Source of the DNA: an uncultured delta proteobacterium
Lineage (GTDB): Bacteria > Desulfobacterota > Binatia > JACPRU01
Reading direction: 5' to 3'
Length of the DNA stretch: 64,000 nucleotides
Assembly (NCBI GenBank): GCA_963745025.1
Contig: CAVUWD010000016.1
Span: 832,001 to 896,000, forward strand
Shown here piece after piece: positions 1 through 64,000 of the stretch. How positions within the stretch are numbered: the first letter of the stretch is position 1; each line of letters opens with the position of its first letter. The notes under the pieces were generated by a model. It searched no databases, was not told the origin of the DNA, and worked only from the letters and a program-made list of their open reading frames with translations. Both the position numbers and the translations under genes were made by a program.

Positions 1-722
1 GCGGGAAACCAGGTCCGGCGCGGGTCGCGCGTCACGGTCGCGCACCGTCGTGAACGTCCCCTTTCGCCGCGTCACGCCTTGCAAGCCACCACGTCGCATG
101 AGACGAGCGACTCGCTTGCGGCCCACAAGCGTCCCTCGATCGCCGAGTTCGGCGTGCATCCGCGGAGCGCCGTAGGTCCCTTGGGACCAATGATGGATCT
201 CGCGGATCTGCGCCTCGATTGCACGGTCGGTCTTCTCGCGCTCCGACATCGGACGCTGCGCCCGTGCCCAGTACCCACTGGCGGAGACGCCCAGCGTGCG
301 GCACATCGTGGCGGTTCGGTGCATGGCCTGGTGCCTCTTCACGAACTCGAACGCCGCGACGACGTCGAGCCGGTCTCCTGCGCAAACCAGGCCGCGGCTT
401 TTTTCAGGATCTCCTTCTCTTCGCGCAGCACCCGATTCTCACGTCGAAGCCGGTTCAGCTCCTCTCGCTCATCGGTCGTCAGCCCATCGCTGCGCCGGCC
501 CTCGTCGCGATCGAATTGTCGTACCCAGTTTCCAATCGCCTGCGCCGAAGGCTCAAACTGTCGAGACAGCTCCTCGGGTGTCTTGCCTGCGCGCACCATT
601 TCGACCATCCGCCGGCGGTACTCCAACGGGTACGGTCGATGACTCTTGGGCATCGTGAACTCCTTTCTCCGCCGGGGTACTCCCCCAAGCGGTCAGGTGT
701 CCACGAAACCGGGGTAACTCCA
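1..722 (-). mobile_element. IS3-family insertion sequence, left part (IRL, orfA, start of orfB); continues beyond window start
   Basis: Minus strand starts TGGAGTTACCCCGGTTTCGTGGACAC at 722 (IS3-type TG end). orfA lies at 339-653. An orfB frame reads FEFVKRHQAMH..MCRTLGVSASGY..TYGAPRMHAEL..GRKRVARLMR. Confidence 0.92.
339..653 (-). CDS. IS3-family transposase OrfA
   Basis: YPLEYRRRMVEMVRAG HTH followed by the leucine-zipper segment EELNRLRRENRVLREEKEILKKAAAWFA. Confidence 0.9.
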   Translation of the reverse strand: MPKSHRPYPLEYRRRMVEMVRAGKTPEELSRQFEPSAQAIGNWVRQFDRDEGRRSDGLTTDEREELNRLRRENRVLREEKEILKKAAAWFAQETGSTSSRRSSS

Positions 723-1071
723 CTGCGCACGCCTCGACGAGGGCGGCCTCAAGATGGCGTTCTTCACGCTCGGCAACCACCACGACTTTGCCGTGATGGA
801 AGTGACCGGTGGGGGCAGCAGCCGCAGCCAGTCTGCGGTCGGCTTGGATCACGTCGCGTTCAAGATCGGCACCACGATGGATGAACTGCGTGAAGCCAAG
901 GCCAAACTGGACGCCGCGGGCATCACGACGACAGCGGAAGATCATGAGGTCACCAAGTCGCTGTACTTCGCGGACCCCGATGGCAACGGCATCGAGGTCT
1001 ACGTCGATGCATCCGATGCGTGGCGCCGGGAGCCGCAGCGCGTGGCGCAAGCGAGGCCGCTCGAGATATAG
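723..1071 (+). pseudogene. VOC/glyoxalase-family protein, N-terminus removed by IS3 insertion
   Basis: Motifs HHDFAV, GLDHVAF and SLYFADPDGNGIEVY. The frame runs open back to the IS end (CARLDEGGLKM) and the first VOC beta-strand/His motif is missing. Confidence 0.8.
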
Positions 1072-1214
1072 AACTCAAGAGAAGAGTTTCGGCCACTGGG
1101 CGCGGACCAGCGAGGACATCATGTGACTCCCGTCCCGCTCTACACGGTCGCCTTGCCCTGCTCTCTGCGAACGGGGCCGCTCGGTGCCGCGGAAACAAAG
1201 TTCTCCTCTGCGAA

Positions 1215-1517
1215 CTACGTCGCGAGAACAGCTTTTAGCAACCCGCCAAGAATCAGCAGGACACCGACGACCATGAGTAGGTGTCCGTAGCGCACCAGCC
1301 GCACCTCTTGGTCGTCGAGTCGAGCATCGACCCGATCTGCGTCAGCGGTCAGCCCGTTCGCACGTAGCTGTTCTGCGTGCACCCGGGACGCCGTCATCAT
1401 CCTGCGCCATGAGAACATCGATGGGAGCCAGTCGTACCCGCGGAACACGATGCCGATCACCAGAAACGCGAGCCCCGCGGGGACCAGCGTCGACGTCGCC
1501 TGGTAGAAGGTGTGCAT
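1215..1517 (-). CDS. Small hypothetical membrane protein
   Basis: 100-aa ORF with two hydrophobic segments. Confidence 0.45.
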   Translation of the reverse strand: MHTFYQATSTLVPAGLAFLVIGIVFRGYDWLPSMFSWRRMMTASRVHAEQLRANGLTADADRVDARLDDQEVRLVRYGHLLMVVGVLLILGGLLKAVLAT

Positions 1518-1623
1518 TAACCCGTACTGCGAGACTCGCCTTCAGCACCGCCATCCGGTCGTTTGCTGCGGCGTCGGGGATAGATTCTTTCTATGTATCT
1601 TCTTTGCGTTTTGCGAGGATTCT

Positions 1624-1727
1624 GTGGGGCAATTTTGAGCCTCACGGAATCCCGCTGCCTCCGCCGCGGCTGGAGAGTCGAAGTAGACGCGGTTCTTCAG
1701 CGAGACCTTGCCGTAGTCCGGGCAATC
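1624..1727 (-). pseudogene. Fragment: Ada-like metal-binding C-terminal domain (as on thermonuclease-type proteins)
   Basis: DCPDYGKVSLKNRVYFDSPAAAEAAGFREAQNCP. Confidence 0.65.
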
Positions 1728-1730
1728 GGG

Positions 1731-1793
1731 GCCGAAGGCTTCGATACGCGCGACCTGAAGGACGCACAGGCGCTGCTGGAGGAGCTGCGGTAG
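1731..1793 (+). pseudogene. Fragment: extreme C-terminus of adenylate cyclase/AAA-TPR protein
   Basis: EGFDTRDLKDAQALLEELR*, the conserved terminal motif of these proteins. Confidence 0.7.
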
Positions 1794-1837
1794 AGGATGG
1801 TCGATCGGAGGTACGTGATCGAGGTCGAGTGGCGTGA

Positions 1838-2022
1838 TCACGCCGCTTTCGCTTTCATCCTGTTGACCTTGCCCTCCTGCTGGACGCCGTCCATGAAGGC
1901 GATGCCGGCGCGGACGAGCGGCAGCAGGTGCGCGCCGTCGAGGGTCGCCATCGCGCCTGCGCCATGTCCAGGAGCTTGTAGGCCATCAAGAGCCCCTTCG
2001 TGCGGGAGCCGGCGCCCTTCGT
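1838..2022 (-). mobile_element. IS256-family transposase C-terminal remnant
   Basis: TKGAGSRTKGLLMAYKLLDMAQARW..LDGAHLLPLVRAGIAFMDGVQ, with one indel. Confidence 0.8.
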
Positions 2023-2154
2023 ATTGGGGATTGAGGCGCCGAATCGTTCCTATCCCCCAGCCTTACGGGCGCGGCTACGCAGCGAACCAAGCTGACCCAC
2101 TACCGCTAAGCTTCATTTGGTCTCGTGTCGCGACCCGAGTAGTGTCGGTCTTGA

Positions 2155-2832
2155 TTGAGCGATCGGGTCAAACTGCGCATGATTTTCGATTGGCTCCGAC
2201 AGTGGTTGAGCGCGGTAAAGCCGACGACCAAGGTGTGGGTCGATGATGCTGCCAAGTGGCGCGGTGTGTGCGACGAGATTGCCGCTGCTCACACACAAGG
2301 GGCAACAGTGGTTGTCATCGCCCATTTCAACAGCATCTTAACTGCGCTCGAGGCCGCTCTGCGAGATCGTTCGATCGCTTTTGCGCCTTCCTCTTCGCTC
2401 GAGTTGTCGTCGTTAAACCAGTCGCTCGCAGGCCCTGCGATTTTGGTCGTCCAGTCGCAGAACATCCGGCCGCGCTTGGGCAACGCGTCTCGATCCCACG
2501 TCGCGCGCATCGTTTTCGTCGTGGTCGAGCGCTATCCGACCCCTGAGCGCGACGAGACTCTGCTCAAGACCGTCGCTTCGCTGGGGAGCGGCTGCGAGGT
2601 GGTCTATCACCTCGCGTTGAGCGATCCGCTCCTGAAGGAGTTCAATACCGAAAAGATCCAGACGCTCCTCCAGTTTTTGGGCGTCAGCCAAGATGAGTCC
2701 CTGCAGAGCTCGATCGTCACCAACGCCATTCGCAATGCGCAAAAGCAGATCGCGCAGAAGGTCCCTCGCGAAGTATCGGCGAGCTCTCCCGAGGAGTGGT
2801 TCAAAACGAACCTGCCACGCGGATACCAGTAG
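2155..2832 (+). CDS. Hypothetical protein resembling the SecA NBD2/scaffold junction region
   Basis: VVYHLALSDPLLKEFNTEKIQTLLQFLGVSQDESLQSSIVTNAIRNAQKQI parallels the SecA motif FYLSLEDDLMRIF..EPIEH..VTRAIENAQKKVE. Start may be at 2179. Confidence 0.6.
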   Translation: MSDRVKLRMIFDWLRQWLSAVKPTTKVWVDDAAKWRGVCDEIAAAHTQGATVVVIAHFNSILTALEAALRDRSIAFAPSSSLELSSLNQSLAGPAILVVQSQNIRPRLGNASRSHVARIVFVVVERYPTPERDETLLKTVASLGSGCEVVYHLALSDPLLKEFNTEKIQTLLQFLGVSQDESLQSSIVTNAIRNAQKQIAQKVPREVSASSPEEWFKTNLPRGYQ

Positions 2833-3020
2833 GGCATCGTCGAAGTCAAAATGATCGTCTAGGTAGGGCGATGCGTATCGACCCAAGTGCACCAACCAAC
2901 ACTTTTCTGCAGCTCGTCGCGGGCGTGCCGGCATCGGGTCGATCGTCCGGAGGACACCGCTCGCTTCCGGGCGGCGATCCTCACGGCCGCCCCCGAGAGC
3001 GCCTGAGCGGAGCGTCAACG

Positions 3021-3250
3021 TCAGGCGTGGATCGGCGGCCGACGGCCCCGCCATGCGCCGTCGACCTCGAGCTGCGCCGCGACGCGCGAGAGCAGGTCCT
3101 CGCGACCGAACGCGGCGACGAGCTGGACGCCGATCGGCAGCCCGTCGTCGCTCCAATGGAGCGGCAACGAGATCGCCGGCTGCCCGGTGACGTTGAACGG
3201 AATGGTGAAGCGCAGCAGCTCGCCGGCCCGCTGCCAGGCGACGAGCGGCT
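3021..3250 (-). pseudogene. Amidase-signature family C-terminal fragment
   Basis: FTIPFNVTGQPAISLPLHWSDDGLPIGVQLVAAFGREDLL; no N-terminal part present. Confidence 0.85.
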
Positions 3251-3360
3251 GGCCCGGAACGGGACGATGCTCGCCGAGGCGCGGCGGCGGCCCGGTGAGC
3301 GGGTGAGGAGAACGCCGGCGGGGATGCCAGAGCCCGAGCGGCGACCAGAAGAGCGATTGC

Positions 3361-3419
3361 AGCCTCAATATCTGACGCTGCCCAAACACGAGACGCCCCG
3401 TTTCTACGGGGCGCATAAG
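3361..3419 (+). repeat. Dispersed hairpin-ended repeat, copy A (partial)
   Basis: AGCCTCAATATCTGACGCTGCCCAAACACGAGACGCCCCGTTTCTACGGGGCGCATAAG, also found at 6223, 10567 and (inverted) 20947. Confidence 0.9.
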
Positions 3420-3472
3420 CGGGCCTCCTTGGCGTGCCCCTCGCGTCGAATCACTTCGGCGGCGTAGCGCCT

Positions 3473-4177
3473 CTAGCCGATTTCCGAAGCACGTACAAGA
3501 ACGCGGATCCTCGCTCTGGGCTCAGCGCGGCCCGGCGAACGCGGGATTCGCCAGTGCACCATGTAGATCTGGTTCTCGACCGCGCGCGCCTGGGCACAAT
3601 GCCGGACGCGCCAGAAGCCGTGCTCCGTCAGCGTGAACGATGGGCAGAGGACGACGGCGACGCCCTGCTCCGCGTAGCTCGAGGCACACTCGGGGATCTC
3701 CGCCTCGTAGCAGATGGCGACGCCCACGCGCGCGGAGCCGAGACCGACCGCCTCGAGCCGCTCCCCCTCCCCGCTTCCCCACGCGGACTCCGCCGGGAAG
3801 ATGTGGGTCTTCGCGTGCGTGTGAACCCGCCCGCCCGACTCGAAAAGGTGCGCGACGTTGAGCGTCTGGCCACCCTGGCGCACCAGGTGGGAGCCGGCGA
3901 GGATCGCCTGGCCGCGTGAGTGCGCCTCGGCGGCGAAGAGCGCGCGGTACTCTTCGGTGAAGGTATCGATGCGCGGGAGGTCCGCGAGCGGAGCCTCGCG
4001 CCATCCCGGGAGGGCCGTGAAAAGCTCGATCGTGAAGAGCTCCGGGAAGACCGCGAGGTCCGCGTCACGGGCGCCGTCGAGAAGCGTGCGGACACGGGCG
4101 GCGAAGTCCGCGAAGCCCCGGACGGGCCGGAGCGCGAGCTGACAGGCGGCGACCGAGAGCGGGCGAGCCATCGGCAA
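3473..4177 (-). pseudogene. Carbon-nitrogen hydrolase (nitrilase-family) protein, C-terminally truncated
   Basis: Catalytic motifs VFPE, HAKTHIF, VAICYEAE and AQARAVENQIY; similarity stops just after IYMVH. Confidence 0.8.
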
Positions 4178-4399
4178 ACCTCGGTGGATCTAAAGCACGG
4201 CCCGCCCCGCGGCGACAAGCGGGGACGTTCATAACCTTCGTGACCATCGTTGACCCGAGGCTCGCGCCCGAGATCGAACCGCGATCACGTTTTCGCAAGA
4301 CCTCCCGGTGCACGACCCCGATGGCAGGGTCTGGGTACAGCGGCGATGGCGCGGGGCGCGTCAGTCCGCGAAGGCGGCGCGCGCGGGCCGCTCTGGGCT

Positions 4400-5926
4400 T
4401 CACTCGATCAGGACGGGGCTCGTTCCCAGCTGCAGGGTCACCTCTTGATTCAGGACCGCTTTCGTCTCTGGGCGAAACGCGCTTGCGTACTCCGTGATCT
4501 GAGCCCCGGACTCGTAAGGTGGGATCAGCTCCGTCACGGTCACCTGCGGAGCGTCACCCACGTTGATCGTCACACTTCGACTCTCACCCACGTCGTCGAA
4601 ATAGTCCCACCACGCGACATGAACGGCCGCACCTGACCCGGTCTTCGTGAACTTGTATATGTATACCTGATCCGCCCCCTCGCTCACCTTCTGGATACTC
4701 TCCCAGTCCGAGTCGCCCAGCCTCTCGACGAGCTTCTTTAAGGTATAGTACGAGAGTTTCTTGATCCCGTCGCCAGGGTCAGGGCAGGGAAGCTCCACGG
4801 CGGGGTCACACGCGTCCGCGGTCGGGATTCCGTTGTACATCAACCCGTTATGGCTGAACGTCCCGTGGATCTCCGTATCCTCCCGAATGGTGCCCCACAT
4901 GATGCGCTGGACGTCATTGGCCACATGATACACCGCACGCTTGATCAGGTACTCCGCCTGCTGCGCTTCGGTTTGGAGTTCGTCGAGCCCCTTCAGCCCA
5001 CCCGCCAACTTGTCCGTCCCCGAATGCGTCGCGCCTGCCTTGATAATGATTGGTTTGCCCGAGAAGCCGTTGTTCGCCAGCAGCTGCCGGTAGAACTCCA
5101 CGGTCTTGCCTCTCACGTTCTCGCGGTACAACTGGTACGTGTTGAAGTTGTGGTAGTCGAAGAAATCAAACCGACCATCCGCCCGATGCTGCTTCAAGAA
5201 GAACAACGCCTGGTTGTAGTAGGCCTCGTACACCGCGTCGGGACAGATCGATCCCGGACCGCCGAACACGATCTTGGCGTCCGGGTCGAGCCCTTTGATG
5301 ACGTCGTGCGACACCTCCAGAAGCCGCGCGTACTCGCGCCCGGCCTGCTTCGCGCACGCCTTATCAATGACGTCGCCACACCAGGCCAGCAGCTGCAGAT
5401 CGGAATGCTCGTTGTCTATGCTCCAGTATCGGACCTTCCAGTCCGGGCGCCTCGAATTGACGTAGGTGACCAGGGCCTTCAGGTAGTCCTCGTACGCTAG
5501 GTACGAAGAGGGGCCATCGGGCACGTACTTACCCGCTGCCGAACCGCTCTGGACGAGCCTACCATCGGTGAACTTGTAACGAGACTCCACGTTGATGACG
5601 AACCAGGCGTTCTGCGCCTCATCCGTGTATGCGCGGAGCTTGTCCTCGATCGGCCTGAAGTCGTACGAGACCTTCTTGCCGCTCTTGTTCTCGATGACGC
5701 GCCGCGACAGGTGATCCGAGATCCACGTCGCGCCCAGATCGCTGAGCCAAGCGCTCGTGCTCGCGCCGCTGCTGTCGAACGCGTCGTTGATGCCCCAGGG
5801 AACGTCGAGGGGCGGTGAGGGTTGGGACGCGGATGATCTCGGAAGCCAGAGGAGGGCAATCACAAGGCTGAGTACCATCCGTCGCGCGAGCGGGGACACG
5901 CCGATTGCACGGTGAGTCATGGACAC
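4400..5926 (-). CDS. Secreted glycoside hydrolase clan GH-A-like TIM-barrel protein
   Basis: Signal peptide; WSIDNE, IKGLDPDAKIVFGG, FDFFDYH, KPIII and KKLSYYTLKKL motifs; C-terminal beta domain ending LGTSPVLIE. Confidence 0.7.
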   Translation of the reverse strand: MSMTHRAIGVSPLARRMVLSLVIALLWLPRSSASQPSPPLDVPWGINDAFDSSGASTSAWLSDLGATWISDHLSRRVIENKSGKKVSYDFRPIEDKLRAYTDEAQNAWFVINVESRYKFTDGRLVQSGSAAGKYVPDGPSSYLAYEDYLKALVTYVNSRRPDWKVRYWSIDNEHSDLQLLAWCGDVIDKACAKQAGREYARLLEVSHDVIKGLDPDAKIVFGGPGSICPDAVYEAYYNQALFFLKQHRADGRFDFFDYHNFNTYQLYRENVRGKTVEFYRQLLANNGFSGKPIIIKAGATHSGTDKLAGGLKGLDELQTEAQQAEYLIKRAVYHVANDVQRIMWGTIREDTEIHGTFSHNGLMYNGIPTADACDPAVELPCPDPGDGIKKLSYYTLKKLVERLGDSDWESIQKVSEGADQVYIYKFTKTGSGAAVHVAWWDYFDDVGESRSVTINVGDAPQVTVTELIPPYESGAQITEYASAFRPETKAVLNQEVTLQLGTSPVLIE

Positions 5927-6222
5927 ACCTCCCCTGCCGGAGCCAGGTGATCATCGCGCCGCCCATGGCGGGCTCCACGAAGCCTGAACCCGCGGCCTGC
6001 GGATTGAGTCATGCTCGTGCTAATCACACTGCACTGCGAAGAGGAAGAGAAAAACGCCGGCGCCTCCGAACCTCGATCACGTTCGAGGCGAAAATGCCCC
6101 GACCAAGGTTAGGACCGTCCCCCTCTCCCCCGGCGCTGGCGCGTGCTTGGCGCGGCTGGCTGGACAGTGGTCGAGTCCCGGATGGAGCTCGCGCGAACTC
6201 GAGCCTCGTCTCGTCCGAGGAG

Positions 6223-6314
6223 TAGCTGGGATAAGCGGCCGACTGACGTAAGGCCTCGACTATCTGGGCACGCTGCCCAAACACGAGACGCCCCGTTTCT
6301 ACGGGGCGCATAAG
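6223..6314 (+). repeat. Dispersed hairpin-ended repeat, copy B
   Basis: TAGCTGGGATAAGCGGCCGACTGACGTAAGGCCTC..ACGCTGCCCAAACACGAGACGCCCCGTTTCTACGGGGCGCATAAG. Confidence 0.9.
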
Positions 6315-6679
6315 GCACCTGTCCACCAAAATCTTGGCGCCGGGCGGGCGAATCGCCCCCCGCCCGCGTCGGGCCGCCCGGCTCAGCGGGCGGCCCCCCC
6401 GGGTGCGGACGCTGCCTGCGAGCCAGAGTGCAGAGAATATCCCGCCCCTCGCCTGAGACTCCGTGCCGCTCGGCCGTATCTCGAATCGACTGCCGCGAAG
6501 TCGAAGAATCCCGTCGCCTCGCGGCGGCGGCCGCACGGGCGCAGGGCGCGGACCGTTGCGGCCGCGATACCGAGGTGAGAGAGGATCTTCCTGATCACCG
6601 CCGGATCCTCGATGGTGGCGAGTAGACGCAGCCGCCCGCCGCACTCGGGGCAGGCAAGAACGTCGATCTCGAAGGTCCG
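6315..6679 (-). mobile_element. IS91-like (HUH) transposase C-terminal remnant plus downstream end region
   Basis: RTFEIDVLACPECGGRLRLLATIEDPAVIRKILSHLG, typical of IS91/ISCR-type transposase tails. Confidence 0.8.
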
Positions 6680-7153
6680 CTAGCAGGCGCGGCGGGCATG
6701 GTCTTCGTGCGCGATCGGTGCGCCGAAGATCGCCATGATGCCGTCGCCGGTAAACTTGTCGACCGTGCCTTCGAAACGATGCACACCATCGGAGAGAATC
6801 TGGAAGAAGCGGTCCATGATCCGATACCAGTCCTCCGGGTCCACCTTCTCGCCGAGATCCATCGAGCCCTTCACGTCAGCGAAGAGCACGGTCACCTGCT
6901 TGCGCTCGCCTTCGAGGGCGGCGCGGGAGGTGAGGATCTTTTCGGCGAGGTGACGAGGAGTATAGCTTCGGGGCTCAGGCGCAGAAGGTCGCGACCGGGT
7001 TTCCGCTGCCGGCTTTCCGCACCGATTGCAGAACTTTACGCTAGGTGGGAGCTCAGCTCCGCACTGCCCACAGACGAGGGATAAGCGCGCTCCGCACTCG
7101 AAGCAGAATCTCGAATCGGCAGGATTCTCGAACGCGCAACTCGGGCACCGCAT
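6680..7153 (-). pseudogene. Double zinc-ribbon + adenylate/guanylate cyclase protein, N-terminal fragment
   Basis: CPSC..FCFECG..CGQC..FCNRCG, ERKQVTVLFADVKGS and GTVDKFTGDGIMAIFGAP; cut at the IS91-like remnant. Confidence 0.9.
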
Positions 7154-7419
7154 CGATCAGTCTTCTCAGGACATCTGGGCGAAGGGACCGTAACCCCGGG
7201 GGCCGGCGACGCGCAAGCGACCACGACGGGGAAACCGGATAACCAGCAGACGCAGACGACGAAGGTCTCCGCGACGATCCGGCTCGGAGTGCAGAGTTAG
7301 ACCGTAAGGGGCACCTCGTCGCGGCCGGCAGCGGCTAGTCAACAGTGCGCATCGTCCAGAGCCGCCCGGGTGGCCGTGAATCCATCGCCTGCTTCCGTTA
7401 CGAAGCGGCGGTGGAAGAA

Positions 7420-7682
7420 GCGACGACCGGCCAGCCGTTCTCGAGGCACGCGACCGTGGCAGTCATCCCTGCTAAGCCGGCACCGACGACTGCGATATGT
7501 TGTCCTTCGCTCAGCCTGCCGGTTCGCAAGAGCGCCCAGACGAGGTTCAAGGCGCGTAGCTGCTGCGAGGCGAAGGTCACCTGGCGCGCGAAGTTGCCAA
7601 GGGCGAAGACGTTGCGCAGCGCTGGCACTTCCATCGAACGAATCAGCTTCTGCGATACTGCGCTCGGAGCGGAAGTAGCCAT
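7420..7682 (-). pseudogene. FAD/NAD-binding oxidoreductase N-terminal fragment
   Basis: QVTFASQQLRALNLVWAL..HIAVVGAGLAGMTA (GxGxxG); the ORF ends shortly after. Confidence 0.6.
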
Positions 7683-8059
7683 CAGTTTCGGCTGCCGAAC
7701 GTCGCGACGTCCCGTCTCCGGCAATGGCCGATGCCCGGCGAGAAGGCGAGGGCGCGCGTCGTGTACGAGCTACCTACGACCTGGCTCGAGTGTCCGATAC
7801 CGAACGCCCTACCAGGCGGGAAACTCTCCGTCCGACGGGTGGCCGTGAAGGGCTCGAAAGCTACATAACGATCGATCTCGGACGCTACGGATTCCTCCTT
7901 ACCGCCCGCTTTTACGGTGATCGTGCGCTGGCGCAGCCTCACGGAGAACTACCGCATGCGACCGCGCCCGGAGGAGATCCTGGCGCAGATTCGCGACTGA
8001 GGTGAGGCTGAGCTTTCCTCACGCGCACGAGGTCGATGATCCCGGCGGATTGCGTGCGC

Positions 8060-10366
8060 TCAGATGTCGATCGGAGGAGGCGCGAAAGCCCGCACGAGCG
8101 GCAGTGCGCCGTCGAAGCGCTCGAGTTGCACCAGCGCGTGCTGACCGGAGCAGCCCTGCGACAGGCGGGAGGCGCCGCGGTCACGTGTCAGAACGTTTGG
8201 GTTGCCGTGCACGCACATGGCGATCTCGGCGCTGCTGTCGTCGGGATCGAACCAGGCGCCGGTCGAGAGCTGTACCACGCCGGGACGCACGTCGGTCGAG
8301 ACCACCGCTCCCGCCAGGCAGCTGCCGCGGTCGTTGAAGAGCCGCACGACGTCACCATCGACGATGTGGCGCGCCTCGGCATCGGTCGGATGCAGGCGCA
8401 CCGGTTCCCGCCCGCGCACCTTGGCCGCCTGGCTGTAGGGCCCGAGGTCGAGCTGGCCGTGCAGGCGCGTTGCCGGGTTATTGGCCACCAGGGCCAGCGG
8501 GAAGCGCGCCGCTCGCGGCGAGCCGAGCCATTCATCGCTCTCCATCCAGGTCGGATGTCCGGGGCAGTCGTCGTAGGCGAAGCTGGCGACGCGTTCGGAG
8601 AAGAGCTCGATCTTGCCACTGGGCGTGCGCAGCGGATGGGCCTCGGGATCGGCGCGAAAGGTGTCGAAGAGCACGCGCTCGGCTTCGAGATCGGGCATCT
8701 CGAGCGACCCGGCGGCCCAGAAGTCCTCGAAGGAGGGCGCCTCGATGCCGGCTTTGCGGAGCGCGCCTTGGAGCTCGGTGTAGAGGTGTTGCAACCAGGC
8801 CCGCTCGTCGCGGCCCTCGGTGAAGGCGTCCGCCACGCCGAGTCGCTCGGCCAATCCCTCGAGGATGTCGTGATCGCTCAACGCTCCGCCGACGCGAGGG
8901 ACGGACTGATGCATGGCGATGATGCGGGCATCGGCGCGACCCGAGCCGATGTCGTTGCGCTCGAAGGTAGTGGTGGCGGGGAAGACCAGATCGGCATGGC
9001 GGGCCATCGGCGTCCAGTACGGCTCGTGCACGATGATGGTCTCGGGCCGCGCCAGAGCGCGGCGCAGGCGGTTGAGATCCTGGTGGTGATGAAACGGGTT
9101 GCCGCCGGCCCAGTACACCAACCGGATGTCGGGATAGGTGTGGGGCGCGCCGTCGTAGTCGAAGGACTCGCCCGGCTGGAGCAGGAGGTCGGCGATGCGC
9201 GCCACGGGGATGAACGAGCGCACCGGGTTCTTCCCTGCGGGAACCGACGGCAGCGCCACCGACGGACTCGCGCTGCCGAGGTCGCCCATCGAGCCGTAGC
9301 CGTGCCCGAAGCCGCCGCCGGGCAGACCGATCTGACCCAGGAGCGCCGCCAGAGCGATGGCGGCCCACACCGGCTGCTCGCCGTGCTCGGCCCGTTGGAG
9401 CGAGTACGACACCGTGATCAGGGTGCGAGACGCCGCCATCCGCCGCGCCAGGGCTCGCAGGTCGTCGGCCGCGATCCCCGAGCGTGCCTCGGCCCATTCG
9501 GGGCTCTTCGCCACGCCGTCGGGCTCGCCGAGGACGTAGGCGATGAAGTGATTCGCGCCGTGGCAGTAGCGCTCGAGGAACTGCGCATCGTGCAGACCTT
9601 CGGTGATGAGCACGTGCGCGAGCCCCAGCATCACCGCGACATCGCTCAGAGGAACGAGTGGGTACCATCGCGCCTCGGCCTCGGCGACGACGTCGTCGCG
9701 CAGTGGGCTGAAGACCGCGATCTCCATCCCGCGGCGGCGCCCGTCGGCGAGATGGTGGCGGATGCCGTGCCGCGCCATGCCGCCGGGCGCGACGAAGGTA
9801 TTCTTGATCGGGATGCCGCCGAAGGCGACGAGGAGCTCGGTGTGTCGGGCCACCATCGTCCACGACGTGGCCTGGCGGAACACCACCCCGGCACTGCCGA
9901 CCACGTGCGGCAGCAACACGATCGAGGCACCGATGCTGTAGCTGTTGCGCGACGAGGTGAAGCCACCGATGAGATTGAGGAAGCGGTGCAGTTGGCGCTG
10001 GCTGTGGTGGAAAAGCCCGGCGCTGGCCCAGCCGTAGGAGCCGGCGAAGATCGCCTCGTTGCCGTGGGCGGAGATGACGCGCTCGAGCTCGCCTGCGGCG
10101 CGATCCCAGGCCTCGTCCCAGGAGAGCGTGACGAAGGAGTCGTTGCCTCGGTCGCGCGAGGAACCAGGGCCGCGTTCGAGCCAGCCGCGTCGCGCCACCG
10201 GCTGCTCGATGCGGGCGGCGTGCCGCACGCTGCCGGGCAGGTTGCGCAGCAGCGGGGATGGGTCGGGATCGTGCAGCGGATGCACGGCGGCGACCTCGCC
10301 GTCGTCGACGACGACGGTGAAACCTCCCCAGTGCGAGCTGTGCGTCAGTGTCTGTGACAAGGGCAA
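8060..10366 (-). CDS. Molybdopterin-dependent oxidoreductase, biotin/methionine sulfoxide reductase (BisC/TorA/DMSOR family), no export signal
   Basis: SSHWG, IFAGSYGWASAG, SYSIGA, LQRAEHGEQP, YWAGGNPFHHHQD, RLHGQLD and STGAWFDP motifs; 768 aa. Confidence 0.92.
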   Translation of the reverse strand: MPLSQTLTHSSHWGGFTVVVDDGEVAAVHPLHDPDPSPLLRNLPGSVRHAARIEQPVARRGWLERGPGSSRDRGNDSFVTLSWDEAWDRAAGELERVISAHGNEAIFAGSYGWASAGLFHHSQRQLHRFLNLIGGFTSSRNSYSIGASIVLLPHVVGSAGVVFRQATSWTMVARHTELLVAFGGIPIKNTFVAPGGMARHGIRHHLADGRRRGMEIAVFSPLRDDVVAEAEARWYPLVPLSDVAVMLGLAHVLITEGLHDAQFLERYCHGANHFIAYVLGEPDGVAKSPEWAEARSGIAADDLRALARRMAASRTLITVSYSLQRAEHGEQPVWAAIALAALLGQIGLPGGGFGHGYGSMGDLGSASPSVALPSVPAGKNPVRSFIPVARIADLLLQPGESFDYDGAPHTYPDIRLVYWAGGNPFHHHQDLNRLRRALARPETIIVHEPYWTPMARHADLVFPATTTFERNDIGSGRADARIIAMHQSVPRVGGALSDHDILEGLAERLGVADAFTEGRDERAWLQHLYTELQGALRKAGIEAPSFEDFWAAGSLEMPDLEAERVLFDTFRADPEAHPLRTPSGKIELFSERVASFAYDDCPGHPTWMESDEWLGSPRAARFPLALVANNPATRLHGQLDLGPYSQAAKVRGREPVRLHPTDAEARHIVDGDVVRLFNDRGSCLAGAVVSTDVRPGVVQLSTGAWFDPDDSSAEIAMCVHGNPNVLTRDRGASRLSQGCSGQHALVQLERFDGALPLVRAFAPPPIDI

Positions 10367-10566
10367 GGTCCTCTCGCCGACTTCATACGGCAGAACCCGA
10401 TGACAGTCACGCTTGGACAGGAGCGAAATCAGCTATGCGGGGCTCGCTCGCTTGCGACTCACGACTCTTCGATCTCGATCGCTTCTTCGGGGCAGTTGGC
10501 CCGTGCCAGACGGGCCTTGGACTCGAGCCCCGCCGGCACGGTTTCGTCTGGAATGAGGCAGTGGCT

Positions 10567-10655
10567 GGGGATAGCTGGGATAAGCGGCCGACTGACGTAA
10601 AGCCTCAATATCCGACGCTGCCCAAACACGAGACGCCCCGTTTCTACGGGCCCAT
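10567..10655 (+). repeat. Dispersed hairpin-ended repeat, copy C
   Basis: GGGGATAGCTGGGATAAGCGGCCGACTGACGTAAAGCCTCAATATCCGACGCTGCCCAAACACGAGACGCCCCGTTTCTACGGGCCCAT. Confidence 0.9.
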
Positions 10656-10700
10656 TTCGGGCCCACGAAAAGCCAAGGGGCCGCATCCTGAGGATGCAAC

Positions 10701-10743
10701 CCCCCGGGGCCGGACTCGAACCAGCGACCATCCGGTTAACAGC
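10701..10743 (-). other. tRNA-Asn(GTT) 3'-half remnant, probable att site of a genomic island
   Basis: Minus strand GCTGTTAACCGGATGGTCGCTGGTTCGAGTCCGGCCCCGGGGG has the anticodon loop, T-arm and acceptor 3' strand but no D-arm. An arm-like direct repeat ACGGACA x2 lies at ~10862-10879. Confidence 0.8.
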
Positions 10744-10900
10744 GGCTTCCCGGTCGAGACTCGCCCCAACTAGCTCCGACTCACTTCAAGAAACATGGTC
10801 GCTTTCCGTTGCTTTCACGCGAGAGCTAGGGCCGCGTTTTGGAGTGAGTCGGGAAGAGTTCACGGACAGAAGACGGACACGTCCCCTCTCCTCACTCGTG

Positions 10901-11407
10901 TCAGGTGCTAGGTCGAGCGGGCTGCTTCTCCAGCACGACCACCGGAATCTCGCGCCTAGTCTTCTTCTGGTAGTCCCGATAGGGAGGAGCCATCTGCGCC
11001 ATCTGGTCCCAGAGTTGCTCACGCTCTTTGCCCGTCGCCACACGGGCGCGGACGGTGAAGTGCTCCCTCGCGACTTGTACCTCGGCCGTTGGGTTGGCAA
11101 GCAGGTTCAGATACCAACTCGATTGCGTATCGGCCCCGCCCTTGGACCCGATGATGACGTAGGCATCACCCGCCGTGCCATAAAACAGCGGCGACGTGCG
11201 CTTCTCGCCGGAGCGCCGCCCGATCGTCGTGAGCAACAGGCAGGGCACGAGGCCGGGGACGCCGGCGATCGTCGCATCAAACATATGCCCTTCGGCTCCT
11301 CCACTTTCGCGATAAACCCGCAGGTGCTCAGCAACCCAGTCCGGCGGTCCCTTGCCTGCCTTTAGGTCGCGATTCCCTTGATCGACGTCGAATTTACTCA
11401 TCATCAC
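10901..11407 (-). CDS. Deazaflavin (F420)-dependent nitroreductase family protein (Ddn-like)
   Basis: LLLTTIGRRSGEKRTSPL, IGSKGGA, WYLNLLANP and YRDYQKKTRREIPVVVL. Confidence 0.92.
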   Translation of the reverse strand: MMMSKFDVDQGNRDLKAGKGPPDWVAEHLRVYRESGGAEGHMFDATIAGVPGLVPCLLLTTIGRRSGEKRTSPLFYGTAGDAYVIIGSKGGADTQSSWYLNLLANPTAEVQVAREHFTVRARVATGKEREQLWDQMAQMAPPYRDYQKKTRREIPVVVLEKQPARPST

Positions 11408-11787
11408 TTCTTCCTCAATATCGCTCTGTGGTCTCGCTACTCGAGCGAGGTGTTACACCCTGGGTTTCGGTGGGCGCAACCGTTGTTTCTTAGCGGCCGA
11501 ATCCGACTTCTTCCTTCCCCGGTTTGCAACCGGAAGTGCCAGGTACCTAGGTCAGGCTTGGTGAGGCTTGGTGGGGTTCGGCTGGCCATCGTGGGCGATC
11601 GACCTTTTCCGCCGAGCCGCGGAAGCGCGCCGGCTGCCCAGCCTCGCCGGAGCCCTATAGCGCGCGCTTTGCTTGCCCCGTTTCGCGAGCAGAGATCTAC
11701 AACTGAGCGCAATCGGCGGGACGCAGGACCCGTGGAATCCACCACGATTCGTTGTAGTTCGTTGCAAGTCGCTGGCGATGGACGGCT

Positions 11788-11816
11788 CTTAAAATCCCCT
11801 CGGGGGGTAACTCCGT
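11788..11816 (+). other. tRNA-Leu(TAA)-like remnant (anticodon loop + variable arm), probable att site, cut by repeat copy E
   Basis: CTTAAAATCCCCTCGGGGGGTAACTCCGT resembles a Leu-TAA anticodon loop, stem and long variable arm; the T-arm is absent. Confidence 0.55.
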
Positions 11817-11915
11817 AGACAGGGGCGTCTCTAAAAACCGGAGTCTCGAAGGACGGGGGTAGCGTCTGATATCGCCGCGTTACGTCAACCAGGCCGCTTA
11901 TCCCGGCTATCCTCA
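11813..11915 (-). repeat. Dispersed repeat, divergent copy E
   Basis: CCGTAGACAGGGGCGTCTC..GGGTAGCGTCTGATAT..TTACGTCAACCAGGCCGCTTATCCCGGCTATCCTCA aligns to the reverse complement of copy C. Confidence 0.7.
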
Positions 11916-11919
11916 ACTG

Positions 11920-12340
11920 CCCTATCGTTGTCTGTCCAGAGTCGATCTTCGCGAGCTCCAAAGCATCCGCCTCGCTCGAGTGGATGTAGCGACCGTAGTG
12001 CTTCTTGAGCGTGCTCTCGGCGACGCCCGTTTGCTCTGAAACCCATGTCAGGTTCACACCCCTCGTCAGCGCCACGCTCACGTACGTGTCCTTCGTCGCG
12101 TAGAGGTCGCGAAGACGAAGCCCGAGCAAGCGCTGCGCGTCACAGAAGAACCGGTAAAAGTTGGCCTGGTTGATCGGCCCGCCGAGAGTATTTTTGAAGA
12201 GATACTCGTCGGCACTCGGGTGCAGCTGGACGAGCGGCTTCAGGATCTCGACATTGCGGGGGATCAGCCTTACCGTCCTCGCCGCCGATGGCGTCTTTGG
12301 CGCGTTCTCTTCGCCGAGCGAGCGCGATGTTTCGACCCTT
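11920..12340 (-). pseudogene. Tyrosine recombinase/phage integrase C-terminal fragment
   Basis: PKTPSAARTV, YLFKNTLGGPI, RDLYATKDTYVS (variant box II) and WVSEQTGVAESTLKKHYGRYI (catalytic Tyr). Confidence 0.8.
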
Positions 12341-12382
12341 AAGGAGCGGGCAACGGGTCCCGCCCGTTGTGAGAACCGGACC

Positions 12383-12859
12383 CTACGGGCTCGTGGGATC
12401 TCCGCGTGCTACCGCATCTTCGCCTGCTACCGCTGCCGCGCCGTCAGCGACGAAGGGCGACGTGAAGATTCCGGCAAAGTAGTTGTCGACCTCGGTCCCG
12501 CTGGAGAGGGCGTAATACACCGGATCCGCACGAACGCGTGTGAACTTCTTCCTGGCAAAACCGGTCTCGTCGGTCGTGATCGTACCGAGGTTGCTGGAGG
12601 GGCCCGCTTGACGGCAGCTCCCCGTCGAGATGACCTCGAAGACCTGCCACGTGCTGCTCGGCCTTCCGTGCGTGATCTTCACAATCACCTTTGTCGTACC
12701 CTTCTGGATCACCTTGCCCACCCTTGCGCCGGTGCAGGTGAGAGACCCCGTGTCGTCCACCAAAGGCTTTATCTCCCTCGCATCCGACGCCGGCACCCAG
12801 CTGAGAAGAGCCAGGCCGACAGCCGTGACTACCACGGCACTGGACCATTTGTTGCGCAT
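12383..12859 (-). CDS. Hypothetical secreted protein
   Basis: RBS GAGGAGGG, then signal peptide MRNKWSSAVVVTAVGLALLSWVPASDA. Confidence 0.6.
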   Translation of the reverse strand: MRNKWSSAVVVTAVGLALLSWVPASDAREIKPLVDDTGSLTCTGARVGKVIQKGTTKVIVKITHGRPSSTWQVFEVISTGSCRQAGPSSNLGTITTDETGFARKKFTRVRADPVYYALSSGTEVDNYFAGIFTSPFVADGAAAVAGEDAVARGDPTSP

Positions 12860-12964
12860 CGAATTCCCCTCCTCTTCAGAGAGTAGTTCCGGGAACCGGG
12901 TGACGTAGTCTATCATCATGTATCGAGCATACGTAGACGGCAAGTTTTTTCGCTTTGACGGCTA

Positions 12965-13190
12965 TCCTCGTCCACGCACGCCGCCGTCTTCGCTAGGACT
13001 GGCGGTAAGCGATAGGCATTGCAGGTCACCAACGTCCCTAAACGTAGCTTGGTGGTGACTGCAGACAACGCGGGCATCAGTGCCCAAACATCAAAGCAAT
13101 TCCGTCGCTCCGATTGAGCGTCCCACAACAAATGATCCGACGCCCACAGCGCGGTGAAGCCCAAACGCTCCGCTTCCTTGGCGAGGTGAC
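12965..13190 (-). pseudogene. LLM-class oxidoreductase internal fragment
   Basis: AKEAERLGFTALWASDH..ALSAVTTKLRLGTLVTCNAYRLPPVLAK. Confidence 0.85.
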
Positions 13191-13325
13191 CCCATAGCGT
13201 CGCTGCGGTAGAAAGGCGCCTCCTCGTTGACGAATGCCACGAAGCGCAGCGTACGTGCCGGATTCGCCTCCTTGAGCAGGCGTGCGAGCTCGAGCATGGC
13301 TGCGACCTCCGAGCCGTTGTCGTTC
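13190..13325 (-). pseudogene. M28 peptidase internal fragment
   Basis: DNGSEVAAMLELARLL..RTLRFVAFVNEEAPF..MGS. Confidence 0.8.
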
Positions 13326-13779
13326 GCTCCGCGACGCTTCTGACCACGGGCGTGGAGAAGAGCCAGATCGCCTCCGGCGGCCGGAGCGTCGGCATTTCGC
13401 AGTAGTACGTGTTCAACAACACCAGCCCTTCCACGCGCTCGGGGTGGGCCAGTGCTCAGTCGATGGCCGGCGGGCCCGAGGCGTCGTGCGCGACGAGGAC
13501 GACCGGCCCGAGCTTCAGTTGTGTGATGACGGCGTCGAGGTCGCCGACTTGATTGTCGGTGGTGTAAGGGTAACCGGGCGGTTTATCCGAATTGCCCCAC
13601 CCCAGAAAATCAAATGCCACGACCCGGCGCGGCGGCGAGAGGTGGGCGAGCAGACGATCGTAGAGGTGCAAGTTGTCCGGGAACCCGTGCATCACAACGA
13701 TCGTCGGCTCCGCCCCCGGGTAGTCTCGAACGTAGATCCGGTGTTGGTCCCGCCGTACAAAAGTCTCTTCGTAGACCAT
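13326..13779 (-). pseudogene. Alpha/beta hydrolase (haloalkane dehalogenase-like), N-terminal half with internal stop
   Basis: HGFPDNLHLY, FDFLGWGNSDKP and VAHDASGPPAID*ALAHPERV; truncated after TPVVRSVA. Confidence 0.85.
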
Positions 13780-13957
13780 CGTTCCCTTTGGAAGGAAAGT
13801 CACCGAACTATTGATCGAGCTGCGGGGGTCAAGCGGCGCTGCGATGGAGTCCGCATGCTCTCTGCCCCGTCCCTTGGATCCACGCTAGTGATCCAGTACA
13901 TCAATCGCCCAGCGGCTTCTCTTCGTCGTGCGAGCGTTCGCGGGCACGATGTGCGAT

Positions 13958-14340
13958 TCACAACCCGAGTTCCTTCGCCACCTGCTCGGCGCGGATCGGC
14001 GCGCCGATCTCCGTGAAGAGGCGATGCGCCTCGCGGAGCTCGCGCTGGCGGGTGGCGTCATCGCCGCTCAGCCGCGCGAGCTCGGCACGCTCGACGTGAA
14101 GGAACGGCTCGTAGCTCTTCGCGCCAGACATCTCGAGCCAGGCGTCGGCTTCGGCGAGCGCGACCTCGATCTCTCTCGTCGCCTGAAGGCCCTGGATCTC
14201 ACGGAGAGCGCGGATCCGGGTGAGCAGAGCCGAGAATTCCCAGAGTCGGGAGCCGAGCCGGCGGCCGACGGCGGTCGCTTCCGCTGCGAGAGCCAGGGCC
14301 CTTTCGCGATCGCCGAGACCGAGCTGCGCTGCCGCCATTC
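13958..14340 (-). pseudogene. Adenylate cyclase/AAA-TPR protein C-terminal fragment
   Basis: GAKSYEPFLHVERAELARLSGDDATRQRELREAHRLFTEIGAPIRAEQVAKEL; near-duplicate at 24768-24932. Confidence 0.75.
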
Positions 14341-14555
14341 GTTCGTCTCGGGCGGCGCTCACGGTCTCAGCGCGGAAGTGGCGGCGACGTTCACCCACGC
14401 GGTCGCGGCGGTGCTGGTGGCAAATGTACTCGAGGATCCCGAGCGGCAGATGGTCGAGGCGATCTGCAAGGCGCGGCGCGAAGGCCGATGTCTCCAGCCG
14501 CTCAATCCATCTATCCCCCCACAACGCCTGCCGATCGGCGTATAGTGAGGAAATC

Positions 14556-15416
14556 ATGCGCCAGGTATTGGCACTGGCTCTCATCTGCGTAGTGGTCACG
14601 GTCGCTACGGATGCGATCTCCCGCAGCAGTCTATCGCGCGCTCTATGGCCTCTGGTGGAGGCTCCGGCAGATGGCGCGGTCGTGGCCCTCCCTCTGACGA
14701 TTCGTTGGGAGGGGCCGCAGTAGCTGTACGTCACATTGATCGGTCGTGACGGCCGCGAAGATCTCGGGCTCAGGCAAAATCCGACCGAGATCGGCGTCGA
14801 GCATTTTCCGCGACCCGGTCAGTATCGGATCGAGCTGCGCTCGCCGTTCTTGGGACGATGGAGCGCCACGGAGCGGCGCTTTCTTGTGCCTTCATCTGCA
14901 ATGTCGCCTAACCTGCCGGCAACGAAGGAGGCGGTGGACAACCAGAACCAGCAAATCGAGGATCGGATTTCGGCCGCAAATCAGTCGCGGCGCCAGCAGG
15001 ACATCACAAACTCGGAGAATGCCGCCCTGTACGAAGAGAACGCCAATCTACGGGAAGAAAGCGCCAATTTGCGAGAGGAGAACCGCAACCTTGCCACGAG
15101 CCTCCAAGACTTGCGGAACCTTCAAACGCAAACAATCGCTCGGCTCGACGCGATCGAAGCGCAGCACAGCGAGCTGGAGCGCCAGTACCGCGAAGCGCTG
15201 GAGGAAAACCAGTCGCTCCGCGCCCGCATCGCAAGCATCCCCGATTGCACCACCTGGGGGTATGTGTCGTATCAGCGCGGCGTCCGGTTCGTGATGCTGG
15301 TCAGCGACAGCCGCGGTGGGGTCTTTCACGACCAGCTTCAATGCGAGGCGACCCGGCGCGTTGATCTGACCGCCGCCTCGCAGTGTATCTGTGTCGGCAG
15401 CCCATGGCAGCGCTGA
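14556..15416 (+). pseudogene. Secreted/membrane-anchored coiled-coil protein with one in-frame TAG at 14721
   Basis: RBS GAGG and hydrophobic N-terminus; the same frame continues after the TAG with heptad EENANLRE repeats and a Cys-containing C-terminus. Confidence 0.6.
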
Positions 15417-15742
15417 TGTCAGGGAACCGGGGTATTCCCGGAGGTTCTGATCCAACTGGAATTCGTGATCAGGTGTCCACGTCTGATGCGACGCTCACCA
15501 CGCTGATTATGGGAAAGCAAAAAAGGCGTCGAACGCCTCGGGCCGGAGGGGGCTCCCCATCCCGGCTCCAAACCCGGAGCCTTCCGTACGCGAGCTCACG
15601 GCCCTAGACGACGAGATAATGCCGAATCAGTCATCCCCTCACCCAGCCAAAAGAGCGTGGCGAGCAGAAAGTACGTGGCGGCCGCCAAAACGCGTGCAAC
15701 CCCAAGGAAGAGGGTCTGTTGGGAAGCAGTAGGAGGTGCGCC

Positions 15743-15907
15743 ATGACTCTCCAGGAACAGCAAAACGTCCAGTACAAGTGCCTGTTCTGTAAGGGAAAGT
15801 TCGGGAGCGCACAGGACCTGCGCGAGCACCCGTGCCAGGCGCGCCAGGGCGCGATGTCGGGACAGCGGCTGCAGAAGAAGGCGCCGCGTCGCGAGCAGAA
15901 GCACTGA
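15743..15907 (+). CDS. Small protein with a C2H2/C2HC-type zinc finger
   Basis: Strong RBS AGGAGG; YKCLFCKGKFGSAQDLREHPC fits Y-x-C-x2-C-x3-F-x5-L-x2-H. Confidence 0.6.
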   Translation: MTLQEQQNVQYKCLFCKGKFGSAQDLREHPCQARQGAMSGQRLQKKAPRREQKH

Positions 15908-16224
15908 GCCATCGGATTCAGCCGACGGAGTGGGCGAGCTCGGAGCTCAACGCATCGACCTCCCCAATGCGCTCGATCGCCACAGCGGCTCCCATGCTCG
16001 CTCCGATCACGGTGGCTCGAAAAGCGCCGAGCACCCGCACGGCGCTTTTCGCGGCCGCCAACACCGCGAAGGCTCTCGTCTGCGGTGATCGTGACGATCT
16101 CCCGTTCGACCGCAGCCAGCTGCTCCCGCGTGCAGGATCTGGTCGGCGAAGATCGGCATGAGGATTGCTCGAGGGTGCTCGGCGTGGCTATGGTCGAGCC
16201 TCCCAACGGACGGAGGAGGTCTAG

Positions 16225-16598
16225 ATGATCGGATACGTGACGCTCGGAACCAACGACCTCGCAGCGCGCGGCCAAGTTCTACGACGCGCTGCTCGCGCGA
16301 GCTCGGCGCCAAGCGCGCGATGGAGACTCGAGACCTTCATCGCCTGGGGCATCGGCGCCGAGCACGCCGATGGTCTCGGTGATCAAGCCGTTCGACGGCA
16401 AGCCCGCGACGGTCGGCAACGGCGTGATGGTCGCGCTCGCGGCGAGTCAGCAAGGCGCAGGTCGACGCGATCCACACGAAGGCGCTCGCGCTCGGCGGCA
16501 AGGACGAGGGCGCGCCCGGCCCGCGCGGCGACGGCTTCTACGCCGGCTACTTCCGCGACCTCGACGGCAACAAGCTGAACGCGTTCTTCATGGGCTAG
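16225..16598 (+). CDS. VOC/glyoxalase-family protein (several frameshifts)
   Basis: MIGYVTLGTNDL..KFYDALL..KPFDGKPATVGNGVMVAL..GGKDEGAPGPRGDGFYAGYFRDLDGNKL, spread across frames. Confidence 0.85.
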
Positions 16599-16820
16599 CG
16601 CGCCGACGAGAAGCAGCCTCTGGAGTCGCTGTTCGCTCCACCATTGTTTTGCCGGCGATCGGGGTCATTTCCAGACGGGCGCGAGGTGTTGGGGATAGCG
16701 AAAGCTCGGCGCAGGCGCGATGTCACTAAAGAGGCCAGCTCTCTTGCTGAGCACGTTCAGGCCCGAATTTCGCCTTCTTCTCCATGTAAGGAGTACTTCC
16801 AGCCATCCGGAGTGTGACTC

Positions 16821-18017
16821 ATGAACACGAAACCGTTCGTATTCAACCTGTCCGGCGTCGTCTTCCTCCTCTGCCTAGCCGCGGCCACGCGCAGCGAGCG
16901 GGCGGAGGCCGAGTCGAAGGTCATGCCTGTCAGGATCGGCGCCGTCTACAACCTCTCCGGCGCCCAGGCTTCGCTGGGACAGCCGTCGCTCAACGGGGCG
17001 ATCCTTGCCGTGGAGCAGCTCAACGCTCGCGGCGGGCTGCTCGGCCGCCGCGTCGAGCTGGTCTCCGTCGACGGCCGGACAGATCCCGCGCTGATCGCCG
17101 AAGAGACCAAGCAACTCGTCCACAGCCCCGGGATGTCGGCGATAACCGGCCTCAGCGACACGAACCTGGTCCTCGCGGCCGCGCCCGTCGCCGAGAAGGC
17201 CCGCATGGTCTTTCTCACCTCGGGGGCGACCTCGCCGCGGGTGACGCTCGAGTTTCCGAACTACTACTTCATGGCCTGCTTCGGGGACAATACGCAGGCG
17301 GCCGCTGGCGCCGAGTACGCCTACTCGGTGCTCGGCGCGAAGACGGCCTACCTGCTCTTCGACGACACGACGGACTACACGGTCCTGCTGGCCGGCTACT
17401 TCAAAGATCGCTATCTGCAGCTCGGCGGCCAGATCGTCGGCGAGGATACGTACACTGGCGGGGCGGCGGACTTCTCCGCGCAGATCGCGAAGATCAAGGC
17501 GCTCGAGACGCCGCCCGACATGCTGTACGTCTCGTCGGGCCCAGACGAGATCGGCACCCTCGTTAAACAGCTCCGCGACGCAGGGGTCGGCGAGCCTGTC
17601 TTCGGCGGCGACGGCTACGACACGCCTCTGCTTCTGAAGATCGCCGGCGAGGCGGCGAACGGTGTCTACTTCACGACCCACGCCCTCTTCGACCCGACGC
17701 AGGCGACTCCGCTAGCAAAGCAGTTCATCGATGGGTATCAGGCGCGGTTCGGCACGCCGCCCGAGAGCTCCTTTGCGGGCCTTGGCTACGACGCGCTCAA
17801 TCTGGTGGCCGCCGCGATCGACCGCGCGGGCTCGGCGAAGCAGAAGGTGATCCGCGGCGCGCTCGAGGCGACGCGGGACTTTGCGGGCGTCACCGGCACC
17901 ATCAGCTTCGCACCGGGTCTTCACATTCCCGAGAAGCAGGTGACGATCGTCCACATCACAGGCGGCGCGCTGACGCTTGCGGCGATACTAGCTCCGCAGG
18001 AGGTGCCGGCGCCCTGA
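16821..18017 (+). CDS. Branched-chain amino-acid ABC transporter substrate-binding protein (LivK family), orphan
   Basis: Signal peptide; VRIGAVYNLSG..LAVEQLNARGGLLGRRVEL, SGATSP, GGDGYD and FAGVTGTISF. Confidence 0.9.
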   Translation: MNTKPFVFNLSGVVFLLCLAAATRSERAEAESKVMPVRIGAVYNLSGAQASLGQPSLNGAILAVEQLNARGGLLGRRVELVSVDGRTDPALIAEETKQLVHSPGMSAITGLSDTNLVLAAAPVAEKARMVFLTSGATSPRVTLEFPNYYFMACFGDNTQAAAGAEYAYSVLGAKTAYLLFDDTTDYTVLLAGYFKDRYLQLGGQIVGEDTYTGGAADFSAQIAKIKALETPPDMLYVSSGPDEIGTLVKQLRDAGVGEPVFGGDGYDTPLLLKIAGEAANGVYFTTHALFDPTQATPLAKQFIDGYQARFGTPPESSFAGLGYDALNLVAAAIDRAGSAKQKVIRGALEATRDFAGVTGTISFAPGLHIPEKQVTIVHITGGALTLAAILAPQEVPAP

Positions 18018-18777
18018 GCTCGGCGTCAACGAGCGAGATCTGTCCGTCGACGATCCAGCCATCTGGCGGTCGCCGTCATCCCTGAGACGCTAGGCGACCG
18101 CCCCCGACACCCACGCCAAGGTGATGTAGAAGAGCTTCATTCCTCGAAACCGTGCCGTCCTTCCATTGCCAACGATGGCGGCAATCGGCGATTGCTCGAA
18201 AATGGCACCGGGCACAGTCGGCCCATTCTTCAAATTCGGTCAGGTTATGCGGCGCAATAACTCTGATCAAAACGGTAGGAGGAATTCCGATCGTACATCC
18301 TTCGGAAGCTGGGCCGGGCGCAGAGCGCGAGCTTCTTGGGTCACGTCGACGTGGTCCTCTCGCTCGCGGCGACGCGTGAGGCGTCTGAGGGCCCGGGTGA
18401 CTGGTCGACACGTTCGAGAGCATCGAAGCGGCGATATTCGAGGCCGCGCTTCGAGATGAGCCACGTGCTGCCGCCGCTTACGTAGGCCAAGGCGCCGAAG
18501 CCGTCGTATTTCAGCTAGAACAGCCATCGTGGGTGGTCGAACGGCTGGCGGAATCGCGCGAGCTGCAAGAAATCCAAGGATACCTCAACGGGATGCTTCT
18601 CAACCGTGAAGTGGGGCAGCGACCTCAAAGCCCGTCGCCTGTTCAACCAAGTAGACCTGTTGGCCGCGACACATCTGGTTCGCCGGAAAGCCAACGGCCG
18701 TCGGTGCTGCGGAATCTCCGCGGTGCGGATCGTGTTCGGTGCCGGGATTGTGCTTTTGCGCCGAGCAAGGAGGTATC

Positions 18778-18942
18778 ATGACACACAGCCGTATAGGTGA
18801 CTTTGTTTTTGCTCGCGCTGATGTGGTTGATGAGCTTCACGCAGAGGGTAAAGATGACGCGGAGATCGCGCGGACACTGAGCATAGATGCGGACCAAGTT
18901 TTGCTGATTCGTACGCGACACCGCGTAGACGATCTCGATTGA
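18778..18942 (+). CDS. Small hypothetical protein, HTH-like
   Basis: RBS AAGGAGG; ELHAEGKDDAEIARTLSID. Confidence 0.45.
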   Translation: MTHSRIGDFVFARADVVDELHAEGKDDAEIARTLSIDADQVLLIRTRHRVDDLD

Positions 18943-18976
18943 AGGAGCGCCAACCGACGGCCGCGCGTCACTTCAT

Positions 18977-19685
18977 CTAGTCCTGAAATAAGCGCCAAGG
19001 AAATCGCTTGGTAGCGATTGGGGCTATTGGCGCGCACGCGACCGTCTGTGGACGGTGATTCATAGAGGTTTGCCTCGGTGCGTGTAGCGAATCTGACGTC
19101 GAAGTGCACTGAGCAAGGTTCGGCGGTTTTCTTCGGACGAGCGTCATCATCCGGTCGTGGTCGTCGCGGCCGGCGAGGAGGCTGGGAAGGCGCTCCGGAG
19201 CTCGCCCTACACTTGTAGCCGCGCGTGCGCGGTACGGATCTCGGGCAGGTAGCGATGCGAGCCAGCAAGCCGCACCATCAGCCGCCGCCCCTTCTTCAAC
19301 ACCTTGGCCGCGACGTAAACGAAGTGGCGGCGGAATCGCTTCCACTCCCAGCGCACGACCTCCGAGGGGAGCGCGAGCTGGGCGATCCACTTCCCGAGGT
19401 TCCAAGCCAGCCGAGCGATTTGCAGCCAGGCCGAGTTGCCCTGAAACTCCGCCACCGGCATGCGCCATCCGGCGATCCCCTTGCCAAATTGCTCGATGGT
19501 GTTTTCCTGATCGCACCGCTGGTAGGTCACGTCGACGATCTCGTGCGCCGTGTAGGAGCGCGGCAGGTTGCTCAGCACCAGCCGGTAGCGGAAGTACTCG
19601 AACAGCGCCCCCTGGCCGTCTTTCTCCTCGATGCGGATGCGCCGCACGATCATCCGACAGGGGGAGTCGAGCCCCTGAGGCTGGT
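18977..19685 (-). mobile_element. IS1380-family remnant: transposase C-terminus (19207-19685) and right end
   Basis: YQRCDQENTIEQF, NSAWLQIARLAWNL and WKRFRRHFVYVAAKV; end CGCTTATTTCAGGACTAG at 18977. Confidence 0.82.
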
Positions 19686-19964
19686 CACTGCTGTCCAAAT
19701 TAGCTCTGAAACGGTCCCCAGGGCTCGCATAAACTCTTGAAATCATGAGTCTTCGCTGGTGTCGTCTCCGTCCAGGTCTCCCGGGCGTTTTGCTGCTGTC
19801 CAAAATGCCAACGATAGGCATGTCGTTTGCCCGGGTCCCTGAGCCGCCTTCGGAAAACGGCCCCAGAAGCGCCTTGCGGCTGAAAAATGTGCGGAATCCC
19901 GAGGTTGGCGCTGGAGTCGGTCTCGATCGCGTCGATCTCCAGAAAGCTATCTTGGACAAGAGTG
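19686..19964. mobile_element. MITE-like element with 20-bp imperfect terminal inverted repeats
   Basis: Left CACTGCTGTCCAAATTAGCT versus reverse complement of right CACTCTTGTCCAAGATAGCT (16/20 match); no transposase inside. Confidence 0.7.
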
Positions 19965-19994
19965 GGTGTGGCCTGGAGCTCATACAGGAACCAG

Positions 19995-20852
19995 CTAAAT
20001 ACGACCGAGAAAAGCCATCATTGCATTCAGCACCGGTGTCTGACCTTGGTCCTGGAGATGCAGAAGATGACCAACTCCGTCGATCGGGGCGAATTGCACA
20101 TTGCTGAAATTCTGTCGCAGCCAGGAAATTTCATCATCTGTCATGACCGCGCCGAGCTTGGGTTCCCCTCGTAGGAACAGGACAGGACAATCGATCTTCG
20201 CCAAGATCTGTTTGTAGTCATACCCCTTAGTGAAGCTCTCGAAATCGTGTAGCAGCACAGTAAAGAAGGTGGGATCGAGCTGCCACAGACAGCCGGCGAA
20301 GAATAAGATCCATCCGCTGGTTATGCCGGAATAATCTTTGTATGCTTCGGCCAGTGCCAGGGAGAGTGCTTGTTCTGATTGCGCCGATTGCCTCAGGCGC
20401 AGCCAGAGACCGAACATGTCCCGGCTCGAATCGATGATTCTCTTGTAGTTCTCCAGGGTCAAAGGCGAATCCTCGATGATGAGGGCTTTCGATTTGTCCG
20501 GGCATCGCGCAGCTACCATGAGCGCAATGACGCCGCCGATCGAGTGTCCCACGAGCACCGCTGGCGCGTGCAACCGGCTTACGAATTCCGCGTCGTCCTC
20601 TACGAAATCCTCGAGCCGATACTTCCCCGGCACCCATCCTGATCGGCCATTTCCCCGCAAATCCAATGCATAGACGCGCCAGCGTTGTCCCAAGCTCGGA
20701 ATGAGAGACAGATATTCTTGCCAGCGCCAAGCGCCACCATGCAGCATGACCAATGGTTTGCCCGAGGTAGAGCCGTGGTCCAGATAATTCAGCTTCACCG
20801 CCTTCGCGGTGAAAATTCTTTCCCGTGGCATGTGCGTCGCCATGGCTATCAA
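19995..20852 (-). CDS. Alpha/beta fold hydrolase
   Basis: MLHGG, LDLRGNGRS, LVGHSIGG (nucleophile elbow) and GVGHLLH. Confidence 0.9.
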   Translation of the reverse strand: MIAMATHMPRERIFTAKAVKLNYLDHGSTSGKPLVMLHGGAWRWQEYLSLIPSLGQRWRVYALDLRGNGRSGWVPGKYRLEDFVEDDAEFVSRLHAPAVLVGHSIGGVIALMVAARCPDKSKALIIEDSPLTLENYKRIIDSSRDMFGLWLRLRQSAQSEQALSLALAEAYKDYSGITSGWILFFAGCLWQLDPTFFTVLLHDFESFTKGYDYKQILAKIDCPVLFLRGEPKLGAVMTDDEISWLRQNFSNVQFAPIDGVGHLLHLQDQGQTPVLNAMMAFLGRI

Positions 20853-20946
20853 CTCTGCCGCACGGAATAGCTAGTACAACTGATTCGCACAACGGGAATC
20901 GGTCGAGGTCCGATATGTTTCGGAAGTCGTTTTAATCTCAACTGCC

Positions 20947-21028
20947 GCCCGTAGAAACGGGGGCGTCTCGTGTTTGGGCAGCGTCGGATATTGAGGCTTT
21001 AAGTTAACTCCGCCGCTTATCCCTGCTA
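20947..21028 (-). repeat. Dispersed hairpin-ended repeat, copy D (inverted)
   Basis: GCCCGTAGAAACGGGGGCGTCTCGTGTTTGGGCAGCGTCGGATATTGAGGCTTT..GCCGCTTATCCCTGCTA. Confidence 0.9.
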
Positions 21029-21126
21029 ACGCGGACCTTCGGCCGCAACCAAGGCGGGCTGGCGCCCGCGGGTGGTGCGCTTGATGTGAGCGGAGTGCTT
21101 CCACCGAGGTCGCCGGCTGGGCTTTC

Positions 21127-21955
21127 ATGCCGGCCATGGAAACGTTCGCCGCCAAGCACGCAGCCAAGATCCGGGGCATGCTGTCTTGCTTCGATCGGAT
21201 GCTTTTTCGCGGATACCTGCCGCTGATGAGCGGCTTCGCGATGGCCGACTTCCTGAGGAGCAAACAGGTCGACCGCTGGAAGCTCAAACCCTTCCTGCTC
21301 GAGCAGGCGGAACGGATCAAGAAGCACGCTGGCGTGATGGCCTCGGCAGCGGGGCGGCCCTACCAGTACCTGAGCGAGCCAACGAGAAAGGAGATCTGGC
21401 TCGAAAGATCGCCGAGCGAGACGGCGTCCGCGAGGGATTCGTCTGCGTGTTTTCGGTCGTCGAGCCGTGTCGGACGTTCTCGCTGGCGTGGAAGGAGAAC
21501 AAGACGTGGATCCACCCGGCCAAGCGCAAGTGCCTGCAGCTCTACTACTACTTCATGGACCGCCAGCTCGGGCTCATCCACGTCAAGGTCCAGACCTGGT
21601 TCCCGTTTCCCATCCAGGTCTATGTGAATGGCCACGAGTGGCTCGCGCGCCGACTCGACCGCCACGGGCTGAAGTACCGCAAGGCCGATAACGCCTTTGT
21701 GCATGTCGACGACCCGGTGCGCGCCCAGAGGCTGGCCGACGGATTCGCCAGTGTCGACTGGGTGCGCGTCCTGGGCCGCTACGCCCGAGAGGTCAATCCA
21801 CTCCTGCGCGGCCTGCTCTCGCCCATGCAGTACTACTGGGTCACGTCGCAGGCCGAGTACTCGACCGACGTCCTGTTCCGCAGCCGAGCCGACCTCGAGG
21901 AGCTGATGCCCCGGCTCCTGCAGTACTCGACCCTCTACTTCGAGGCACGTGATTT
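21127..21955 (+). pseudogene. Putative transposase/replication-initiator-like protein of a poorly characterised family (SCFDR motif), frameshifted and truncated
   Basis: LSCFDRMLFRGYLP, VEPCRTF, RKCLQLYYYFMD..GLIHVKVQTWFPFPIQVYVNGHEWLAR and QAEYSTDVLF; second fragment at 46227-46330. Confidence 0.65.
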
Positions 21956-22019
21956 GGTGACCTGTCGTTGCCGCCATAGTTGTGCCCCCATTGGACGTTC
22001 TCGCAACGCACCGCTTTTC

Positions 22020-24701
22020 CTAGGCCTGTCCCTTCAGTCGTTCGAGTCGCTTCTCGGCCTCGGCCACTTGCGGCCGAAGCTCATCGTCGCAGTCCTTCCA
22101 GAGCTCGAGGAACCGCGAGTAGTGGAAGATCGCCTTGTCACGGTTTCCAAGCTTCTCGTAGATCTCGGCGCGCCGCAGGTGAGACGGTGCGAGGTAGACT
22201 CGGTCATACAGCATCGACTCCTCGAGCGACGTGTACCAGGGGAGCGCGTCTTGGTCGCGACCCACGGCACGCAGCAGCTCGGCGCGCAGGTAACGGTCGT
22301 AGGGCCGAGAGAAGAACGCCGACCGGAACGGCGTCTCCCAGGCGATCTCGAGCCGAGTCTGTTCGAGAATGGCGAGGGCTTCGGCCGGCTTTCCGTCGAG
22401 CTGCGCCGCCTGTGCGCGCAAGCTTCCGGCGAGAGCGCGAGCGACGGCGGCAACGGTCGGTGATTCGACGGGTCGCTCGAGCTCTTCGGCGCTACGGAGC
22501 GCGCCATCGCGCTCCCCGAGACGGATGCTGAGAATCCCGAGGAGATAGGAGCGCAGTTGAGCGTGAATGCTGTCGTGGGGCGAGAACCAGTCTTCGGTCG
22601 CCTCGCTTACAGGGCTGGCAGGGGGGCTCCAGCGAGTCACCTCGTCGCGAAACTTCTCGAGCTCCACCCGCGGAAGCGGAAGAAATGGTGAGGCAGCGAG
22701 GAGCGCTCGGTATTCGAGTCCGATGCTCGGATCGAGATTTGCCGCGGCCTCGAGCTCGGCTTGTGCTGCGTTCCAATGCCCTTTCGTGAGAGCGAGGTGA
22801 GCGAGCTGGACGTGGCCGGTCGTCCGCACGGTCGAGGAACGGACGGGCTCGGTCATCAGCCGCGCGAGCGCCTCGCTGGCAGGCGCATTGTGCAGCATCT
22901 GAGCGAGTGGGGCGCCTCCGAGAGCGAAGTCGCTCGCCCGCCGGAGCTCGGCGACGATCCGTTCCTGACTCGCCTTGTCGCCGAATTGGAACGCTTGCAA
23001 CGTCCGAATGACCAGGGCGTAGTCGCTTCGCGAGTCGAGGGCGAGGTAGCGCCCGATCGACGATGAAAGCGCCGTCCATTTCTCTTCGGCTTCGTCGAGC
23101 TGACAGCTGAAGATCACCGCGTCGAGGCGTCCGGGATCGAGCGAAAGCTCGTGCTCAACCACGTCGCGAGCTTCCATGACGGAGCGGCCCCGGAAGGGAT
23201 TTTCAACCGCCAGCGTCCAACTGAGAACTAACCACGCTTCCCAATCGTCTCGGTAAGCGGCCAGGGTCTCGCGGGCACGACGTTCGGTAGCGTCGATGTG
23301 TCCGTTGATCCAGTCCGAGACCATCTCGACTAGGAGACGATCATGCTCCGACAAGCGATCTTTGAGGCGGATCGCCTGCGCGATGGCATGGCGCGACGCC
23401 TCGGTTTGCTGGGTATATCCCCCAAGCATGTAGGAAAGGCGGTAGTGGGCGAAGGCGAAATCAGGGTCGGCGGCGACGGCGCGGCGATAGGCTTCGATGG
23501 CCTCGGCGATTCGCCCGGCGCGAAAAGCGCTCTCGCCCTCTAAGAAGGACCTCAAGGCGGGAAACGAGTGCGTGGTCAACGCCGCCACGCGTGCAAGCTG
23601 CTCTCCGGGCCGACTCAAGCGACCGGCGAGAAGCTGGGCCGCCAGCTGGTCGACAAGGTCGAGAAGGTGACTCGTTTCGCCCTCGGCGTTCGCCTTCGTC
23701 ACGACGAGCGCTTTCTCGGCATCGTAAATCGATGCCTCGAGCTGCAAACGACCGGAGATCTCCAGGACGCTGCCGAGTACGAAGAGACCTGCGCCGAAAT
23801 GCTTGGCGACTCGCTGTCCGTGTTCGGGGTCGAGCGTCCAGCCGCCTTCGCGCTTGATGAAGCTCAGCAGCGAGTGCGGGTCCACCTGCCGGAGCTCCTC
23901 GGCGCCGTCGAGCTTGGTGCTGAGGAGTGTGACCATCCCTTCGGCGAGGTAGCCGAGATCCTTCCCGCCGCTCACGGAGAACGGGAAAACGGCCACGGCG
24001 GTTGGCGAGGCAGGCGGGAGATGCTCGGCCGATTTCAGACCCGCGACGTAGCGAGAGACGACCGGATAGCTGGCGACGATCCCGAGGAGCGCAAGTCCAA
24101 CCCCAAGGAGCCAGGCGCGGCGGCGCGGCTTCTCTTCGCGTTCCGCGGATACGCGCGCAGCGGGCTCGGTGGCTGCTCCCTGCTGGCCGTTCCCCACCAG
24201 CGCATAGACTCGGATCGGGCGGTTGACGTTCTTCAGGCTCTTCTCGCCGAGAAAGGTCGCGCGAATCTCGGGATGATTGCGAATGTCGTCGTAGACCCTT
24301 TCGGAGATGCACACGCCGCCGGGCTCCGCCAGCGCGTGAATCCGCGAGGCGATGTTGACTCCGTCCCCGATGATTCCCCCATTCGACACGACCACGTCGC
24401 CGATGTGAATTCCGATCCTCAGGCGTAGATCGGTGTCGTCGCGAAGCGCTTCCTGAATCTCGCGCGCACAGCTCACCGCCTCGACCGCGCTGTCGAAGCT
24501 CGAGAGGCTGCCGTCGCCCACGTGCTCGATGAGCTTGCCGTTGAACTTCGGGACCAGCCGACCGAGAAGCTCGCGGCTCCGTTCGAGCACCTGCCGCGCC
24601 CGCTGCTCGTCCTCGCCCATGAGGGCCGTGTAGGCCGCGATGTCGGTGAACATGATCGCGGCGAGCTTTCGGGTTTCGGTGGGCGTTGCTGGAATCGGCA
24701 A
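22020..24701 (-). CDS. Class III adenylate/guanylate cyclase with TM helix, TolB-N/FlgO-like domain and TPR repeats
   Basis: RKLAAIMFTDIAAYT, GDG, LRIGIHIGDV, GDGVNIASRI, TM segment, VAVFPF and TPR-like helices. Confidence 0.9.
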   Translation of the reverse strand: MPIPATPTETRKLAAIMFTDIAAYTALMGEDEQRARQVLERSRELLGRLVPKFNGKLIEHVGDGSLSSFDSAVEAVSCAREIQEALRDDTDLRLRIGIHIGDVVVSNGGIIGDGVNIASRIHALAEPGGVCISERVYDDIRNHPEIRATFLGEKSLKNVNRPIRVYALVGNGQQGAATEPAARVSAEREEKPRRRAWLLGVGLALLGIVASYPVVSRYVAGLKSAEHLPPASPTAVAVFPFSVSGGKDLGYLAEGMVTLLSTKLDGAEELRQVDPHSLLSFIKREGGWTLDPEHGQRVAKHFGAGLFVLGSVLEISGRLQLEASIYDAEKALVVTKANAEGETSHLLDLVDQLAAQLLAGRLSRPGEQLARVAALTTHSFPALRSFLEGESAFRAGRIAEAIEAYRRAVAADPDFAFAHYRLSYMLGGYTQQTEASRHAIAQAIRLKDRLSEHDRLLVEMVSDWINGHIDATERRARETLAAYRDDWEAWLVLSWTLAVENPFRGRSVMEARDVVEHELSLDPGRLDAVIFSCQLDEAEEKWTALSSSIGRYLALDSRSDYALVIRTLQAFQFGDKASQERIVAELRRASDFALGGAPLAQMLHNAPASEALARLMTEPVRSSTVRTTGHVQLAHLALTKGHWNAAQAELEAAANLDPSIGLEYRALLAASPFLPLPRVELEKFRDEVTRWSPPASPVSEATEDWFSPHDSIHAQLRSYLLGILSIRLGERDGALRSAEELERPVESPTVAAVARALAGSLRAQAAQLDGKPAEALAILEQTRLEIAWETPFRSAFFSRPYDRYLRAELLRAVGRDQDALPWYTSLEESMLYDRVYLAPSHLRRAEIYEKLGNRDKAIFHYSRFLELWKDCDDELRPQVAEAEKRLERLKGQA

Positions 24702-24767
24702 GAGACCAGGCCTTCACGATCTTGACGTGGCCGACCTCACTTTTCGAGCGGCCGCAGGATGAGCAGA

Positions 24768-24932
24768 TCACAGGTGGAGCTCCTGCGCGACCTGCTCCGC
24801 GCGGATCGGCGCCCCGATCTCGAGGAACAGGCGGTGCGCCTCGCGGAGCTCGCGCTGGCGGGTGGAGTCGTCGCCGGTCAGGCGGGCGAGCTCGGCGCGC
24901 TCGACGTGGAGGACCGGCTCGTAGCTCTTCGC
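24768..24932 (-). pseudogene. Adenylate cyclase/AAA-TPR C-terminal fragment (paralogue of 13958 fragment)
   Basis: AKSYEPVLHVERAELARLTGDDSTRQRELREAHRLFLEIGAPIRAEQVAQEL. Confidence 0.75.
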
Positions 24933-25246
24933 CCTCGAGCGCGGAGATCCACGAAGGGGCCACAAACCGCTTTCGAGGTCAACCGCACCCGTTGGACGCG
25001 ATCGCTCCGCCGCTCGTGTGCCGCTACCTCTTCAGAAGCCCAACTCAGCCGCTGGTGACCACTCTTTGTGCACGCCGAAAAGATGCACGCGGCGGTCAGT
25101 CTTTCGTCATGCCAAGCTGAGTGTGCGCGGAGCGTTTTCAGGAACGGTCCAACATTCACCCGGGCGTTTCTAAAACGCTATGCGTTCCCTTGCGAATTGA
25201 CTTGCGTTACCGATAGTACGTTGCTCGACCTAAGGAAGGAAATTAC

Positions 25247-26497
25247 ATGAAGGCTCGAATCTCACCACTACTTCCCGAACAATTTGGCCCTCTCCAAGGG
25301 CTTCGTATCCTTTCCACTGGTAGTCTCATCGCGCAGCCCTATGCGGCGACGCTGGCAGCGGAGATGGGAGCTGAGGTCATCCAAGTTGAACGCCCAGGTG
25401 AGGGCGACGCCGCCTGGCGCCATTTAGGCCGACAACTGCCGACGATAGACGGCAAAGGAAAAATTGCCACCACCTGGATTCAAGAACGCCGTAACGAGTT
25501 CTATATAGCCCTGGATATGAGCAAACCCGACGGCAAAGACCTCTTCCTTCGTTTAGTCAAGTGCTGCGATATATGGATGGAAAGCTCAAAACCGGGCTCC
25601 TACAGCAAGTGGGGGCTTGCCGATGACGTTGTTCTACAAGCAAATCCTCAAATTGTCATTACACATGTGTCTGGATACGGGCAGAGTGGCCATCCAGACT
25701 ATCTGGGACGCGCCTCCTACGACATGATTGGGCAGGCCTTCGGCGGTCTTATGCATCAGACCGGGTTTCCCGACCCAGCCCCACCCGTCCGGGCCAACCC
25801 GTGGACTGCGGATTACATTACCGCGTCGTTCTGCCTGTGGTCCTCACTCGCTGGCTATATCTACGCCCAGCGCACGGGCAAAGGTCAGGCCATTGATGTC
25901 TCACAATTTGAGGCAATTCACCGCCTCCTCTCTGGCACGATGGTCGAGTATTTTGCCGATGGCTTCGTCCGTGGTCGGTCGGGAAACAAAGCAACGGCGT
26001 TCCAACCCTATGACGCGTTCCAGGCTCAGGATGGGTGGGTCGTCATCGGTGCCGTCGGGCTTGCGGTCTTTTCGCGCGTCTGTACCCTCTTAGGATTAGA
26101 CCCCAAAGATCCCAAATGGCAAGTCGCTTGTACAGATATCAATTCATCGGAGGGAATCGAATTTGATGCGCTGCTGCGGGGGTGGGTCGCCGAGCGTCCA
26201 GTCAAAGAAGTCGTCGAGATCATGAACGCTGCGCAAGTCGCGTGTTGTCGAATCATGACGGCGAAAGACATGGCGGAAGATCCGCACTACCAAGCCCGCA
26301 ACGTTCATGTCGAATGGGAGGATGGGCAAGCGGGAAAAGTCAAAGGCACCGGAATTACACCGAGGTTCTCACTCACTCCCGGAAAAATCTGGCGTGGATC
26401 AGTCCCCGTCGGGCACGACAATGATAAAATTTACAAACATTTGGCAGGACTGACCGAGCAGGACCTTGCACGACTCAAAGAAGCGGGAGTCATTTAG
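25247..26497 (+). CDS. CoA-transferase family III (CaiB/BaiF)
   Basis: FGPLQGLRIL, LAAEMGAEVIQVE, HVSGYGQSG, YDMIGQAFGG and ADYIT; visibly lower GC than its neighbours. Confidence 0.92.
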   Translation: MKARISPLLPEQFGPLQGLRILSTGSLIAQPYAATLAAEMGAEVIQVERPGEGDAAWRHLGRQLPTIDGKGKIATTWIQERRNEFYIALDMSKPDGKDLFLRLVKCCDIWMESSKPGSYSKWGLADDVVLQANPQIVITHVSGYGQSGHPDYLGRASYDMIGQAFGGLMHQTGFPDPAPPVRANPWTADYITASFCLWSSLAGYIYAQRTGKGQAIDVSQFEAIHRLLSGTMVEYFADGFVRGRSGNKATAFQPYDAFQAQDGWVVIGAVGLAVFSRVCTLLGLDPKDPKWQVACTDINSSEGIEFDALLRGWVAERPVKEVVEIMNAAQVACCRIMTAKDMAEDPHYQARNVHVEWEDGQAGKVKGTGITPRFSLTPGKIWRGSVPVGHDNDKIYKHLAGLTEQDLARLKEAGVI

Positions 26498-26636
26498 TCG
26501 AACATGACTGAAGCAACCTAGAATCCCCAGTTGTACGAAGGCAGGAGTGCTAAGTGCGCCTTACCACTCAACAGTGCCTCTCGGTCGCTACTCTGGCTTC
26601 CGACGCCCTATTTCCGCCGCGAATGTCGCCGCTTCT

Positions 26637-27554
26637 CTATCGAAATTCCGGAGCGACTTCTTCGGCGAACAGCCGAACGTTCGCCGGGACGTCTTCCGGT
26701 TCGCATACCCAGCTGATTACGACGGTCCGAACGCCGGCATCGACGTACTGCCGGATTCGTTTGCGGCAGTCTTCCGGCGTGCCGGACAGCGTGTACTTCG
26801 CCGCGAGACTCGAAAAATCCTGCGCGTAGTTCCGCCCGAGCGTTTGCGCCGCCTGGTCGATCGCGTCCTCGCGATTCGCGGAAATCGAACCGAAGATGTA
26901 CAGGCCCGTCCGAACGTCATTCCCCTCGCGACCGAGCTCTCTGCGAAACTGCCGAATCTTGCCGACGCTCTCGTGGACCATCTCCGGCGTGTACATGTAC
27001 GGAAGCCATCCGTCGCCGTACTTCGCTGCACGGCGCATCGCCGGCTCCTTGCGGCCTGCCACCCAAATCGGCGGAAGCGGCTTCTGCGCAGGCGGCGGGG
27101 CCAGCGTCACTCCGGTGAATCGCGAGTAGCGGCCCTCGAAACTGACGCTCTGCTCGGTCCACACCTTCGTGATGACCTCGAGCGCTTCGTTCGCGCGTGA
27201 GCCGCGCTCCTTCACGGGAACGCCGCATGCCTCGAATTCCTTCGGAAATTCGCCGCCGATGCCGATCCCCATGTGGTAACGGCCACCGGAAGCGACATCG
27301 AGCACCGACGTCTGTTTTGCCAACACCATCGGGTTGTACAGCGGCAGCAGCACCACCGAGCTCATGAGCCTGATCTTGGTCGTGACACCGGCGGCGACCG
27401 AAAGGCCGATCAGCGAGTTACCGGTCGGGCCGTGAAACATCATGTGCTCGCCGCAGCCGAGGTAGTCGTAATCGAGCACCTCGGCATTCAGGGCGAACTC
27501 GGCGATACCTTTCACCGAAGGGAGGGTGACTCCAAATTCGACGCGGTCCATCAT
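26637..27554 (-). CDS. LLM-class flavin/F420-dependent oxidoreductase
   Basis: GCGEH, AAGVTTKIRL, LDVASGGR, GIGGE, PPIWVAG and YGDGWLP. Confidence 0.92.
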   Translation of the reverse strand: MMDRVEFGVTLPSVKGIAEFALNAEVLDYDYLGCGEHMMFHGPTGNSLIGLSVAAGVTTKIRLMSSVVLLPLYNPMVLAKQTSVLDVASGGRYHMGIGIGGEFPKEFEACGVPVKERGSRANEALEVITKVWTEQSVSFEGRYSRFTGVTLAPPPAQKPLPPIWVAGRKEPAMRRAAKYGDGWLPYMYTPEMVHESVGKIRQFRRELGREGNDVRTGLYIFGSISANREDAIDQAAQTLGRNYAQDFSSLAAKYTLSGTPEDCRKRIRQYVDAGVRTVVISWVCEPEDVPANVRLFAEEVAPEFR

Positions 27555-28136
27555 CAGGCCCCGAGAATCCTACCGCGCCGTCGGGAGGTTTCGCCAGATG
27601 TCCCGGACCAGGGTTCGTTGCCCGCGCTTAGGCTGCTACACGGCGCCGAGCTACACAGACCTAAGATCTTCTGCAGCTCGCCGCTCGCGGGCGGGGTCAT
27701 CTGGGCAAAAAAAGAAGGGCGAGCGACCGAGAGGACGGTAAAGTCCTCTCGGTCGTGAAGGCTGTGTCGCCCCTGGCCGCATAACAGCCCCCTTGAACCC
27801 TTCCTCGGTTATCAGGAGTCCGGTCTCGCACTGTCGGCGCGAAAACACGGCCGGTAGCCGCGGATGAAGCAACGAGAATGCCTGCGTAGCAGGTATCGTG
27901 GACCGCAATACCCGTCGAGGGAGGACGCGTACCCGATGCCGTTGACGATGACCGGCGGGAGCAGCTCCGCCCGCATTTCTTGCAGCGCGCCCCGATCGCG
28001 TAGAAGATCGCGCGCATGACCAAACTTCGCACGCAGCCGCTGTCAGGGCGGGGCGATCTCGACGTGACAAAGCAAAGCTACGTAGAGGCCGTCCGTGGCG
28101 GATGACAGCGCACGCAGGCGCCGGAATGGTGCCGCG

Positions 28137-28331
28137 ATGGAGTTTACCGCGACCCAGCTCGACGCCATCAACCACGCGACGGGGAACCTGCAGCTCATCG
28201 CCTGCGCGGGCTCCGGGAAAACGGAGGTCGTTGCCCGCCGGGTGGCTCAGCTGCTCGGCAAAGGCGCGAAGGGTGGTCTCGGACCGGCCAACATCGTCGC
28301 CTTCACGTTCACCGAGAAGGCCGCCGCTGAG
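28137..28331 (+). pseudogene. UvrD/Rep SF1 helicase N-terminal fragment
   Basis: Q motif, IACAGSGKT (Walker A) and IVAFTFTEKAAAE (motif Ia); similarity then stops. Confidence 0.85.
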
Positions 28332-28767
28332 CACGGCTGCGATACACGAAACGGCGATCCTCACTCGCGAAGTCACTACGCGCTCCCCGCCGCTTGTCAC
28401 GACGATCCGCCAGCGAGGGGTGAAGGCATCGCTTTCGCGATCAGGAATCAAATCATCCCAGAGCGCAGGTATTTCGGACAAGCGCAGGACGTACTCTCGA
28501 TCGGCCATGGCTTCGCAGTACCTCCGTTCGGCTCCCCAATACCTCATAGCCAAATCGGGGAAGCTTCGCCTCCGATTTACAACCAGATGCGCCATACTCC
28601 CCTCGTCTTCGACGAGGCCCGCCGCTCCTCACCCGCCGGCCTAATCGCCGGACCTGAGCGGCATTTCGTCGCTTCAAATTGGACCCACAGGGTCCAATTC
28701 GGGACCTTTCGCCCCCGTTTACGACCGCCGCCGTCCTGAAAAGCCTTGATTTTTCGGAGCGACGGGC

Positions 28768-28861
28768 GGGTTCAAGTCCCCCTCCTCGCACTTCCAAGTC
28801 CTCGGTTTTACTCGACCGATCAGAGGCACCGGGGACAGATCCGCCGGACCGGGGACAGATC
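28768..28861 (+). other. tRNA-Leu 3'-end remnant (att core) with arm-type direct repeats
   Basis: GGGTTCAAGTCCCCCTCCTCGCAC (T-loop + acceptor 3' strand) at 28768-28791; ACCGGGGACAGATC x2 at 28828 and 28848. Confidence 0.7.
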
Positions 28862-28944
28862 TCGTCTTTATCGGTCCCAACGAACAACCTCGGCCGCCTC
28901 CCCGGCAAAGCCGGGGGGACTCTCCGGATGGACTCGCGGGCGTA

Positions 28945-29116
28945 CGGGGTGAAACCGGAGAACAGCTACCGGGTCACACTCGAGCGGGGACGGCTCAGGT
29001 GGACGGCCAGCGACGGCGGGACGGTTCGGGTGTACACGAAGGAGCCCGAGACCAGCTGGTGGATGCGCTTGAAAGCCGATGCGCTGGGCATCCTGCCGAT
29101 CCATTCGATCCTGTGA
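28945..29116 (+). pseudogene. Phospholipase D/cardiolipin synthase ClsC-like C-terminal fragment
   Basis: PENSYRVTL..LRW..EPETSWWMRLKADALGILPIHSIL. Confidence 0.65.
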
Positions 29117-29258
29117 GGTCCGATAGGCAGGATAACCCTGGGAAGTGACGGAGCATCCCCCCTTCTCGGACGCGGCCGCCCTTCCCCTGGTCGCCCCGGC
29201 TGACGCGGCTCCCTTCTTGGGACGCCGGCGATGGCTCGTCCCAACAAGAGCGAACGAT

Positions 29259-29729
29259 TCAATCGCCGGAATCGCGACGTCGAGTTCGCCCCGCGACGAT
29301 CGCGTCGGCCTGCGATCGAATGATGTTCTGCAGGATGGCCGTCAGGGCCGCCGCGGTCATCGACATCATCAGTACGCCGTTGGCCGCTTCGAGCGGACCG
29401 AGCAGCTTCCACTCCTGCTTCATCACGACGTCGCCGTAGCCGAGCGACGTGAAGTTCACCGCCGAGTGGTAGATCGCCGGATAGAGCTCCTCGAACTCGC
29501 CCAGCCAGACGAACAGGCACCCCCACAGCGCGATCTGAAGCACGTTGGCGATCATCATCGCCAGCATGGAAACGGCCAGCGGCCGGATCGCTTTCAGCCA
29601 GCCGGTGCGGCTCGGGTCGTGGTCGGTCTGCCGGGCGCAATACCGGACGCACCAGAAGACGACCGCGACCTGCACGATGAGGCAGAGCAGCATGGCAGGC
29701 ACACCGACGACGAGGTTCCTGAGCGTCAT
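29259..29729 (-). CDS. Potassium/ion channel family protein (Ion_trans_2)
   Basis: YHSAVNFTSLGYGDV selectivity-filter motif and LGPLEAANG. Confidence 0.88.
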   Translation of the reverse strand: MTLRNLVVGVPAMLLCLIVQVAVVFWCVRYCARQTDHDPSRTGWLKAIRPLAVSMLAMMIANVLQIALWGCLFVWLGEFEELYPAIYHSAVNFTSLGYGDVVMKQEWKLLGPLEAANGVLMMSMTAAALTAILQNIIRSQADAIVAGRTRRRDSGD

Positions 29730-30772
29730 GTCGTTTCCTCCTGTTGCCGGTGCAGCACGGGAGCTCCGGGTGGATGGCCGGGACGGAAGCGCTCGAGCAG
29801 CCGGATCGTGCTCCACGCGTAGAGCGCGACGCCCACGAAGAGGCAGACGCGCATGACGGAGCCCTCGACGACGCTCTTGCCGCTGGCGCTGTCTTCGATC
29901 GCCGGGCCGAGCAGCAGGAAGGTGGTGATCAGCGCGTTGCTCCAGAACGGCGGCCGCCACTTCGTGCGCCGGACACCGAACATCGCCGAACCGATCCACA
30001 GGGCCGCCGCCATCAGCCACAGCATCAGCATCCAGAGGCTGGGCCAGATGGACAGTCCCGTCCACACGGCCGCCGCAACCGCGGCGCCCATCAGCGTTGC
30101 ACCGACGAGCTCGCGGCCGGCCGAACGCGCGTCGGTCTCGCCGGCCTGCTGCGCGAGCGCAACGGTCTTCATCACCGCGGCGAGATAGAACGACGGATCG
30201 GTCAGCGCGAGGACGAAGACGGGCATGACGATCAGCGTGGCACGCAGTGCGATCCAGGCGGCTTCGTCCGGCGAGGGGCGCGCCGCGCCGCCAGCCGCTG
30301 CAGCCGGCGCCGGCGGATCGGGGAACAGCGAGTGGGAAACGGCGCTCACCAGCACGCCGACACCGACGCCAACCGCGAGCGTCACGCTGAGCTGTCCGAC
30401 CAGCGCCTGCTCCGCGACGCCGGCCACCGGGATCAGCGCGAACGACAGCACGAGGATCGCGGTCAGCGGATTGCCGCTGGTCAAGCCGACGAAGAAGATC
30501 GAGTGGAGCACGACTGCCGTCATCAACACGGCGGCAAACGCATAGTGCTCGAGCAGTGGGACCATCACGATCCCCATCGCCACCAGCACCGCGAACAGCA
30601 GCGCGACGACGAGGCCTTTGACGAGCGGCAGCGGTGGACCCGGTCTGCTCAGCACGAGCACCGACATCACGCAGACGACGTACGGAACGGGCAGCGCCAT
30701 CCCGTACGCGACGAGAACGGCAAGGCCGAGCCCGATCGCCAGTCGCAGAGCCGCCTTGTCGCCCCGATTCAC
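29726..30772 (-). CDS. DUF2955/FUSC-like inner-membrane protein
   Basis: Multi-TM protein with DKAALRLAIGLG and ALRATLIVMP; follows HlyD in the cluster. Confidence 0.75.
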   Translation of the reverse strand: MNRGDKAALRLAIGLGLAVLVAYGMALPVPYVVCVMSVLVLSRPGPPLPLVKGLVVALLFAVLVAMGIVMVPLLEHYAFAAVLMTAVVLHSIFFVGLTSGNPLTAILVLSFALIPVAGVAEQALVGQLSVTLAVGVGVGVLVSAVSHSLFPDPPAPAAAAGGAARPSPDEAAWIALRATLIVMPVFVLALTDPSFYLAAVMKTVALAQQAGETDARSAGRELVGATLMGAAVAAAVWTGLSIWPSLWMLMLWLMAAALWIGSAMFGVRRTKWRPPFWSNALITTFLLLGPAIEDSASGKSVVEGSVMRVCLFVGVALYAWSTIRLLERFRPGHPPGAPVLHRQQEETT

Positions 30773-30781
30773 GGCTCGCTC

Positions 30782-31930
30782 TCAGTAGAGGTAGGTCAGC
30801 CAGCTCGCGACGCGGATGTAGATCGCGCCGAGCAGGTTCATCACCGGGTTCCCGGTCGCGTAGACGAGGACCTCGGCCTGGCCGCCGACGCGCGCGATCT
30901 TCAGGCGCGGGATCTCGTCCGGGTCGAATTCGATCGAGACCGGAATGCGCTGGGCCTGCCGCAGCCAGTCGCGGTCGTTCTGCACCGTCGGCAGCGAGCC
31001 CGACGACGACGGCTGGCCGCTGTCCACGCCGCGGCCCACGCTGCGGACGCGGCCGCTCAGCACCTCGCCGGGAAGCACGTCGAGGACGATCGCGGCTTCG
31101 TCGCCGACGTCGATGTGGCCGAGGTTGTTCTCGGTCATGTCGGCGGTGATCCACAGGTCGTGGGTGGCGATCAGCGTCATCACCGGCGCGCCGGCCTGGA
31201 CGAAATGTCCGACGTCGGTGCGCAGGTCGGTGACCATGCCGCGCGCCGGGGCGAGCACACGGGTGTTCTTGCCGGGGCGAGCACGCGGGTGTTGGCGAGG
31301 TCGAGCTCGGCCTTTTCGAGCGCGGCGCGAGCGGCCTTGATCTGTGCGTTGTCGTCACCGGCTTCGCCGGCAGCTTCCAGCGCCGCTCGCAGCTCGGCCT
31401 CGCTTCCGCGAACCTTGCTGCGCGCCTCCTCGCGCGTCGCCTGCGCGATCTCGAGGCGGCGCACCGAGATCGCGCCGGGATCCTCCCTGTACAGCCGCTC
31501 CTGACGCTCGGCGTCGCGCTCGGCCATGTCGCGATTGGCTTCGGCCGCCTCGAGCGCCGCGCGCGCTCCTTCGACACCGGCGCGGGCTGCATCGACGGAG
31601 TGGCGCGCGGTGGCGTAGCTCGCGCGGGCGCTCTGAAGAGCGATCTCGTACGGCCGGGGATCGATGTCGAACAGCGGCTGACCGGTCTGCACTTCGTCGT
31701 TGTCGCGGATGTGGACCTTGACGACGTTGCCCGCCACTTCGGCGGCGACCGGCACCACGAATGCCTGGATGCGCGCCTGAGACGTGCACGGCGTCAGCCG
31801 GTCGCCGACGATGTACAGGACGAGGCTCGTCACGATGAGCACGGCGAGAACGATGGCGCCCTTGCGGGTGCCGCTGCCGGCTTCGGAATCGACCGGCTGA
31901 GAAGGCGTCGAATCAGCTGTCGTCGTTCAT
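30782..31930 (-). CDS. HlyD-family membrane fusion protein (frameshifted by a 26-bp duplication)
   Basis: DRLTP.TSQARIQAFVVPVAAEVAG, LFDIDPRPY, VLAPARG, ADMTENNLG and DWLRQAQR. Confidence 0.85.
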
Positions 31931-33494
31931 GGTGTGTCCGTCGGCGGTTGCGGTTGGGGATCGTCGGTAGCTGGCGGGAGCGGAGCGTCGAGCAGCCGCT
32001 TCCAGTTGCTGCGCTCGCCCATCGTCGCGCTGGTCGCGTCGTCGACGATGGGCCGTGTCGCGGCCCGCTTGCCAGCCACCGCCCATCGCCTTGTAGAGGC
32101 TGATCAGGCTCTGCGCGATGCCGCCCTTCGTCGCCACGAGGCGCTCCTGCTGGCTGAAGAGCGCGCGCTGCGAATCGAGAACTCTCTCGAAGTCGACCAG
32201 GCCCTCGCGGTACTGCACGTCGGCGATGTCGAGGGAGCGTCTCGCTGCCTGCACCGACTCGTCGAGGATCGCCACCTGCGTACGGAGCTGCGCGAAGCCG
32301 ATGGCGGCGTCTTCGATTTCCCTGGCCGCGCGCAGCACCGTGTCCTGGTACTGCTCGTAGAGCTGCTGGAAGCGGGCATCCTCGACGAGCACCTGATTCG
32401 TCAGGCGGCCGTGATCGAAGATGTTCCAGACGAGGGCGGGGCCGAGTGCCCCGTCGAGCGTGTACGGCGAACCCATGACCGACGAGGCCGACAGGACGAC
32501 CGTAGCCCGTGAGCGCGATCGCAGGATAGAGCTCCGACTCGCTCACTCCGATCAGCGCCGACTGCGCGGCCATCTGCAGCTCGGCCGCGCGCACGTCGGG
32601 CCGGCGGCGCAGCAGGTCGGCGGGAAGCTCCGCGATGATCCCGAGGTCCGCCTCGGGAATCCGCTCCCGTCCGGCCTCCATCTCGGGCAGCGGCCCCGGC
32701 GGTCGCGCCAGCAGAATCGCGAGCGCGTTCTGCGCCTGGCGCAGGCTGCCCTCGATCTCGGGAATCGTCGCGAGCGTGCTCAGGTAGAGCGTGCGCGCCT
32801 GCTGCACGTCGAGCTCGGACTCGTTGCCGCTGCGGAACAGGCGCTCGGTGATCTCGAGGCTGCGCTTCTGCAGCGCGGCGTTCTCGTGCGCGATGCGCAG
32901 CCGCTGCTCGAGGGTGCGAATCGTGGCGTATGAGATCGCGGCTTGCGCCGCGACCAGGACCTGCAGATCGTCGTACTGCGCGATGCTCGCGAAATAGCCG
33001 GCGTCCGCCGCCTCGATGCCGCGGCGGAACTTGCCCCAGAGGTCCAGCTCCCAGCCGACGTCGAGCCCGACGGCGCCGGTCCAGAAGTCGCGATCGGGAC
33101 CGTCGCTCCGCTTCTTTGCGACGTACAGGCCCGCGGCGTTGAGCTGCTGCAGTTGCGGGTACAGCCCGCTGCCGGCGATGCCGAGCTGCGCGCGCGCCTC
33201 GAGGATGCGCATGCCCGCGGTGCGCACTCCGGGGTTGAGGCGCTGGGCTTCCTCCACCAGCTTCTCGAGAACCGGGTCGTCGAAGTTGCGCCACCACTCG
33301 TCGAGCTGCACCGGAGGCCGCCCGACTTCCTGCGACTCCGCCTCCGCCGACTGCAGCGCGTCGGCGGACCAGCCGTCGAGCCACGGCACCTCCGGGGGCT
33401 CGAAGTCGGGCCCGACCATGCACGAGGCGAGAAGAACGGGAGCGAGCAGGACGAGCGCGCGCGTCGGCGAAGACGTCGGCTGGACGGCCGGCAT
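31927..33494 (-). CDS. Efflux outer-membrane factor lipoprotein (NodT/TolC family), frameshifted
   Basis: Lipobox LASC-MVGPDF, WWRNFDDPVL, WELDLWGKFRR, DLLRRRPDVRAAE and LYKAMGGGW. Confidence 0.88.
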
Positions 33495-33498
33495 CGAT

Positions 33499-34629
33499 TC
33501 AGTCGGCCTGGGAAGCTCCGCCTTCCGGATGTGTTCGAGGCGCATCGGGATTCGTCGCGACCCATCCCATGAAGATCTGGTAGCCGAGCGCGAGAAGCGT
33601 GGCGCCGACGAACATGCCGAGGATGCCTGCCGCGGCCATGCCGCCGAGAGCGCCGAGAAGGATGACCGGCATCGGCGCATCCACGCCGCGGCCGAGCATC
33701 AACGGCTTCAGCACGTTGTCGGCCATGCCGGAGACGACGAGGAGGACCGTGTAGAGGATGGCAGCGCCGGTGCCGTAGTTGCCGCTCGACCAGAGGTAGC
33801 CGATGGCCGGCAGCGTGACGATCAGCGCCGGCACCTGCGCGATGCCGAGCACGAGGACGATGACTGCCAGCACGCCTGCCCACGGTATGCCGGCGATGAG
33901 CAGGCAGATGCCGACGATGATGGCCTGCAGGAACGCGACGCCGAGCACGCCCTTGGCGACCGCGCGGATGGTCGCCGTGGACAGGTCGACGAACTCCCCT
34001 CCGCGGTTCCCGTCGGCGACTCTCTCGAAGATCGAGCGGATCGCGCGCGCGCCGCCCTCGCCGAAGGCCATCATGATGCCGGCGACGGCGAGAGACGCGA
34101 GGAACTGCAACAGCCCGCCACCGATGCCGGCGACGAAACCGAGCGCCGCCTTGGCCAGGTTGCCGATCTTCGGCTGCATGCTCTGCACCAGTGCGGGCAG
34201 ATCGGTGTGCGCCTTCGTCCAGAACGCGTGCACCTTCTCGCCGACCAGCGGCCACTCGGCGACGCCTTCTCTTGGCGGTGGCACCTGGAGCGTGTTGTTC
34301 TGCACGTCGTTGATCAGTCGGTGCACCGAGTCGCCGAGCGAGTTCATCAGCGCCGCGGTCGGCACGACGACCACTACGACTCCGAGCAGAACGAGCAGCG
34401 TCGCGGCCAGTCCCTGACGGCCGCCGATCTTCGCGGCCACCGACTGGTGCAGGGGATAGAGAGTGACTGCCAGAATCAGAGCCCAGGTCATCAGGCTCAG
34501 GAACGGAGAGAACACCTGAAAGCAGAGCATGGCCAGGGCCAGGACGAGGCCGGCGCGAATGAGGACATCGAGAAGGAGGTCGGCGAGTCGTCTTTCGAAC
34601 TCGGGATCGGGATCGTGCAGTGTGCTCAT
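33499..34629 (-). CDS. AI-2E family transporter
   Basis: PFL..WALILAVTLYPL, DNVLKPLMLGRGVDAPMPVILLGALGG and GMFVGA. Confidence 0.9.
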   Translation of the reverse strand: MSTLHDPDPEFERRLADLLLDVLIRAGLVLALAMLCFQVFSPFLSLMTWALILAVTLYPLHQSVAAKIGGRQGLAATLLVLLGVVVVVVPTAALMNSLGDSVHRLINDVQNNTLQVPPPREGVAEWPLVGEKVHAFWTKAHTDLPALVQSMQPKIGNLAKAALGFVAGIGGGLLQFLASLAVAGIMMAFGEGGARAIRSIFERVADGNRGGEFVDLSTATIRAVAKGVLGVAFLQAIIVGICLLIAGIPWAGVLAVIVLVLGIAQVPALIVTLPAIGYLWSSGNYGTGAAILYTVLLVVSGMADNVLKPLMLGRGVDAPMPVILLGALGGMAAAGILGMFVGATLLALGYQIFMGWVATNPDAPRTHPEGGASQAD

Positions 34630-34984
34630 AAGGTGTCCCCGTCATGGATGGCCAGATCGACCATCGGCTGGCCCCGCGCGGGATCCGAGTTGCGCTAGCG
34701 GAGGATCCTCAATCCGCACGGGTTGTCAAGGTGTCGAGACCACGAAACTGAACGTGCAGCTATGGGGCTTCAGGGCGATCAGGCGGCGCGGCTCGAGACC
34801 CAGCGCCGCGCGAGCCGGGGATATCGGGGCAAGGGCAGGGGTGAGCGGCTGATATAGAGGCGTTCGGTGAACTTTCCAGGCTTGTCGCGCCTACGGCCCG
34901 TGCTGCCTACGGGCGGAGCTCTGCATAGCCGGGGTAGGTCCAGATCCCGCGGTGGTGCGAAGAATCCTCACTCACCTTGGCACT

Positions 34985-35227
34985 TCAATTACAGCCTTGG
35001 TTATTTTCCGTCCTGACACAGGTTTTACCACCGGGGCTCTTATAGACGCCCTTCCCGTTTTTTGTCTTGGCTTCTCCTCCCCTACTCGACTTCCTCGTCG
35101 TGACCCCAGCATCGTTCCTCTCTGACGACACGTCGACATCAGTTCTGTCACCACGCGTCCTAACGCGCTCAGCGAACACGTTCGAAGAAAACATCATCAC
35201 CATCAGTATTATCACCGTAATTCGCAT
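34985..35227 (-). CDS. Small secreted hypothetical protein, copy 1
   Basis: RBS AAGGAGG; signal peptide ending SNVFA; two Cys; conserved in the duplicate. Confidence 0.7.
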   Translation of the reverse strand: MRITVIILMVMMFSSNVFAERVRTRGDRTDVDVSSERNDAGVTTRKSSRGGEAKTKNGKGVYKSPGGKTCVRTENNQGCN

Positions 35228-35432
35228 GACTACCTCCTTCTGTTGGGCGACGCACCGTGCTCAACCCCTTCTCAAATCGTCGGATCGCGGGACCGCGTCG
35301 ACGCAAACCCCGCTATTATGCCCGCACACCCGCACCGCGCAAGGCTTCCGCGTACCCATGCGAAAACCCGTATGGGGCGCGGCTTTCCGCGCATATCTTC
35401 GCAAACCCGTATGGGGCGCGGATTTTCGGTGC

Positions 35433-35553
35433 GGAGCAGACCGGCGTCGCGGCAACGACGTTGCTCAAGCGCTACGGCAAGTTCATTCACACGCTCGACG
35501 CGGACCGCGCCGAGCTTTCGAAGATCGACGGTGAAGGCGGTACAGATTGCCCA
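35433..35553 (+). pseudogene. Tyrosine integrase extreme C-terminal remnant
   Basis: EQTGVAATTLLKRYGKFIHTLDADRAELSKID parallels EQTGVAESTLKKHYGRYIH..LELAKID at ~11940-12040. Confidence 0.7.
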
Positions 35554-35638
35554 CGGTCTGCCCACGACGACGAGGGGGAAAACTCAACCGCTGAAGTGCG
35601 TGCCGCCGCCCGCTGCCCTCGACTCGATCACCCGCTTG

Positions 35639-35690
35639 TGCGCCCCGTCGAAACGGGCGTAGAGCGAGCGTGTCTGCGTCCGATATCAAC
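35639..35690 (-). repeat. Dispersed repeat, divergent copy F
   Basis: TGCGCCCCGTCGAAACGGGCGT..GCGTCCGATAT matches the hairpin end and the GCGTCGGATAT block of copies A-D. Confidence 0.55.
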
Positions 35691-35729
35691 TGCGCTAGGT
35701 AGCTTTCAGGTCCTTGTGGCCGCTATCCG

Positions 35730-36083
35730 CCGACTGTTCTCGTCGCGTAGCGTCTGCACTTCCGGCGCCGTCGCCTCCCGCGTCGTGTCGCCAAGCAGCC
35801 GCTTCTTTCCCGCCTCCAGAAACTCCTTGCTCCAGCGGTAGTACAGGTTCGGCGCCAGCCCCTCGCGCCGACAGAGCTCCGCGATGCTCTCCTCGCCGCG
35901 CAATCCTTCGAGGATGATCCGGATCTTCTCTTCCGCCGAAAACGTCGGCGCGTGCGGCGGTGAATCTCCCGCACGACCTTCTCACTGCTTGCTCCCTTGC
36001 CCATCGTTCCCTCCTCGCGTTGCGGCCGGGAGTGTCTCTTAGTTTACGAACGGCCGTGGTCCAAATTCATCTGAACCCGAACA
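35730..36083 (-). mobile_element. IS3-family remnant (left IR + frameshifted, truncated orfA)
   Basis: End TGTTCGGGTTCAGATGAATTTGGACC; EEKIRIILEGLRGEESIAELCRREG..YYRWSKEFLEAGKKRL. Confidence 0.85.
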
Positions 36084-36181
36084 GGCTTGACCGCTCCTGT
36101 AAGATGACGGCCGTTGGAAGTTAAGGGCGCGGCCCTACTCCTTGGCGAGAAACCGATCCGGTCCCGAATTGGGGGAGGCAC

Positions 36182-37768
36182 ATGGACTTCATCAATACCT
36201 CACTCGAACAGCAGCCGCTCATGGCACTCTTCCTGACGATCGCGATCGGATACCTGTTGGGAGAAGTCAGTGTCGGGGGACTATCGCTGGGGGTGGGAAT
36301 GGTCCTATTCGTCGCGCTGGGCATGGGTTGTTTGGCGCCGAAGGCGGCACCCCCAGCGATGCTGGGGAACTTCGGTCTCGCACTCTTTCTCTATGCGGTC
36401 GGCATTCAGTACGGGAAGCAGTTCTTCATCGGAGTTACGAGCGCCTCGGGACTCAAGGACAATCTGGTGGCCCTTACCGGAGTGATGATCTCCGGGGCTG
36501 TCGCGCTCCTTTTCGTCAAGTTCCTGAACCTCAAGACTGCCTATGCCCTCGGCCTCTTCACGGGCTCGGGAACGTCCACCCCGGCGCTCCAGGCCGCAAT
36601 CGCGGCGCTCGGGAATGACGACCCCGCGGTGGGATATTCGGTCGCCTATCCGTTCGGTGTGGCCGGCCCTATCCTGTTCCTTTTTCTAGCCTTCACGCTG
36701 CTGAAGCCTAAGATCGACGTGCCCGCGGGCGCCGGGATGGAGCTGCTCGAGTTCGCCCTCAAACGGCCCGAGTATTTCGGCAAGCGTCTGAGCGAGGTGA
36801 CGGCCGTGCTCCCCCCCGAAGTGCGGATCGTGGCCCTCCGCCGCGAGCAGCAGAATCAACCCGCGTCTCCAGAGCTTGTCCTCCGCGAAGGCGACGTGTT
36901 GCTTGGCGTGGCACCCTCCCGGGCGATGCTCGATCGGCTGGAGAAGACCCTCGGCGAAGCGGTGCCCGGCAGTATGACTGTGGATCGCCGGCACCTCGAC
37001 TATCTGCGCGTCTTCGCCTCGCGGGCTACCGTAGTGGGCCGGACGCTCGGCGAGCTCGTGTTGCCGGCCGACAAGGCGTCAATCGTGGTGCAGGTCCGCC
37101 GCGGCGATACCGATCTCCTCCCGGAGACGGAGCTCGTATTGGAGTACGGCGATCGCGTCGGGCTTCTGGCTCACCGCGCCGACTTCCCGGCCCTGCGCGC
37201 GTACTTCGGGGATTCCATCAAAGCGGCGGCGGAGTTCAGCTACATCTCCATCGGACTGGGGATGGCTTTGGGTTTCATCGTCGGTGCGATCAAGATCCCG
37301 CTGCCAGGGATCGGCCGGGTCAGCATGGGATTGTCGGGAGTGCTGATCGTCGCGTTGATCCTGGGATCCCGCCGCCGCAGCGCCGGCCTGAGCTGGGTCA
37401 TTCCTCTTCCCGCCTCGATCGTACTGCGCAATCTCGGGTTGACGGTGTTTCTCGCGCAGGTCGGGATGGCGTCCGGCCCCAAATTCGCGGCGACAGTCTT
37501 GGATACCGGTCTCCTGATGCTTAGCCTGGGGGCGATAGTCTTGGCGGCGATGGTCCTACCAATCTTGCTGCTCGGCCTGTTCGTCTTCCGGATGCCCTTC
37601 GACCGCGTGATGGGGATCATCGCGGGCACCTGCGGCAACCCCGCAATCCTGGCCTATATCAACCGGTTGGTGCCGAACGAAAAGCCGGACCTCGGGTACG
37701 CCACGATCTTCCCCGGCATGACCATCGTCAAAATCCTGTTCGTCTCGATCGTCCCGGCCTTGATGTGA
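36182..37768 (+). CDS. AspT/YidE/YbjL-family aspartate:alanine antiporter with TrkA-C domains
   Basis: [42 protein letters not shown] and GNPAILAY. Confidence 0.9.
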
Positions 37769-37785
37769 CGGGCCCGTCTCAGTAC

Positions 37786-38046
37786 GTCGCCTACGAGTCA
37801 GTGTGGGCAATCGGCACGGGGCGCGCGGCGACGCCGGCGCAAGCCGAAGAGGTGCATGCGAAATTGCGAGAGGTCGTCGCGGAAGTCACGGACGGAAATG
37901 AAGCGCAACGATTGCGAATTCTCTACGGAGGTAGCGTCAAACCGGAAAACATCGATGCGCTGACGGCGCAGCCCGACATCGATGGCGCGCTGGTCGGGGG
38001 CGCGAGTCTCGATGTCGAGAGCTTCGCGCGCATCGTCGAATTCTAG
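37786..38046 (+). pseudogene. tpiA: Triosephosphate isomerase C-terminal fragment
   Basis: [11 protein letters not shown] (canonical AYEPVWAIGTG), ILYGGSVKP and [12 protein letters not shown]. Confidence 0.92.
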
Positions 38047-38054
38047 AGGATACC

Positions 38055-38170
38055 GTGGTCATTGTCGTCGTCACCGTACTTCACCTGGTCGCCTGCGTGT
38101 TCTTGATCCTCGTCGTTCTCTTGCAAACCGGCAAAGGCGCCGAGATGGTCGCAGTCGGCGGCGGCGGGTA
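38055..38170 (+). pseudogene. secG: Preprotein translocase SecG N-terminal fragment
   Basis: VLHLVACVFLILVVLLQTGKGAEM..GGG directly after tpiA, which is the usual gene order. Confidence 0.85.
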
Positions 38171-38257
38171 GCAAGCGACGAATTCGTCGAGATCGGCGCG
38201 AGTGAGTCGGTTCTCCTTCAGCGTGAAGTGGTGGTTCGTGCGGAAGTCGTAGAACCA
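38168..38257 (-). pseudogene. Type I restriction-modification methyltransferase (HsdM) internal fragment
   Basis: WFYDFRTNHHFTLKENRLTRADLDEFVACY. Confidence 0.7.
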
Positions 38258-38392
38258 CGGCGGTCAGGAAGCGGACCTTGTCGTCGACGAGCACGTAGTG
38301 CTCGGCCGGATGGCGCCGCTCGACGTCGCCGAGCTCCTGCTCGTTGTGGATGTAGATGAGGACTCGTCATCTCATCCTTCGCCGCCGTAGGA

Positions 38393-38427
38393 AACGGCCG
38401 CGTCCCCCAGGCGGGGGCGCGGCCGTT
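38393..38427 (-). terminator. Possible intrinsic terminator downstream of the OmpA-family gene
   Basis: Inverted repeat AACGGCCGCGTCCCC..GGGGCGCGGCCGTT followed by TCC on the minus strand (short U-tract). Confidence 0.5.
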
Positions 38428-38454
38428 CTCAAGCTGAACCGGGGCTTTCTCGGC

Positions 38455-38958
38455 CTACTGGGCCGGTACTAGCTCGACGCGGCGGTTCTGGGCTCGGCCC
38501 TCTGCCGTGTCGTTGGTCGCGACGAAGTCCGTCTTGCCGAACCCCTTCGGTACCAGGCGGTCTTCCGGAATTCCGGCCTTCACCAGGTACTTCACGACCG
38601 ATTCCGCTCGACGCTCCGACAGCTTCTGGTTGTACTTCACGCTGCCGACTGCGTCGCAGTAGCCGTTGACGTTCACGGTCACGCCCGGATTGGCCTTGAG
38701 CGCCGAAGCAGCCTCATCCAGTACGGCAGCATCACCCGGACGGATGTTCGACTTGTTGAAGTCGAAGTGCACTCCGCGTAGAACCAGCTTCTCCTTGGCC
38801 GGCGGTGGAGCCGGCGGAGGTGGAGCCGGAGCCGCAACCTTGGGTGGCGGTGGTGGAGGCGTTGGCGGATGAGCGCAGCAACTAGCGAGCATGCTACCCA
38901 TCAAGGCGGCTACCACGATTCCAGCGACGGACTCTACGAATTTTGGCTTTACTTCCAC
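38455..38958 (-). CDS. OmpA-family peptidoglycan-binding lipoprotein with Pro-rich linker
   Basis: Lipobox LASC, poly-Pro linker, VHFDFNKS, YNQKLSERRA and GRAQNRRVE. Confidence 0.92.
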   Translation of the reverse strand: MEVKPKFVESVAGIVVAALMGSMLASCCAHPPTPPPPPPKVAAPAPPPPAPPPAKEKLVLRGVHFDFNKSNIRPGDAAVLDEAASALKANPGVTVNVNGYCDAVGSVKYNQKLSERRAESVVKYLVKAGIPEDRLVPKGFGKTDFVATNDTAEGRAQNRRVELVPAQ

Positions 38959-39113
38959 CTTATTCCTCCTCGTCTAGACCCCTGTCTTGCGGCCGAAACT
39001 ACTCCTTTGATATCGTCAATCGACCCGAAGGCAATCCACTCAACAAACCTCCACGGACAGATCCCGCGCTCCCCGCGCTCGACATCCCGCGTTTCTCTCG
39101 AGTGCGCAGATGG

Positions 39114-39797
39114 TCACCACACCGGAGGGCAGAAGTAGAATCTGAAGCCACCGCCGATCAGCTGCTGACCGAATCGACGATTACCGTCGCCGAGGTCCAG
39201 GGCCACGTACTCGAGGTAGTTGTACTCGACGAAGGTACTGATCTGGGGTGTCAAGTAATAATCGACCCCGGCGATGCCACCCCAAGCGAGGGAACCGCTG
39301 TTGCCGCCGCCGACGGTAAAAGTTTGGCCGCCCACATGCACATCACTGCTCCCGGTTTCCGCATAATAGGCTCCGATGCTGGGACCGAGGTAGGGCTGAA
39401 ACTTATCGAAGGCGAACCTCAAAATAAAGTTCGTCATAGCCGCTCCGGAGTTAATCATATTGCTATGGTCGGCGATCTCAATCCCATTTTGCTCGATGTG
39501 GGAGCCGGTCGAGAGGCCGTTGTAGAACACGTCTTCTTCAAGGGCGAAGCGATACGGGCCTGTCCCGAAGACGTAGCCGAGCTTGATTCCACCATACCCG
39601 CCAACGTTGTGATCGATATGGAGCGAAGTTCTCCCAACGGAAAAGCTGTCGTCAAAGCTCTGATAGACATTGGCGCCCCCATGCAAAGCCACGTACCCGC
39701 CGGTACCAGGCGCCGGGGTGCCCGCCGGGGTGGCCGCGAATACGGGACTAGCGAGCAGTGCGGCCACGCTGATTAAGGTAACGTAAACGCTTTTCAT
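39114..39797 (-). CDS. Outer-membrane 8-stranded beta-barrel (OmpA-TM/opacity-like) protein
   Basis: Signal peptide; GIKLGY, FQPYLG, AWGGIAGVDY, VEYNY and GGFRFYF. Confidence 0.78.
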   Translation of the reverse strand: MKSVYVTLISVAALLASPVFAATPAGTPAPGTGGYVALHGGANVYQSFDDSFSVGRTSLHIDHNVGGYGGIKLGYVFGTGPYRFALEEDVFYNGLSTGSHIEQNGIEIADHSNMINSGAAMTNFILRFAFDKFQPYLGPSIGAYYAETGSSDVHVGGQTFTVGGGNSGSLAWGGIAGVDYYLTPQISTFVEYNYLEYVALDLGDGNRRFGQQLIGGGFRFYFCPPVW

Positions 39798-39841
39798 TTT
39801 TGTTCTCCCAATCTCGTAGCGTTGCGGCAGTGACGCGATGC

Positions 39842-40315
39842 TCACGGCCGATGCTCGGCGAAGACCTCGAGCTTACCGTCCTTCTGCACGGCGAGGACCG
39901 AATAGGCCTGCGGGTTCGGGCCGTCCATGCCGGGTGATCCGATCGGCATTCCCGGAACGGCGAGCCCGGAGATATCCGGATGCTCGGCGAGCAGACGAGA
40001 GATGTCTTCCGGCGGTACGTGTCCCTCTATGAAGTAGCCGCCGACGACGGCGGTATGGCAAGACTCGGCCTCGGACGGGACGCCAAGTTTGCGCTTCACT
40101 GAATTCATACCCAGGACGTTCGAAACGGCCACCTTGTAGCCTCGGCTCCGCACGTAGTCAACCCACCTCTGGCAACAACCGCACATTGGCGGCCTGTAGA
40201 CCTGGATGACCTGCGGATCGGCTTCGGTTGGATGGGCGTGAGGCGTGACACAGCCCGCGAGGACCAGTCCCCCGATAGCTGAGAGGACCATCGCCAAGTG
40301 CCTCATCGGATTCAT
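39842..40315 (-). CDS. DUF411 family metal-binding periplasmic protein
   Basis: CGCC..W, SCHTA..YFIEGHVP and GLAVPGMPIGSPGM. Confidence 0.9.
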   Translation of the reverse strand: MNPMRHLAMVLSAIGGLVLAGCVTPHAHPTEADPQVIQVYRPPMCGCCQRWVDYVRSRGYKVAVSNVLGMNSVKRKLGVPSEAESCHTAVVGGYFIEGHVPPEDISRLLAEHPDISGLAVPGMPIGSPGMDGPNPQAYSVLAVQKDGKLEVFAEHRP

Positions 40316-40633
40316 TATCAAAACCGGACGGGGCCGGGTCAACGAAGTCTTATGGGTCTTGGACGTGAACGCAAGGGGGTATGTTACATGCCGTTAAAAT
40401 CCGCGAACCGAGTTCGAGACGCGGCGTAGCTTGCCGGCGCCCTCGAACGCGCGGAGCACGGAGATCGATTCCGCTCGACTACCGTCGGTGTCGTGAACGC
40501 CCAGCCCTCGACGGCGTCCGTGACGGTGGCGTCGAACTGGGCTGCCGGCTCTTGGGATTCAGACCTGCACACGGGGGTCCGAGACGAGGCTCTCCGCGAT
40601 CATCAGATCGTGCGGCTCGTCACCGGCTATTCG

Positions 40634-40781
40634 CCCGATTGAAAGGCTTCCGCGATATGAAGCGGCTCATCGCCGCTCTCGATGGCCTCGATACCAACTC
40701 AGGAGTGCAACAGAGGAAACAAGTCGCCTAAAAACTGCGACCCAGGAACCGCCACCGTTCAAACAGCGAACGGGACATCCC
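40634..40781 (+). mobile_element. IS256-family right-end remnant
   Basis: RLKGFRDMKRLIAAL..VA* followed by TTCAAACAGCGAACGGGACATCCC. Confidence 0.7.
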
Positions 40782-40816
40782 CGGGCGATGCTTCTAAGAT
40801 TCCTTGATCCCAACTA

Positions 40817-41393
40817 CACTTCAATTGCAGCCTTGGTTATTTTCCGTCCTGACACAGGTTTTACCACCGGGGCTCTTATAGACGCCCTTCCCGTCTTTAG
40901 TTTTGGCTTCTCCCCCCCTACTCGACTTCCTCGTCGTGACCCCAGCGTCGTTCTTCTCTGACGACACGTCGACATCAGTTCTGTCACGACGCGTCCTAAC
41001 GCGCTCAGCGAACACGTTCGAAGAAAACACCATCACCATCAGTAGTATCACCGAAATTCGCATGACGACCTCCTTCTGTTGGGCCTGTTGGGCGACGCAC
41101 CGTGCTCAACCCCTTCTCAAACCGTCGAATCGCGGAACCGCGTCGACGCAACCCCCCGCTACTATGCCCGCACCCCCGCTCCGCGCAAGGCTTCTGCGTA
41201 CCCATGCGGAGACCCGCATGGGGCGCGGATTTTCGGTGCGGAGAGACCGGCGTCGCGGCAACGACGTTGCTCAAACACTACGGCAAGTTGATTCACACGC
41301 TCGACGCGGACCGCGCCGAGCTTTCGAGGATCGGGGGTGAAGGCGGTATAGATTGCCCAACCATTATGTAACTTTTCAGGTCCTTGTGGCCGC
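40817..41393. repeat. Direct duplication, copy 2
   Basis: Aligns to 34981-35723; both copies end with TTTCAGGTCCTTGTGGCCGC. Confidence 0.9.
40821..41063 (-). CDS. Small secreted hypothetical protein, copy 2
   Basis: Differs from the 34985-35227 product at only a few residues. Confidence 0.7.
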   Translation of the reverse strand: MRISVILLMVMVFSSNVFAERVRTRRDRTDVDVSSEKNDAGVTTRKSSRGGEAKTKDGKGVYKSPGGKTCVRTENNQGCN

Positions 41394-41599
41394 CTTCCCC
41401 ATGTGGCCTGCGCACCCGCTCCTTGAATCCCCGTAACCAGCAGGTCTATGCGTGCTAGCACGATCCCCGAAGGTCGGACAAAATGGATCTGCGACGAGGC
41501 AACCACTTTGAGAACATGAGGAGAAGTCGCGTGCCATTCGATGAGTTGAGCAAGACATGCGGCACCGACCTGACGATCGCGCGCGCCATGAGGACACCT

Positions 41600-42454
41600 A
41601 TGAAGACGAAACGACACCTGATGATACCTGCGACGCTGTGTGTGGTGGTCTTCGCGGTAACGATCGTCTCGGCTGAGAACCAGGCGGTGACGCGTCCGGA
41701 GCCTGCGGCAACCAAGGCTCCGGCGACGCAAGCGGCGGTCGAACCAGAGGCTAGGGATATCCTCGTGCGTATGGCCGAATTCCTGGCGAAGACCCCGCGG
41801 TTCAGCGTGAACATCAGGTCTAACTACGACGTGCTCCAAGAATCCGGGCAGATGATCGAATTCGCAGAAACCCGCAGCATCACCCTGAGCCGGCCCAACG
41901 GGCTGCGCGTCGAGGTCGAGCAGAGCGACGGCGACAAGCAGCTCGTGCTGTACGACGGCAAGCAAATCACCGCGTTCAGCTCGTCTCAGAACGTCTATGC
42001 GCAAGTTTCCAAACCCGGTGATATCGATTCGGCGGTCATGTATTTTGTAAAGGATCTCCACATGAGGCTGCCGCTCGCCGGGATCGTGCTCAGCCGGTTT
42101 CCTGCCGAGATCGAGCGCCGAACTCGGTCGCTCGACTATGTCGAAAGGACTTTGATGGATGGGAAACCGGCCCATCATCTGGCGGGACGCACCGCGACCG
42201 TGGACTATCAGTTTTGGATCGCGGACGGTCCGCAGCCTTTGTTGCTTCGTGCGGTCTTGACCTACAAGAATGCAGAAGGCGACCCCCAGTTCCGGGCCCA
42301 GCTCTCCGACTGGAACCTTGCGCCCGAGATTCGGGACACCGAGTTTGTCTTCGCCCCCCCCCAAGGAGTGCGGAAAATCGCCTTCGTCGCGCAGCTGCCT
42401 CAAACAGCCTCCGACAAGACGACAGAGGCGGAGAAAACCGGAGCGCAGAAATGA
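41600..42454 (+). CDS. DUF2092 periplasmic protein (LolA-like fold)
   Basis: Signal peptide; ILVRMAEFL, LSRPNGLR, LYDGK, HHLAGR..VDYQFWI and PQFRA..WNL. Confidence 0.85.
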   Translation: MKTKRHLMIPATLCVVVFAVTIVSAENQAVTRPEPAATKAPATQAAVEPEARDILVRMAEFLAKTPRFSVNIRSNYDVLQESGQMIEFAETRSITLSRPNGLRVEVEQSDGDKQLVLYDGKQITAFSSSQNVYAQVSKPGDIDSAVMYFVKDLHMRLPLAGIVLSRFPAEIERRTRSLDYVERTLMDGKPAHHLAGRTATVDYQFWIADGPQPLLLRAVLTYKNAEGDPQFRAQLSDWNLAPEIRDTEFVFAPPQGVRKIAFVAQLPQTASDKTTEAEKTGAQK

Positions 42455-43233
42455 CCACCAGAGCTTCTTTGATCGTGACCGCGATTGCGGTCACATTGCT
42501 TTTCCTGATGGGAACCGTGAATGACGCAAGCGCTCGCGGAGGCGGCGGTGGTCGGGGCGGCGGTGGCCGAAGCGGGGGCGGTGGCGGGGGTGGCGGTTAT
42601 TCTCGCAGCGGCCCCGCCTCGAGCGGCAGCCTCTCGTCCAGCGCGAGCTCGGCCTCCTCGCAAAGGTCGGCGCAGCGCTCTCAGACTGCGTCCGCTAACC
42701 AGCAAGCGCGATCGTCCGACCGACAACAACAGCAACAATCGATGCAGCAGGGCCGACAAGAGCAGCAACAGCAAGCCCAGCAGGCGCGCTCGGAGCAGCA
42801 GCAGGACCGCCAGTCGACCTCTTCTCAGAATCAGGCGCAGCGGCAGCAATACTCGAATGAAAACGCCGAAGCCCGCCAGCAGACCGCCAACGAACGGCAG
42901 GACAATCGGCAAGATTACGCGGAGGACCACTATCACGGCGGGGCGTACTATCATGATTACGACGACGACTGGGACGATGGCGAAGTCGCGGCCGTGGCGC
43001 TCGGCGCAGCGGCGGTCGGCGCCGTGGGCGGCTATGCCGCCGGCCAGTCATCGGCCACTCAGACCACGACCTCGACGGTCGCTTACGTGCAGGACTCCGC
43101 CCTGCCCTGCAGCAATCCAAACGTGACCGAAATCCAGGGCGTCACCTACTATCAGTGCGGCTCCACCTGGTACACCCAGGCTTACGGAAACACCGGTGTC
43201 ATTTACATGCCCGTACCCCGGCCTTCGGAATAA
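42451..43233 (+). CDS. Secreted low-complexity (Gly/Ser/Gln-rich) protein with conserved YYQCGSTWY C-terminal domain
   Basis: Signal peptide ending ASA, RGGGG run, Q-rich region and LPC..GVTYYQCGSTWY; start overlaps the DUF2092 stop (ATGA). Confidence 0.75.
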   Translation: MTTRASLIVTAIAVTLLFLMGTVNDASARGGGGGRGGGGRSGGGGGGGGYSRSGPASSGSLSSSASSASSQRSAQRSQTASANQQARSSDRQQQQQSMQQGRQEQQQQAQQARSEQQQDRQSTSSQNQAQRQQYSNENAEARQQTANERQDNRQDYAEDHYHGGAYYHDYDDDWDDGEVAAVALGAAAVGAVGGYAAGQSSATQTTTSTVAYVQDSALPCSNPNVTEIQGVTYYQCGSTWYTQAYGNTGVIYMPVPRPSE

Positions 43234-43570
43234 TTGCGCGGTGGTACAGGGTCGGGTGATCCCTCCCTTCTCTGGAAGAGTGGTCGAAGGCCGGTTCACT
43301 GCTGATGCCGCGCGCGGGGTTCGCTCTTGCATCTTGATCAGAATCCAAGAAGCAAGACGCTGGAAAATCTGGGCATTCGATGGCCGACGGCGTCGTCGGC
43401 GTAGACCTGCCGCCCGATGGCATCGATCGCCACGATCCCCACGGGGACGCCCTCGACGAGCGTTGCGGGGAGATGTCTACCGAGGCGCAGCCCGGCCTGA
43501 AACGAGTCGCGCCGGAGAGTAGGAGTTCCTGGAGGCGCATCCCAGGGCTCCCTGCTCCCCGGCGCGGGGG

Positions 43571-44521
43571 TCACTTCTTGATTTTCAAGCTCATCCCAGA
43601 AGCGGCCAACGCGAATTTCAAGCCTTGGGTCGTGGACAGAATGTTTATGACCACGCCGTTCTGGTTCTGCATGGCGGTCGCGGAGCCACCTCCCGCTATC
43701 GTGATTCCGGCGGTCGCGGCTGTGTAGTTGCCGTCGAAGTCAGCAAGCTTGCCCAGGTGGTAGACGCTGCCAGACGCCTCTATCTTGGAAGCGCCCACGT
43801 CCGCGATGGAGAGACCCGACAGCTCGACCGGGTAGGTTTTGCCGTTATAGGTAAGAGTGCCTCCACCCCACGTGTACCCGATTCCGACGGCCACAGAGCC
43901 GCCGCTCAGTTCGAGCGTCGCATCGGGGCTGTTCGCGTCGGTCACGGAGATTGCCAGCGCGCGGGTATAGGTGATCTGGACCTGGTCGCCGACGCTGACG
44001 GCGTCGAGCTTCTTCGGGTCCCTGATCTTCACGCTGACCTTGTTGCCTTCGGGCCCCTTCAACGTGACCCTCGAGTTGGCCTTGTCGATCGCGTCGATCG
44101 TCGCCGTCGCGGACGTGACCTCGGCGACAGCGCCGCCTGGCTTCTCGCCAGCCTTCGCTCTCTCGGCAGCCACCACGTTTTTCGCGGGCGGCATTTCCGT
44201 CCCAGCTTTGTACACGTCGGCGGCGATCGCCTCGTGATACGTCGCCACCACCCGGTCGCCCTTCTTGAGCTGCGGCAAGTTCCGCACCTCCTTGGAAACC
44301 GCGAGCTCGGTGACCGTTCCGTTCTCGCCCTTCAGGGTGACGATCCTCTTCTCGAGGTCGACTGCCTCGACTGTCGACGTCACGGTGACGGTTCCGGACA
44401 CTTTCCCGCTGGTGACGTAGCCCGACGACGCTGGCTCCTCCGCGATCGCCTTGGCCGCGAACCCGGCGACCGCAGCGACGATGGCCGCCAGTGCGACGCT
44501 CCTTCCGATCGTTATCTTCAT
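43571..44521 (-). CDS. Secreted protein: two beta-rich repeats fused to a DUF1134/EipA-like C-terminal domain
   Basis: TVEAVDLEKRIVTLKG and TIDAIDKANSRVTLKG repeats; GGSVAVGIGYTWGGGTL..DFDGNY..MQNQNGVVI. Confidence 0.75.
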   Translation of the reverse strand: MKITIGRSVALAAIVAAVAGFAAKAIAEEPASSGYVTSGKVSGTVTVTSTVEAVDLEKRIVTLKGENGTVTELAVSKEVRNLPQLKKGDRVVATYHEAIAADVYKAGTEMPPAKNVVAAERAKAGEKPGGAVAEVTSATATIDAIDKANSRVTLKGPEGNKVSVKIRDPKKLDAVSVGDQVQITYTRALAISVTDANSPDATLELSGGSVAVGIGYTWGGGTLTYNGKTYPVELSGLSIADVGASKIEASGSVYHLGKLADFDGNYTAATAGITIAGGGSATAMQNQNGVVINILSTTQGLKFALAASGMSLKIKK

Positions 44522-44743
44522 TCGTTTCCTCCTCGTGAGCTGAGTGGATTCTCGCTCGTTGCTCCCCGGTTACTATCGGTTCTCATGAAATCTTCAACTG
44601 GGCATCCGGGGAGGACCGAAGCAAAAGCGGAATCGTGCAACGCCGCCGCGACCTTCCGGCCGGTGCCCGGTGCGACTCGATCGGTCTTCGCGAGCGTCGG
44701 CGGCCGGGTTCGAGGGTGCCCCAGGGAGCCTCGAAAGGGGTGG

Positions 44744-44764
44744 ATTGTCCCACCGTGGGACAAT
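44744..44764. promoter_or_regulatory. Perfect palindrome, candidate transcription-factor site
   Basis: ATTGTCCCAC-C-GTGGGACAAT, about 220 bp upstream of the 44521 start. Confidence 0.5.
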
Positions 44765-44901
44765 TTAGGGTGCCCACCCAGCCCTTTAGCCTGTGTTAGG
44801 TCGCGCGGCTTACCCCGGGGAACATGCGTGTCCACAAAGGCGACTCAGAAAGCAACGAAAACAAGCTTGCCGTGCTCGAGGTCGCCGAGCAGTTCTCGCG
44901 G

Positions 44902-45213
44902 TGTGACGTTCCCTCTCGCCGAGGGCGAGACGGCGATCGCCGCCACGTGCGAGCTCGGCTACCACACGCTGCCCCTGCGCGACGCCGGCCTGCCGCACAC
45001 GGCCGAGGCGCGATGTGCAAGTGGCGGGGCTCGAAGACGGCGGTCGACGTCATCCACCAGTGTCTACTGACACACGGCCACTACGGCTGGTCGCTGGATC
45101 CTCCTCACCAGCAGCGGCTTCGCGACGTCATGGGCATCGAGATCGGCGACGGCACGGCGCAGATCATGAAGATGATCATCGCGCGGAGCCGCCTCGCGGC
45201 GGCCGGATCGTGA
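44902..45213 (+). pseudogene. Acyl-CoA dehydrogenase C-terminal fragment (cyclohexanecarboxyl-CoA dehydrogenase-like)
   Basis: VTFPLAE..LRDAGLPHTAE..MCKW..IHQCLLTHGHYG..QQRLRDVMGIEIGDGTAQIMK. Confidence 0.8.
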
Positions 45214-45490
45214 GCATGGGAGCGGGCGCGGCTCCAGTGTCGGGCCGACGCGCCCCGTGTAGTCTGTCATCGCCGCCGGGGCTGGTCCTTTCGCTGCGGG
45301 CCAGATAAGCTCCGGCGAACACCGATTCCAGCTACGGCCTACGGGGCCGCGAGGATGGCGCGGCTCGGGCCCGTGAGGCCTGAAGTCCGGAGCCCGACGT
45401 CTGAAGTCGTCGGCCGCGCCACGATAACTTGCTTCATTCGTTGAAGTTGGTTACGGAAGAAGTCCGACAATCAGGACGAAAGGACGCGCC

Positions 45491-46129
45491 ATGCGCCGGT
45501 ACGCCGTGGAATTCATCGGGACGTTCTTTCTCGTGTTGACAATCGGCTGCACGGGGCTCGCAGCGGCTCCGGGCGTGATTGCTCCGCTGGCCATAGGGTC
45601 CGTGCTGATGGCGATGATCTACGCGGGCGGCCACATCTCGGGCGCCCATTACAACCCGGCAGTCACGCTCGGGGTGTTCCTGCGGGGGCGGTGTCCTGCC
45701 TCGGACGTGCTGCCATACTGGGGGGCGCAACTGCTCGGTGCCGCCGGTGCGGCCTGGATCGTCGGCTTCGCCCTTCGGGGCGCGCCGGTGAGTCCATTCC
45801 ATGCCCCCGTATTTGGGGCGTTTCTGGCCGAGTTCCTTTTCACGTTTGCGCTGGTGTACGTCGTGTTGAACGTGGCCACGGCCGACGCAACAGACGGGAA
45901 TTCCTACTTCGGTCTCGCTATCGGCTTCACGGTCCTGGCTGGCGCATTCGCCGTCGGCCAGGTGTCGGGAGCGGCCTTCAACCCGGCCGTCGCCATCGGC
46001 GCCTCGATCCGGGGCCTGCTCCCGTGGTCCAACTTGTGGCTCTACATCGTTGCGGAACTGCTGGGAGGGGCCGCGGCGGCGTTCGTCTTCAAAGCGCTCA
46101 ACCCAACCAGCCGGCCCGGGACCGCATAG
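45491..46129 (+). CDS. Aquaporin / MIP channel
   Basis: EFIGTFFL, HISGAHYNPAVT and SGAAFNPAV (two NPA motifs). Confidence 0.95.
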   Translation: MRRYAVEFIGTFFLVLTIGCTGLAAAPGVIAPLAIGSVLMAMIYAGGHISGAHYNPAVTLGVFLRGRCPASDVLPYWGAQLLGAAGAAWIVGFALRGAPVSPFHAPVFGAFLAEFLFTFALVYVVLNVATADATDGNSYFGLAIGFTVLAGAFAVGQVSGAAFNPAVAIGASIRGLLPWSNLWLYIVAELLGGAAAAFVFKALNPTSRPGTA

Positions 46130-46226
46130 TACCGGGCAGCAGCCCGGCAAGTCCCGGGGGGGCAGCATTGCCGGCAAAGCGGGCGTAGAGCGGTAGAGTG
46201 GCGGTGCTGGTGTGGGAGATCCGGCC

Positions 46227-46330
46227 CACCAAGCGCAACTGCCTGCGGCTCTACTACTACTTCATGGACCGCCAGCTCGGTCGAATCCACGTGAAGATCC
46301 AGACCTGGTTCCCGTTCCCGATCCAGGTCC
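46227..46330 (+). pseudogene. Second fragment of the SCFDR-type putative transposase
   Basis: KRNCLRLYYYFMDRQLGRIHVKIQTWFPFPIQV, near-identical to ~21520-21620. Confidence 0.75.
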
Positions 46331-46339
46331 ATCGGAGCT

Positions 46340-46790
46340 CGTGAACGTCCGCCATCATCGGCCGTGACAGAATCGTGACAATGACGAGCGCGAGTATGAT
46401 CAGCCAGGGAACCCAATGTTCGCGCAGACGAGCCACATCGCGACGCACCGCTTCGTAGCGCGACCGTGCCGATTCGTCGAGGAGACCGACGTGATGAAGT
46501 ACGGAATGACGCGGTTCAGCATCGTCTGGGTCGTCGCATCCGCGATCACCAGCAGCGAGATCGCGACGAGACTACGCACGTGCACCCCGAAGTGCTCGAA
46601 GAGCGGCTCGGCGACGGTGTAACCGAGGGCCCGACCCGTTGCAATCGCCCAGACGACCAGCGGCAACCAGCTGATCCCGCGATCAGAACCGCCCGCCGGA
46701 CGACTCCGAGCCCACCGTAATGCCCGACCGCCCGCTGCAGCCGGAACAGCGGGTCCCCGCGAATCAGGAAAAAGGCCAAGGGCGCGTCGT
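46340..46790 (-). pseudogene. Membrane protein N-terminal fragment (frameshifted)
   Basis: FFLIRGDPLFRLQRAVG..LPLVVWAI..EPLFEHFGVHVRSLVAISLLVIA. Confidence 0.5.
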
Positions 46791-46882
46791 CGTGATTCGG
46801 TTCACCATTCCCGTTCGGCTTGCCGATCGAAGCGCTCCGGTGCTAGCAGGTTTCGTACGACCGATCCAAACGGGAGGATCCC

Positions 46883-47458
46883 ATGGGCGAGCCACGTCCG
46901 GCCTTCGCTAGCATCACTCAGGGAAGTCACGTTCTTGGCCTCTCGTTGATCGGCCTGGGCATCCTCTCGGCTCTCGCGCCCGCGATCGCCGGCGCGCCCA
47001 TGATCATCTTGGTGGGGCTGCTGGTCACCATCGCGGGCATAGTCCGCGGCGTGTTCGGCTGGCGCGCCTGGTCGGAAGGCAAGGGACCGATGGGTCTCGT
47101 GGTCGGAGGCCTTGCCATCGCCTGCGGGCTCGCTCTCGCTTTCAACCCGGTATCGACGCTCGGCGCGGTGTCTTCGCTGGTGGCGGTTTACATGGTCGTG
47201 GACGGGATCTCCGAGCTACTGTTTTCATTGCGGCTCGATGAAAGCGAGGGGCGCGCCTGGATGCTGGGCGATGCGCTGCTGTCCGTCGGCCTCGGCATCT
47301 CGATGTGGGTCGGCTGGCCGCTCTCGGGCCTGCGTGCGCTCGGGATCCTCATCGGTGTGAAGCTCGCATCCGCTGGCGTGGTCTTGCTCAGGGTCGAGCA
47401 GGCCATGCGGCGTCTCGGTGCGGGCGTCGCCGCGCTCCGCTCGCGCGCGGGGGGCTAG
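46883..47458 (+). CDS. HdeD/DUF308 family membrane protein
   Basis: Six TM segments with G..L..AG patterns and WPLSGLRALGILIGVKL. Confidence 0.8.
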   Translation: MGEPRPAFASITQGSHVLGLSLIGLGILSALAPAIAGAPMIILVGLLVTIAGIVRGVFGWRAWSEGKGPMGLVVGGLAIACGLALAFNPVSTLGAVSSLVAVYMVVDGISELLFSLRLDESEGRAWMLGDALLSVGLGISMWVGWPLSGLRALGILIGVKLASAGVVLLRVEQAMRRLGAGVAALRSRAGG

Positions 47459-47619
47459 CGATTCCACGGGACGACTGGCCTTTCCCTCGTCAATTCGGTG
47501 CGGCGCTGAGTGATGCGCCATAGCATCGAAGTTCGACTGCCCAACTGCCCGGACAATGAGATCTTACGATTTTCCCAGCAGTTGACAGACGAGACCCCGC
47601 GCATGGAATTATCGCCGCC

Positions 47620-48987
47620 GTGTGCGCTCTGGTCGCCGTCGTGGCCCAGGCGGTCGCGGCGGATGAGCCCGTCGAAGCGACTCCGACGCCGGTCGTCGAT
47701 GCGCCGCCCGTCAAAGCCGAGGCGGAGCTCGAGGAGCATCGCGCGCAGCCCGAGAGCGCCGAGGAGGAGGCGGCGGGGAATGCGAGCCCGTCCGGCCCTT
47801 TTGACTTTCGGGTCTACTGGAAACATGGGCTCAACTACGTAGCCCTCCGGCGCGTCCACCTCGAGAGGATAAAAAGGCCCGCCCTCGATGGAACGGTGGG
47901 ACTGAACGGTCGCATCGGGGTCAAGCTCGGTGTCGACACCGCGGGGTACCTCGAGCACGGCTCGCTGCCGGAGCTCGGCACGCGATTCAACCTGCGCCGC
48001 ATCTTCCTCTATACCACCGGCGAGTTCCATCTGCTGTTGCCGATTCTCTTCAAGTTCGATCTCGGCGGCATCGGCGATTCGCTCTATTTCAGCGATTTCT
48101 ACCTCTGGCTTCAGGACGTGCCGTACGTGGGCACGATCAAGCTCGGCCAGTTCGATGCGCCGATGTCGCTCGAGACTCTGACCGGCAGCACCAACCAGAC
48201 CTTCATGGAGTACGGCTCGCCCGTCGAAGCGTTCTCCCCGGGCCTGAAGGCCGGCTTGCAGATCGCCGATCATGCGCGCAACCAGCGGGCGACGTGGGCG
48301 CTCGGGCTCTTCACGGAGGGTCAGCAGGTCGACGTCGGCGATGCGAGCCAGACCGTCGCCCGCCTCACCGGGCGGGCCACCTGGTTGGCGCGCCAGCCGC
48401 GCGACGCGGACGACGTGCTGCTGCACTTCGGTGTCAGCGCGAGCTACGTGCTCTCGTCGGGCGATCGTATCCGCTACAGCTCGCGCCCGGAGAGCTTCCT
48501 CGCGCCGAAGGTCGTCGACACCGGGGACCTCGATACCAACAACGCGTTTCCGTTCGGATTCGAGCTCGCCGCCAAGCGCGGCCCGCTGACGATTCAGGCC
48601 GAGTACCTCGCGTCGGTCGTCGATGCCGGTTCCCTCGGGAATGCTTACTTCGACGGCGTCTACGGCTCGGCGAGCTGGTTCCTCACCGGCGAGCAGCGCG
48701 CTTACGACATGGCCACCGGCAAGATGGGTCCACTGGTGCCGGCGAGCGACGTCAGTCTCCGCAAGCGCCAATGGGGCGCCTGGGAACTCGCGGGGCGGGC
48801 GTCTTGGGTCGACCTCACCGACGGGCAGATCCGCGGCGGCGCCATGACCATCTTCACCGCCGGGATCAACTGGTACTGGAACCGTTACATCCGCGTCCTG
48901 TTCGACTCGAGCTACGCGCGCGTCTACGACAGCCCCAACGACGGCCACATGGTGATCCTGCAGAGCCGGTTCCAGCTCGCGTTCTGA
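47620..48987 (+). CDS. OprO/OprP-family (phosphate-selective) porin; start uncertain
   Basis: IKLGQF..MSLE.LT.S..FME, RYSSRPE, QAEY, SWFLTGE.R.Y, GAWELAGR, GINWY and terminal F. Confidence 0.88.
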   Translation: MCALVAVVAQAVAADEPVEATPTPVVDAPPVKAEAELEEHRAQPESAEEEAAGNASPSGPFDFRVYWKHGLNYVALRRVHLERIKRPALDGTVGLNGRIGVKLGVDTAGYLEHGSLPELGTRFNLRRIFLYTTGEFHLLLPILFKFDLGGIGDSLYFSDFYLWLQDVPYVGTIKLGQFDAPMSLETLTGSTNQTFMEYGSPVEAFSPGLKAGLQIADHARNQRATWALGLFTEGQQVDVGDASQTVARLTGRATWLARQPRDADDVLLHFGVSASYVLSSGDRIRYSSRPESFLAPKVVDTGDLDTNNAFPFGFELAAKRGPLTIQAEYLASVVDAGSLGNAYFDGVYGSASWFLTGEQRAYDMATGKMGPLVPASDVSLRKRQWGAWELAGRASWVDLTDGQIRGGAMTIFTAGINWYWNRYIRVLFDSSYARVYDSPNDGHMVILQSRFQLAF

Positions 48988-49131
48988 CGCGCCGCGCTCG
49001 GCGGATCGCCGGTAAACCGCGAAGGGCTGAAATCTACAAAACCTCCGGTCTCGGACGCATCAGCTCCCGCTCTGACGCCCAATTCGACCGCGTGGCGGCG
49101 AGCGCGGAACGACCGCCGGCTGCCGCCGTGC

Positions 49132-50754
49132 TCAGAAGGACAGCTCGAGGTTGGCGCTGAAGATCGACCCGGTCCCACCGACCACCTGGGGGACGGCCGT
49201 GTAGCCGATCGGCGACTTGTAGTCGTAAATGTACTCGAGGTTCAACCGTACCTCGCGGCGCTGGAAGAGCCACCAGTTGGCACCGGCGGCGATCTCCCAG
49301 GGTTCGCCGAACTCGCCGAAGACCGCCGATCCCGTCGTGTAGAGCTGAAGCGTCTTCGGGACGGCCATCGCCGAGGCCAGGACCTGGAATCCGTGATCGA
49401 ACGTGTGGTCGATCGGCAGGGGCCCGTCGGCCTTGAAGTCGTTCAACCAGCGCAGGTAGTACTCGCCCTCGAGCGCGAAGCCGCGGTATTTCAGGCCGGC
49501 GTCGAAGGCGGTCATGTAGTAGTCCACGTCGCTCACCGCCACGCCTGGGGCCAGGGCGCCCGGTGTGAAGATGATGGTGCCGTTCGACAGCCGGATCTGC
49601 GTGTTGTCGATGTCTTCGGTGTTCGGCTGTGACTGCCGGTCCTCCGGGCTGAAGGTGAAGTGCACGCCGAGCCGCGTGGCGACGTCCTCATGCTCCTCGT
49701 AGTCGCCGAATCCGGAGCGAGGTCCGAACTCGCCCGTCGTCGGCATCCACCAGACTGCCGTCGAGGTGGTGGTGAGATCCTGGTCCAGCTGCCCGGCGTC
49801 CACGCCGAGGATGCTCAGGTTGTTCGACAGCATCGTGTAGTAGGCGACGCCCGGAAGCGGGTTGCCCATGGCGAAGAAACCGGAAGCGTACGATCCGCGG
49901 AAGAACTCGTCGGCGATGGTGCGATGATCGACGGTGAGCCAGTACGGGAAGTTGCCCGACGTGGAGCGCGTCGTCGGCAACGACAGGATGCCGGCGCCGA
50001 CCATGAGAGACTTGTCGAAGACGTATTTCAGGTTGCCGCCGACGACGACCTGTGCGCCCTGTCCCTGGGCGGCGTTGTTGGTCCACACGTAGAGGACGTA
50101 CTCGAACTTCGGGTCGAGCATCCAGCCTCGGAACTCGATCTTCACCTTGTTGAGCTCGACGTCTTCGCGCTTGTCGATCTTGACGGTCTCTCCCAAGCCG
50201 TTCACGTAGGTGTCGTCGAGGCCCTTCTGGTTCAGGTAGCGGACGTACGTGTAGATCCCGAAGCGCACTTCGCCCCACTCGTTTGCTGCCAGCGTGAAGC
50301 CGCGCCCGGGGTAGTAGCTGCCGATCTTGCTCGTAGGCCGACGCTCGGCTCCATAGCCAAACGGCTTGTCGGACGGCTTGTCGGGCTCCATCTCCCCCAC
50401 GGGCGACTCGGCGATCTCCCGGGGAGCCGGCTCCGGCGTGGCGGCAGGGGCAGGCGCCGCGACCTCGGCCGGAGTGGCCGTGATCGCCGGAACCCCGCCG
50501 GTGACCTGCTTCTCCTTCAGCTCGCGGACCTCGGACTGCAGCTCGTCGATCTGCGTGTCCTTGCCCCGGAGCTGTTCCTGGAGCTCGCGTTGGCTCCTCT
50601 CGAGCTGCTCCAGGCGTTGGAGGATCTCCGCCTGCGACGGGGTCTGGGCAACCGAGCGGGTGGGCAGCGCGGATACGAGGAGGGTGGTTGCCAACGACCC
50701 GACGACCAAGCCGGTCATCCCGCGCGCGCGTTCCATGGAAGTTGGCGAGTTCAT
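49132..50754 (-). CDS. Hypothetical outer-membrane protein with N-terminal coiled coil (porin-like); start may be 50718
   Basis: Signal peptide, coiled coil, beta-strand-rich body and terminal aromatic NLELSF. Confidence 0.72.
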   Translation of the reverse strand: MNSPTSMERARGMTGLVVGSLATTLLVSALPTRSVAQTPSQAEILQRLEQLERSQRELQEQLRGKDTQIDELQSEVRELKEKQVTGGVPAITATPAEVAAPAPAATPEPAPREIAESPVGEMEPDKPSDKPFGYGAERRPTSKIGSYYPGRGFTLAANEWGEVRFGIYTYVRYLNQKGLDDTYVNGLGETVKIDKREDVELNKVKIEFRGWMLDPKFEYVLYVWTNNAAQGQGAQVVVGGNLKYVFDKSLMVGAGILSLPTTRSTSGNFPYWLTVDHRTIADEFFRGSYASGFFAMGNPLPGVAYYTMLSNNLSILGVDAGQLDQDLTTTSTAVWWMPTTGEFGPRSGFGDYEEHEDVATRLGVHFTFSPEDRQSQPNTEDIDNTQIRLSNGTIIFTPGALAPGVAVSDVDYYMTAFDAGLKYRGFALEGEYYLRWLNDFKADGPLPIDHTFDHGFQVLASAMAVPKTLQLYTTGSAVFGEFGEPWEIAAGANWWLFQRREVRLNLEYIYDYKSPIGYTAVPQVVGGTGSIFSANLELSF

Positions 50755-50805
50755 ACGTGCGGAGTCGATGTCGTCGACAGGTAAGCTCGCCTCCCGACCA
50801 AGCAT

Positions 50806-51870
50806 CTACTCGGGGTTGGGACCGAAGATGTCCACGCCGAGCTTGCCCGAGATGTAGCGAATCGCCTTCAGCGCGCGCACGCTGTTTCCCGCCTCGTTGA
50901 GGCGAGGCGAGAAGGCGGCGATGGCAAGTCGTCCGGGCACGACGGACACGATGCCGCCGCCGACGCCGGTCTTCGACGGCAGCCCCGCTTCGAACGACCA
51001 CAGGCCGGACTCGTCGTAGAAACCCGCCGTCAGCATGATCGACAGCAGCTCGGGGACGCTCGCCTCGTCGAGCAAGCGCTTGCCGGTCTTCGGGTTCGCC
51101 CCCCGGTTAGCGAGCGTGGCCCCCATCATCGCGAGCTCCTTGGTGCTGACGCCGACCGAGCACTCCTTCGTGTAGACTCGCAGTGCCTCCTCGGGATCCG
51201 AGTACAGTCGCTCGTAGTTGAAGAGCAGGTTCGCGATTCCACGGTTGCTCCATGAAGTCTCGTATTCGGATTTGAAGACTTCGTCCAAAAGCGGCAAGTC
51301 GGCGCCGCCGGCGAAGTCTCTCATGTTGGTCAGGACCTTCTGCCAGCGATCGTCCTCGCTGCTCGCCTTGACGAGGCTCACCGCGGCAATGGCGCCGGCA
51401 TTGACCAGCGGGTTGACGGACCGGCCCTTGTAGATCTCGAGCGCCATCTTGGAGTTGAACGGCAAACCCGTGGGCTCCACCCCGATCTTGTCGGCGATCA
51501 CCTGCGGCCCGCCGTATTGCTGCATGACGAGGGCCGCAGTGAAGGGTTTGGCAACGGACTCGATGGCGAACCGGTAGTCGGCGTCGCCCGCGCTATAGAG
51601 CGTGCCGTCTCGCGTCGCGATGACCACGCCGAAGAGCTCCGACGGGATCGTCTTCAGGATCGGTATGTAGTCCGCGTTCTTGCCGTCCTTCACGTCTTTG
51701 AACTTGGCATGTGCCTCCGTCACGACTTTCTGCAATTGCTCGGCGTCGAGCATCGCGACGGCCTCGCCCTCGCCCTTGGCGTGTGCGGCCGAGCAGAAAG
51801 CCAACACGACGGCGGCAACCATCGACAGAGCCGCCAACGATTTCGAATCCGAGATCTCTCGTCTGCTCAT
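50806..51870 (-). CDS. glsA: Glutaminase A with N-terminal signal peptide
   Basis: GKNADYIP, FAIESVAK (SxxK), GVEPTGLPFNS, NPLVNAGAI, GFYDESG, SKTGVGGG and FSPRL..GNSVR. Confidence 0.93.
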   Translation of the reverse strand: MSRREISDSKSLAALSMVAAVVLAFCSAAHAKGEGEAVAMLDAEQLQKVVTEAHAKFKDVKDGKNADYIPILKTIPSELFGVVIATRDGTLYSAGDADYRFAIESVAKPFTAALVMQQYGGPQVIADKIGVEPTGLPFNSKMALEIYKGRSVNPLVNAGAIAAVSLVKASSEDDRWQKVLTNMRDFAGGADLPLLDEVFKSEYETSWSNRGIANLLFNYERLYSDPEEALRVYTKECSVGVSTKELAMMGATLANRGANPKTGKRLLDEASVPELLSIMLTAGFYDESGLWSFEAGLPSKTGVGGGIVSVVPGRLAIAAFSPRLNEAGNSVRALKAIRYISGKLGVDIFGPNPE

Positions 51871-51899
51871 TGTCTTCTCCTCCAGGATGGTGGTGTCGC

Positions 51900-52994
51900 T
51901 CATCGCAGGTTCGCGGCTTCCCAGGCGCGTACCTTGCGCCGGGCCGTGTCGAACAATCGCTCGTAGTTTCCCGTGCGCAGCTTTTCGCTCACCTCCGCGG
52001 GCAGTGCCTTCCACAGCGGCTCGTACTGATCGTAGATCCGCAAGTAAGTCTTCTGGTCGGGCGGCGCGACCTCGTCCGTGCCGAACAGAAAGCGGTCCGG
52101 ATAGCGCTCGAGCATGGCCACGGTGAGCTCGACCGAGCGCGGAGTTTCGACGACGTACTTCGCGACCTCGGTCCACGAAAGGTCGAAGTAGACGTTGCCG
52201 AGCCCGGATCCTTCAGGATCTCCTCCAGGAGCGCGATGTGCCCCGGGATGGGCTGGATCACGCGCCCGAGTCCCGTGTGCGCCCAGATGATCGTCGTCTT
52301 GGGATGGCGCGCGAGCAGAGCCTTCATCTGCTCGAAGTCGGTGCGCACCTTCTCGGCCTTGCGGAACGGCTGGTGGATGTCGTTGTGGATGATGACGACC
52401 AGGCCGACCTCACCCGCGAAGTCGAGGATGCGGTCGAGCGCCGGGTCGGTCAGGCTCGGGACGTCGCCGGCAATCTTCGAGGACACGAACTCCTTGTGGA
52501 TCGTGAACTCACCGATCCCGGAGAACACGCCGGGAAAGGTCTTGAGCACCCGCCGGATGTGATCGGCCGCGTACATGTCGGCGGGGTTGAAGCCGGTGAT
52601 CATCGGATCGAAGCGGGCCTGCTGCTCCGCCGTCAGCGACTTGTAGGCCATCGCGATGTAGGCGTCCGTGAAGGAGTAGTAGTAGAGGTCCGCGTCGCTA
52701 TCGAGGTAATACTTCGGCGCGTCGTCGCCCGAGACGCGGTACGACCACTGCTTGCTGCAGCGGGATTCCGAACAGCGCGACGCGCCAGACGCGCGAGCCC
52801 ATGATGTCCAGAAACTTCCGGATGTCGGTTCCTTCCTGGATGTAGTTGGTGAGATGGAAGTGACCGTCGTCGAGCTCGTAGCCGGGCGGCGCCGCATGGA
52901 TCGTCGTAGGGACGATCACGAGCCCGAGCAGCGCGGTCGCCGCGAGCCACGAACGCAGCCAGTCCCTAGGAGAAGGCAAGCGTTTCGAGTCCAC
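51900..52994 (-). CDS. Amidohydrolase-family protein with signal peptide (two frameshifts)
   Basis: D.HFHLTNY, GIGEFTIHKE, IIHND, IWAHTG and RFLFGTDE. Confidence 0.82.
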
Positions 52995-52995
52995 T

Positions 52996-54444
52996 CTAGA
53001 AGATGGAGTACGCGACGCCGACCTGGTTCCGGAAGACGTGACCGGAAGCCCCGCTCTCCTTCTGATTGTTGCCGTAGAGGAGTTCGTAGCCGACGCTGAG
53101 CCGCTCGCGGAGCTGCCAAACGAGGTTGCCGCTCGCGTACTGGGTCTCGTGATACGCGTCCGGTCCCTGCGTGCCCAGGCCGTCCACCTTCACCCAGCCG
53201 AAGGTAGCGGTCGAGCGCCAGCACGAAAGCCAATGATGGGTATAGCTGCCGAAGGCTCCGTAGTACGGCAGGGCCTTCAGATCCCCGCTGCTGTTGAAGG
53301 CGGCGTCGGTGTTGAAGAAGCCGGAATCGTTCCCGTAGCGCCCGAGCCCTTCGCCGTAAGTGAACTGGCCACCGAGCACATCTTCTTTGACGTCGTCCGT
53401 CTTCCAGGGAAGCTTGATGTTGAGAGTTGCGCCGAGGTTGAGGCCCCAGCCGAAGACCGAATCTTTGCCGAGCGTCGCGCTCTTCGCGGAGAGATCGCGG
53501 AACACGGTGCTGAGCTGCACGTGTCCGAGGTCGGCCGACTCGCCGCGCAAGTTGAAGGCGAAGTCTGGCGTATGGTTGATTCCGCTCACCGACGCCCCAT
53601 CGACGTCCGAGGCCTGAGTGTCAGGCTGCGTCAGTCCGGCGTTGAGTGCCCACGCGGAGCCCAACGGGACCTTGTAGCGCACCAGCGGGAAGCGCGCGAA
53701 GATCATCGAGTTCGGACCTTCGTAGTCCACCGTGTCCGGCCAGACGTCGGGGTCCTCGAAGGGACTGAAGGTCTGGCCGATGGTGACGTTGTAGATGCTC
53801 CCGTACAGGTGCTGGATGCGGTAGTTGAACTCGCCCGACCCGGAGCCGAAGAAGTCGTTCTGATAGTAGAAGCGCGGGCTCCCCGCCACGTCCGGCGCGC
53901 GCACGTCGACGACCAGCTGCGAGCCCTTGCCGTTGGCGTTGAACACCGGCCCGTCGCCTTTGGTCGGATCCCCACTCACCGGGATCTTGGCGGTGATGAA
54001 GCGGTTGTCGTCGCCGGCATTGCCGGTGTCGTACGTGAAGTCGACGCGCGGCTTGGCGTTGAATCGCAGCATCACACCCGTGTTCGGGATGCGAACGAAC
54101 CCGCGCAATTTCGGGTCAACCGGCGCCTGGGGACCGATACCTTGTGAGGTGAGCACGGTCTCGAGAGCCTTGGAGGCAGCTTCCTCCGCCGGAGAGGGCG
54201 GCGCCGCTTCCGCCGGCGGCGCGGCGGCCAGCGCTGGCGCAGCGGCGGCCGCGGCCTTCTCCTGCTGTCGTTCCCGCTCGAGCTTATCGATCTTCTGGTT
54301 GAGCGTGTTGATCGTCTGCTGCATCTGCTCGACGGACTTCTTGAGAGCGTCGAGCTCCGCGTCGTCCGCACGTACAGCGGGTGCGACGAGCATCACGATG
54401 ACAGCCGCCACGCTCGCCCACCGAGTCACGATGTTTGCGCGCAT
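52996..54444 (-). CDS. DcaP-family trimeric outer-membrane transporter
   Basis: Signal peptide, coiled coil, FITAKIP, QNDF, GQTFSPFED..PDTVDYEGP, YGEGLGRY and terminal YSIF. Confidence 0.82.
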   Translation of the reverse strand: MRANIVTRWASVAAVIVMLVAPAVRADDAELDALKKSVEQMQQTINTLNQKIDKLERERQQEKAAAAAAPALAAAPPAEAAPPSPAEEAASKALETVLTSQGIGPQAPVDPKLRGFVRIPNTGVMLRFNAKPRVDFTYDTGNAGDDNRFITAKIPVSGDPTKGDGPVFNANGKGSQLVVDVRAPDVAGSPRFYYQNDFFGSGSGEFNYRIQHLYGSIYNVTIGQTFSPFEDPDVWPDTVDYEGPNSMIFARFPLVRYKVPLGSAWALNAGLTQPDTQASDVDGASVSGINHTPDFAFNLRGESADLGHVQLSTVFRDLSAKSATLGKDSVFGWGLNLGATLNIKLPWKTDDVKEDVLGGQFTYGEGLGRYGNDSGFFNTDAAFNSSGDLKALPYYGAFGSYTHHWLSCWRSTATFGWVKVDGLGTQGPDAYHETQYASGNLVWQLRERLSVGYELLYGNNQKESGASGHVFRNQVGVAYSIF

Positions 54445-54531
54445 GAGCCTATGCCTCCGATACCGTGATCGATTGGTGCACGACGCGCGCACCATGACGC
54501 AGGGCGACTAGCGGATCCGCGTCCCATCGGG

Positions 54532-55053
54532 TTAGTTCGCCGTGACCGTGACGTCCGTGCTCCAAATGATGTCAACGCGGTCGCCAACCTTGACCTTGTC
54601 GAACACCGTCGGATCGAAGACACGTCGGCTGTATTTCCAGTTGTCCGGTCCGACAATGGTGATCGACGATGTGCTCTTGTCGATATCGGTGACGGTCGCC
54701 GTCATGATTCGGAGCATGGATGCGCTTCCGAAGTCTTTATCCACGTAAGCACGATCGACCGCCGCCTCGTTAGGCTCTTTCAGTCGCACCTTGATGTGGT
54801 CGTCATACGTTACCTTCACCTTGTCGCCGACCTTGAGCTCGTCGAACCCCTTCACACTCTGGGGCACGTCAATGGTGACGAAGCCGCCCGAGTCCTTCTT
54901 GATGGTCAAGTGGCGCCTGGGACTGTCAATCGCCTCGACGGTACCAGCAACGGTGACGGTCTGTTTCGCCTCTTTTGTCACTTGCGCCCAACTGGACATG
55001 GCAAGAGCCAAGACCAATCCCCACCAGCTCAAGATGATCGTTGCGCGCTTCAT
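54532..55053 (-). CDS. Secreted beta-rich repeat protein (paralogous to the N-terminal part of 43571-44521)
   Basis: Signal peptide; TVEAID..LTIK, LKVGDKV, TATVTDID and VKVGDRV. Confidence 0.7.
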   Translation of the reverse strand: MKRATIILSWWGLVLALAMSSWAQVTKEAKQTVTVAGTVEAIDSPRRHLTIKKDSGGFVTIDVPQSVKGFDELKVGDKVKVTYDDHIKVRLKEPNEAAVDRAYVDKDFGSASMLRIMTATVTDIDKSTSSITIVGPDNWKYSRRVFDPTVFDKVKVGDRVDIIWSTDVTVTAN

Positions 55054-55207
55054 GTATTGTTTTCCTTTCGTCTCACATTGCCGGGGAGCGATTGCCGAAG
55101 AATGCCACGTCGGCCACAGGTTGGCCAGCGCCCCGGCCTTACGCCCCCCGCGGTCCAGCACCGCCTCGCTCCCGTCCAAGAGATCCTTCAACACGTTGCT
55201 CCGGACC

Positions 55208-55779
55208 TCACTTGACGTCGAGCTTCTTGAACCGCGAGCCCTGGAAGGACACATCCCCTATGAGCCCTTTCTCGCCGAAGACGAAGACAACGATCGCTGT
55301 CTTCAGATTGGTCGTATCGATAGTGGCGCCAGCGCCGAGTTTGGCCACGGCCAGCGACGCATCCACGCCCAGCTCCCACTCGCGCGTGCCGCCGGTGAAC
55401 TTGGCCAGCGCGTCGTCCGTGTTCAGCACCAGGATCATCGAGTGCTTTTCGATGCCCGCGAGGAATCCCGCCTTGAGCGCGCTCGTCCCGTAGTAGAGCG
55501 GCGTTGCGGCACCCTTGGTCAGCACGCACTCGCCTGACTCCACGCCGACGAGAAGCCCCCCTTGGTGATGCTCGGGCACACCAGGACACCCTTGGCGTTG
55601 GCGAGCACCGCATCGGCGCCCTTGGTCTGTGCCTCGAACTTCGCCAGCGTGGCTTTCGCATCGGCCTCCAGCTTGGCCGCTTCCTGGGCCGTGAAGGCCG
55701 CCATGGCCTGACCCGACAGGGCGAGACCAAGGGCCACGACCCCGCTCATCACGCGTAGCTTGATCCTTCGATTGAACAT
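55208..55779 (-). CDS. YSC84/SYLF lipid-binding domain protein (one frameshift)
   Basis: Signal peptide; AKGVLVCPSITKGG..VGVESGECVL, WELGVDASLAV and KGLIGDVSFQGSRF. Confidence 0.8.
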
Positions 55780-55928
55780 GCGCCTCCCTCCTCTTTCTTA
55801 GTTAGTGGTAGAACTCCTCCCCTATGTCACTCGTACCCAACGTGAACGAGTGGTAAGACCCTTCGTCTCCCTACGAAGCCGGGAGGCAAGCAAAGCCTGG
55901 TTCGAAGACACGAGTTGCCGAAGTGAGT

Positions 55929-56348
55929 ATGCACGGCTCCATCAAAGTGACGCTCGGTGTTCTCTCGCTGAACGTAATGACGCTCTGCGGGTGTGAGGAC
56001 CTAGTTGTGCGCGACGTGTCAAGCCTGCTCATCCCCAGGTTTCAACGGTCTGAGATCCTTGGATTCACAGCCGGTTTCGGAACGACCTTCGCTGCGGTGC
56101 CAGACCTGATCACGATGCTCAGGCGCCGGTCAAGCGCAGGTATGAATCCGAGGATGGCGGGAATCATGGGCATCTTTCAGATCGTCTGGGTCTACTATGG
56201 TTTGTTGATTGCTTCGCGACCGGTGATCGCATGGAATGCGGTTGCCGTCGTGATCAATTTTCTGAGCGTCGGCGCATACGTCCATTTCGTGCGCAGGGAA
56301 CGGAAGCAAACGATGGAGTCGACGGGTTTGTCAAGCGGCGCTTCTTAA
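55929..56348 (+). CDS. SemiSWEET/PQ-loop family transporter
   Basis: LGFTAG..TTFAAVPD, WVYYGLLI..PVIAWN; three TM segments. Confidence 0.8.
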   Translation: MHGSIKVTLGVLSLNVMTLCGCEDLVVRDVSSLLIPRFQRSEILGFTAGFGTTFAAVPDLITMLRRRSSAGMNPRMAGIMGIFQIVWVYYGLLIASRPVIAWNAVAVVINFLSVGAYVHFVRRERKQTMESTGLSSGAS

Positions 56349-56489
56349 CTGACCAAGGGTTGGCGAGAAGCGTTTCACGCCAATCGCGGGCGGATCCGCG
56401 GGCGGCGCTGCCGAGCGTTGCAGCGGCTTCGCGCTGTTTCGAAGCCTCACGCAGCGACTGGCTGGTGACGGCCGGGACAATGTCGCGGC

Positions 56490-56705
56490 GCGCGGCAGCG
56501 TGAGGCTGCGCACCACGAGCAGTGCCAGCGTCGGGACCGCCACCAGCACCGCGAACAACGCGCGCGTCACCAGTCCCGGATTGCGTCCCACGCGGCGGAC
56601 CTCGCGTACCACGATGCCCAGGCCAAGGGTCAACATCACGCAGAAGATCGTCGCCGCGGCAGCCAGCGTGAGCACGCGCTCGGGGATCGGGCCATCGACA
56701 ATCAT
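56490..56705 (-). pseudogene. Bile acid:sodium symporter (BASS) N-terminal fragment
   Basis: IFCVMLTLGL..PGLVTRALFAVLVAVP; similarity stops after LPRAA. Confidence 0.6.
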
Positions 56706-56759
56706 CCAGCCACTCCCGCAGGCTCGCGGCCCCCCGATCGCCTGTGCGTCACGCCCGCC

Positions 56760-58148
56760 TTAGCGGCGACTCCGCGCGGCCGAGCCACCCAGGCCCTGCA
56801 CGTCCGGCGTGCGTGCCAGTGCCAGCTCGTCGGGCCGCGTGAAGACCGCCTCGATCGCCGCGTCGAGTCGCTGCTTTTCCTGCAGCAAAGGCGCGTGGCG
56901 ATATGCCGGCAGCAGCGCGAGCAGGTTGTCGATCATCGCCCGCAAACGGCGCGCGATTTGCAGCGAGTTGGCGCCACAGGCGCGGATCTCGGCGCACGCC
57001 ACCAGCACGAAGTCGTCCCAGTCGGGCGTCCGCTGGACCAGCCGCACGCGGCCGCTGGCATCGACCACTTCGTCCGAGTGCAGGCGCCGCTTGCCCGCCA
57101 CCCGCAGCAGTCGGTGGATCTGGTCGATGGCGAGCACAGCGGTCGTCGGGTCGTTGATCGCCGGCGACAGCGCCTTCAGGGCGATGTCGACCAGGATGCG
57201 GAACGCGAACACCGGGTCCTGCTCCATGGTCCTCTCGTCGCCGAAGGCCACCGCGGCACGCAGCCGGTGGTCGTCGATCGCTGCTGCGCTCGCGTATAGG
57301 CGGAATAGCGGCTCGTCCGGCGTGATGAAGTCGCCGATCTGCGGCACCAGTTCGATCACGCCATCGTGACGCCGCGCCTCCTCGATCAGGGACGCCAGCT
57401 CGACCGCCAACAGGATCTTCGACCGCCCGGTGTGCATGACTTCGCGGGCCGCCGCGGGCAGCTGCACGTGGGTGCGCGTGCGTTCGTCGTGATCGGCACT
57501 CGCGAGGCTCGGATACATCGCTTGCAGCACCTCGATGCCCTGGTTGCCCACGTGCGCCAGGATGCTCACCGGGCGCAGCATGCGAGCCGCGTAGTCGATC
57601 AGGAACAGGAACACCATCAGGCAGGCGACGCCGAGCACGCCGACCAACGTGGTCACCAGGTGCGGTACGGTGGTGCCGAGGCGATTGAGCCCGGCGACCG
57701 CCAGCAGCAGCGTGAAGACGAACAGGCCCACGCTGAAGCGCACCACGTTGTCGCGCAGCAGCGTGGTGGCGATCACACGCGGCGTCAGCTGGCCACCGGC
57801 GATCTGGATGGCCACCAGCAGCGAACCGAAGGTGAAGACGAGGAACGACAGCGCCAGCGTGATGACCGTCTGGTACAGCGCGGCCGCGCCCGACACTCCC
57901 AGCCCGGTCACGTTCCAGTCGAGATAGCTGTCGAGCCAGCGCATGAGCGGCGCCAGCAGGTAGATCAGCACGATCGCCACGATCGGCGTGACCCAGAGCG
58001 CCGAGCGCACGTAGCTGGCGGCCCGGTACATCCGGCCCCAGGTGAGCCGCGCCCTGATGAACTGCGCCACACCGTTGTCCGGCCGCTTCGCCGCCTGCGG
58101 CCGTGGCGTGCCGGACGAAGCTACGGTGGTCTGGCCGTGGGTTGTCAT
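56760..58148 (-). CDS. DUF2254 family membrane protein
   Basis: LLVAIQIAGGQLTPR, ERTMEQDP.FAFRILVDIALKALSPAINDPTTA. Confidence 0.9.
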   Translation of the reverse strand: MTTHGQTTVASSGTPRPQAAKRPDNGVAQFIRARLTWGRMYRAASYVRSALWVTPIVAIVLIYLLAPLMRWLDSYLDWNVTGLGVSGAAALYQTVITLALSFLVFTFGSLLVAIQIAGGQLTPRVIATTLLRDNVVRFSVGLFVFTLLLAVAGLNRLGTTVPHLVTTLVGVLGVACLMVFLFLIDYAARMLRPVSILAHVGNQGIEVLQAMYPSLASADHDERTRTHVQLPAAAREVMHTGRSKILLAVELASLIEEARRHDGVIELVPQIGDFITPDEPLFRLYASAAAIDDHRLRAAVAFGDERTMEQDPVFAFRILVDIALKALSPAINDPTTAVLAIDQIHRLLRVAGKRRLHSDEVVDASGRVRLVQRTPDWDDFVLVACAEIRACGANSLQIARRLRAMIDNLLALLPAYRHAPLLQEKQRLDAAIEAVFTRPDELALARTPDVQGLGGSAARSRR

Positions 58149-58226
58149 GTTTTCGCGAATTGACGTCCACCCCGAAGAGGACGGCAAGTCGAAACTAGAG
58201 TATCGTACCGACCTGTTTGTCAACTC

Positions 58227-59639
58227 CTAAGAAACAACGACAGTAGGGGTTTGTAATTGCACGAGTTGGAAGCCGAGAGAGGCGGCGCGCTTGGAGAGAG
58301 AGCGGACGGTGCGCTCGCGGAATTTGAGTTCGTAGTAATCGATGCCGAGATCTTTGTAGGGTTGGCGGTGCTTCCACATTCGGTAGAAGATGCGCGAGAG
58401 CTTGTGGGCGGTGGCGGTGATGGCCTTGGGGGGCCCGAGTCGGGCGCGCATGCGGCGATGAAAGGCACCCAGAGCGGTGTGGCTGTTGCCGGCAGACTGA
58501 GCGGCTCGGCGTAAGGCAGTGGCCACACGGTTGGAGGCTTTTCGGGTCTTGGAGCTTTTCACTTCTCCTCCGGTGACACGGTTGTCGGGGCACAGCGCAA
58601 GCCAGGAGGCGAAGTGCTTCTCGGAGGGAAACTTCGAGGGATCGAGGCCGACCTCGGAAAGGATGGTCTGCACGGTGAGGGCATCGAACCCCGTGATGGC
58701 GGTGAAGTCGACGCCTGAGATTCGATAGAGGTGGGTGCGCAGGTCGAAGCCAGCCTCGTTGCGCTGGGGCTTGCGGTGGGTGGCCTTGGGTTGTCCCAGG
58801 GGCGTGAGAGCAGGGTCGACTTGGGTGTCGAAGCCGCCCAGGCATTGCTCGATCCGCAGGTCGCAGTCGGCAATCATGCTGCGGTAGGTGTCATAGAGCG
58901 AGAGGCATTGCTCAAGTGCGAAGAGGTGCTCGGGTCGGTAGTCGCCCTGGAGGGATTGGGCGATGCGCTCGGAGGTGCTCTTGATGCGATGATCGCGCAT
59001 CGCGGCCAGAAGCTGTGGATCTCGCTCACCGGCGAGGATGGAGCGAATGATTCTCATGCCGCTGACGCCGGTGATGTCACTGATGACCTTGTGAAGCTGG
59101 ATGTTCATCTGGGTCAGGGCCTTCTGCATGCGCTGCACGTGAGCGGCCGCGTCGCGGATGAGAGTATCGCGCTGGCGGATGTAGCTGCGCAGCACGCAGG
59201 TCTGATCGTCGGGACGAAACGATCCCGAGAGTAGACCAAAGGTGTGCAGCTGCTGGAGCCACTGGCAGTCCTGGATGTCGCTCTTTCTGCCGGGCAGGTT
59301 TTTGACGTGGCGGGCGTTGACGAGCTTGACCTCGAAGCCGCGCGTCTCGAGGATCTGAAAGAGCGGGATCCAGTAGACTCCGGTGGATTCCATGACCACG
59401 GTGTCGACTCCGCACTGCTCGAGCCAGTCAGCCAGACGGTGCAAATCGGCGGTGAAGCACTCGAAGCGGCGCACGGGCTGCGGATCGCGGTCCTCGGGAA
59501 CCGCCACGTAGTGCTCGGCGGATCCGACATCGATGCCGGCGGCGTTGAGGTGCACAGCCTTGAGGCTCGCGGGCAACCCCGTTCCTCGCGCGACGCTCTT
59601 TCTCTTTCGGCCTGCGCCGGGTTTGATAGACTCCTTCAT
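58227..59639 (-). CDS. IS110-family transposase/recombinase (DEDD RuvC + Tnp20)
   Basis: AAGIDVG, VMESTGVYW, RKSDIQDCQWL and FPSEKHFASWLALCP..TGG; RBS AAGGAGG. Confidence 0.95.
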   Translation of the reverse strand: MKESIKPGAGRKRKSVARGTGLPASLKAVHLNAAGIDVGSAEHYVAVPEDRDPQPVRRFECFTADLHRLADWLEQCGVDTVVMESTGVYWIPLFQILETRGFEVKLVNARHVKNLPGRKSDIQDCQWLQQLHTFGLLSGSFRPDDQTCVLRSYIRQRDTLIRDAAAHVQRMQKALTQMNIQLHKVISDITGVSGMRIIRSILAGERDPQLLAAMRDHRIKSTSERIAQSLQGDYRPEHLFALEQCLSLYDTYRSMIADCDLRIEQCLGGFDTQVDPALTPLGQPKATHRKPQRNEAGFDLRTHLYRISGVDFTAITGFDALTVQTILSEVGLDPSKFPSEKHFASWLALCPDNRVTGGEVKSSKTRKASNRVATALRRAAQSAGNSHTALGAFHRRMRARLGPPKAITATAHKLSRIFYRMWKHRQPYKDLGIDYYELKFRERTVRSLSKRAASLGFQLVQLQTPTVVVS

Positions 59640-59640
59640 C

Positions 59641-59841
59641 GAGTACACCTCCTTGGAGTTGGGATGTGCTCGGGCCGGGTGGGTCGAAGGTGAGAAATCT
59701 CCTAAACGGGATAACCCTCCGTGCGAGGGAGGGCTTCACCAATGAAACAACCGCAAGCCCCCCGGAACCATGCTAACCCACGGGCGCGAAGGCACCATTG
59801 GCGCTACGGTCTTAGCTACCCGAGCACATCCCGGTGTACTC
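59641..59841 (-). ncRNA. Putative IS110 bridge RNA
   Basis: Closing stems GAGTACAC/GTGTACTC and GGGATGTGCTCGGG/CCCGAGCACATCCC enclose two hairpin arms; internal segments match both element junctions. Confidence 0.72.
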
Positions 59842-60159
59842 GACGCACACCGGCGCAGCAAAGACACTCAGGTTTCTTCCATCAACAACACCGCGCCTCG
59901 CGCGGGGTCAAATGCTAACCCGACGCTGCGGACTGCGTTCGACTACGCGGTCCAGCACGGCCAAACGAGCTCCGGCGCGGAGCGGGTAGTTCCTCGGGTG
60001 ACGGGAACTTGGGCAGAGAGGCTGGCCCAAACCGACATTGTACTTCCCGGCTGCAAGCGCTATTTGGGGTAGCTCAGCCCTGCGACGCGCGCGACCGCGT
60101 GTCGCGAGCTGAGAAGAAAAGGGAACTAGGTTCGTTCCCCACAACCTGCGAGGTGCCGT

Positions 60160-61773
60160 ATGTCAATCCGATCCGACGACGACGCTCCCATCCTCGAACC
60201 AGAGCTGATGTCCGCGGAGACCCCGGCGGGTATCGACCGCCGGAGCTTCATCGTGCGGTCCGCCATGATCGGCTCTGTGGCTGTCCTGTCGGGCAGCAAG
60301 GCTGCGACCGCGAAGGAGACCGCCGACCAGGCCGCTTCCGCACCTCCCGTTCAACCGCGCGTCAAGCTCTCCCCCGACCTCGAGGTCGTGAAGAAGTCCA
60401 AGGGGCCGGTGATGACCACCGTCGAGGAGTTCTACAAGGTGGGCCCCGGACCGTCGAGCTCGCACACCATCGGGCCGATGCGGATCACCTACGACTTCTA
60501 CCAGCGCTGCACGAAGCTGCCGCCGGACCAGCTCGCCAAGGCCACCGCACTCACGCGTCCATCTGTACGGCAGCCTGAGCGCCACCGGCAAAGGACACGG
60601 CACCGAGCGCGCCGCGCTCGCCGGCATCATCGGCAAGGAGCCGGCGACGATCGATCCGCTGTTCCTCGACGAGATGGCCGCCAAGCCCGACCAGACGTTT
60701 CCGGTGACAGCTCGGCAGCGCCACCTTCAACGCCTCGCTCAAGGACATCATCTACGACGCGCCCAAGGGCGACTTCCCGCACCCCAACACGATGACGTGC
60801 AAGCTGATGGCCGGCGAGACCGTGCTGCTCGAGCAGGAGTACTACTCGGTCGGCGGCGGGTTCATCGAGTGGAAGGGCTACCAGCCGCCGAAGAAGGGCC
60901 AGCCGAAATACCCCTACTCCACGATGAAGGAGCTGCAGGAGCACGCCGCGAAGAACAAGCTCACCATCGCCCAGGTCGCGATGGCCAACGAGGTGGCGGT
61001 CTCCGGCAAGACCGAAGCGGAGATCAACGCCTTCCTCGACAAGATCTCGACCGCGATGGTGAACATCGTGAAGTCGGGGCTCGCCGCGCCGCGAATCCAC
61101 GCTCCCCGGGCCGATCAAGCTCAAGACCAAGGCCGGCGACGTCTACAAGCGGGCGCAGGACGACAAGTACGCAGCGCAGCGCGGGGTCGGCGTGGTTTCC
61201 GCCTACGCGCTGGCCGGCTCGGAGGAGAACGCCCGCGGCCACCTGGTTGTCACCGCCCCCACGGGCGGCTCGGCCGGCGTCATGCCGGCCATCGTGTACG
61301 TTCTCGGCGAGGGCGGCCGCAAGCTGCCGCAGGAGAAGATCCGCGAAGGCCTGCTGGCCGCCGCCGTGATCGGCTACCTCTGCAAGCACAACGCGACGCT
61401 CGCCGGCGCCGAGGGCGGCTGCCAGGCGGAGATCGGCGTGGCGTCCGCCATGGGCGCGGCGCTGATCGCCCAGGCGCACGACTTCGACCATCAGGTGATC
61501 GCCAACGCCGCCGAGTCGGCGCTCGAGCACCATCTCGGCATGACCTGCGACCCGGTCGCCGGCTACGTGCAGGTGCCCTGCATCGAGCGCTGCGCCTACG
61601 GCGCAGTCAAGGCGTGGACCGGCTTCATGATCGCCAGCAACGAGATCCCAGCCAATCGCCGCGTCGACTTCGATACGACGGTCGTCGCGATGGCGCTCAC
61701 GGCCAAGGAGATGAACTCGAAGTACAAGGAGACTTCCGAAGGCGGTCTGGCCGTCTCCGTGGTGCTCTGTTAG
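60160..61773 (+). CDS. sdaA: Fe-S-dependent L-serine ammonia-lyase with Tat-type N-terminal extension (three frameshifts)
   Basis: GPGPSSSHTIGPM, YGSLSATGKGHGT, YYSVGGGF, EENA.G..VTAPT, GAEGGCQAEIG and HHLGMTCDPVAGYVQVPCIER; N-terminal DRRSFI + hydrophobic stretch. Confidence 0.88.
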
Positions 61774-61869
61774 GCCCACTAGCGAGGAGCGAGCAATCCC
61801 GGAGGCGAACCCGTTCCACGTGAGCGGCGCCGCGAGGCGTGGTGCTCTTCCGGGTTGGCACGGAGGGAC

Positions 61870-61990
61870 TGAATCTCGCGCCGTACCAGGCCACTTTCAA
61901 GCCGCTCCTTTACGAGGTCGGACTCGCCATCGTGCTCACACTACTACTCGAGGAGACGGGGCCGGCCGCGCGGCGGCCCTCGCGGAGGCC
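61870..61990 (+). pseudogene. MFS transporter C-terminal fragment
   Basis: YQATFKPLLYEVGLAIVLTLLLEETGPAA; no upstream coding region. Confidence 0.5.
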
Positions 61991-61995
61991 AGACC

Positions 61996-62932
61996 ATGAC
62001 GCAACCTGGAACCGGTAAGTACGAACGGCTGCTGGAACGCTGCCGGGGCCTGGCCCCGATCCCGACGGCGGTCGCCTGGCCCTGCGAGGAGACGGCGCTG
62101 GCCGGCGCGATCGATGCCGCCAAAAAGGGACTGATCATGCCGATCCTGGTCGGGCCCGACGGCGACGATCGCCGAGCTCGCCAAGGCCAAGGGCATCGAC
62201 CTCGGCGGCGACCGAAGTCGTGGACGTCGCCGACAGCCACGCCGCCGCCGCCAAGGCGGTGGAACTGGTGCGCGAGGGCAAGGCCGAGCTGCTGATGAAG
62301 GGGAGCCTCCACTCCGACGAGATTCTCGGCGCGGTCGTCGCGCGAGGAGACCGGCCTGCGCACCGGCCGGCGCCTGAGCCACGTCTTCCTGATGGACGTG
62401 CCGACCTATCACAAGGTCCTGATCGTCACCGACGCCGCGATCAACATCGCGCCGACGCTCGAGGACAAGGTGGACATCTGCCAGAACGCGATCGACCTGG
62501 CGAGGTCGTTCGGCGTGGAGCGGCCGAAGGTGGCGATCCTCGCCGCGGTCGAGACGGTGAACTCGAAGATGCCCGCCACGCTCGACGCCGCCGCCCTCTG
62601 CAAGATGGCCGAGCGCGGGCAGATCAAGGGCGGGCGTGCTCGATGGGCCGCTGGCGTTCGACAACGCCATCAGCCGCGATGCGGCGAAGATGAAGGGGAT
62701 CAACTCGGAGGTGGCCGGCGATCCCGACATCCTGCTGGCGCCCGACCTCGAGGCCGGCAACATGATGGCCAAGCAGCTGAGCTTCCTGGCCAACGCCGAC
62801 AGCGCCGGCCTGGTGCTGGGCGCCCGGGTGCCGGTCATCCTGACCAGCCGCGCCGACAGCCTCCGCTCGCGGATCGCCAGCTGCGCCGTCGCGGTGCTCG
62901 CGGCCCACGCCCGGCGCCAGCCGCCGCGCTGA
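61996..62932 (+). CDS. pta: Phosphate acetyl/butyryltransferase (frameshifted)
   Basis: TAVAWPC, LMKGSLH, TDAAINIAP, DGPLAFDNAIS, PDLEAGN and PVILTSRAD. Confidence 0.88.
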
Positions 62933-62949
62933 GCGAGACGAGGCGGGCC

Positions 62950-64000
62950 ATGGACGACTACGCACTCGTCCTCAACGCCGGCTCCTCGAGCCTGAAGTTC
63001 TGCGTGTACCGCCGGCCCGACGAGGACGCGTGGCGGCTCGAGGCGCGCGGGCCAGATCGACGGGATCGGAACCTCGCCCCGCCTCACCGCCAAGGACGAC
63101 GCCGGCGCGTCGCTGGCCGACGAGAAGCTGGACGCGTCGGTGACGGACGGCCGCGCCGCGCTCGACGTCCTGGCCGGATGGCTCCGCGCCCGCTACGGCG
63201 GGTCGCGCGTGCTCGGCGTCGGCCACCGCGTGGTGCACGGCGGCGCGAAGTACGCCGGCCCCTGCGTCGTCACGCCCGAGGTGCTCGACGATCTTCGCGC
63301 GCTGATCCCGCTGGCGCCGCTCCACCAGCCCTACAACCTCGCCGCCATCGAGGCGGTGAGCGAGCGGCTGCCCGGCGTGCCGCAGGTGGCCTGCTTCGAC
63401 ACCAGCTTCCATCGCGGCCAGCCGGCGGTGGCGGAGCTGGTGCCGCTGCCCGAAGGCCATCCGCGACACCGGCGTGCAGCGCTACGGCTTCCACGGGCTC
63501 TCCTACGAGTACATCGCGTCGGTGCTGCCCGAGGTCGCGCCGGAGATCGCCGACGGCCGCGTGATCGTCGCCCACCTCGGCAGCGGCGCCAGCCTCTGCG
63601 CGCTGAACGCGGCGGAAGAGCGTGGACAGCACGCTCGGCTTCACCGCGCTCGACGGGCTCTGCATGGGCACGCGGCCGGGGTCGGTCGATCCGGGCGTGA
63701 TCCTCCACCTGTTCCAGACGATGGGGCTCTCGGCGGCCGAGGTGGAGAACGATGCTCTACAAGCAGTCCGGGCTGCTCGGGATCTCGGGCATCAGCAACG
63801 ACATGCGCGACCTGCTCGACAGCCCCGACCCGGCGGCGCGCCTGGCGGTGGACTACTTCGTCTACCAGGCCGCGAAGCAGATCGGCGCGCTCGCCGCCGT
63901 GCTCGGCGGGGTCGACGCGCTGGTCTTCACCGCCGGGATCGGCGAGCACTCCGCCGAGATCCGCCGCCGGATCTGCGAGGCGTCCGCGTGGCTCGGCGTG
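62950..64000 (+). CDS. ackA: Acetate/propionate kinase (frameshifted, runs off window)
   Basis: [56 protein letters not shown] and LVFTAGIGE. Confidence 0.92.

What the first reader, a model, noticed from the sequence alone, without database searches (positions are those of the whole stretch)
3361..35690. Six copies of an unannotated hairpin-ended repeat at rearrangement breakpoints: candidate recombination or transposition site
Seen: the ~90-bp unit GATAGCTGGGATAAGCGGCCGACTGACGTAAAGCCTCAATATCYGACGCTGCCCAAACACGAGACGCCCCGTTTCTACGGGGCGCAT occurs at 3361, 6223, 10567 (+) and 20947 (-), with diverged copies at 11813 and 35639 (-). It ends in a stem-loop (CGCCCCGT-TTCT-ACGGGGCG). Each copy is next to a broken or mobile feature: an amidase fragment and truncated nitrilase, an IS91-like tail, a tRNA-Asn att, an integrase tail plus tRNA-Leu att, the start of an SCFDR-type putative transposase, and a second integrase tail. 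It is not a CRISPR repeat or attC site and has no terminal inverted repeats. Inference: it is the end or crossover site of an undescribed element (HUH/rolling-circle or tyrosine-recombinase type) whose one-ended events shuffle neighbouring DNA.
Basis: partly seen in the sequence, partly recalled or inferred. Interest (0 to 1): 0.75.

Follow-up and report, generated by a model that had tools for sequence, protein, structure and literature searches.

The report
Solo ends of an ISCR-like transposon
The repeat is the roughly 81-base "origin" end of a rolling-circle insertion sequence of the IS91/ISCR family, left mostly as short solo copies that mark joints between DNA blocks in genomic islands; it is a new example of a known kind of mobile DNA.

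Summary
The repeat is real. Four close copies and one diverged copy lie in the window, and the sixth (35639) is weak. BLAST finds 36 copies in the 5.6-Mb assembly, and a family profile finds 58. The unit has sharp ends. Its left end (GGATAGC...) follows a conserved GA. Its right end is ...CGTTTCTACGG in 20 full-length copies (81 nt) or runs on through GGCGCATAAG in 8.

Four long copies are followed, on the other strand about 140 nt away, by the C-terminal tail of an IS91/ISCR-type Y2 HUH transposase. In other genomes of the class, intact transposase genes with this tail are followed by the same motif order, at the same distance and in the same orientation (nhmmer E 4.5e-11 to 5.5e-3 before any iteration).

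So the unit is the oriIS-side end of an ISCR-like IS91-family element. It has no terminal inverted repeats and no target duplication, and a short fixed target abuts it. Its size matches the 82 bp reported as sufficient for IS91.

Most copies are probably miniature right-end derivatives, as shown for IS801. The exact cut at position 81 and the one-sided homology of the flanks remain unexplained. No intact transposase gene was found in this genome.

The parts
3361..3420 (+). Left-truncated long-form copy (unit positions about 33-93) with the complete GC-rich hairpin. It joins an amidase C-terminal fragment (3021-3416, -) to the region downstream of a CN_hydrolase ORF (3473-4177, -).
   Evidence: HMM E 4.6e-12
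6221..6314 (+). Long-form copy (oriIS-side end) with the complete hairpin and a small internal variant.
   Evidence: HMM E 4.8e-18
6494..6676 (-). Remnant of the C-terminal tail (about 60 aa) of an IS91/ISCR-type Y2 transposase. It reads toward the unit. A stop codon separates it from the same-frame zinc-ribbon/adenylate-cyclase N-terminal fragment upstream (ORF 6680-7153, -).
   Evidence: 85% to the C17 tail, E 2.2e-25; C17 counterpart hits ISCR_clade_Ia positions 450-507 of 509
10567..10649 (+). Complete short-form copy (81-nt core 10569-10649). The right end ...CTACGG is joined to unrelated DNA. Here the left flank is GG instead of the usual GA.
   Evidence: HMM E 1.7e-24
10700..10743 (-). 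3' half of a tRNA-Asn (an att-type partial duplicate), 50 nt from the short-form copy. It is context, not part of the unit.
   Evidence: (no full tRNA)
11813..11914 (-). Diverged copy with an internal insertion. Its left end follows TGA at the end of an open frame that looks like an integrase C-terminus (by eye only).
   Evidence: HMM E 6.7e-15; Pfam found nothing in that ORF
20943..21030 (-). Short-form variant copy in inverted orientation relative to the copies at 3361-10649.
   Evidence: I1, I2; HMM E 5.9e-21
35631..35730 (-). Weak, second-subtype copy. It has the same motif order by eye (GGATAGC..GATATCGGACGC..palindrome..GGCGCACAAG).
   Evidence: reading; two other genome copies share its right part. 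Not found by BLAST or by the HMM at E<=0.01.
28766..28791 (+). Direct repeat (25 of 26 nt) of the 3' end of tRNA-Leu(GAG), which lies 8 kb upstream of the window. Together they delimit a 36.7-kb island that holds the five significant window copies (3361 to 21030).

Best explanation
Its first base (GGATAGC...) is the outer tip of the element, and a conserved GA abuts it.

Most likely mechanism (inferred):
1. A transposase supplied in trans nicks between the GA and the tip and peels off this strand.
2. If the process ends early at the GC-rich stem-loop about 81 nt in, an 81-nt miniature element results. It inserts next to another GA without duplicating its target.
3. If the process reads on, it carries neighbouring DNA along (one-ended transposition).
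4. The many identical copies then also serve as substrates for homologous recombination.

Together these steps would build islands made of unrelated DNA blocks joined at the unit. What is shown is the identity of the unit as an IS91/ISCR-family end, its sharp termini, its target preference and the lack of target duplication. What is inferred is premature termination at position 81, mobilisation in trans and the origin of the arrays.
For: (1) Linkage in this genome. Four long-form copies (C16_838220 = window 6223, C6_522588, C17_53930, C11_263170) are followed about 140 nt away, on the other strand, by the tail ...EIDVLACPECGGRLRLLATIEDPAVIRKILSHLG...FDFGSD*.

(2) The tail belongs to IS91/ISCR transposases. 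As a query it hits 84 of 301 genomes of the class. Of 9 tail-bearing ORFs from other genomes, 7 carry Y2_Tnp and 2 also carry Zn_Tnp_IS91. Of 4 such ORFs scanned with NCBIfam, all 4 score best to ISCR_clade_Ia (E 4e-56 to 1e-97, below its strict cut-off) and also hit transpos_IS91. The G000 tail ORF hits ISCR_clade_Ia positions 450-507 of 509 at E 8.7e-9. One intact ORF is 35% identical over 96% of its length to plasmid proteins annotated 'IS91 family transposase'.

(3) The unit is the conserved end downstream of those genes. I built an HMM only from G000 copies (29 distinct full-length sequences). I searched it against 81,413 bases of loci from other genomes. Before any iteration it hit L068 (4.5e-11), L079 (1.3e-6), L077 (2e-4) and L072/L087 (5.5e-3). 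Each hit lay within about 250 nt downstream of the transposase stop and antisense to the gene. After two iterations 13 hits reached E<=0.01, in 12 locus ids (L072 and L087 are one place).

(4) Family hallmarks.
- No inverted termini.
- No target duplication in 28 copies listed.
- In 28 distinct left flanks, G at -2 in 27 and A at -1 in 23, against 33% G and 17% A in the genome.
- A perfect 8-bp GC hairpin plus a second, imperfect pairing region.

(5) Literature.
- The final 82 bp of the IS91 right end are sufficient. A tetranucleotide target abuts oriIS, there is no target duplication, and there are two subterminal palindromes (PMC13181058, passages read).
- IS801 yields 229-, 360- and 679-nt right-end miniature fragments by one-ended transposition (PMC3189936, abstract and passages).
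- The oriIS side of ISCR1 is where the variable DNA lies (PMC6218425, passages).

(6) Discrete right-end fragment classes. 20 full-length copies end at position 81, each with a different right flank. Fragments made of tail plus end, about 330-400 nt and starting near ...FEIDVL, recur in G000 and in G034 and G154.
Against: - No intact Y2 transposase gene was found in this assembly. There is one unrelated Y2_Tnp fragment and tail remnants. The genome is a MAG, 92.65% complete, and two contigs end in the unit, so an intact copy may simply be unassembled.
- The cut at position 81 lies inside the 3' arm of the hairpin and is preceded by ACGG, not by the GA seen at the tip. Termination there is an assumption.
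- A simple 81-nt insertion predicts flanks that are contiguous in an empty site. In the 5 loci compared with relatives, at most one side was homologous. It was the position-81 side at the GST-like gene and at G001 C21. It was the tip side at the 195-nt and 510-nt modules. Neither side adjoined the unit at C15.
- Folding z-scores of the short form are not significant.
- The terminal 19-mer's likeness to one annotated plasmid ISCR end (5 edits, by eye) is not beyond chance. The best match in that locus lay elsewhere, and 19 of 150 shuffles did as well.
- No DNA match in the plasmid collection.
Confidence: 0.78

Rival explanations
1. Same identity (ISCR-like oriIS end), but the solo copies are inert scars. 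Full elements were repeatedly cut back by deletion, or exchanged by homologous recombination between copies. The 81-nt form spread by recombination and duplication of island segments, not by its own transposition.
For: - The flanks are never both homologous to one place in relatives.
- Small modules (195 nt, 510 nt) occur in G001 without the unit and in other contexts.
- No intact transposase was found.
- The IS801 study concluded that most genomic IS801 fragments reflect reorganisations rather than one-ended transposition (PMC3189936, abstract).
Against: - 20 full-length copies share exactly the same inner end, each with a different right flank.
- 28 distinct left flanks carry the GA target signature. 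Random deletion or general recombination would not produce that pattern.
- Many copies are 100% identical over 81 nt, which points to recent copying from one source.
Confidence: 0.13
2. The unit is a recombination site for a tyrosine recombinase, either integron-like (attC or cassette array) or the att core of integrative elements. Cassettes would be inserted by site-specific crossover within the palindrome.
For: - Arrays keep one orientation and lie in tRNA-linked islands.
- Two identical units in G006 flank a 491-nt low-GC one-gene cassette.
- The palindrome has 7-8-bp arms around a 4-6-nt centre.
- A small tyrosine recombinase gene lies upstream of the tail remnant in C11 and C17.
Against: - No integron integrase: all TIGR02249 matches fall far below its cut-off.
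- The ends of the unit are not complementary, so there is no R''/R' pairing.
- Most copies keep only half of the palindrome.
- No reciprocal half-site junctions were found.
- Integrases are not consistently near the copies.
- The same sequence is explained as the end of the transposase-bearing elements in other genomes.
Confidence: 0.04
3. The unit is an ordinary REP-like or other MITE-type intergenic repeat, or a structured small RNA or regulatory element, unrelated to IS91.
For: - High copy number and a hairpin.
- Some copies lie between intact genes.
- Two Y1 (RAYT/IS200-like) transposase genes exist in the genome.
Against: - No Rfam match at gathering scores over the window, and only one chance-level hit (E 0.63) near a long copy.
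- The Y1 genes (C13:188500, C11:419866) are not near any copy.
- No consistent ORF relation.
- The promoter scan found none in the long form.
- The profile of the unit finds the ends of IS91/ISCR-type elements in other genomes.
Confidence: 0.03

Closest known systems
oriIS (right) end of IS91-family elements (IS91, IS801, IS1294)
   Same: It lies downstream of a Y2 HUH transposase gene. It has no inverted termini and no target duplication, and a short fixed target abuts the tip. It carries subterminal palindromes. The functional size reported for IS91 is 82 bp, against 81 nt here (PMC13181058 passages).
   Different: The sequence is unrelated at the DNA level to the named elements. The target signature is GA (5'-TC on the transposase strand), not CTTG, GTTC or GTCC. 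No intact transposase was found in this genome. Activity is untested.
ISCR elements (IS91-related 'common regions')
   Same: The relatives' transposases score best to NCBIfam ISCR_clade_Ia. Variable DNA abuts a precise oriIS boundary, as described for ISCR1 (PMC6218425 passages).
   Different: The scores are far below the model's cut-off, so these are distant relatives. The host is an uncultured soil or sediment lineage, not clinical gamma-proteobacteria. There is no link to class 1 integrons or resistance genes. An outward promoter like ISCR1's POUT was not supported by the scans.
IS801 miniature sequences (229, 360 and 679-nt right-end fragments from one-ended transposition)
   Same: The copies share the right terminus and run inward without gaps to a few discrete inner ends, here position 81, about 93 and about 330-400 nt (PMC3189936).
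   Different: The main class here is much shorter (81 nt) and far more numerous than any full copy. The inner end is not marked by a tetranucleotide resembling the target. Mobility is inferred, not trapped.
Helitrons (eukaryotic rolling-circle transposons)
   Same: HUH rolling-circle logic, a hairpin near one end, capture of gene fragments, and copies that share only a terminal segment (general knowledge; PMC4778049 abstract seen in a listing only).
   Different: A different enzyme architecture (Rep-helicase). In Helitrons the hairpin marks the 3' terminator end, whereas here the conserved segment is the initiation end. These are bacterial elements.
Integron attC arrays / CALINs
   Same: Same-orientation arrays of a conserved 80-130-nt site separating unrelated genes. 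One neat single-gene cassette is seen in G006.
   Different: No IntI. No R''-L''/L'-R' symmetry. Spacings of 0.6-23 kb holding several genes in both orientations.

Membership tests
IS91 family (including ISCR group) | Encodes a Y2 HUH transposase (Zn_Tnp_IS91 + Y2_Tnp) | tested here: inconclusive
   In G000 only C-terminal tails remain beside 4 long copies, plus one unlinked Y2_Tnp fragment. In other genomes the tail-bearing ORFs carry Y2_Tnp (7 of 9) and Zn_Tnp_IS91 (2 of 9). Their best NCBIfam hit is ISCR_clade_Ia, with transpos_IS91 also hit.
IS91 family (including ISCR group) | The conserved end lies downstream of the transposase gene (oriIS side) | tested here: met
   Unit-HMM hits lie within about 250 nt downstream of the stop and antisense to the gene. 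This holds for 4 places (5 locus ids) before iteration; after two iterations there were 13 hits in 12 locus ids. The arrangement is the same for the 4 long copies in G000.
IS91 family (including ISCR group) | No terminal inverted repeats; two different ends | tested here: met
   The two ends of the unit are not complementary. No left-end counterpart was found in 6 loci of relatives.
IS91 family (including ISCR group) | No target-site duplication; a short specific target abuts the oriIS tip | tested here: met
   No direct repeats flank the 28 copies listed. In 28 distinct left flanks, G at -2 in 27 and A at -1 in 23. The motif differs from the published CTTG, GTTC and GTCC.
IS91 family (including ISCR group) | oriIS of about 80 bp with subterminal palindrome(s) | tested here: inconclusive
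   The 81-nt core matches the published 82 bp. Long copies have a perfect 8-bp GC hairpin. The second pairing region is imperfect, and short-form folds score z = 0.9 to -0.2. No covariation count was made.
IS91 family (including ISCR group) | Rolling-circle transposition from oriIS, with one-ended events | not testable with these tools
   Only indirect evidence: discrete right-end-anchored fragment classes. The contigs laid from four public runs showed no informative joint.
Integron (attC sites with IntI) | An integron integrase gene | tested here: not met
   17 TIGR02249 matches, best 73.9 bits against a cut-off of 265; none passes.
Integron (attC sites with IntI) | An imperfect palindrome pairing the two ends of the site (R''/R', L''/L') | tested here: not met
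   The first and last 20 nt are not complementary. The predicted folds pair only internal segments.
REP/RAYT or IS200/IS605-derived palindromic elements | A linked Y1 HUH transposase and short palindromic units | tested here: not met
   There are two Y1_Tnp genes (C13, C11:419866), neither near any copy. The unit is 81-93 nt with one strong hairpin at one end only.
Known RNA families (Rfam 15) | A match at the gathering score | tested here: not met
   0 matches in the window. One chance-level match (E 0.63) in 6100-6800.

The most novel reading that the evidence does not exclude
The 81-nt units would be ori-only miniature elements that keep exactly the minimal functional oriIS. They would act as portable start sites for rolling-circle capture. 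With a transposase in trans, each unit would peel off whatever DNA lies beside it as a circle of unit plus cargo. That circle would re-insert preferentially at the nick site of another unit. The same-orientation arrays in tRNA-linked islands would then be an HUH-driven gene-capture platform, analogous to an integron.
Probability: 0.18. Interest if true: 0.7.

Novelty: new member of a known kind. Interest (0 to 1): 0.4.

Why it matters
The finding gives a concrete identity to a repeat that breaks this assembly and marks the joints of its genomic islands. It also extends the ISCR-like branch of the IS91 family to an uncultured soil or sediment lineage. There the element survives almost only as solo origin ends, about 20 full-length 81-nt copies and 36 BLAST copies in all. 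ISCR transposition has not been shown experimentally (PMC6218425, passage). A natural family of minimal origin ends with many independent junctions would be useful material for testing where these enzymes cut and how they pick up neighbouring DNA. For annotation, the profile of this end flags island joints and decayed IS91/ISCR elements that protein searches miss.

Tried and rejected
Ideas tested and dropped:
- Coding repeat. No frame is consistently open or tied to flanking ORFs.
- A test of ORF continuity across the unit had no power. Random joins gave ORFs as long as true contiguous DNA.
- A GC3-based call of cut versus intact flanking genes was too noisy to count.
- A second motif (ACACTAACGTGAAG) seemed to mark joints. 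It proved to belong to the 5' region of the cyclase paralogs, with 8 hits.
- tRNA-derived origin of the unit. No full tRNA lies beside any copy. One G001 copy follows a T-arm-like fragment, which I read as a neighbouring att remnant.
- Outward sigma-70 promoter in the long form. The scan found none in the window copy, and in L077 only a different site.
- Hairpins in the left flanks as a termination signal. The left flanks are, if anything, less structured than random GA-ending 50-mers.
- Left-end (terIS) counterpart of the palindrome. None was found in 6 loci of relatives. The copies in G154 are too diverged to define ends.
- DNA search of the plasmid collection with window 6215-6700 gave no match.
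- Likeness of the terminal 19-mer to the end of an annotated plasmid ISCR-type element was not beyond chance.
- Public runs. No RNA holder was listed, and the best DNA holder had 0.31 of the sampled words. The contigs laid from 4 runs were short and gave no joint at a unit. One contig ended exactly at position 81 with another copy's left flank, as expected at a repeat.
- Empty sites. 5 comparisons with relatives found none, and one search was uninformative.

Tools and sources not available or not used:
- I did not use the search for homologous proteins, the search of protein representatives, structure prediction, fold search, complex prediction or the protein atlas.
- I did not read supplementary files. 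The supplementary data of PMC13181058 on conserved terIS and oriIS features may bear on the cut at position 81.
- ISfinder and TnCentral could not be queried.

Full report
OBSERVATION

- The hairpin 20-mer occurs at 3394 and 6289 (exact) and at 10634 (2 mismatches). The 32-nt core occurs at 3362, 10602 (+) and 20966 (-). None is expected by chance.
- The repeat finder recovers the same copies and the diverged one at 11857-11909. I read all six places.
- ARAGORN finds no tRNA and Rfam no family in the window.

GENOME-WIDE PICTURE

The window is C16:832001-896000 of a 5.65-Mb, 20-contig MAG that is 92.65% complete with 7.6% contamination. BLAST with the unit finds 36 copies.

They cluster in one-orientation arrays:
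- C17: 8 of 8 on the minus strand.
- C4: 6 of 6.
- C6: 4 of 4.
- C11: 3 of 3.
- C16: five forward copies at 825897-842569, then two inverted.

Two contigs end inside the unit.

Aligning all copies with their flanks shows two sharp ends.
- The left end is GGATAGCTGGG..., preceded by GA.
- The right end is ...CGTTTCTACGG followed by unrelated DNA in 20 full-length copies (81 nt).
- In 8 copies the sequence continues GGCGCATAAG (long form, complete hairpin).
- 3 copies are cut on the left, 2 are cut on the right, 2 are diverged and 1 runs off a contig.

The same unit occurs in the sister species (7 matches) and in one genome of a second genus of the family (3 matches). BLAST finds it in none of 38 further relatives. 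An exact 24-mer occurs in the 185,579-species collection only in one MAG titled 'uncultured delta proteobacterium'.

WHAT IT IS NOT

- No reading frame is consistently open through it or tied to neighbouring ORFs.
- There is no integron integrase: the best TIGR02249 score is 73.9 bits against a cut-off of 265.
- The ends of the unit are not complementary. Folds of the short form are no better than shuffles.
- The genome's two Y1 transposase genes are far from any copy.

WHAT IT IS

Four long-form copies are followed, on the opposite strand and about 140 nt away, by a short open frame ending ...EIDVLACPECGGRLRLLATIEDPAVIRKILSHLG...FDFGSD*. That frame is fused to unrelated upstream sequence.

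With this 61-aa tail as query, 84 of 301 genomes of the class have a match. Roughly 40-45 of the 150 listed matches lie in open frames of 400 aa or more, by my count from the table (the tally includes the unpublished G182).

The tail-bearing ORFs look like IS91/ISCR transposases.
- Of nine such ORFs, seven carry Pfam Y2_Tnp and two also carry Zn_Tnp_IS91.
- In NCBIfam, all four ORFs scanned score best to 'ISCR element clade Ia family transposase' (E 4e-56 to 1e-97, well under its strict cut-off). They also hit 'IS91 family transposase'.
- The G000 tail ORF itself hits positions 450-507 of 509 of the ISCR model, at E 8.7e-9.
- One intact ORF is 35% identical over 96% of its length to plasmid proteins annotated 'IS91 family transposase'.

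Downstream of these genes the DNA shows the same order of motifs as the reverse complement of the unit. The order is a palindrome, then AACGTCCGATA, then TTACGTCAA, then GCTTTAT..C..GCTATCC.

A profile built only from G000 copies (29 distinct full-length sequences) was searched against 81 kb of those foreign loci. It hit L068 (E 4.5e-11), L079 (1.3e-6), L077 (2e-4) and L072/L087 (5.5e-3). Each hit lay within about 250 nt after the stop codon and antisense to the gene. Two iterations raised this to 13 hits in 12 locus ids. The iterated profile finds 58 places in G000 at E<=0.01. The window copy at 35639 is not among them.

The unit is therefore the end that lies downstream of an IS91/ISCR-type transposase gene. 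In this family that is the oriIS side.

FAMILY HALLMARKS

Among 28 distinct left flanks, the base at -2 is G in 27 and the base at -1 is A in 23. C is nearly excluded at -3. No direct repeat flanks the unit, and the left flanks are not enriched in hairpins.

The literature I read in passages states the following.
- IS91-family elements have two different ends, make no target duplication and insert next to a tetranucleotide.
- The final 82 bp of the IS91 right end suffice for transposition.
- oriIS carries one or two subterminal palindromes (PMC13181058).
- IS801 transposes 229-, 360- and 679-nt right-end 'miniature sequences' made by one-ended transposition (PMC3189936).
- For ISCR1 the variable DNA lies on the oriIS side (PMC6218425; see also PMC13393415).

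The 81-nt class here, and a second class of about 330-400 nt, fit that pattern of right-end-anchored fragments with a few discrete inner ends. The second class consists of tail plus end and starts near ...FEIDVL. It recurs in G000, G034 and G154.

CONTEXT

The copies lie in tRNA-linked islands and share the orientation of the tRNA gene that heads the island: Leu-GAG, Arg-TCG, Val-CAC, Glu/Gln and Leu-TAA. In the window, a 25-of-26-nt repeat of the tRNA-Leu 3' end at 28766-28791 closes a 36.7-kb island. That island contains the five significant window copies.

The genes between copies are ordinary and face both ways. They include an O-methyltransferase, an aldo-keto reductase, a glucose/sorbosone dehydrogenase, DUF6616 and DUF429. 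Some copies abut truncated genes. Examples are the amidase C-terminus, a GST-like gene cut at about codon 85 and cyclase fragments. Other copies sit between complete ORFs. In G006, two identical units 573 bp apart enclose a low-GC one-gene cassette with its own terminator.

MECHANISM, AND WHAT REMAINS OPEN

The sharp tip with a GA target and no duplication is what an IS91-type nick-and-join reaction would leave. The inner end at position 81 has 20 different partners. That marks it as a true terminus of a mobile unit rather than a shared deletion.

I therefore favour miniature elements made by early termination at the GC-rich stem-loop. They would be mobilised in trans, with read-through carrying neighbouring DNA. 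Three things do not fit neatly.
1. The cut lies inside the 3' arm of the hairpin and is not preceded by the target-like GA.
2. In five comparisons with relatives, at most one flank was homologous to a given place. It was the inner side at the GST-like gene and at a G001 copy. It was the tip side at two small modules, which also occur in G001 without the unit and in other contexts. Neither flank adjoined the unit at C15.
3. No intact transposase gene is in the assembly.

Later recombination between the many identical copies, or repeated insertion at the nick site of resident copies, could explain the second point and the one-way arrays. I have no direct evidence for either.

VERDICT

This is an uncatalogued, ISCR-like member of the IS91 family, seen almost only as solo origin ends. 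The kind of element, however, is known.

Noticed in passing
whole genome; window 6680-7153 (-), 22020-24701 (-), and about 14338-13964 and 24938-24777 (-) (C16:846338-845964, C16:856938-856777): A very large paralog family of zinc-ribbon / adenylate-cyclase / AAA_16 / TPR proteins (about 1170 aa). It has roughly 18 near-full-length copies, often in head-to-tail tandems, and about 50 fragments. Several fragments are cut exactly at a unit boundary or fused in frame to the transposase tail.
   Followed up: partly
L032 (G006:C23) 1010-1500: A 491-nt low-GC cassette between two identical units. It has its own ribosome-binding site, an ORF of about 90 aa rich in Lys/Ala repeats, and a terminator hairpin. 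It looks like foreign DNA captured as a unit-bounded module.
   Followed up: no
window 34949-35553 and 40785-41359: A direct repeat of about 600 bp (91-94% identical, families D1, D3, D6-D8) with copies 5.8 kb apart. It lies just beside the weak 35639 copy. Its nature was not examined.
   Followed up: no
G000 C17:43115-45476 and C11:263800-265500: A DnaN-like (sliding-clamp domains 2-3) ORF and a small tyrosine recombinase (191 aa; frameshifted in C11) sit directly upstream of the transposase tail remnant. The two loci are 94.7% identical over 2.1 kb. Possibly an integrase-bearing subtype of the element.
   Followed up: partly
G000 C17:55411-55607 and C17:61171-61680 versus G001 C9:401-595 and C2:479686-480194: Small modules (195 nt; 510 nt carrying a DUF6616 gene) start exactly at the tip of a unit in G000. 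In the sister species they occur at 90-94% identity without the unit and with different neighbours.
   Followed up: partly
G000 C8:81638, C11:387578, window 35631-35730: A second subtype of the end, sharing ...CTCTACGCCCG.TT.GACGGGGCGCACAAG, in three copies.
   Followed up: no
L092 (G050:C382) about 3329-3483 and 4306-4397: In an unrelated genome of the class, a second solo copy of that element's end lies inverted about 900 nt beyond the first (88% over 92 nt). Solo ends are therefore not peculiar to this MAG.
   Followed up: no
window 19207-19983 (-): The C-terminal part only of a DDE_Tnp_1_4 transposase (profile positions 298-431 of 435). This is another truncated mobile gene inside the island.
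   Followed up: no
L114 (G154:C3) within 336200-339300: The fetched stretch contains a run of several hundred T followed by A just downstream of the tail. I did not look into it.
   Followed up: no

What the first reader, a model, noticed from the sequence alone, without database searches (positions are those of the whole stretch)
58219..59921. Intact IS110 whose non-coding RNA contains readable matches to both of its junctions
Seen: a ~200-nt region upstream of the recombinase is closed by long stems. Inside it, ATGCTAACCC (59770-59779) is identical to the flank just outside the element (59912-59921), and CTCCTAA (59699-59705) is identical to the element's opposite end (58224-58230). GTCAA precedes both junctions. 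Established: IS110 bridge RNAs carry target- and donor-binding loops. The partner guide halves match only weakly by eye and the shared junction sequence is 5 bp, so this subgroup may use a variant architecture. It is a ready candidate programmable recombinase with a predicted target of roughly TTTGTCAA/ATGCTAACCC.
Basis: partly seen in the sequence, partly recalled or inferred. Interest (0 to 1): 0.7.

Follow-up and report, generated by a model that had tools for sequence, protein, structure and literature searches.

The report
IS110 insertion sequence with bridge RNA
This is an intact, recently active IS110-family insertion sequence whose upstream non-coding RNA carries guide segments matching its own end and its insertion site, but with the two guide halves in the opposite order to the well-studied IS621.

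Summary
The boundaries, the "5-bp shared junction" and the predicted target are wrong.

**Element.** It is 1691 bp (58226-59916 with one core copy), with its transposase on the minus strand. It sits at a CT core on the + strand, which is AG in the transposase sense. Three related genomes carry the empty site TTTGTCAA-CT-AACC.

**Copies.** The genome holds three more full-length copies (98-100% identical), one copy with an internal deletion and one fragment.

The 10-mer is five target bases, the core and the first three bases of the element. The 7-mer is the element's last five bases plus the core.

**Covariation.**
- In 40 related RNA types, a locus's own donor guide finds its right end in 27 of 30 (other guides 18 of 480).
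- Its own target guide finds the left flank in 21 of 36 (other guides 16 of 1044).

**RNA structure.** Three helices are 96% paired, with compensatory changes.

[quoted passage not shown] This is the reverse of IS621 and ISEc21, and it is the order reported for IS1111 seekRNAs.

**Not found.** No guide for the element's first bases, and no RNA evidence.

The parts
58216..58223 (-). Right target (RT) of this copy: TTGACAAA in the transposase sense.
   Evidence: Flank continues in the empty sites of G001, G002 and G006.
58224..58225 (.). Core dinucleotide copy at the element's right end (CT on +, AG in the transposase sense).
   Evidence: A single CT stands in the three empty sites. AG is at both ends in the related families examined.
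58226..59914 (-). Body of the insertion sequence (1689 bp; 1691 bp with one core copy).
   Evidence: Block shared by the own-genome copies, trimmed by the empty sites.
58227..59639 (-). IS110-family recombinase gene, 470 aa from the ATG at 59639. Its stop codon TAG lies inside the donor end TTAGG.
   Evidence: ORF. Pfam PF01548 at residues 37-182 and PF02371 at 316-388. NF033542 at 276 bits. Thr aligns with IS621 Ser241.
58229..58235 (-). Right arm of a subterminal inverted repeat (GTTTCTT in the transposase sense).
   Evidence: Reverse complement of 59872-59878. Covaries in relatives: 10 of 14 types against 2 of 42 unrelated arms.
59640..59674 (-). 3' strand of the long closing stem (59674-59661 and 59649-59640). 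It covers the Shine-Dalgarno region.
   Evidence: Minimum-energy fold. A closing stem of 15 or more pairs appears in the folds of 10 of 17 families.
59675..59683 (-). 3' strand of the stem that closes the donor module (CCCACCCGG).
   Evidence: Folds (10 or more pairs in 10 of 17 families). Compensatory by eye in L034, L038 and L070.
59699..59705 (-). Donor guide UUAGG plus core AG, on the 3' side of the donor loop.
   Evidence: Identical to the element's last 5 bases plus core. Own guide finds the right end in 27 of 30 RNA types against 18 of 480 for other guides. Earlier test: 15 of 16 against 2 of 128.
59707..59741 (-). Inner stem-loop of the donor module (UGGUGAAGCCC...GGGUUAUCCCG).
   Evidence: 9 pairs, 6 of them with changes on both sides, 94% paired.
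59742..59757 (-). 5' side of the donor loop. Its function is unresolved.
   Evidence: No complementarity to the element's first bases beyond that of other families' guides, in any register.
59758..59765 (-). 5' strand of the stem that closes the donor module (CCGGGGGG).
59766..59770 (-). 3' strand of the outer stem of the target module (UGGUU).
   Evidence: Pairs with 59811-59807; 96.5% of cells paired.
59771..59772 (-). CA after the core, equivalent to a handshake guide.
   Evidence: Equals the first two bases of the element in 18 of 23 RNA types, including covarying CC, CT and TG.
59773..59779 (-). Target guide GGGUU plus core AG, on the 3' side of the target loop.
   Evidence: Identical to the left flank plus core of this copy. 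Own guide found upstream in 21 of 36 RNA types against 16 of 1044. Earlier test: 12 of 16 against 2 of 224.
59781..59797 (-). Inner stem-loop of the target module (UGGUGCC UUCG CGCCCG).
   Evidence: 5 pairs, 100% paired; one pair shows CG in 13, UA in 3 and UG in 1 sequence.
59798..59806 (-). 5' side of the target loop, UAGCGCCAA. It is the antisense guide for core G plus the right target.
   Evidence: Family-wide complementarity to the right target in register 0: 3.67 of 7 against 2.53 +/- 0.20 for shuffled guides, 0 of 5000 shuffles as high. This genome's own sites match it poorly.
59807..59811 (-). 5' strand of the outer stem of the target module (GACCG).
59819..59842 (-). 5' strand of the long closing stem.
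59872..59878 (-). Left arm of the subterminal inverted repeat (AAGAAAC).
59891..59905 (-). G+C-rich hairpin next to the left end (CCGCGCG AGG CGCGG).
   Evidence: A hairpin stands at this place in relatives.
59915..59916 (.). Core dinucleotide copy at the element's left end (CT on +, AG in the transposase sense).
59917..59921 (-). Left target (LT) of this copy: GGGTT in the transposase sense.
   Evidence: Present in the empty sites as AACC (G006, G001) or AAGC (G002). GTT is shared by all 5 own copies.

Best explanation
58224-59916 is an intact IS110-family insertion sequence on the minus strand. It most likely moves by bridge-RNA-guided recombination.

**The RNA.** Its left end, about 59914 to 59650, encodes a structured RNA with two modules inside one long closing stem. 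Each module is an internal loop around a conserved stem-loop (UGGUG...CCCG).

**Target module.**
- The 3' side (GGGUU-AG) has the sense of the left flank plus core, so it would pair with the bottom strand.
- The CA that follows matches the element's first two bases, as a handshake guide would.
- The 5' side (UAGCGC-C) is antisense to core G plus the right flank.

**Donor module.** The 3' side (UUAGG-AG) has the sense of the element's last five bases plus core.

**Recombination.** It takes place at the 2-bp core, AG in the transposase sense and CT on the + strand. The core ends up on both sides of the element. The enzyme is a DEDD recombinase with Thr at the nucleophile position.

**Guide order.** Compared with IS621, the guide halves sit on the opposite sides of each loop. 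This is the same as saying that the recombination site has the opposite polarity relative to the RNA and transposase genes.

**Shown here:** copies, boundaries, empty sites, RNA helices, and covariation of three guide segments and the CA dinucleotide.

**Inferred:** that the RNA is made, that it binds the recombinase, the circular intermediate, and the chemistry.
For: **Family membership**
- Pfam PF01548 (5.9e-22) and PF02371 (5.6e-11).
- NCBIfam NF033542, 'IS110 family RNA-guided transposase', 276 bits against a cut-off of 140.
- Thr aligns with the IS621 nucleophile Ser.

**Recent activity**
- The own genome gives 7 matches: the window copy, 3 further full-length copies (100%, 1 mismatch, 98.3%), 1 copy with an internal deletion (2 matches) and 1 fragment.

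**Boundaries and core**
- Of 30 relatives searched, 6 had any match. The 3 that hold both flanks have them adjacent, with a single CT.

**RNA structure**
- 19 pairs in 3 helices on 17 families are 96.3% paired (88.4% shuffled; 32-46% when partners are slid).
- 29 cells have changes on both sides, against 8.4 in shuffles.
- Three G.U or U.G pairs are invariant in 17 of 17 sequences, which fixes the RNA strand.
- A covariance model finds the RNA in 49 of 56 sources, always on the transposase strand.

**Guides**
- Donor guide: own guide finds its site in 27 of 30 types; other guides in 18 of 480.
- Target guide: own guide in 21 of 36; other guides in 16 of 1044.
- CA dinucleotide: identical to the element's first two bases in 18 of 23, with CC, CT and TG covarying.
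- 5' side against the right target: 3.67 of 7 against 2.53 +/- 0.20, with 0 of 5000 shuffles as high (all; earlier versions).

**Guide order in print**
- IS621: LTG at A50-U58 lies 5' of RTG at G77-G80 (PMC11208158, passages).
- IS110-type ISEc21 has the bottom-strand match first; IS1111 types have the top-strand match first (PMC11187229, abstract and passages).
Against: - No RNA evidence: no listed run is RNA, and Rfam has no match.
- No guide for the element's first bases was found.
- This genome's own sites agree with the 5'-side guide at only 1-3 of 8 positions in register 0. Four of the five copies were scored, because the copy with the internal deletion fell outside the script's search window.
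- The genome holds no perfect predicted target. Insertion here seems to need only the left half-site.
- No sigma-70-like promoter is evident, and none is created by the circle junction in 7 of 8 families.
- Junctions for the larger tests were located by exact guide matches. Only the comparison of own against other guides is free of circularity.
- Related families are not independent.
Confidence: 0.85

Rival explanations
1. One reading: the element ends at 59911, GTCAA is a 5-bp sequence shared by both junctions, and the target is TTTGTCAA/ATGCTAACCC.
For: GTCAA does stand at 58219-58223 and 59907-59911.
Against: - All 5 own copies share sequence up to 59919.
- The empty sites of 3 relatives read TCAA-CT-AA[C/G]C with no ATG, so ATG (59912-14) belongs to the element and the shared junction is CT.
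- Related families have AG at both ends and no 5-bp repeat.
Confidence: 0.02
2. The structured leader is only a translational control element. It would be a 5' UTR that hides the ribosome-binding site, as described for ISPpu9. On this view the matches to the ends are DNA-level binding sites or subterminal repeats for the protein, not RNA guides.
For: - The closing stem pairs with the Shine-Dalgarno region up to 59640.
- ISPpu9 has a long 5' UTR that inhibits translation (PMC12288879, passages).
- A covarying inverted repeat does bracket the donor site.
Against: - The target guide covaries with flanking host DNA, which is not part of the element: 21 of 36 against 16 of 1044.
- The guides sit in internal loops of helices kept by compensatory changes and by G.U pairs, which only make sense in RNA.
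- The protein belongs to the family named RNA-guided.
- Both roles can coexist.
Confidence: 0.07
3. The matches are chance, or the element is a dead relic.
For: The 7-mer alone is at chance level in the window: 2 found against 2.16 expected.
Against: - The 10-mer occurs twice against 0.06 expected.
- Own guides find their sites far more often than other guides do.
- There are two further copies with 0 or 1 difference, and the 470-aa frame is intact.
Confidence: 0.02

Closest known systems
IS621 and its bridge RNA (Durrant et al. 2024, PMC11208160; Hiraizumi et al. 2024, PMC11208158; passages read)
   Same: - DEDD recombinase with a C-terminal Ser/Thr domain.
- RNA encoded in the left end, upstream of the gene.
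- Two loop modules, one for the target and one for the donor.
- Each guide includes the 2-bp core.
- Two bases after the core match the other DNA, like handshake guides.
- The core is duplicated at both ends.
   Different: - The protein is distant: phmmer E 2.2e-4, 470 aa against 326 aa.
- The core is AG in the transposase sense, not CT.
- The same-sense guides lie on the 3' side of the loops, not the 5' side.
- The strongest guide is 5+2 nt on the 3' side.
- No guide for the element's first bases was found.
- A 7-9 bp inverted repeat brackets the donor site.
- No junction promoter is seen.
ISEc21 seekRNA (IS110 type; Siddiquee et al. 2024, PMC11187229; abstract and passages read)
   Same: The non-coding region lies upstream of the transposase gene. 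Short segments match both strands of the target.
   Different: In ISEc21 the bottom-strand match comes first and the top-strand match is 3' of it. Here the order is the reverse.
IS1111-type seekRNAs (ISEc11, ISKpn4, ISPst6, ISPa11; PMC11187229)
   Same: - The top-strand complement lies 5' of the bottom-strand match.
- Subterminal inverted repeats are present.
- The nucleophile is Ser or Thr.
   Different: - There the non-coding region is downstream of the gene.
- The transposases are 330-350 aa.
- The inverted repeats lie 7 and 3 bp from the ends. Here the left arm lies about 31-43 nt inside the element.
ISPpu9 of Pseudomonas putida KT2440 (PMC12288879; passages read)
   Same: - IS110 group.
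- Invariant AG at both ends, where recombination occurs.
- Long structured 5' leader.
- A palindrome close to the left end.
- No promoter made by the circle junction.
   Different: - Sequence relatedness was not tested, because no ISPpu9 sequence was at hand.
- The passages I read do not map its guides.
- ISPpu9 has associated small RNAs (Asr9, Ssr9), which I did not look for here.

Membership tests
IS110 family (DEDD recombinase insertion sequences) | N-terminal DEDD/RuvC-like domain (PF01548) | tested here: met
   E 5.9e-22 at residues 37-182. The GID, ESTG and KSDxxD motifs are visible in the translation.
IS110 family (DEDD recombinase insertion sequences) | C-terminal Transposase_20 domain with a conserved Ser/Thr-Gly | tested here: met
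   PF02371 at E 5.6e-11. ALCPDNRVTG aligns with the IS621 motif GLTPRRYESG. Among relatives the position is S in 39 and T in 28 of 78 frames, with 11 lacking the motif.
IS110 family (DEDD recombinase insertion sequences) | Scores over NCBI's family cut-off | tested here: met
   NF033542 at 276.3 bits against a cut-off of 140.
IS110 family (DEDD recombinase insertion sequences) | No terminal inverted repeats, and no target duplication beyond one shared core | tested here: met
   The empty sites hold a single CT. The ends are not inverted repeats.
Bridge RNA of the IS621 type | Two internal loops, one covarying with the target and one with the donor | tested here: met
Bridge RNA of the IS621 type | [quoted passage not shown] | tested here: not met
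   Here the same-sense guides are on the 3' side and the antisense target guide on the 5' side. The IS621 order is taken from PMC11208158.
Bridge RNA of the IS621 type | CT core in the sense of the RNA and recombinase | tested here: not met
   AG in the transposase sense in this element and in all 42 loci that matched both guide motifs. By eye it is AC in Chloroflexi relatives and AA in the E. coli relative. The first base, A, is constant.
Bridge RNA of the IS621 type | A guide that reads the right donor (the element's first bases) | tested here: inconclusive
   No signal above other families' guides in any register, and none in a covariation matrix of 22 types.
Bridge RNA of the IS621 type | The RNA is expressed and bound by the recombinase | not testable with these tools
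   No RNA run is listed.
IS1111 group | Long non-coding region downstream of the transposase gene | tested here: not met
   The RNA lies upstream. The stop codon lies inside the last 8 bases of the element.
IS1111 group | Subterminal inverted repeats close to both ends | tested here: inconclusive
   A covarying 7-9 bp repeat exists (10 of 14 against 2 of 42). Its left arm lies about 31-43 nt inside the element, not 7 bp.
IS1111 group | Top-strand complement 5' of the bottom-strand match in the RNA | tested here: met
   against PMC11187229.
ISPpu9-like elements | Invariant AG at both ends, a long structured leader and a palindrome near the left end | tested here: met
   against PMC12288879.
ISPpu9-like elements | Transposase sequence related to that of ISPpu9 | not tested
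   No ISPpu9 sequence was available in the collections I could reach.

The most novel reading that the evidence does not exclude
This element belongs to a widespread but uncharacterised branch of the IS110 family. Its members have transposases of roughly 430-470 aa and were seen here in Binatia, Acidobacteriota, Chloroflexota, Verrucomicrobiota, Wolbachia and Enterobacteriaceae.

The branch would be an intermediate between the IS110 and IS1111 types:
- The RNA sits upstream of the gene, as in IS621.
- The polarity of the recombination site relative to the RNA is that of IS1111.
- The 7-nt guide on the 3' side is the main determinant of the insertion site.
- One side of the donor is marked not by an RNA guide but by a covarying subterminal inverted repeat.

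If true, where the RNA gene sits and which way the guides face are separable traits. The 'IS110 type' order reported from IS621 and ISEc21 would then not be a family rule.
Probability: 0.35. Interest if true: 0.6.

Novelty: new variant of a known kind. Interest (0 to 1): 0.45.

Why it matters
- **Correcting the lead.** Bridge recombinases are being developed as programmable genome-writing tools from very few characterised examples (IS621, ISCro4, ISEc21 and a few IS1111 types).
- **Sharpening the lead.** This branch keeps the known logic but places the guides on the other sides of the loops, uses an A-first core (AG, with AC and AA in relatives), and seems to insert with little help from the second target guide.
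- **Design rules.** The guide order bears on which loop side to reprogram. The weak second guide bears on off-target expectations.
- **Evolution.** It bears on how the IS110 and IS1111 types relate.
- **A tractable relative.** A 51%-identical relative occurs full-length in 74 of 5426 E. coli genomes, so the branch could be tested in a laboratory host.
- **Ordinary aspect.** The element itself is an ordinary mobile element for its host.

Tried and rejected
**Steps that gave nothing**
- Rfam gave no match at E up to 1 over 57500-60700.
- Sequencing runs: 20 runs listed, no RNA holder listed.
- Contigs of X1, X2, X3 and X11 were laid on 57900-60250. No contig joins across the element and none shows a circle junction. 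Contigs start at 58224 and stop at 59919/59920, as assemblies do at repeats. One loose end repeats the flank of another own copy.

**Guide for the element's first bases**
- The 5' side of the donor loop against the first bases scored the same for own and other guides in registers -2 to +11.
- A column-by-position covariation matrix of 22 and 31 types showed nothing new. Its same-sense signals are circular, because junctions were found through the guides.
- The 8-nt identity GTTGTTTC between 59751-59744 and the right end is not kept in relatives. I treat it as chance.

**Promoters**
- No sigma-70-like site was found in 58100-60050.
- Joined ends computed in a script gave no junction-specific promoter in 7 of 8 families.

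**Predicted cognate target**
- GGGTTAG followed by GCGCT occurs 0 times in the own genome.
- One search used a wrong coordinate for the 5'-side guide, and its target scan should be ignored.

**Single-sequence folds**
- In one search the counters for the two target-module stems were set on wrong ranges and read zero. Only the counts for the closing stem and the donor-module stem are used.

**Controls from a CT-core IS110 element that I could analyse myself**
- A Streptomyces plasmid element had only a 77% second copy.
- Two E. coli chromosomes held no further family member over the cut-off. A third was not searched.
- The comparison with IS621, ISEc21 and the IS1111 types therefore rests on the papers' text.

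**Literature**
- I found no description of a left-end RNA with this guide order in searches, or in the passages read.
- Figures and supplements were not visible. Extended Data Fig. 10c of PMC11208160, which shows guides of six elements, and the papers' supplementary tables may already hold such a case.
- The preprint 10.64898/2026.08.31.748434 (half-match recombination) was seen only as a search listing with the start of its abstract.
Full report
**What is there.** The minus strand of 58227-59639 encodes a 470-aa protein. It starts at the ATG eight bases after AAGGAGG; the listed frame begins three codons earlier at a GTG. It carries the two domains of IS110-family recombinases, PF01548 and PF02371. 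It scores 276 bits on NCBI's model 'IS110 family RNA-guided transposase', whose cut-off is 140. It is only distantly like IS621, the sole solved relative (E 2.2e-4). In that alignment a threonine stands where IS621 has its nucleophilic serine. Among relatives this position is S in 39 and T in 28 of 78 frames read, and 11 lacked the motif.

**Copies and boundaries.** The window's own genome gives 7 matches to the region. They are this copy, three further full-length copies (100%, one mismatch, 98.3% with gaps), one copy with a 364-bp internal deletion (counted as two matches) and a 256-nt fragment at a contig end. The block shared by the copies runs from 58224 to 59919, and the flanks beyond it differ.

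Thirty relatives of the genome were searched with the whole region, and six had any match. Three (G001, G002, G006) hold both flanks side by side without the element. They read TTTGTCAA-CT-AACCGG, TTCTCAA-CT-AACCAG and GCTCAA-CT-AAGCAG.

So the element is 1691 bp including one CT. CT is the core that ends up on both sides. AAC at 59917-19 is target sequence that all five copies share because it is selected, not because it belongs to the element. In the transposase sense the layout is: left target GGGTT, core AG, element CATTTGACC...GTTTCTTAGG, core AG, right target TTGACAAA.

All the identities are real, and the long closing stem is real.
- The 10-mer is five target bases, the core and the first three bases of the element.
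- The 7-mer is the last five bases of the element plus the core.
- GTCAA is target on one side and element on the other. It is not a junction repeat.

**Relatives.** A scan of one genome per species found 162 stretches encoding relatives, of which the best 80 were kept. They are 44-77% identical and come from many phyla, several with multiple copies. Comparing copies within genomes gave ends for six families. All have AG at both ends, and the element starts with CA.

In each of the six families the leader holds two frames:
- CCCG-N-[5 nt]-AG-CAUGG, whose five bases equal the left flank in all six.
- CCCG-N-[5 nt]-AG-AUU, whose five bases equal the element's last five bases in the families where both could be read. 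The Verrucomicrobia family agreed once its true end was located.

One Acidobacteriota family sits in a palindromic repeat. That settles that the last AG of TTAGGAG, not the AG of TTAG, is the core.

**Tests free of circularity.** Both frames were found by pattern in 42 of 81 sources, giving 19 distinct leader types.
- A locus's own donor guide plus AG lay just after its gene in 15 of 16 types; other families' guides did so in 2 of 128.
- Its own target guide plus AG lay 60-260 nt upstream in 12 of 16; others in 2 of 224.

A covariance model was built from 17 families. It found the RNA in 49 of 56 sources, always on the transposase strand and upstream of the gene unless it belonged to a neighbouring copy. 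Twenty-seven further loci, which are extra copies from the same genomes, were not sent. On its alignment there are 40 distinct RNA types:
- Donor guide: 27 of 30 against 18 of 480.
- Target guide: 21 of 36 against 16 of 1044.

**Structure.** The consensus fold and a pair count on 17 families support three helices:
- an outer stem of the target module (GACCG with UGGUY);
- its inner stem-loop (UGG-GC with GC-CCG);
- the inner stem-loop of the donor module.

Together these are 19 pairs, 96.3% paired against 88.4% in shuffles and 32-46% when partners are slid. Twenty-nine cells have changes on both sides against 8.4. Three G.U or U.G pairs are invariant in 17 of 17 sequences. They would be mismatches on the other strand, so the RNA has the sense of the transposase.

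A stem closing the donor module and a long stem closing both modules appear in the minimum-energy folds of 10 of 17 families each. They look compensatory by eye. In this element the long stem also covers the ribosome-binding site.

**The other guide halves.** The 5' side of the target loop is nine bases ending C-A-N. Read as antisense to core G plus the right target, it fits its own sites better than shuffled guides do.
- 3.84 of 8 against 2.57 +/- 0.26, with 0 of 5000 shuffles as high, on 36 sites and 15 guides.
- 3.67 of 7 against 2.53 +/- 0.20, with 0 of 5000 as high, on 30 types.
- The clearest cases are Wolbachia, three Acidobacteriota groups, L059 and L062.

The two bases after the core in the target loop equal the element's first two bases in 18 of 23 types. 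These include the covarying pairs CC, CT and TG. That is what a handshake guide does in IS621 (PMC11208158, passages). For the donor loop's 5' side I found no partner in the element's first bases.

**How it differs from IS621.**
- In IS621 the guide with the sense of the DNA (LTG, A50-U58) lies 5' of the stem-loop, and the antisense guide (RTG, G77-G80) lies 3' (PMC11208158; PMC11208160).
- Here it is the reverse in both loops.
- Siddiquee et al. report bottom-then-top for the IS110-type ISEc21 and top-then-bottom for four IS1111-type elements (PMC11187229). This element has the IS1111 order, but its RNA is upstream of the gene, as in the IS110 type.

Put another way, the recombination site is turned round relative to the genes. 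On the other strand the core reads CT, the target loop has the IS621 layout, and CA is the handshake guide. By eye, relatives have AC (Chloroflexi) and AA (E. coli relative). The first base A, which is T on the other strand, is therefore constant. This matches the near-invariant second T of the IS621 core. This last step is inference.

**Further features.**
- A 7-9 bp inverted repeat brackets the donor site. Its right arm lies at -12 to -6 from the end including the core (-14 to -6 in the 9-bp Wolbachia case). Its left arm starts 33-39 nt from the first base of the left core copy.
- The repeat covaries: AAGAAAC/GTTTCTT, AAGGAAC/GTTCCTT, GACTAAC/GTTAGTC. The exact 7-mer was found in 10 of 14 types, against 2 of 42 for unrelated arms.
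- AG ends, a structured leader, a palindrome near the left end and the lack of a junction promoter are all reported for ISPpu9 (PMC12288879). The same features are seen here. Whether ISPpu9 is a sequence relative was not tested.

**Target choice in this genome.**
- All five copies share GTT-AG on the left.
- Their right targets (TTGAC, GTTGG, GCCGC, CGTTC, ATGGC) do not fit the GCGCT predicted from the 5'-side guide.
- No perfect predicted site exists in the genome.
- The element therefore seems to insert here on a left half-site. Four of eight right targets in this genome and the Binatia relative begin (G)TTG, which I cannot explain.

**Verdict.** This is a real, intact and recently active IS110-family element with a bridge RNA. 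The guide order and the core mark a variant of the known system. I did not find that variant described in the text I could search and read, but I could not see figures or supplements.

Noticed in passing
L115:441-2043; L116:301-1903; L118: A 51%-identical relative on a Klebsiella plasmid and in E. coli sits inside IS3-family transposase genes, at the A-rich stretch ATATTAAAAAAG. By eye its core is AA. Its donor loop reads UCAGG-AA-GG, matching its right end, core and right target. Newer RefSeq annotation calls it 'IS110 family RNA-guided transposase'. Full-length copies occur in 74 of 5426 E. coli genomes.
   Followed up: partly
L074 and L075, about 1100-1390: In two Verrucomicrobia genomes the target guide (AGAGA-AG) of one element type equals the right end of a related element type (L070). 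L074 sits directly behind such an end. An IS110 element here targets the end of another.
   Followed up: no
L083, L085, L086: The most distant relatives (44-46% identity, Chloroflexi) were missed by the covariance model. By eye they have the same loop layout with core AC and a 12-nt conserved right target.
   Followed up: partly
L002 and L003 right flanks; run X1 loose end at 59920: Two other own copies, and one further site seen in a metagenome contig, lie next to a similar repeat (GGTTGGAGCGG..CCC). This suggests a repeated host sequence as a favoured site.
   Followed up: no
window 58216-58223 and 59907-59914: The right target of this copy (TTGAC...) resembles bases 4-8 of the element's left end (CATTTGAC). 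The ISPpu9 paper notes a similar likeness between its right target and a palindrome near its left end.
   Followed up: no
window 60160-61830, + strand: The gene downstream of the element begins like an L-serine dehydratase; that name is recalled from the motif GPGPSSSHTIGPM and comes from no call. It seems to continue in other reading frames in the ORF list. This could be frameshifts or just overlapping high-GC frames.
   Followed up: no
G000:C8:103156-104488 and G000:C12:115256-116956: Two of the own copies are damaged. One has a 364-bp internal deletion. The other is 98.3% identical with gaps, has a frame of only 286 aa, and lies at a contig end.
   Followed up: partly
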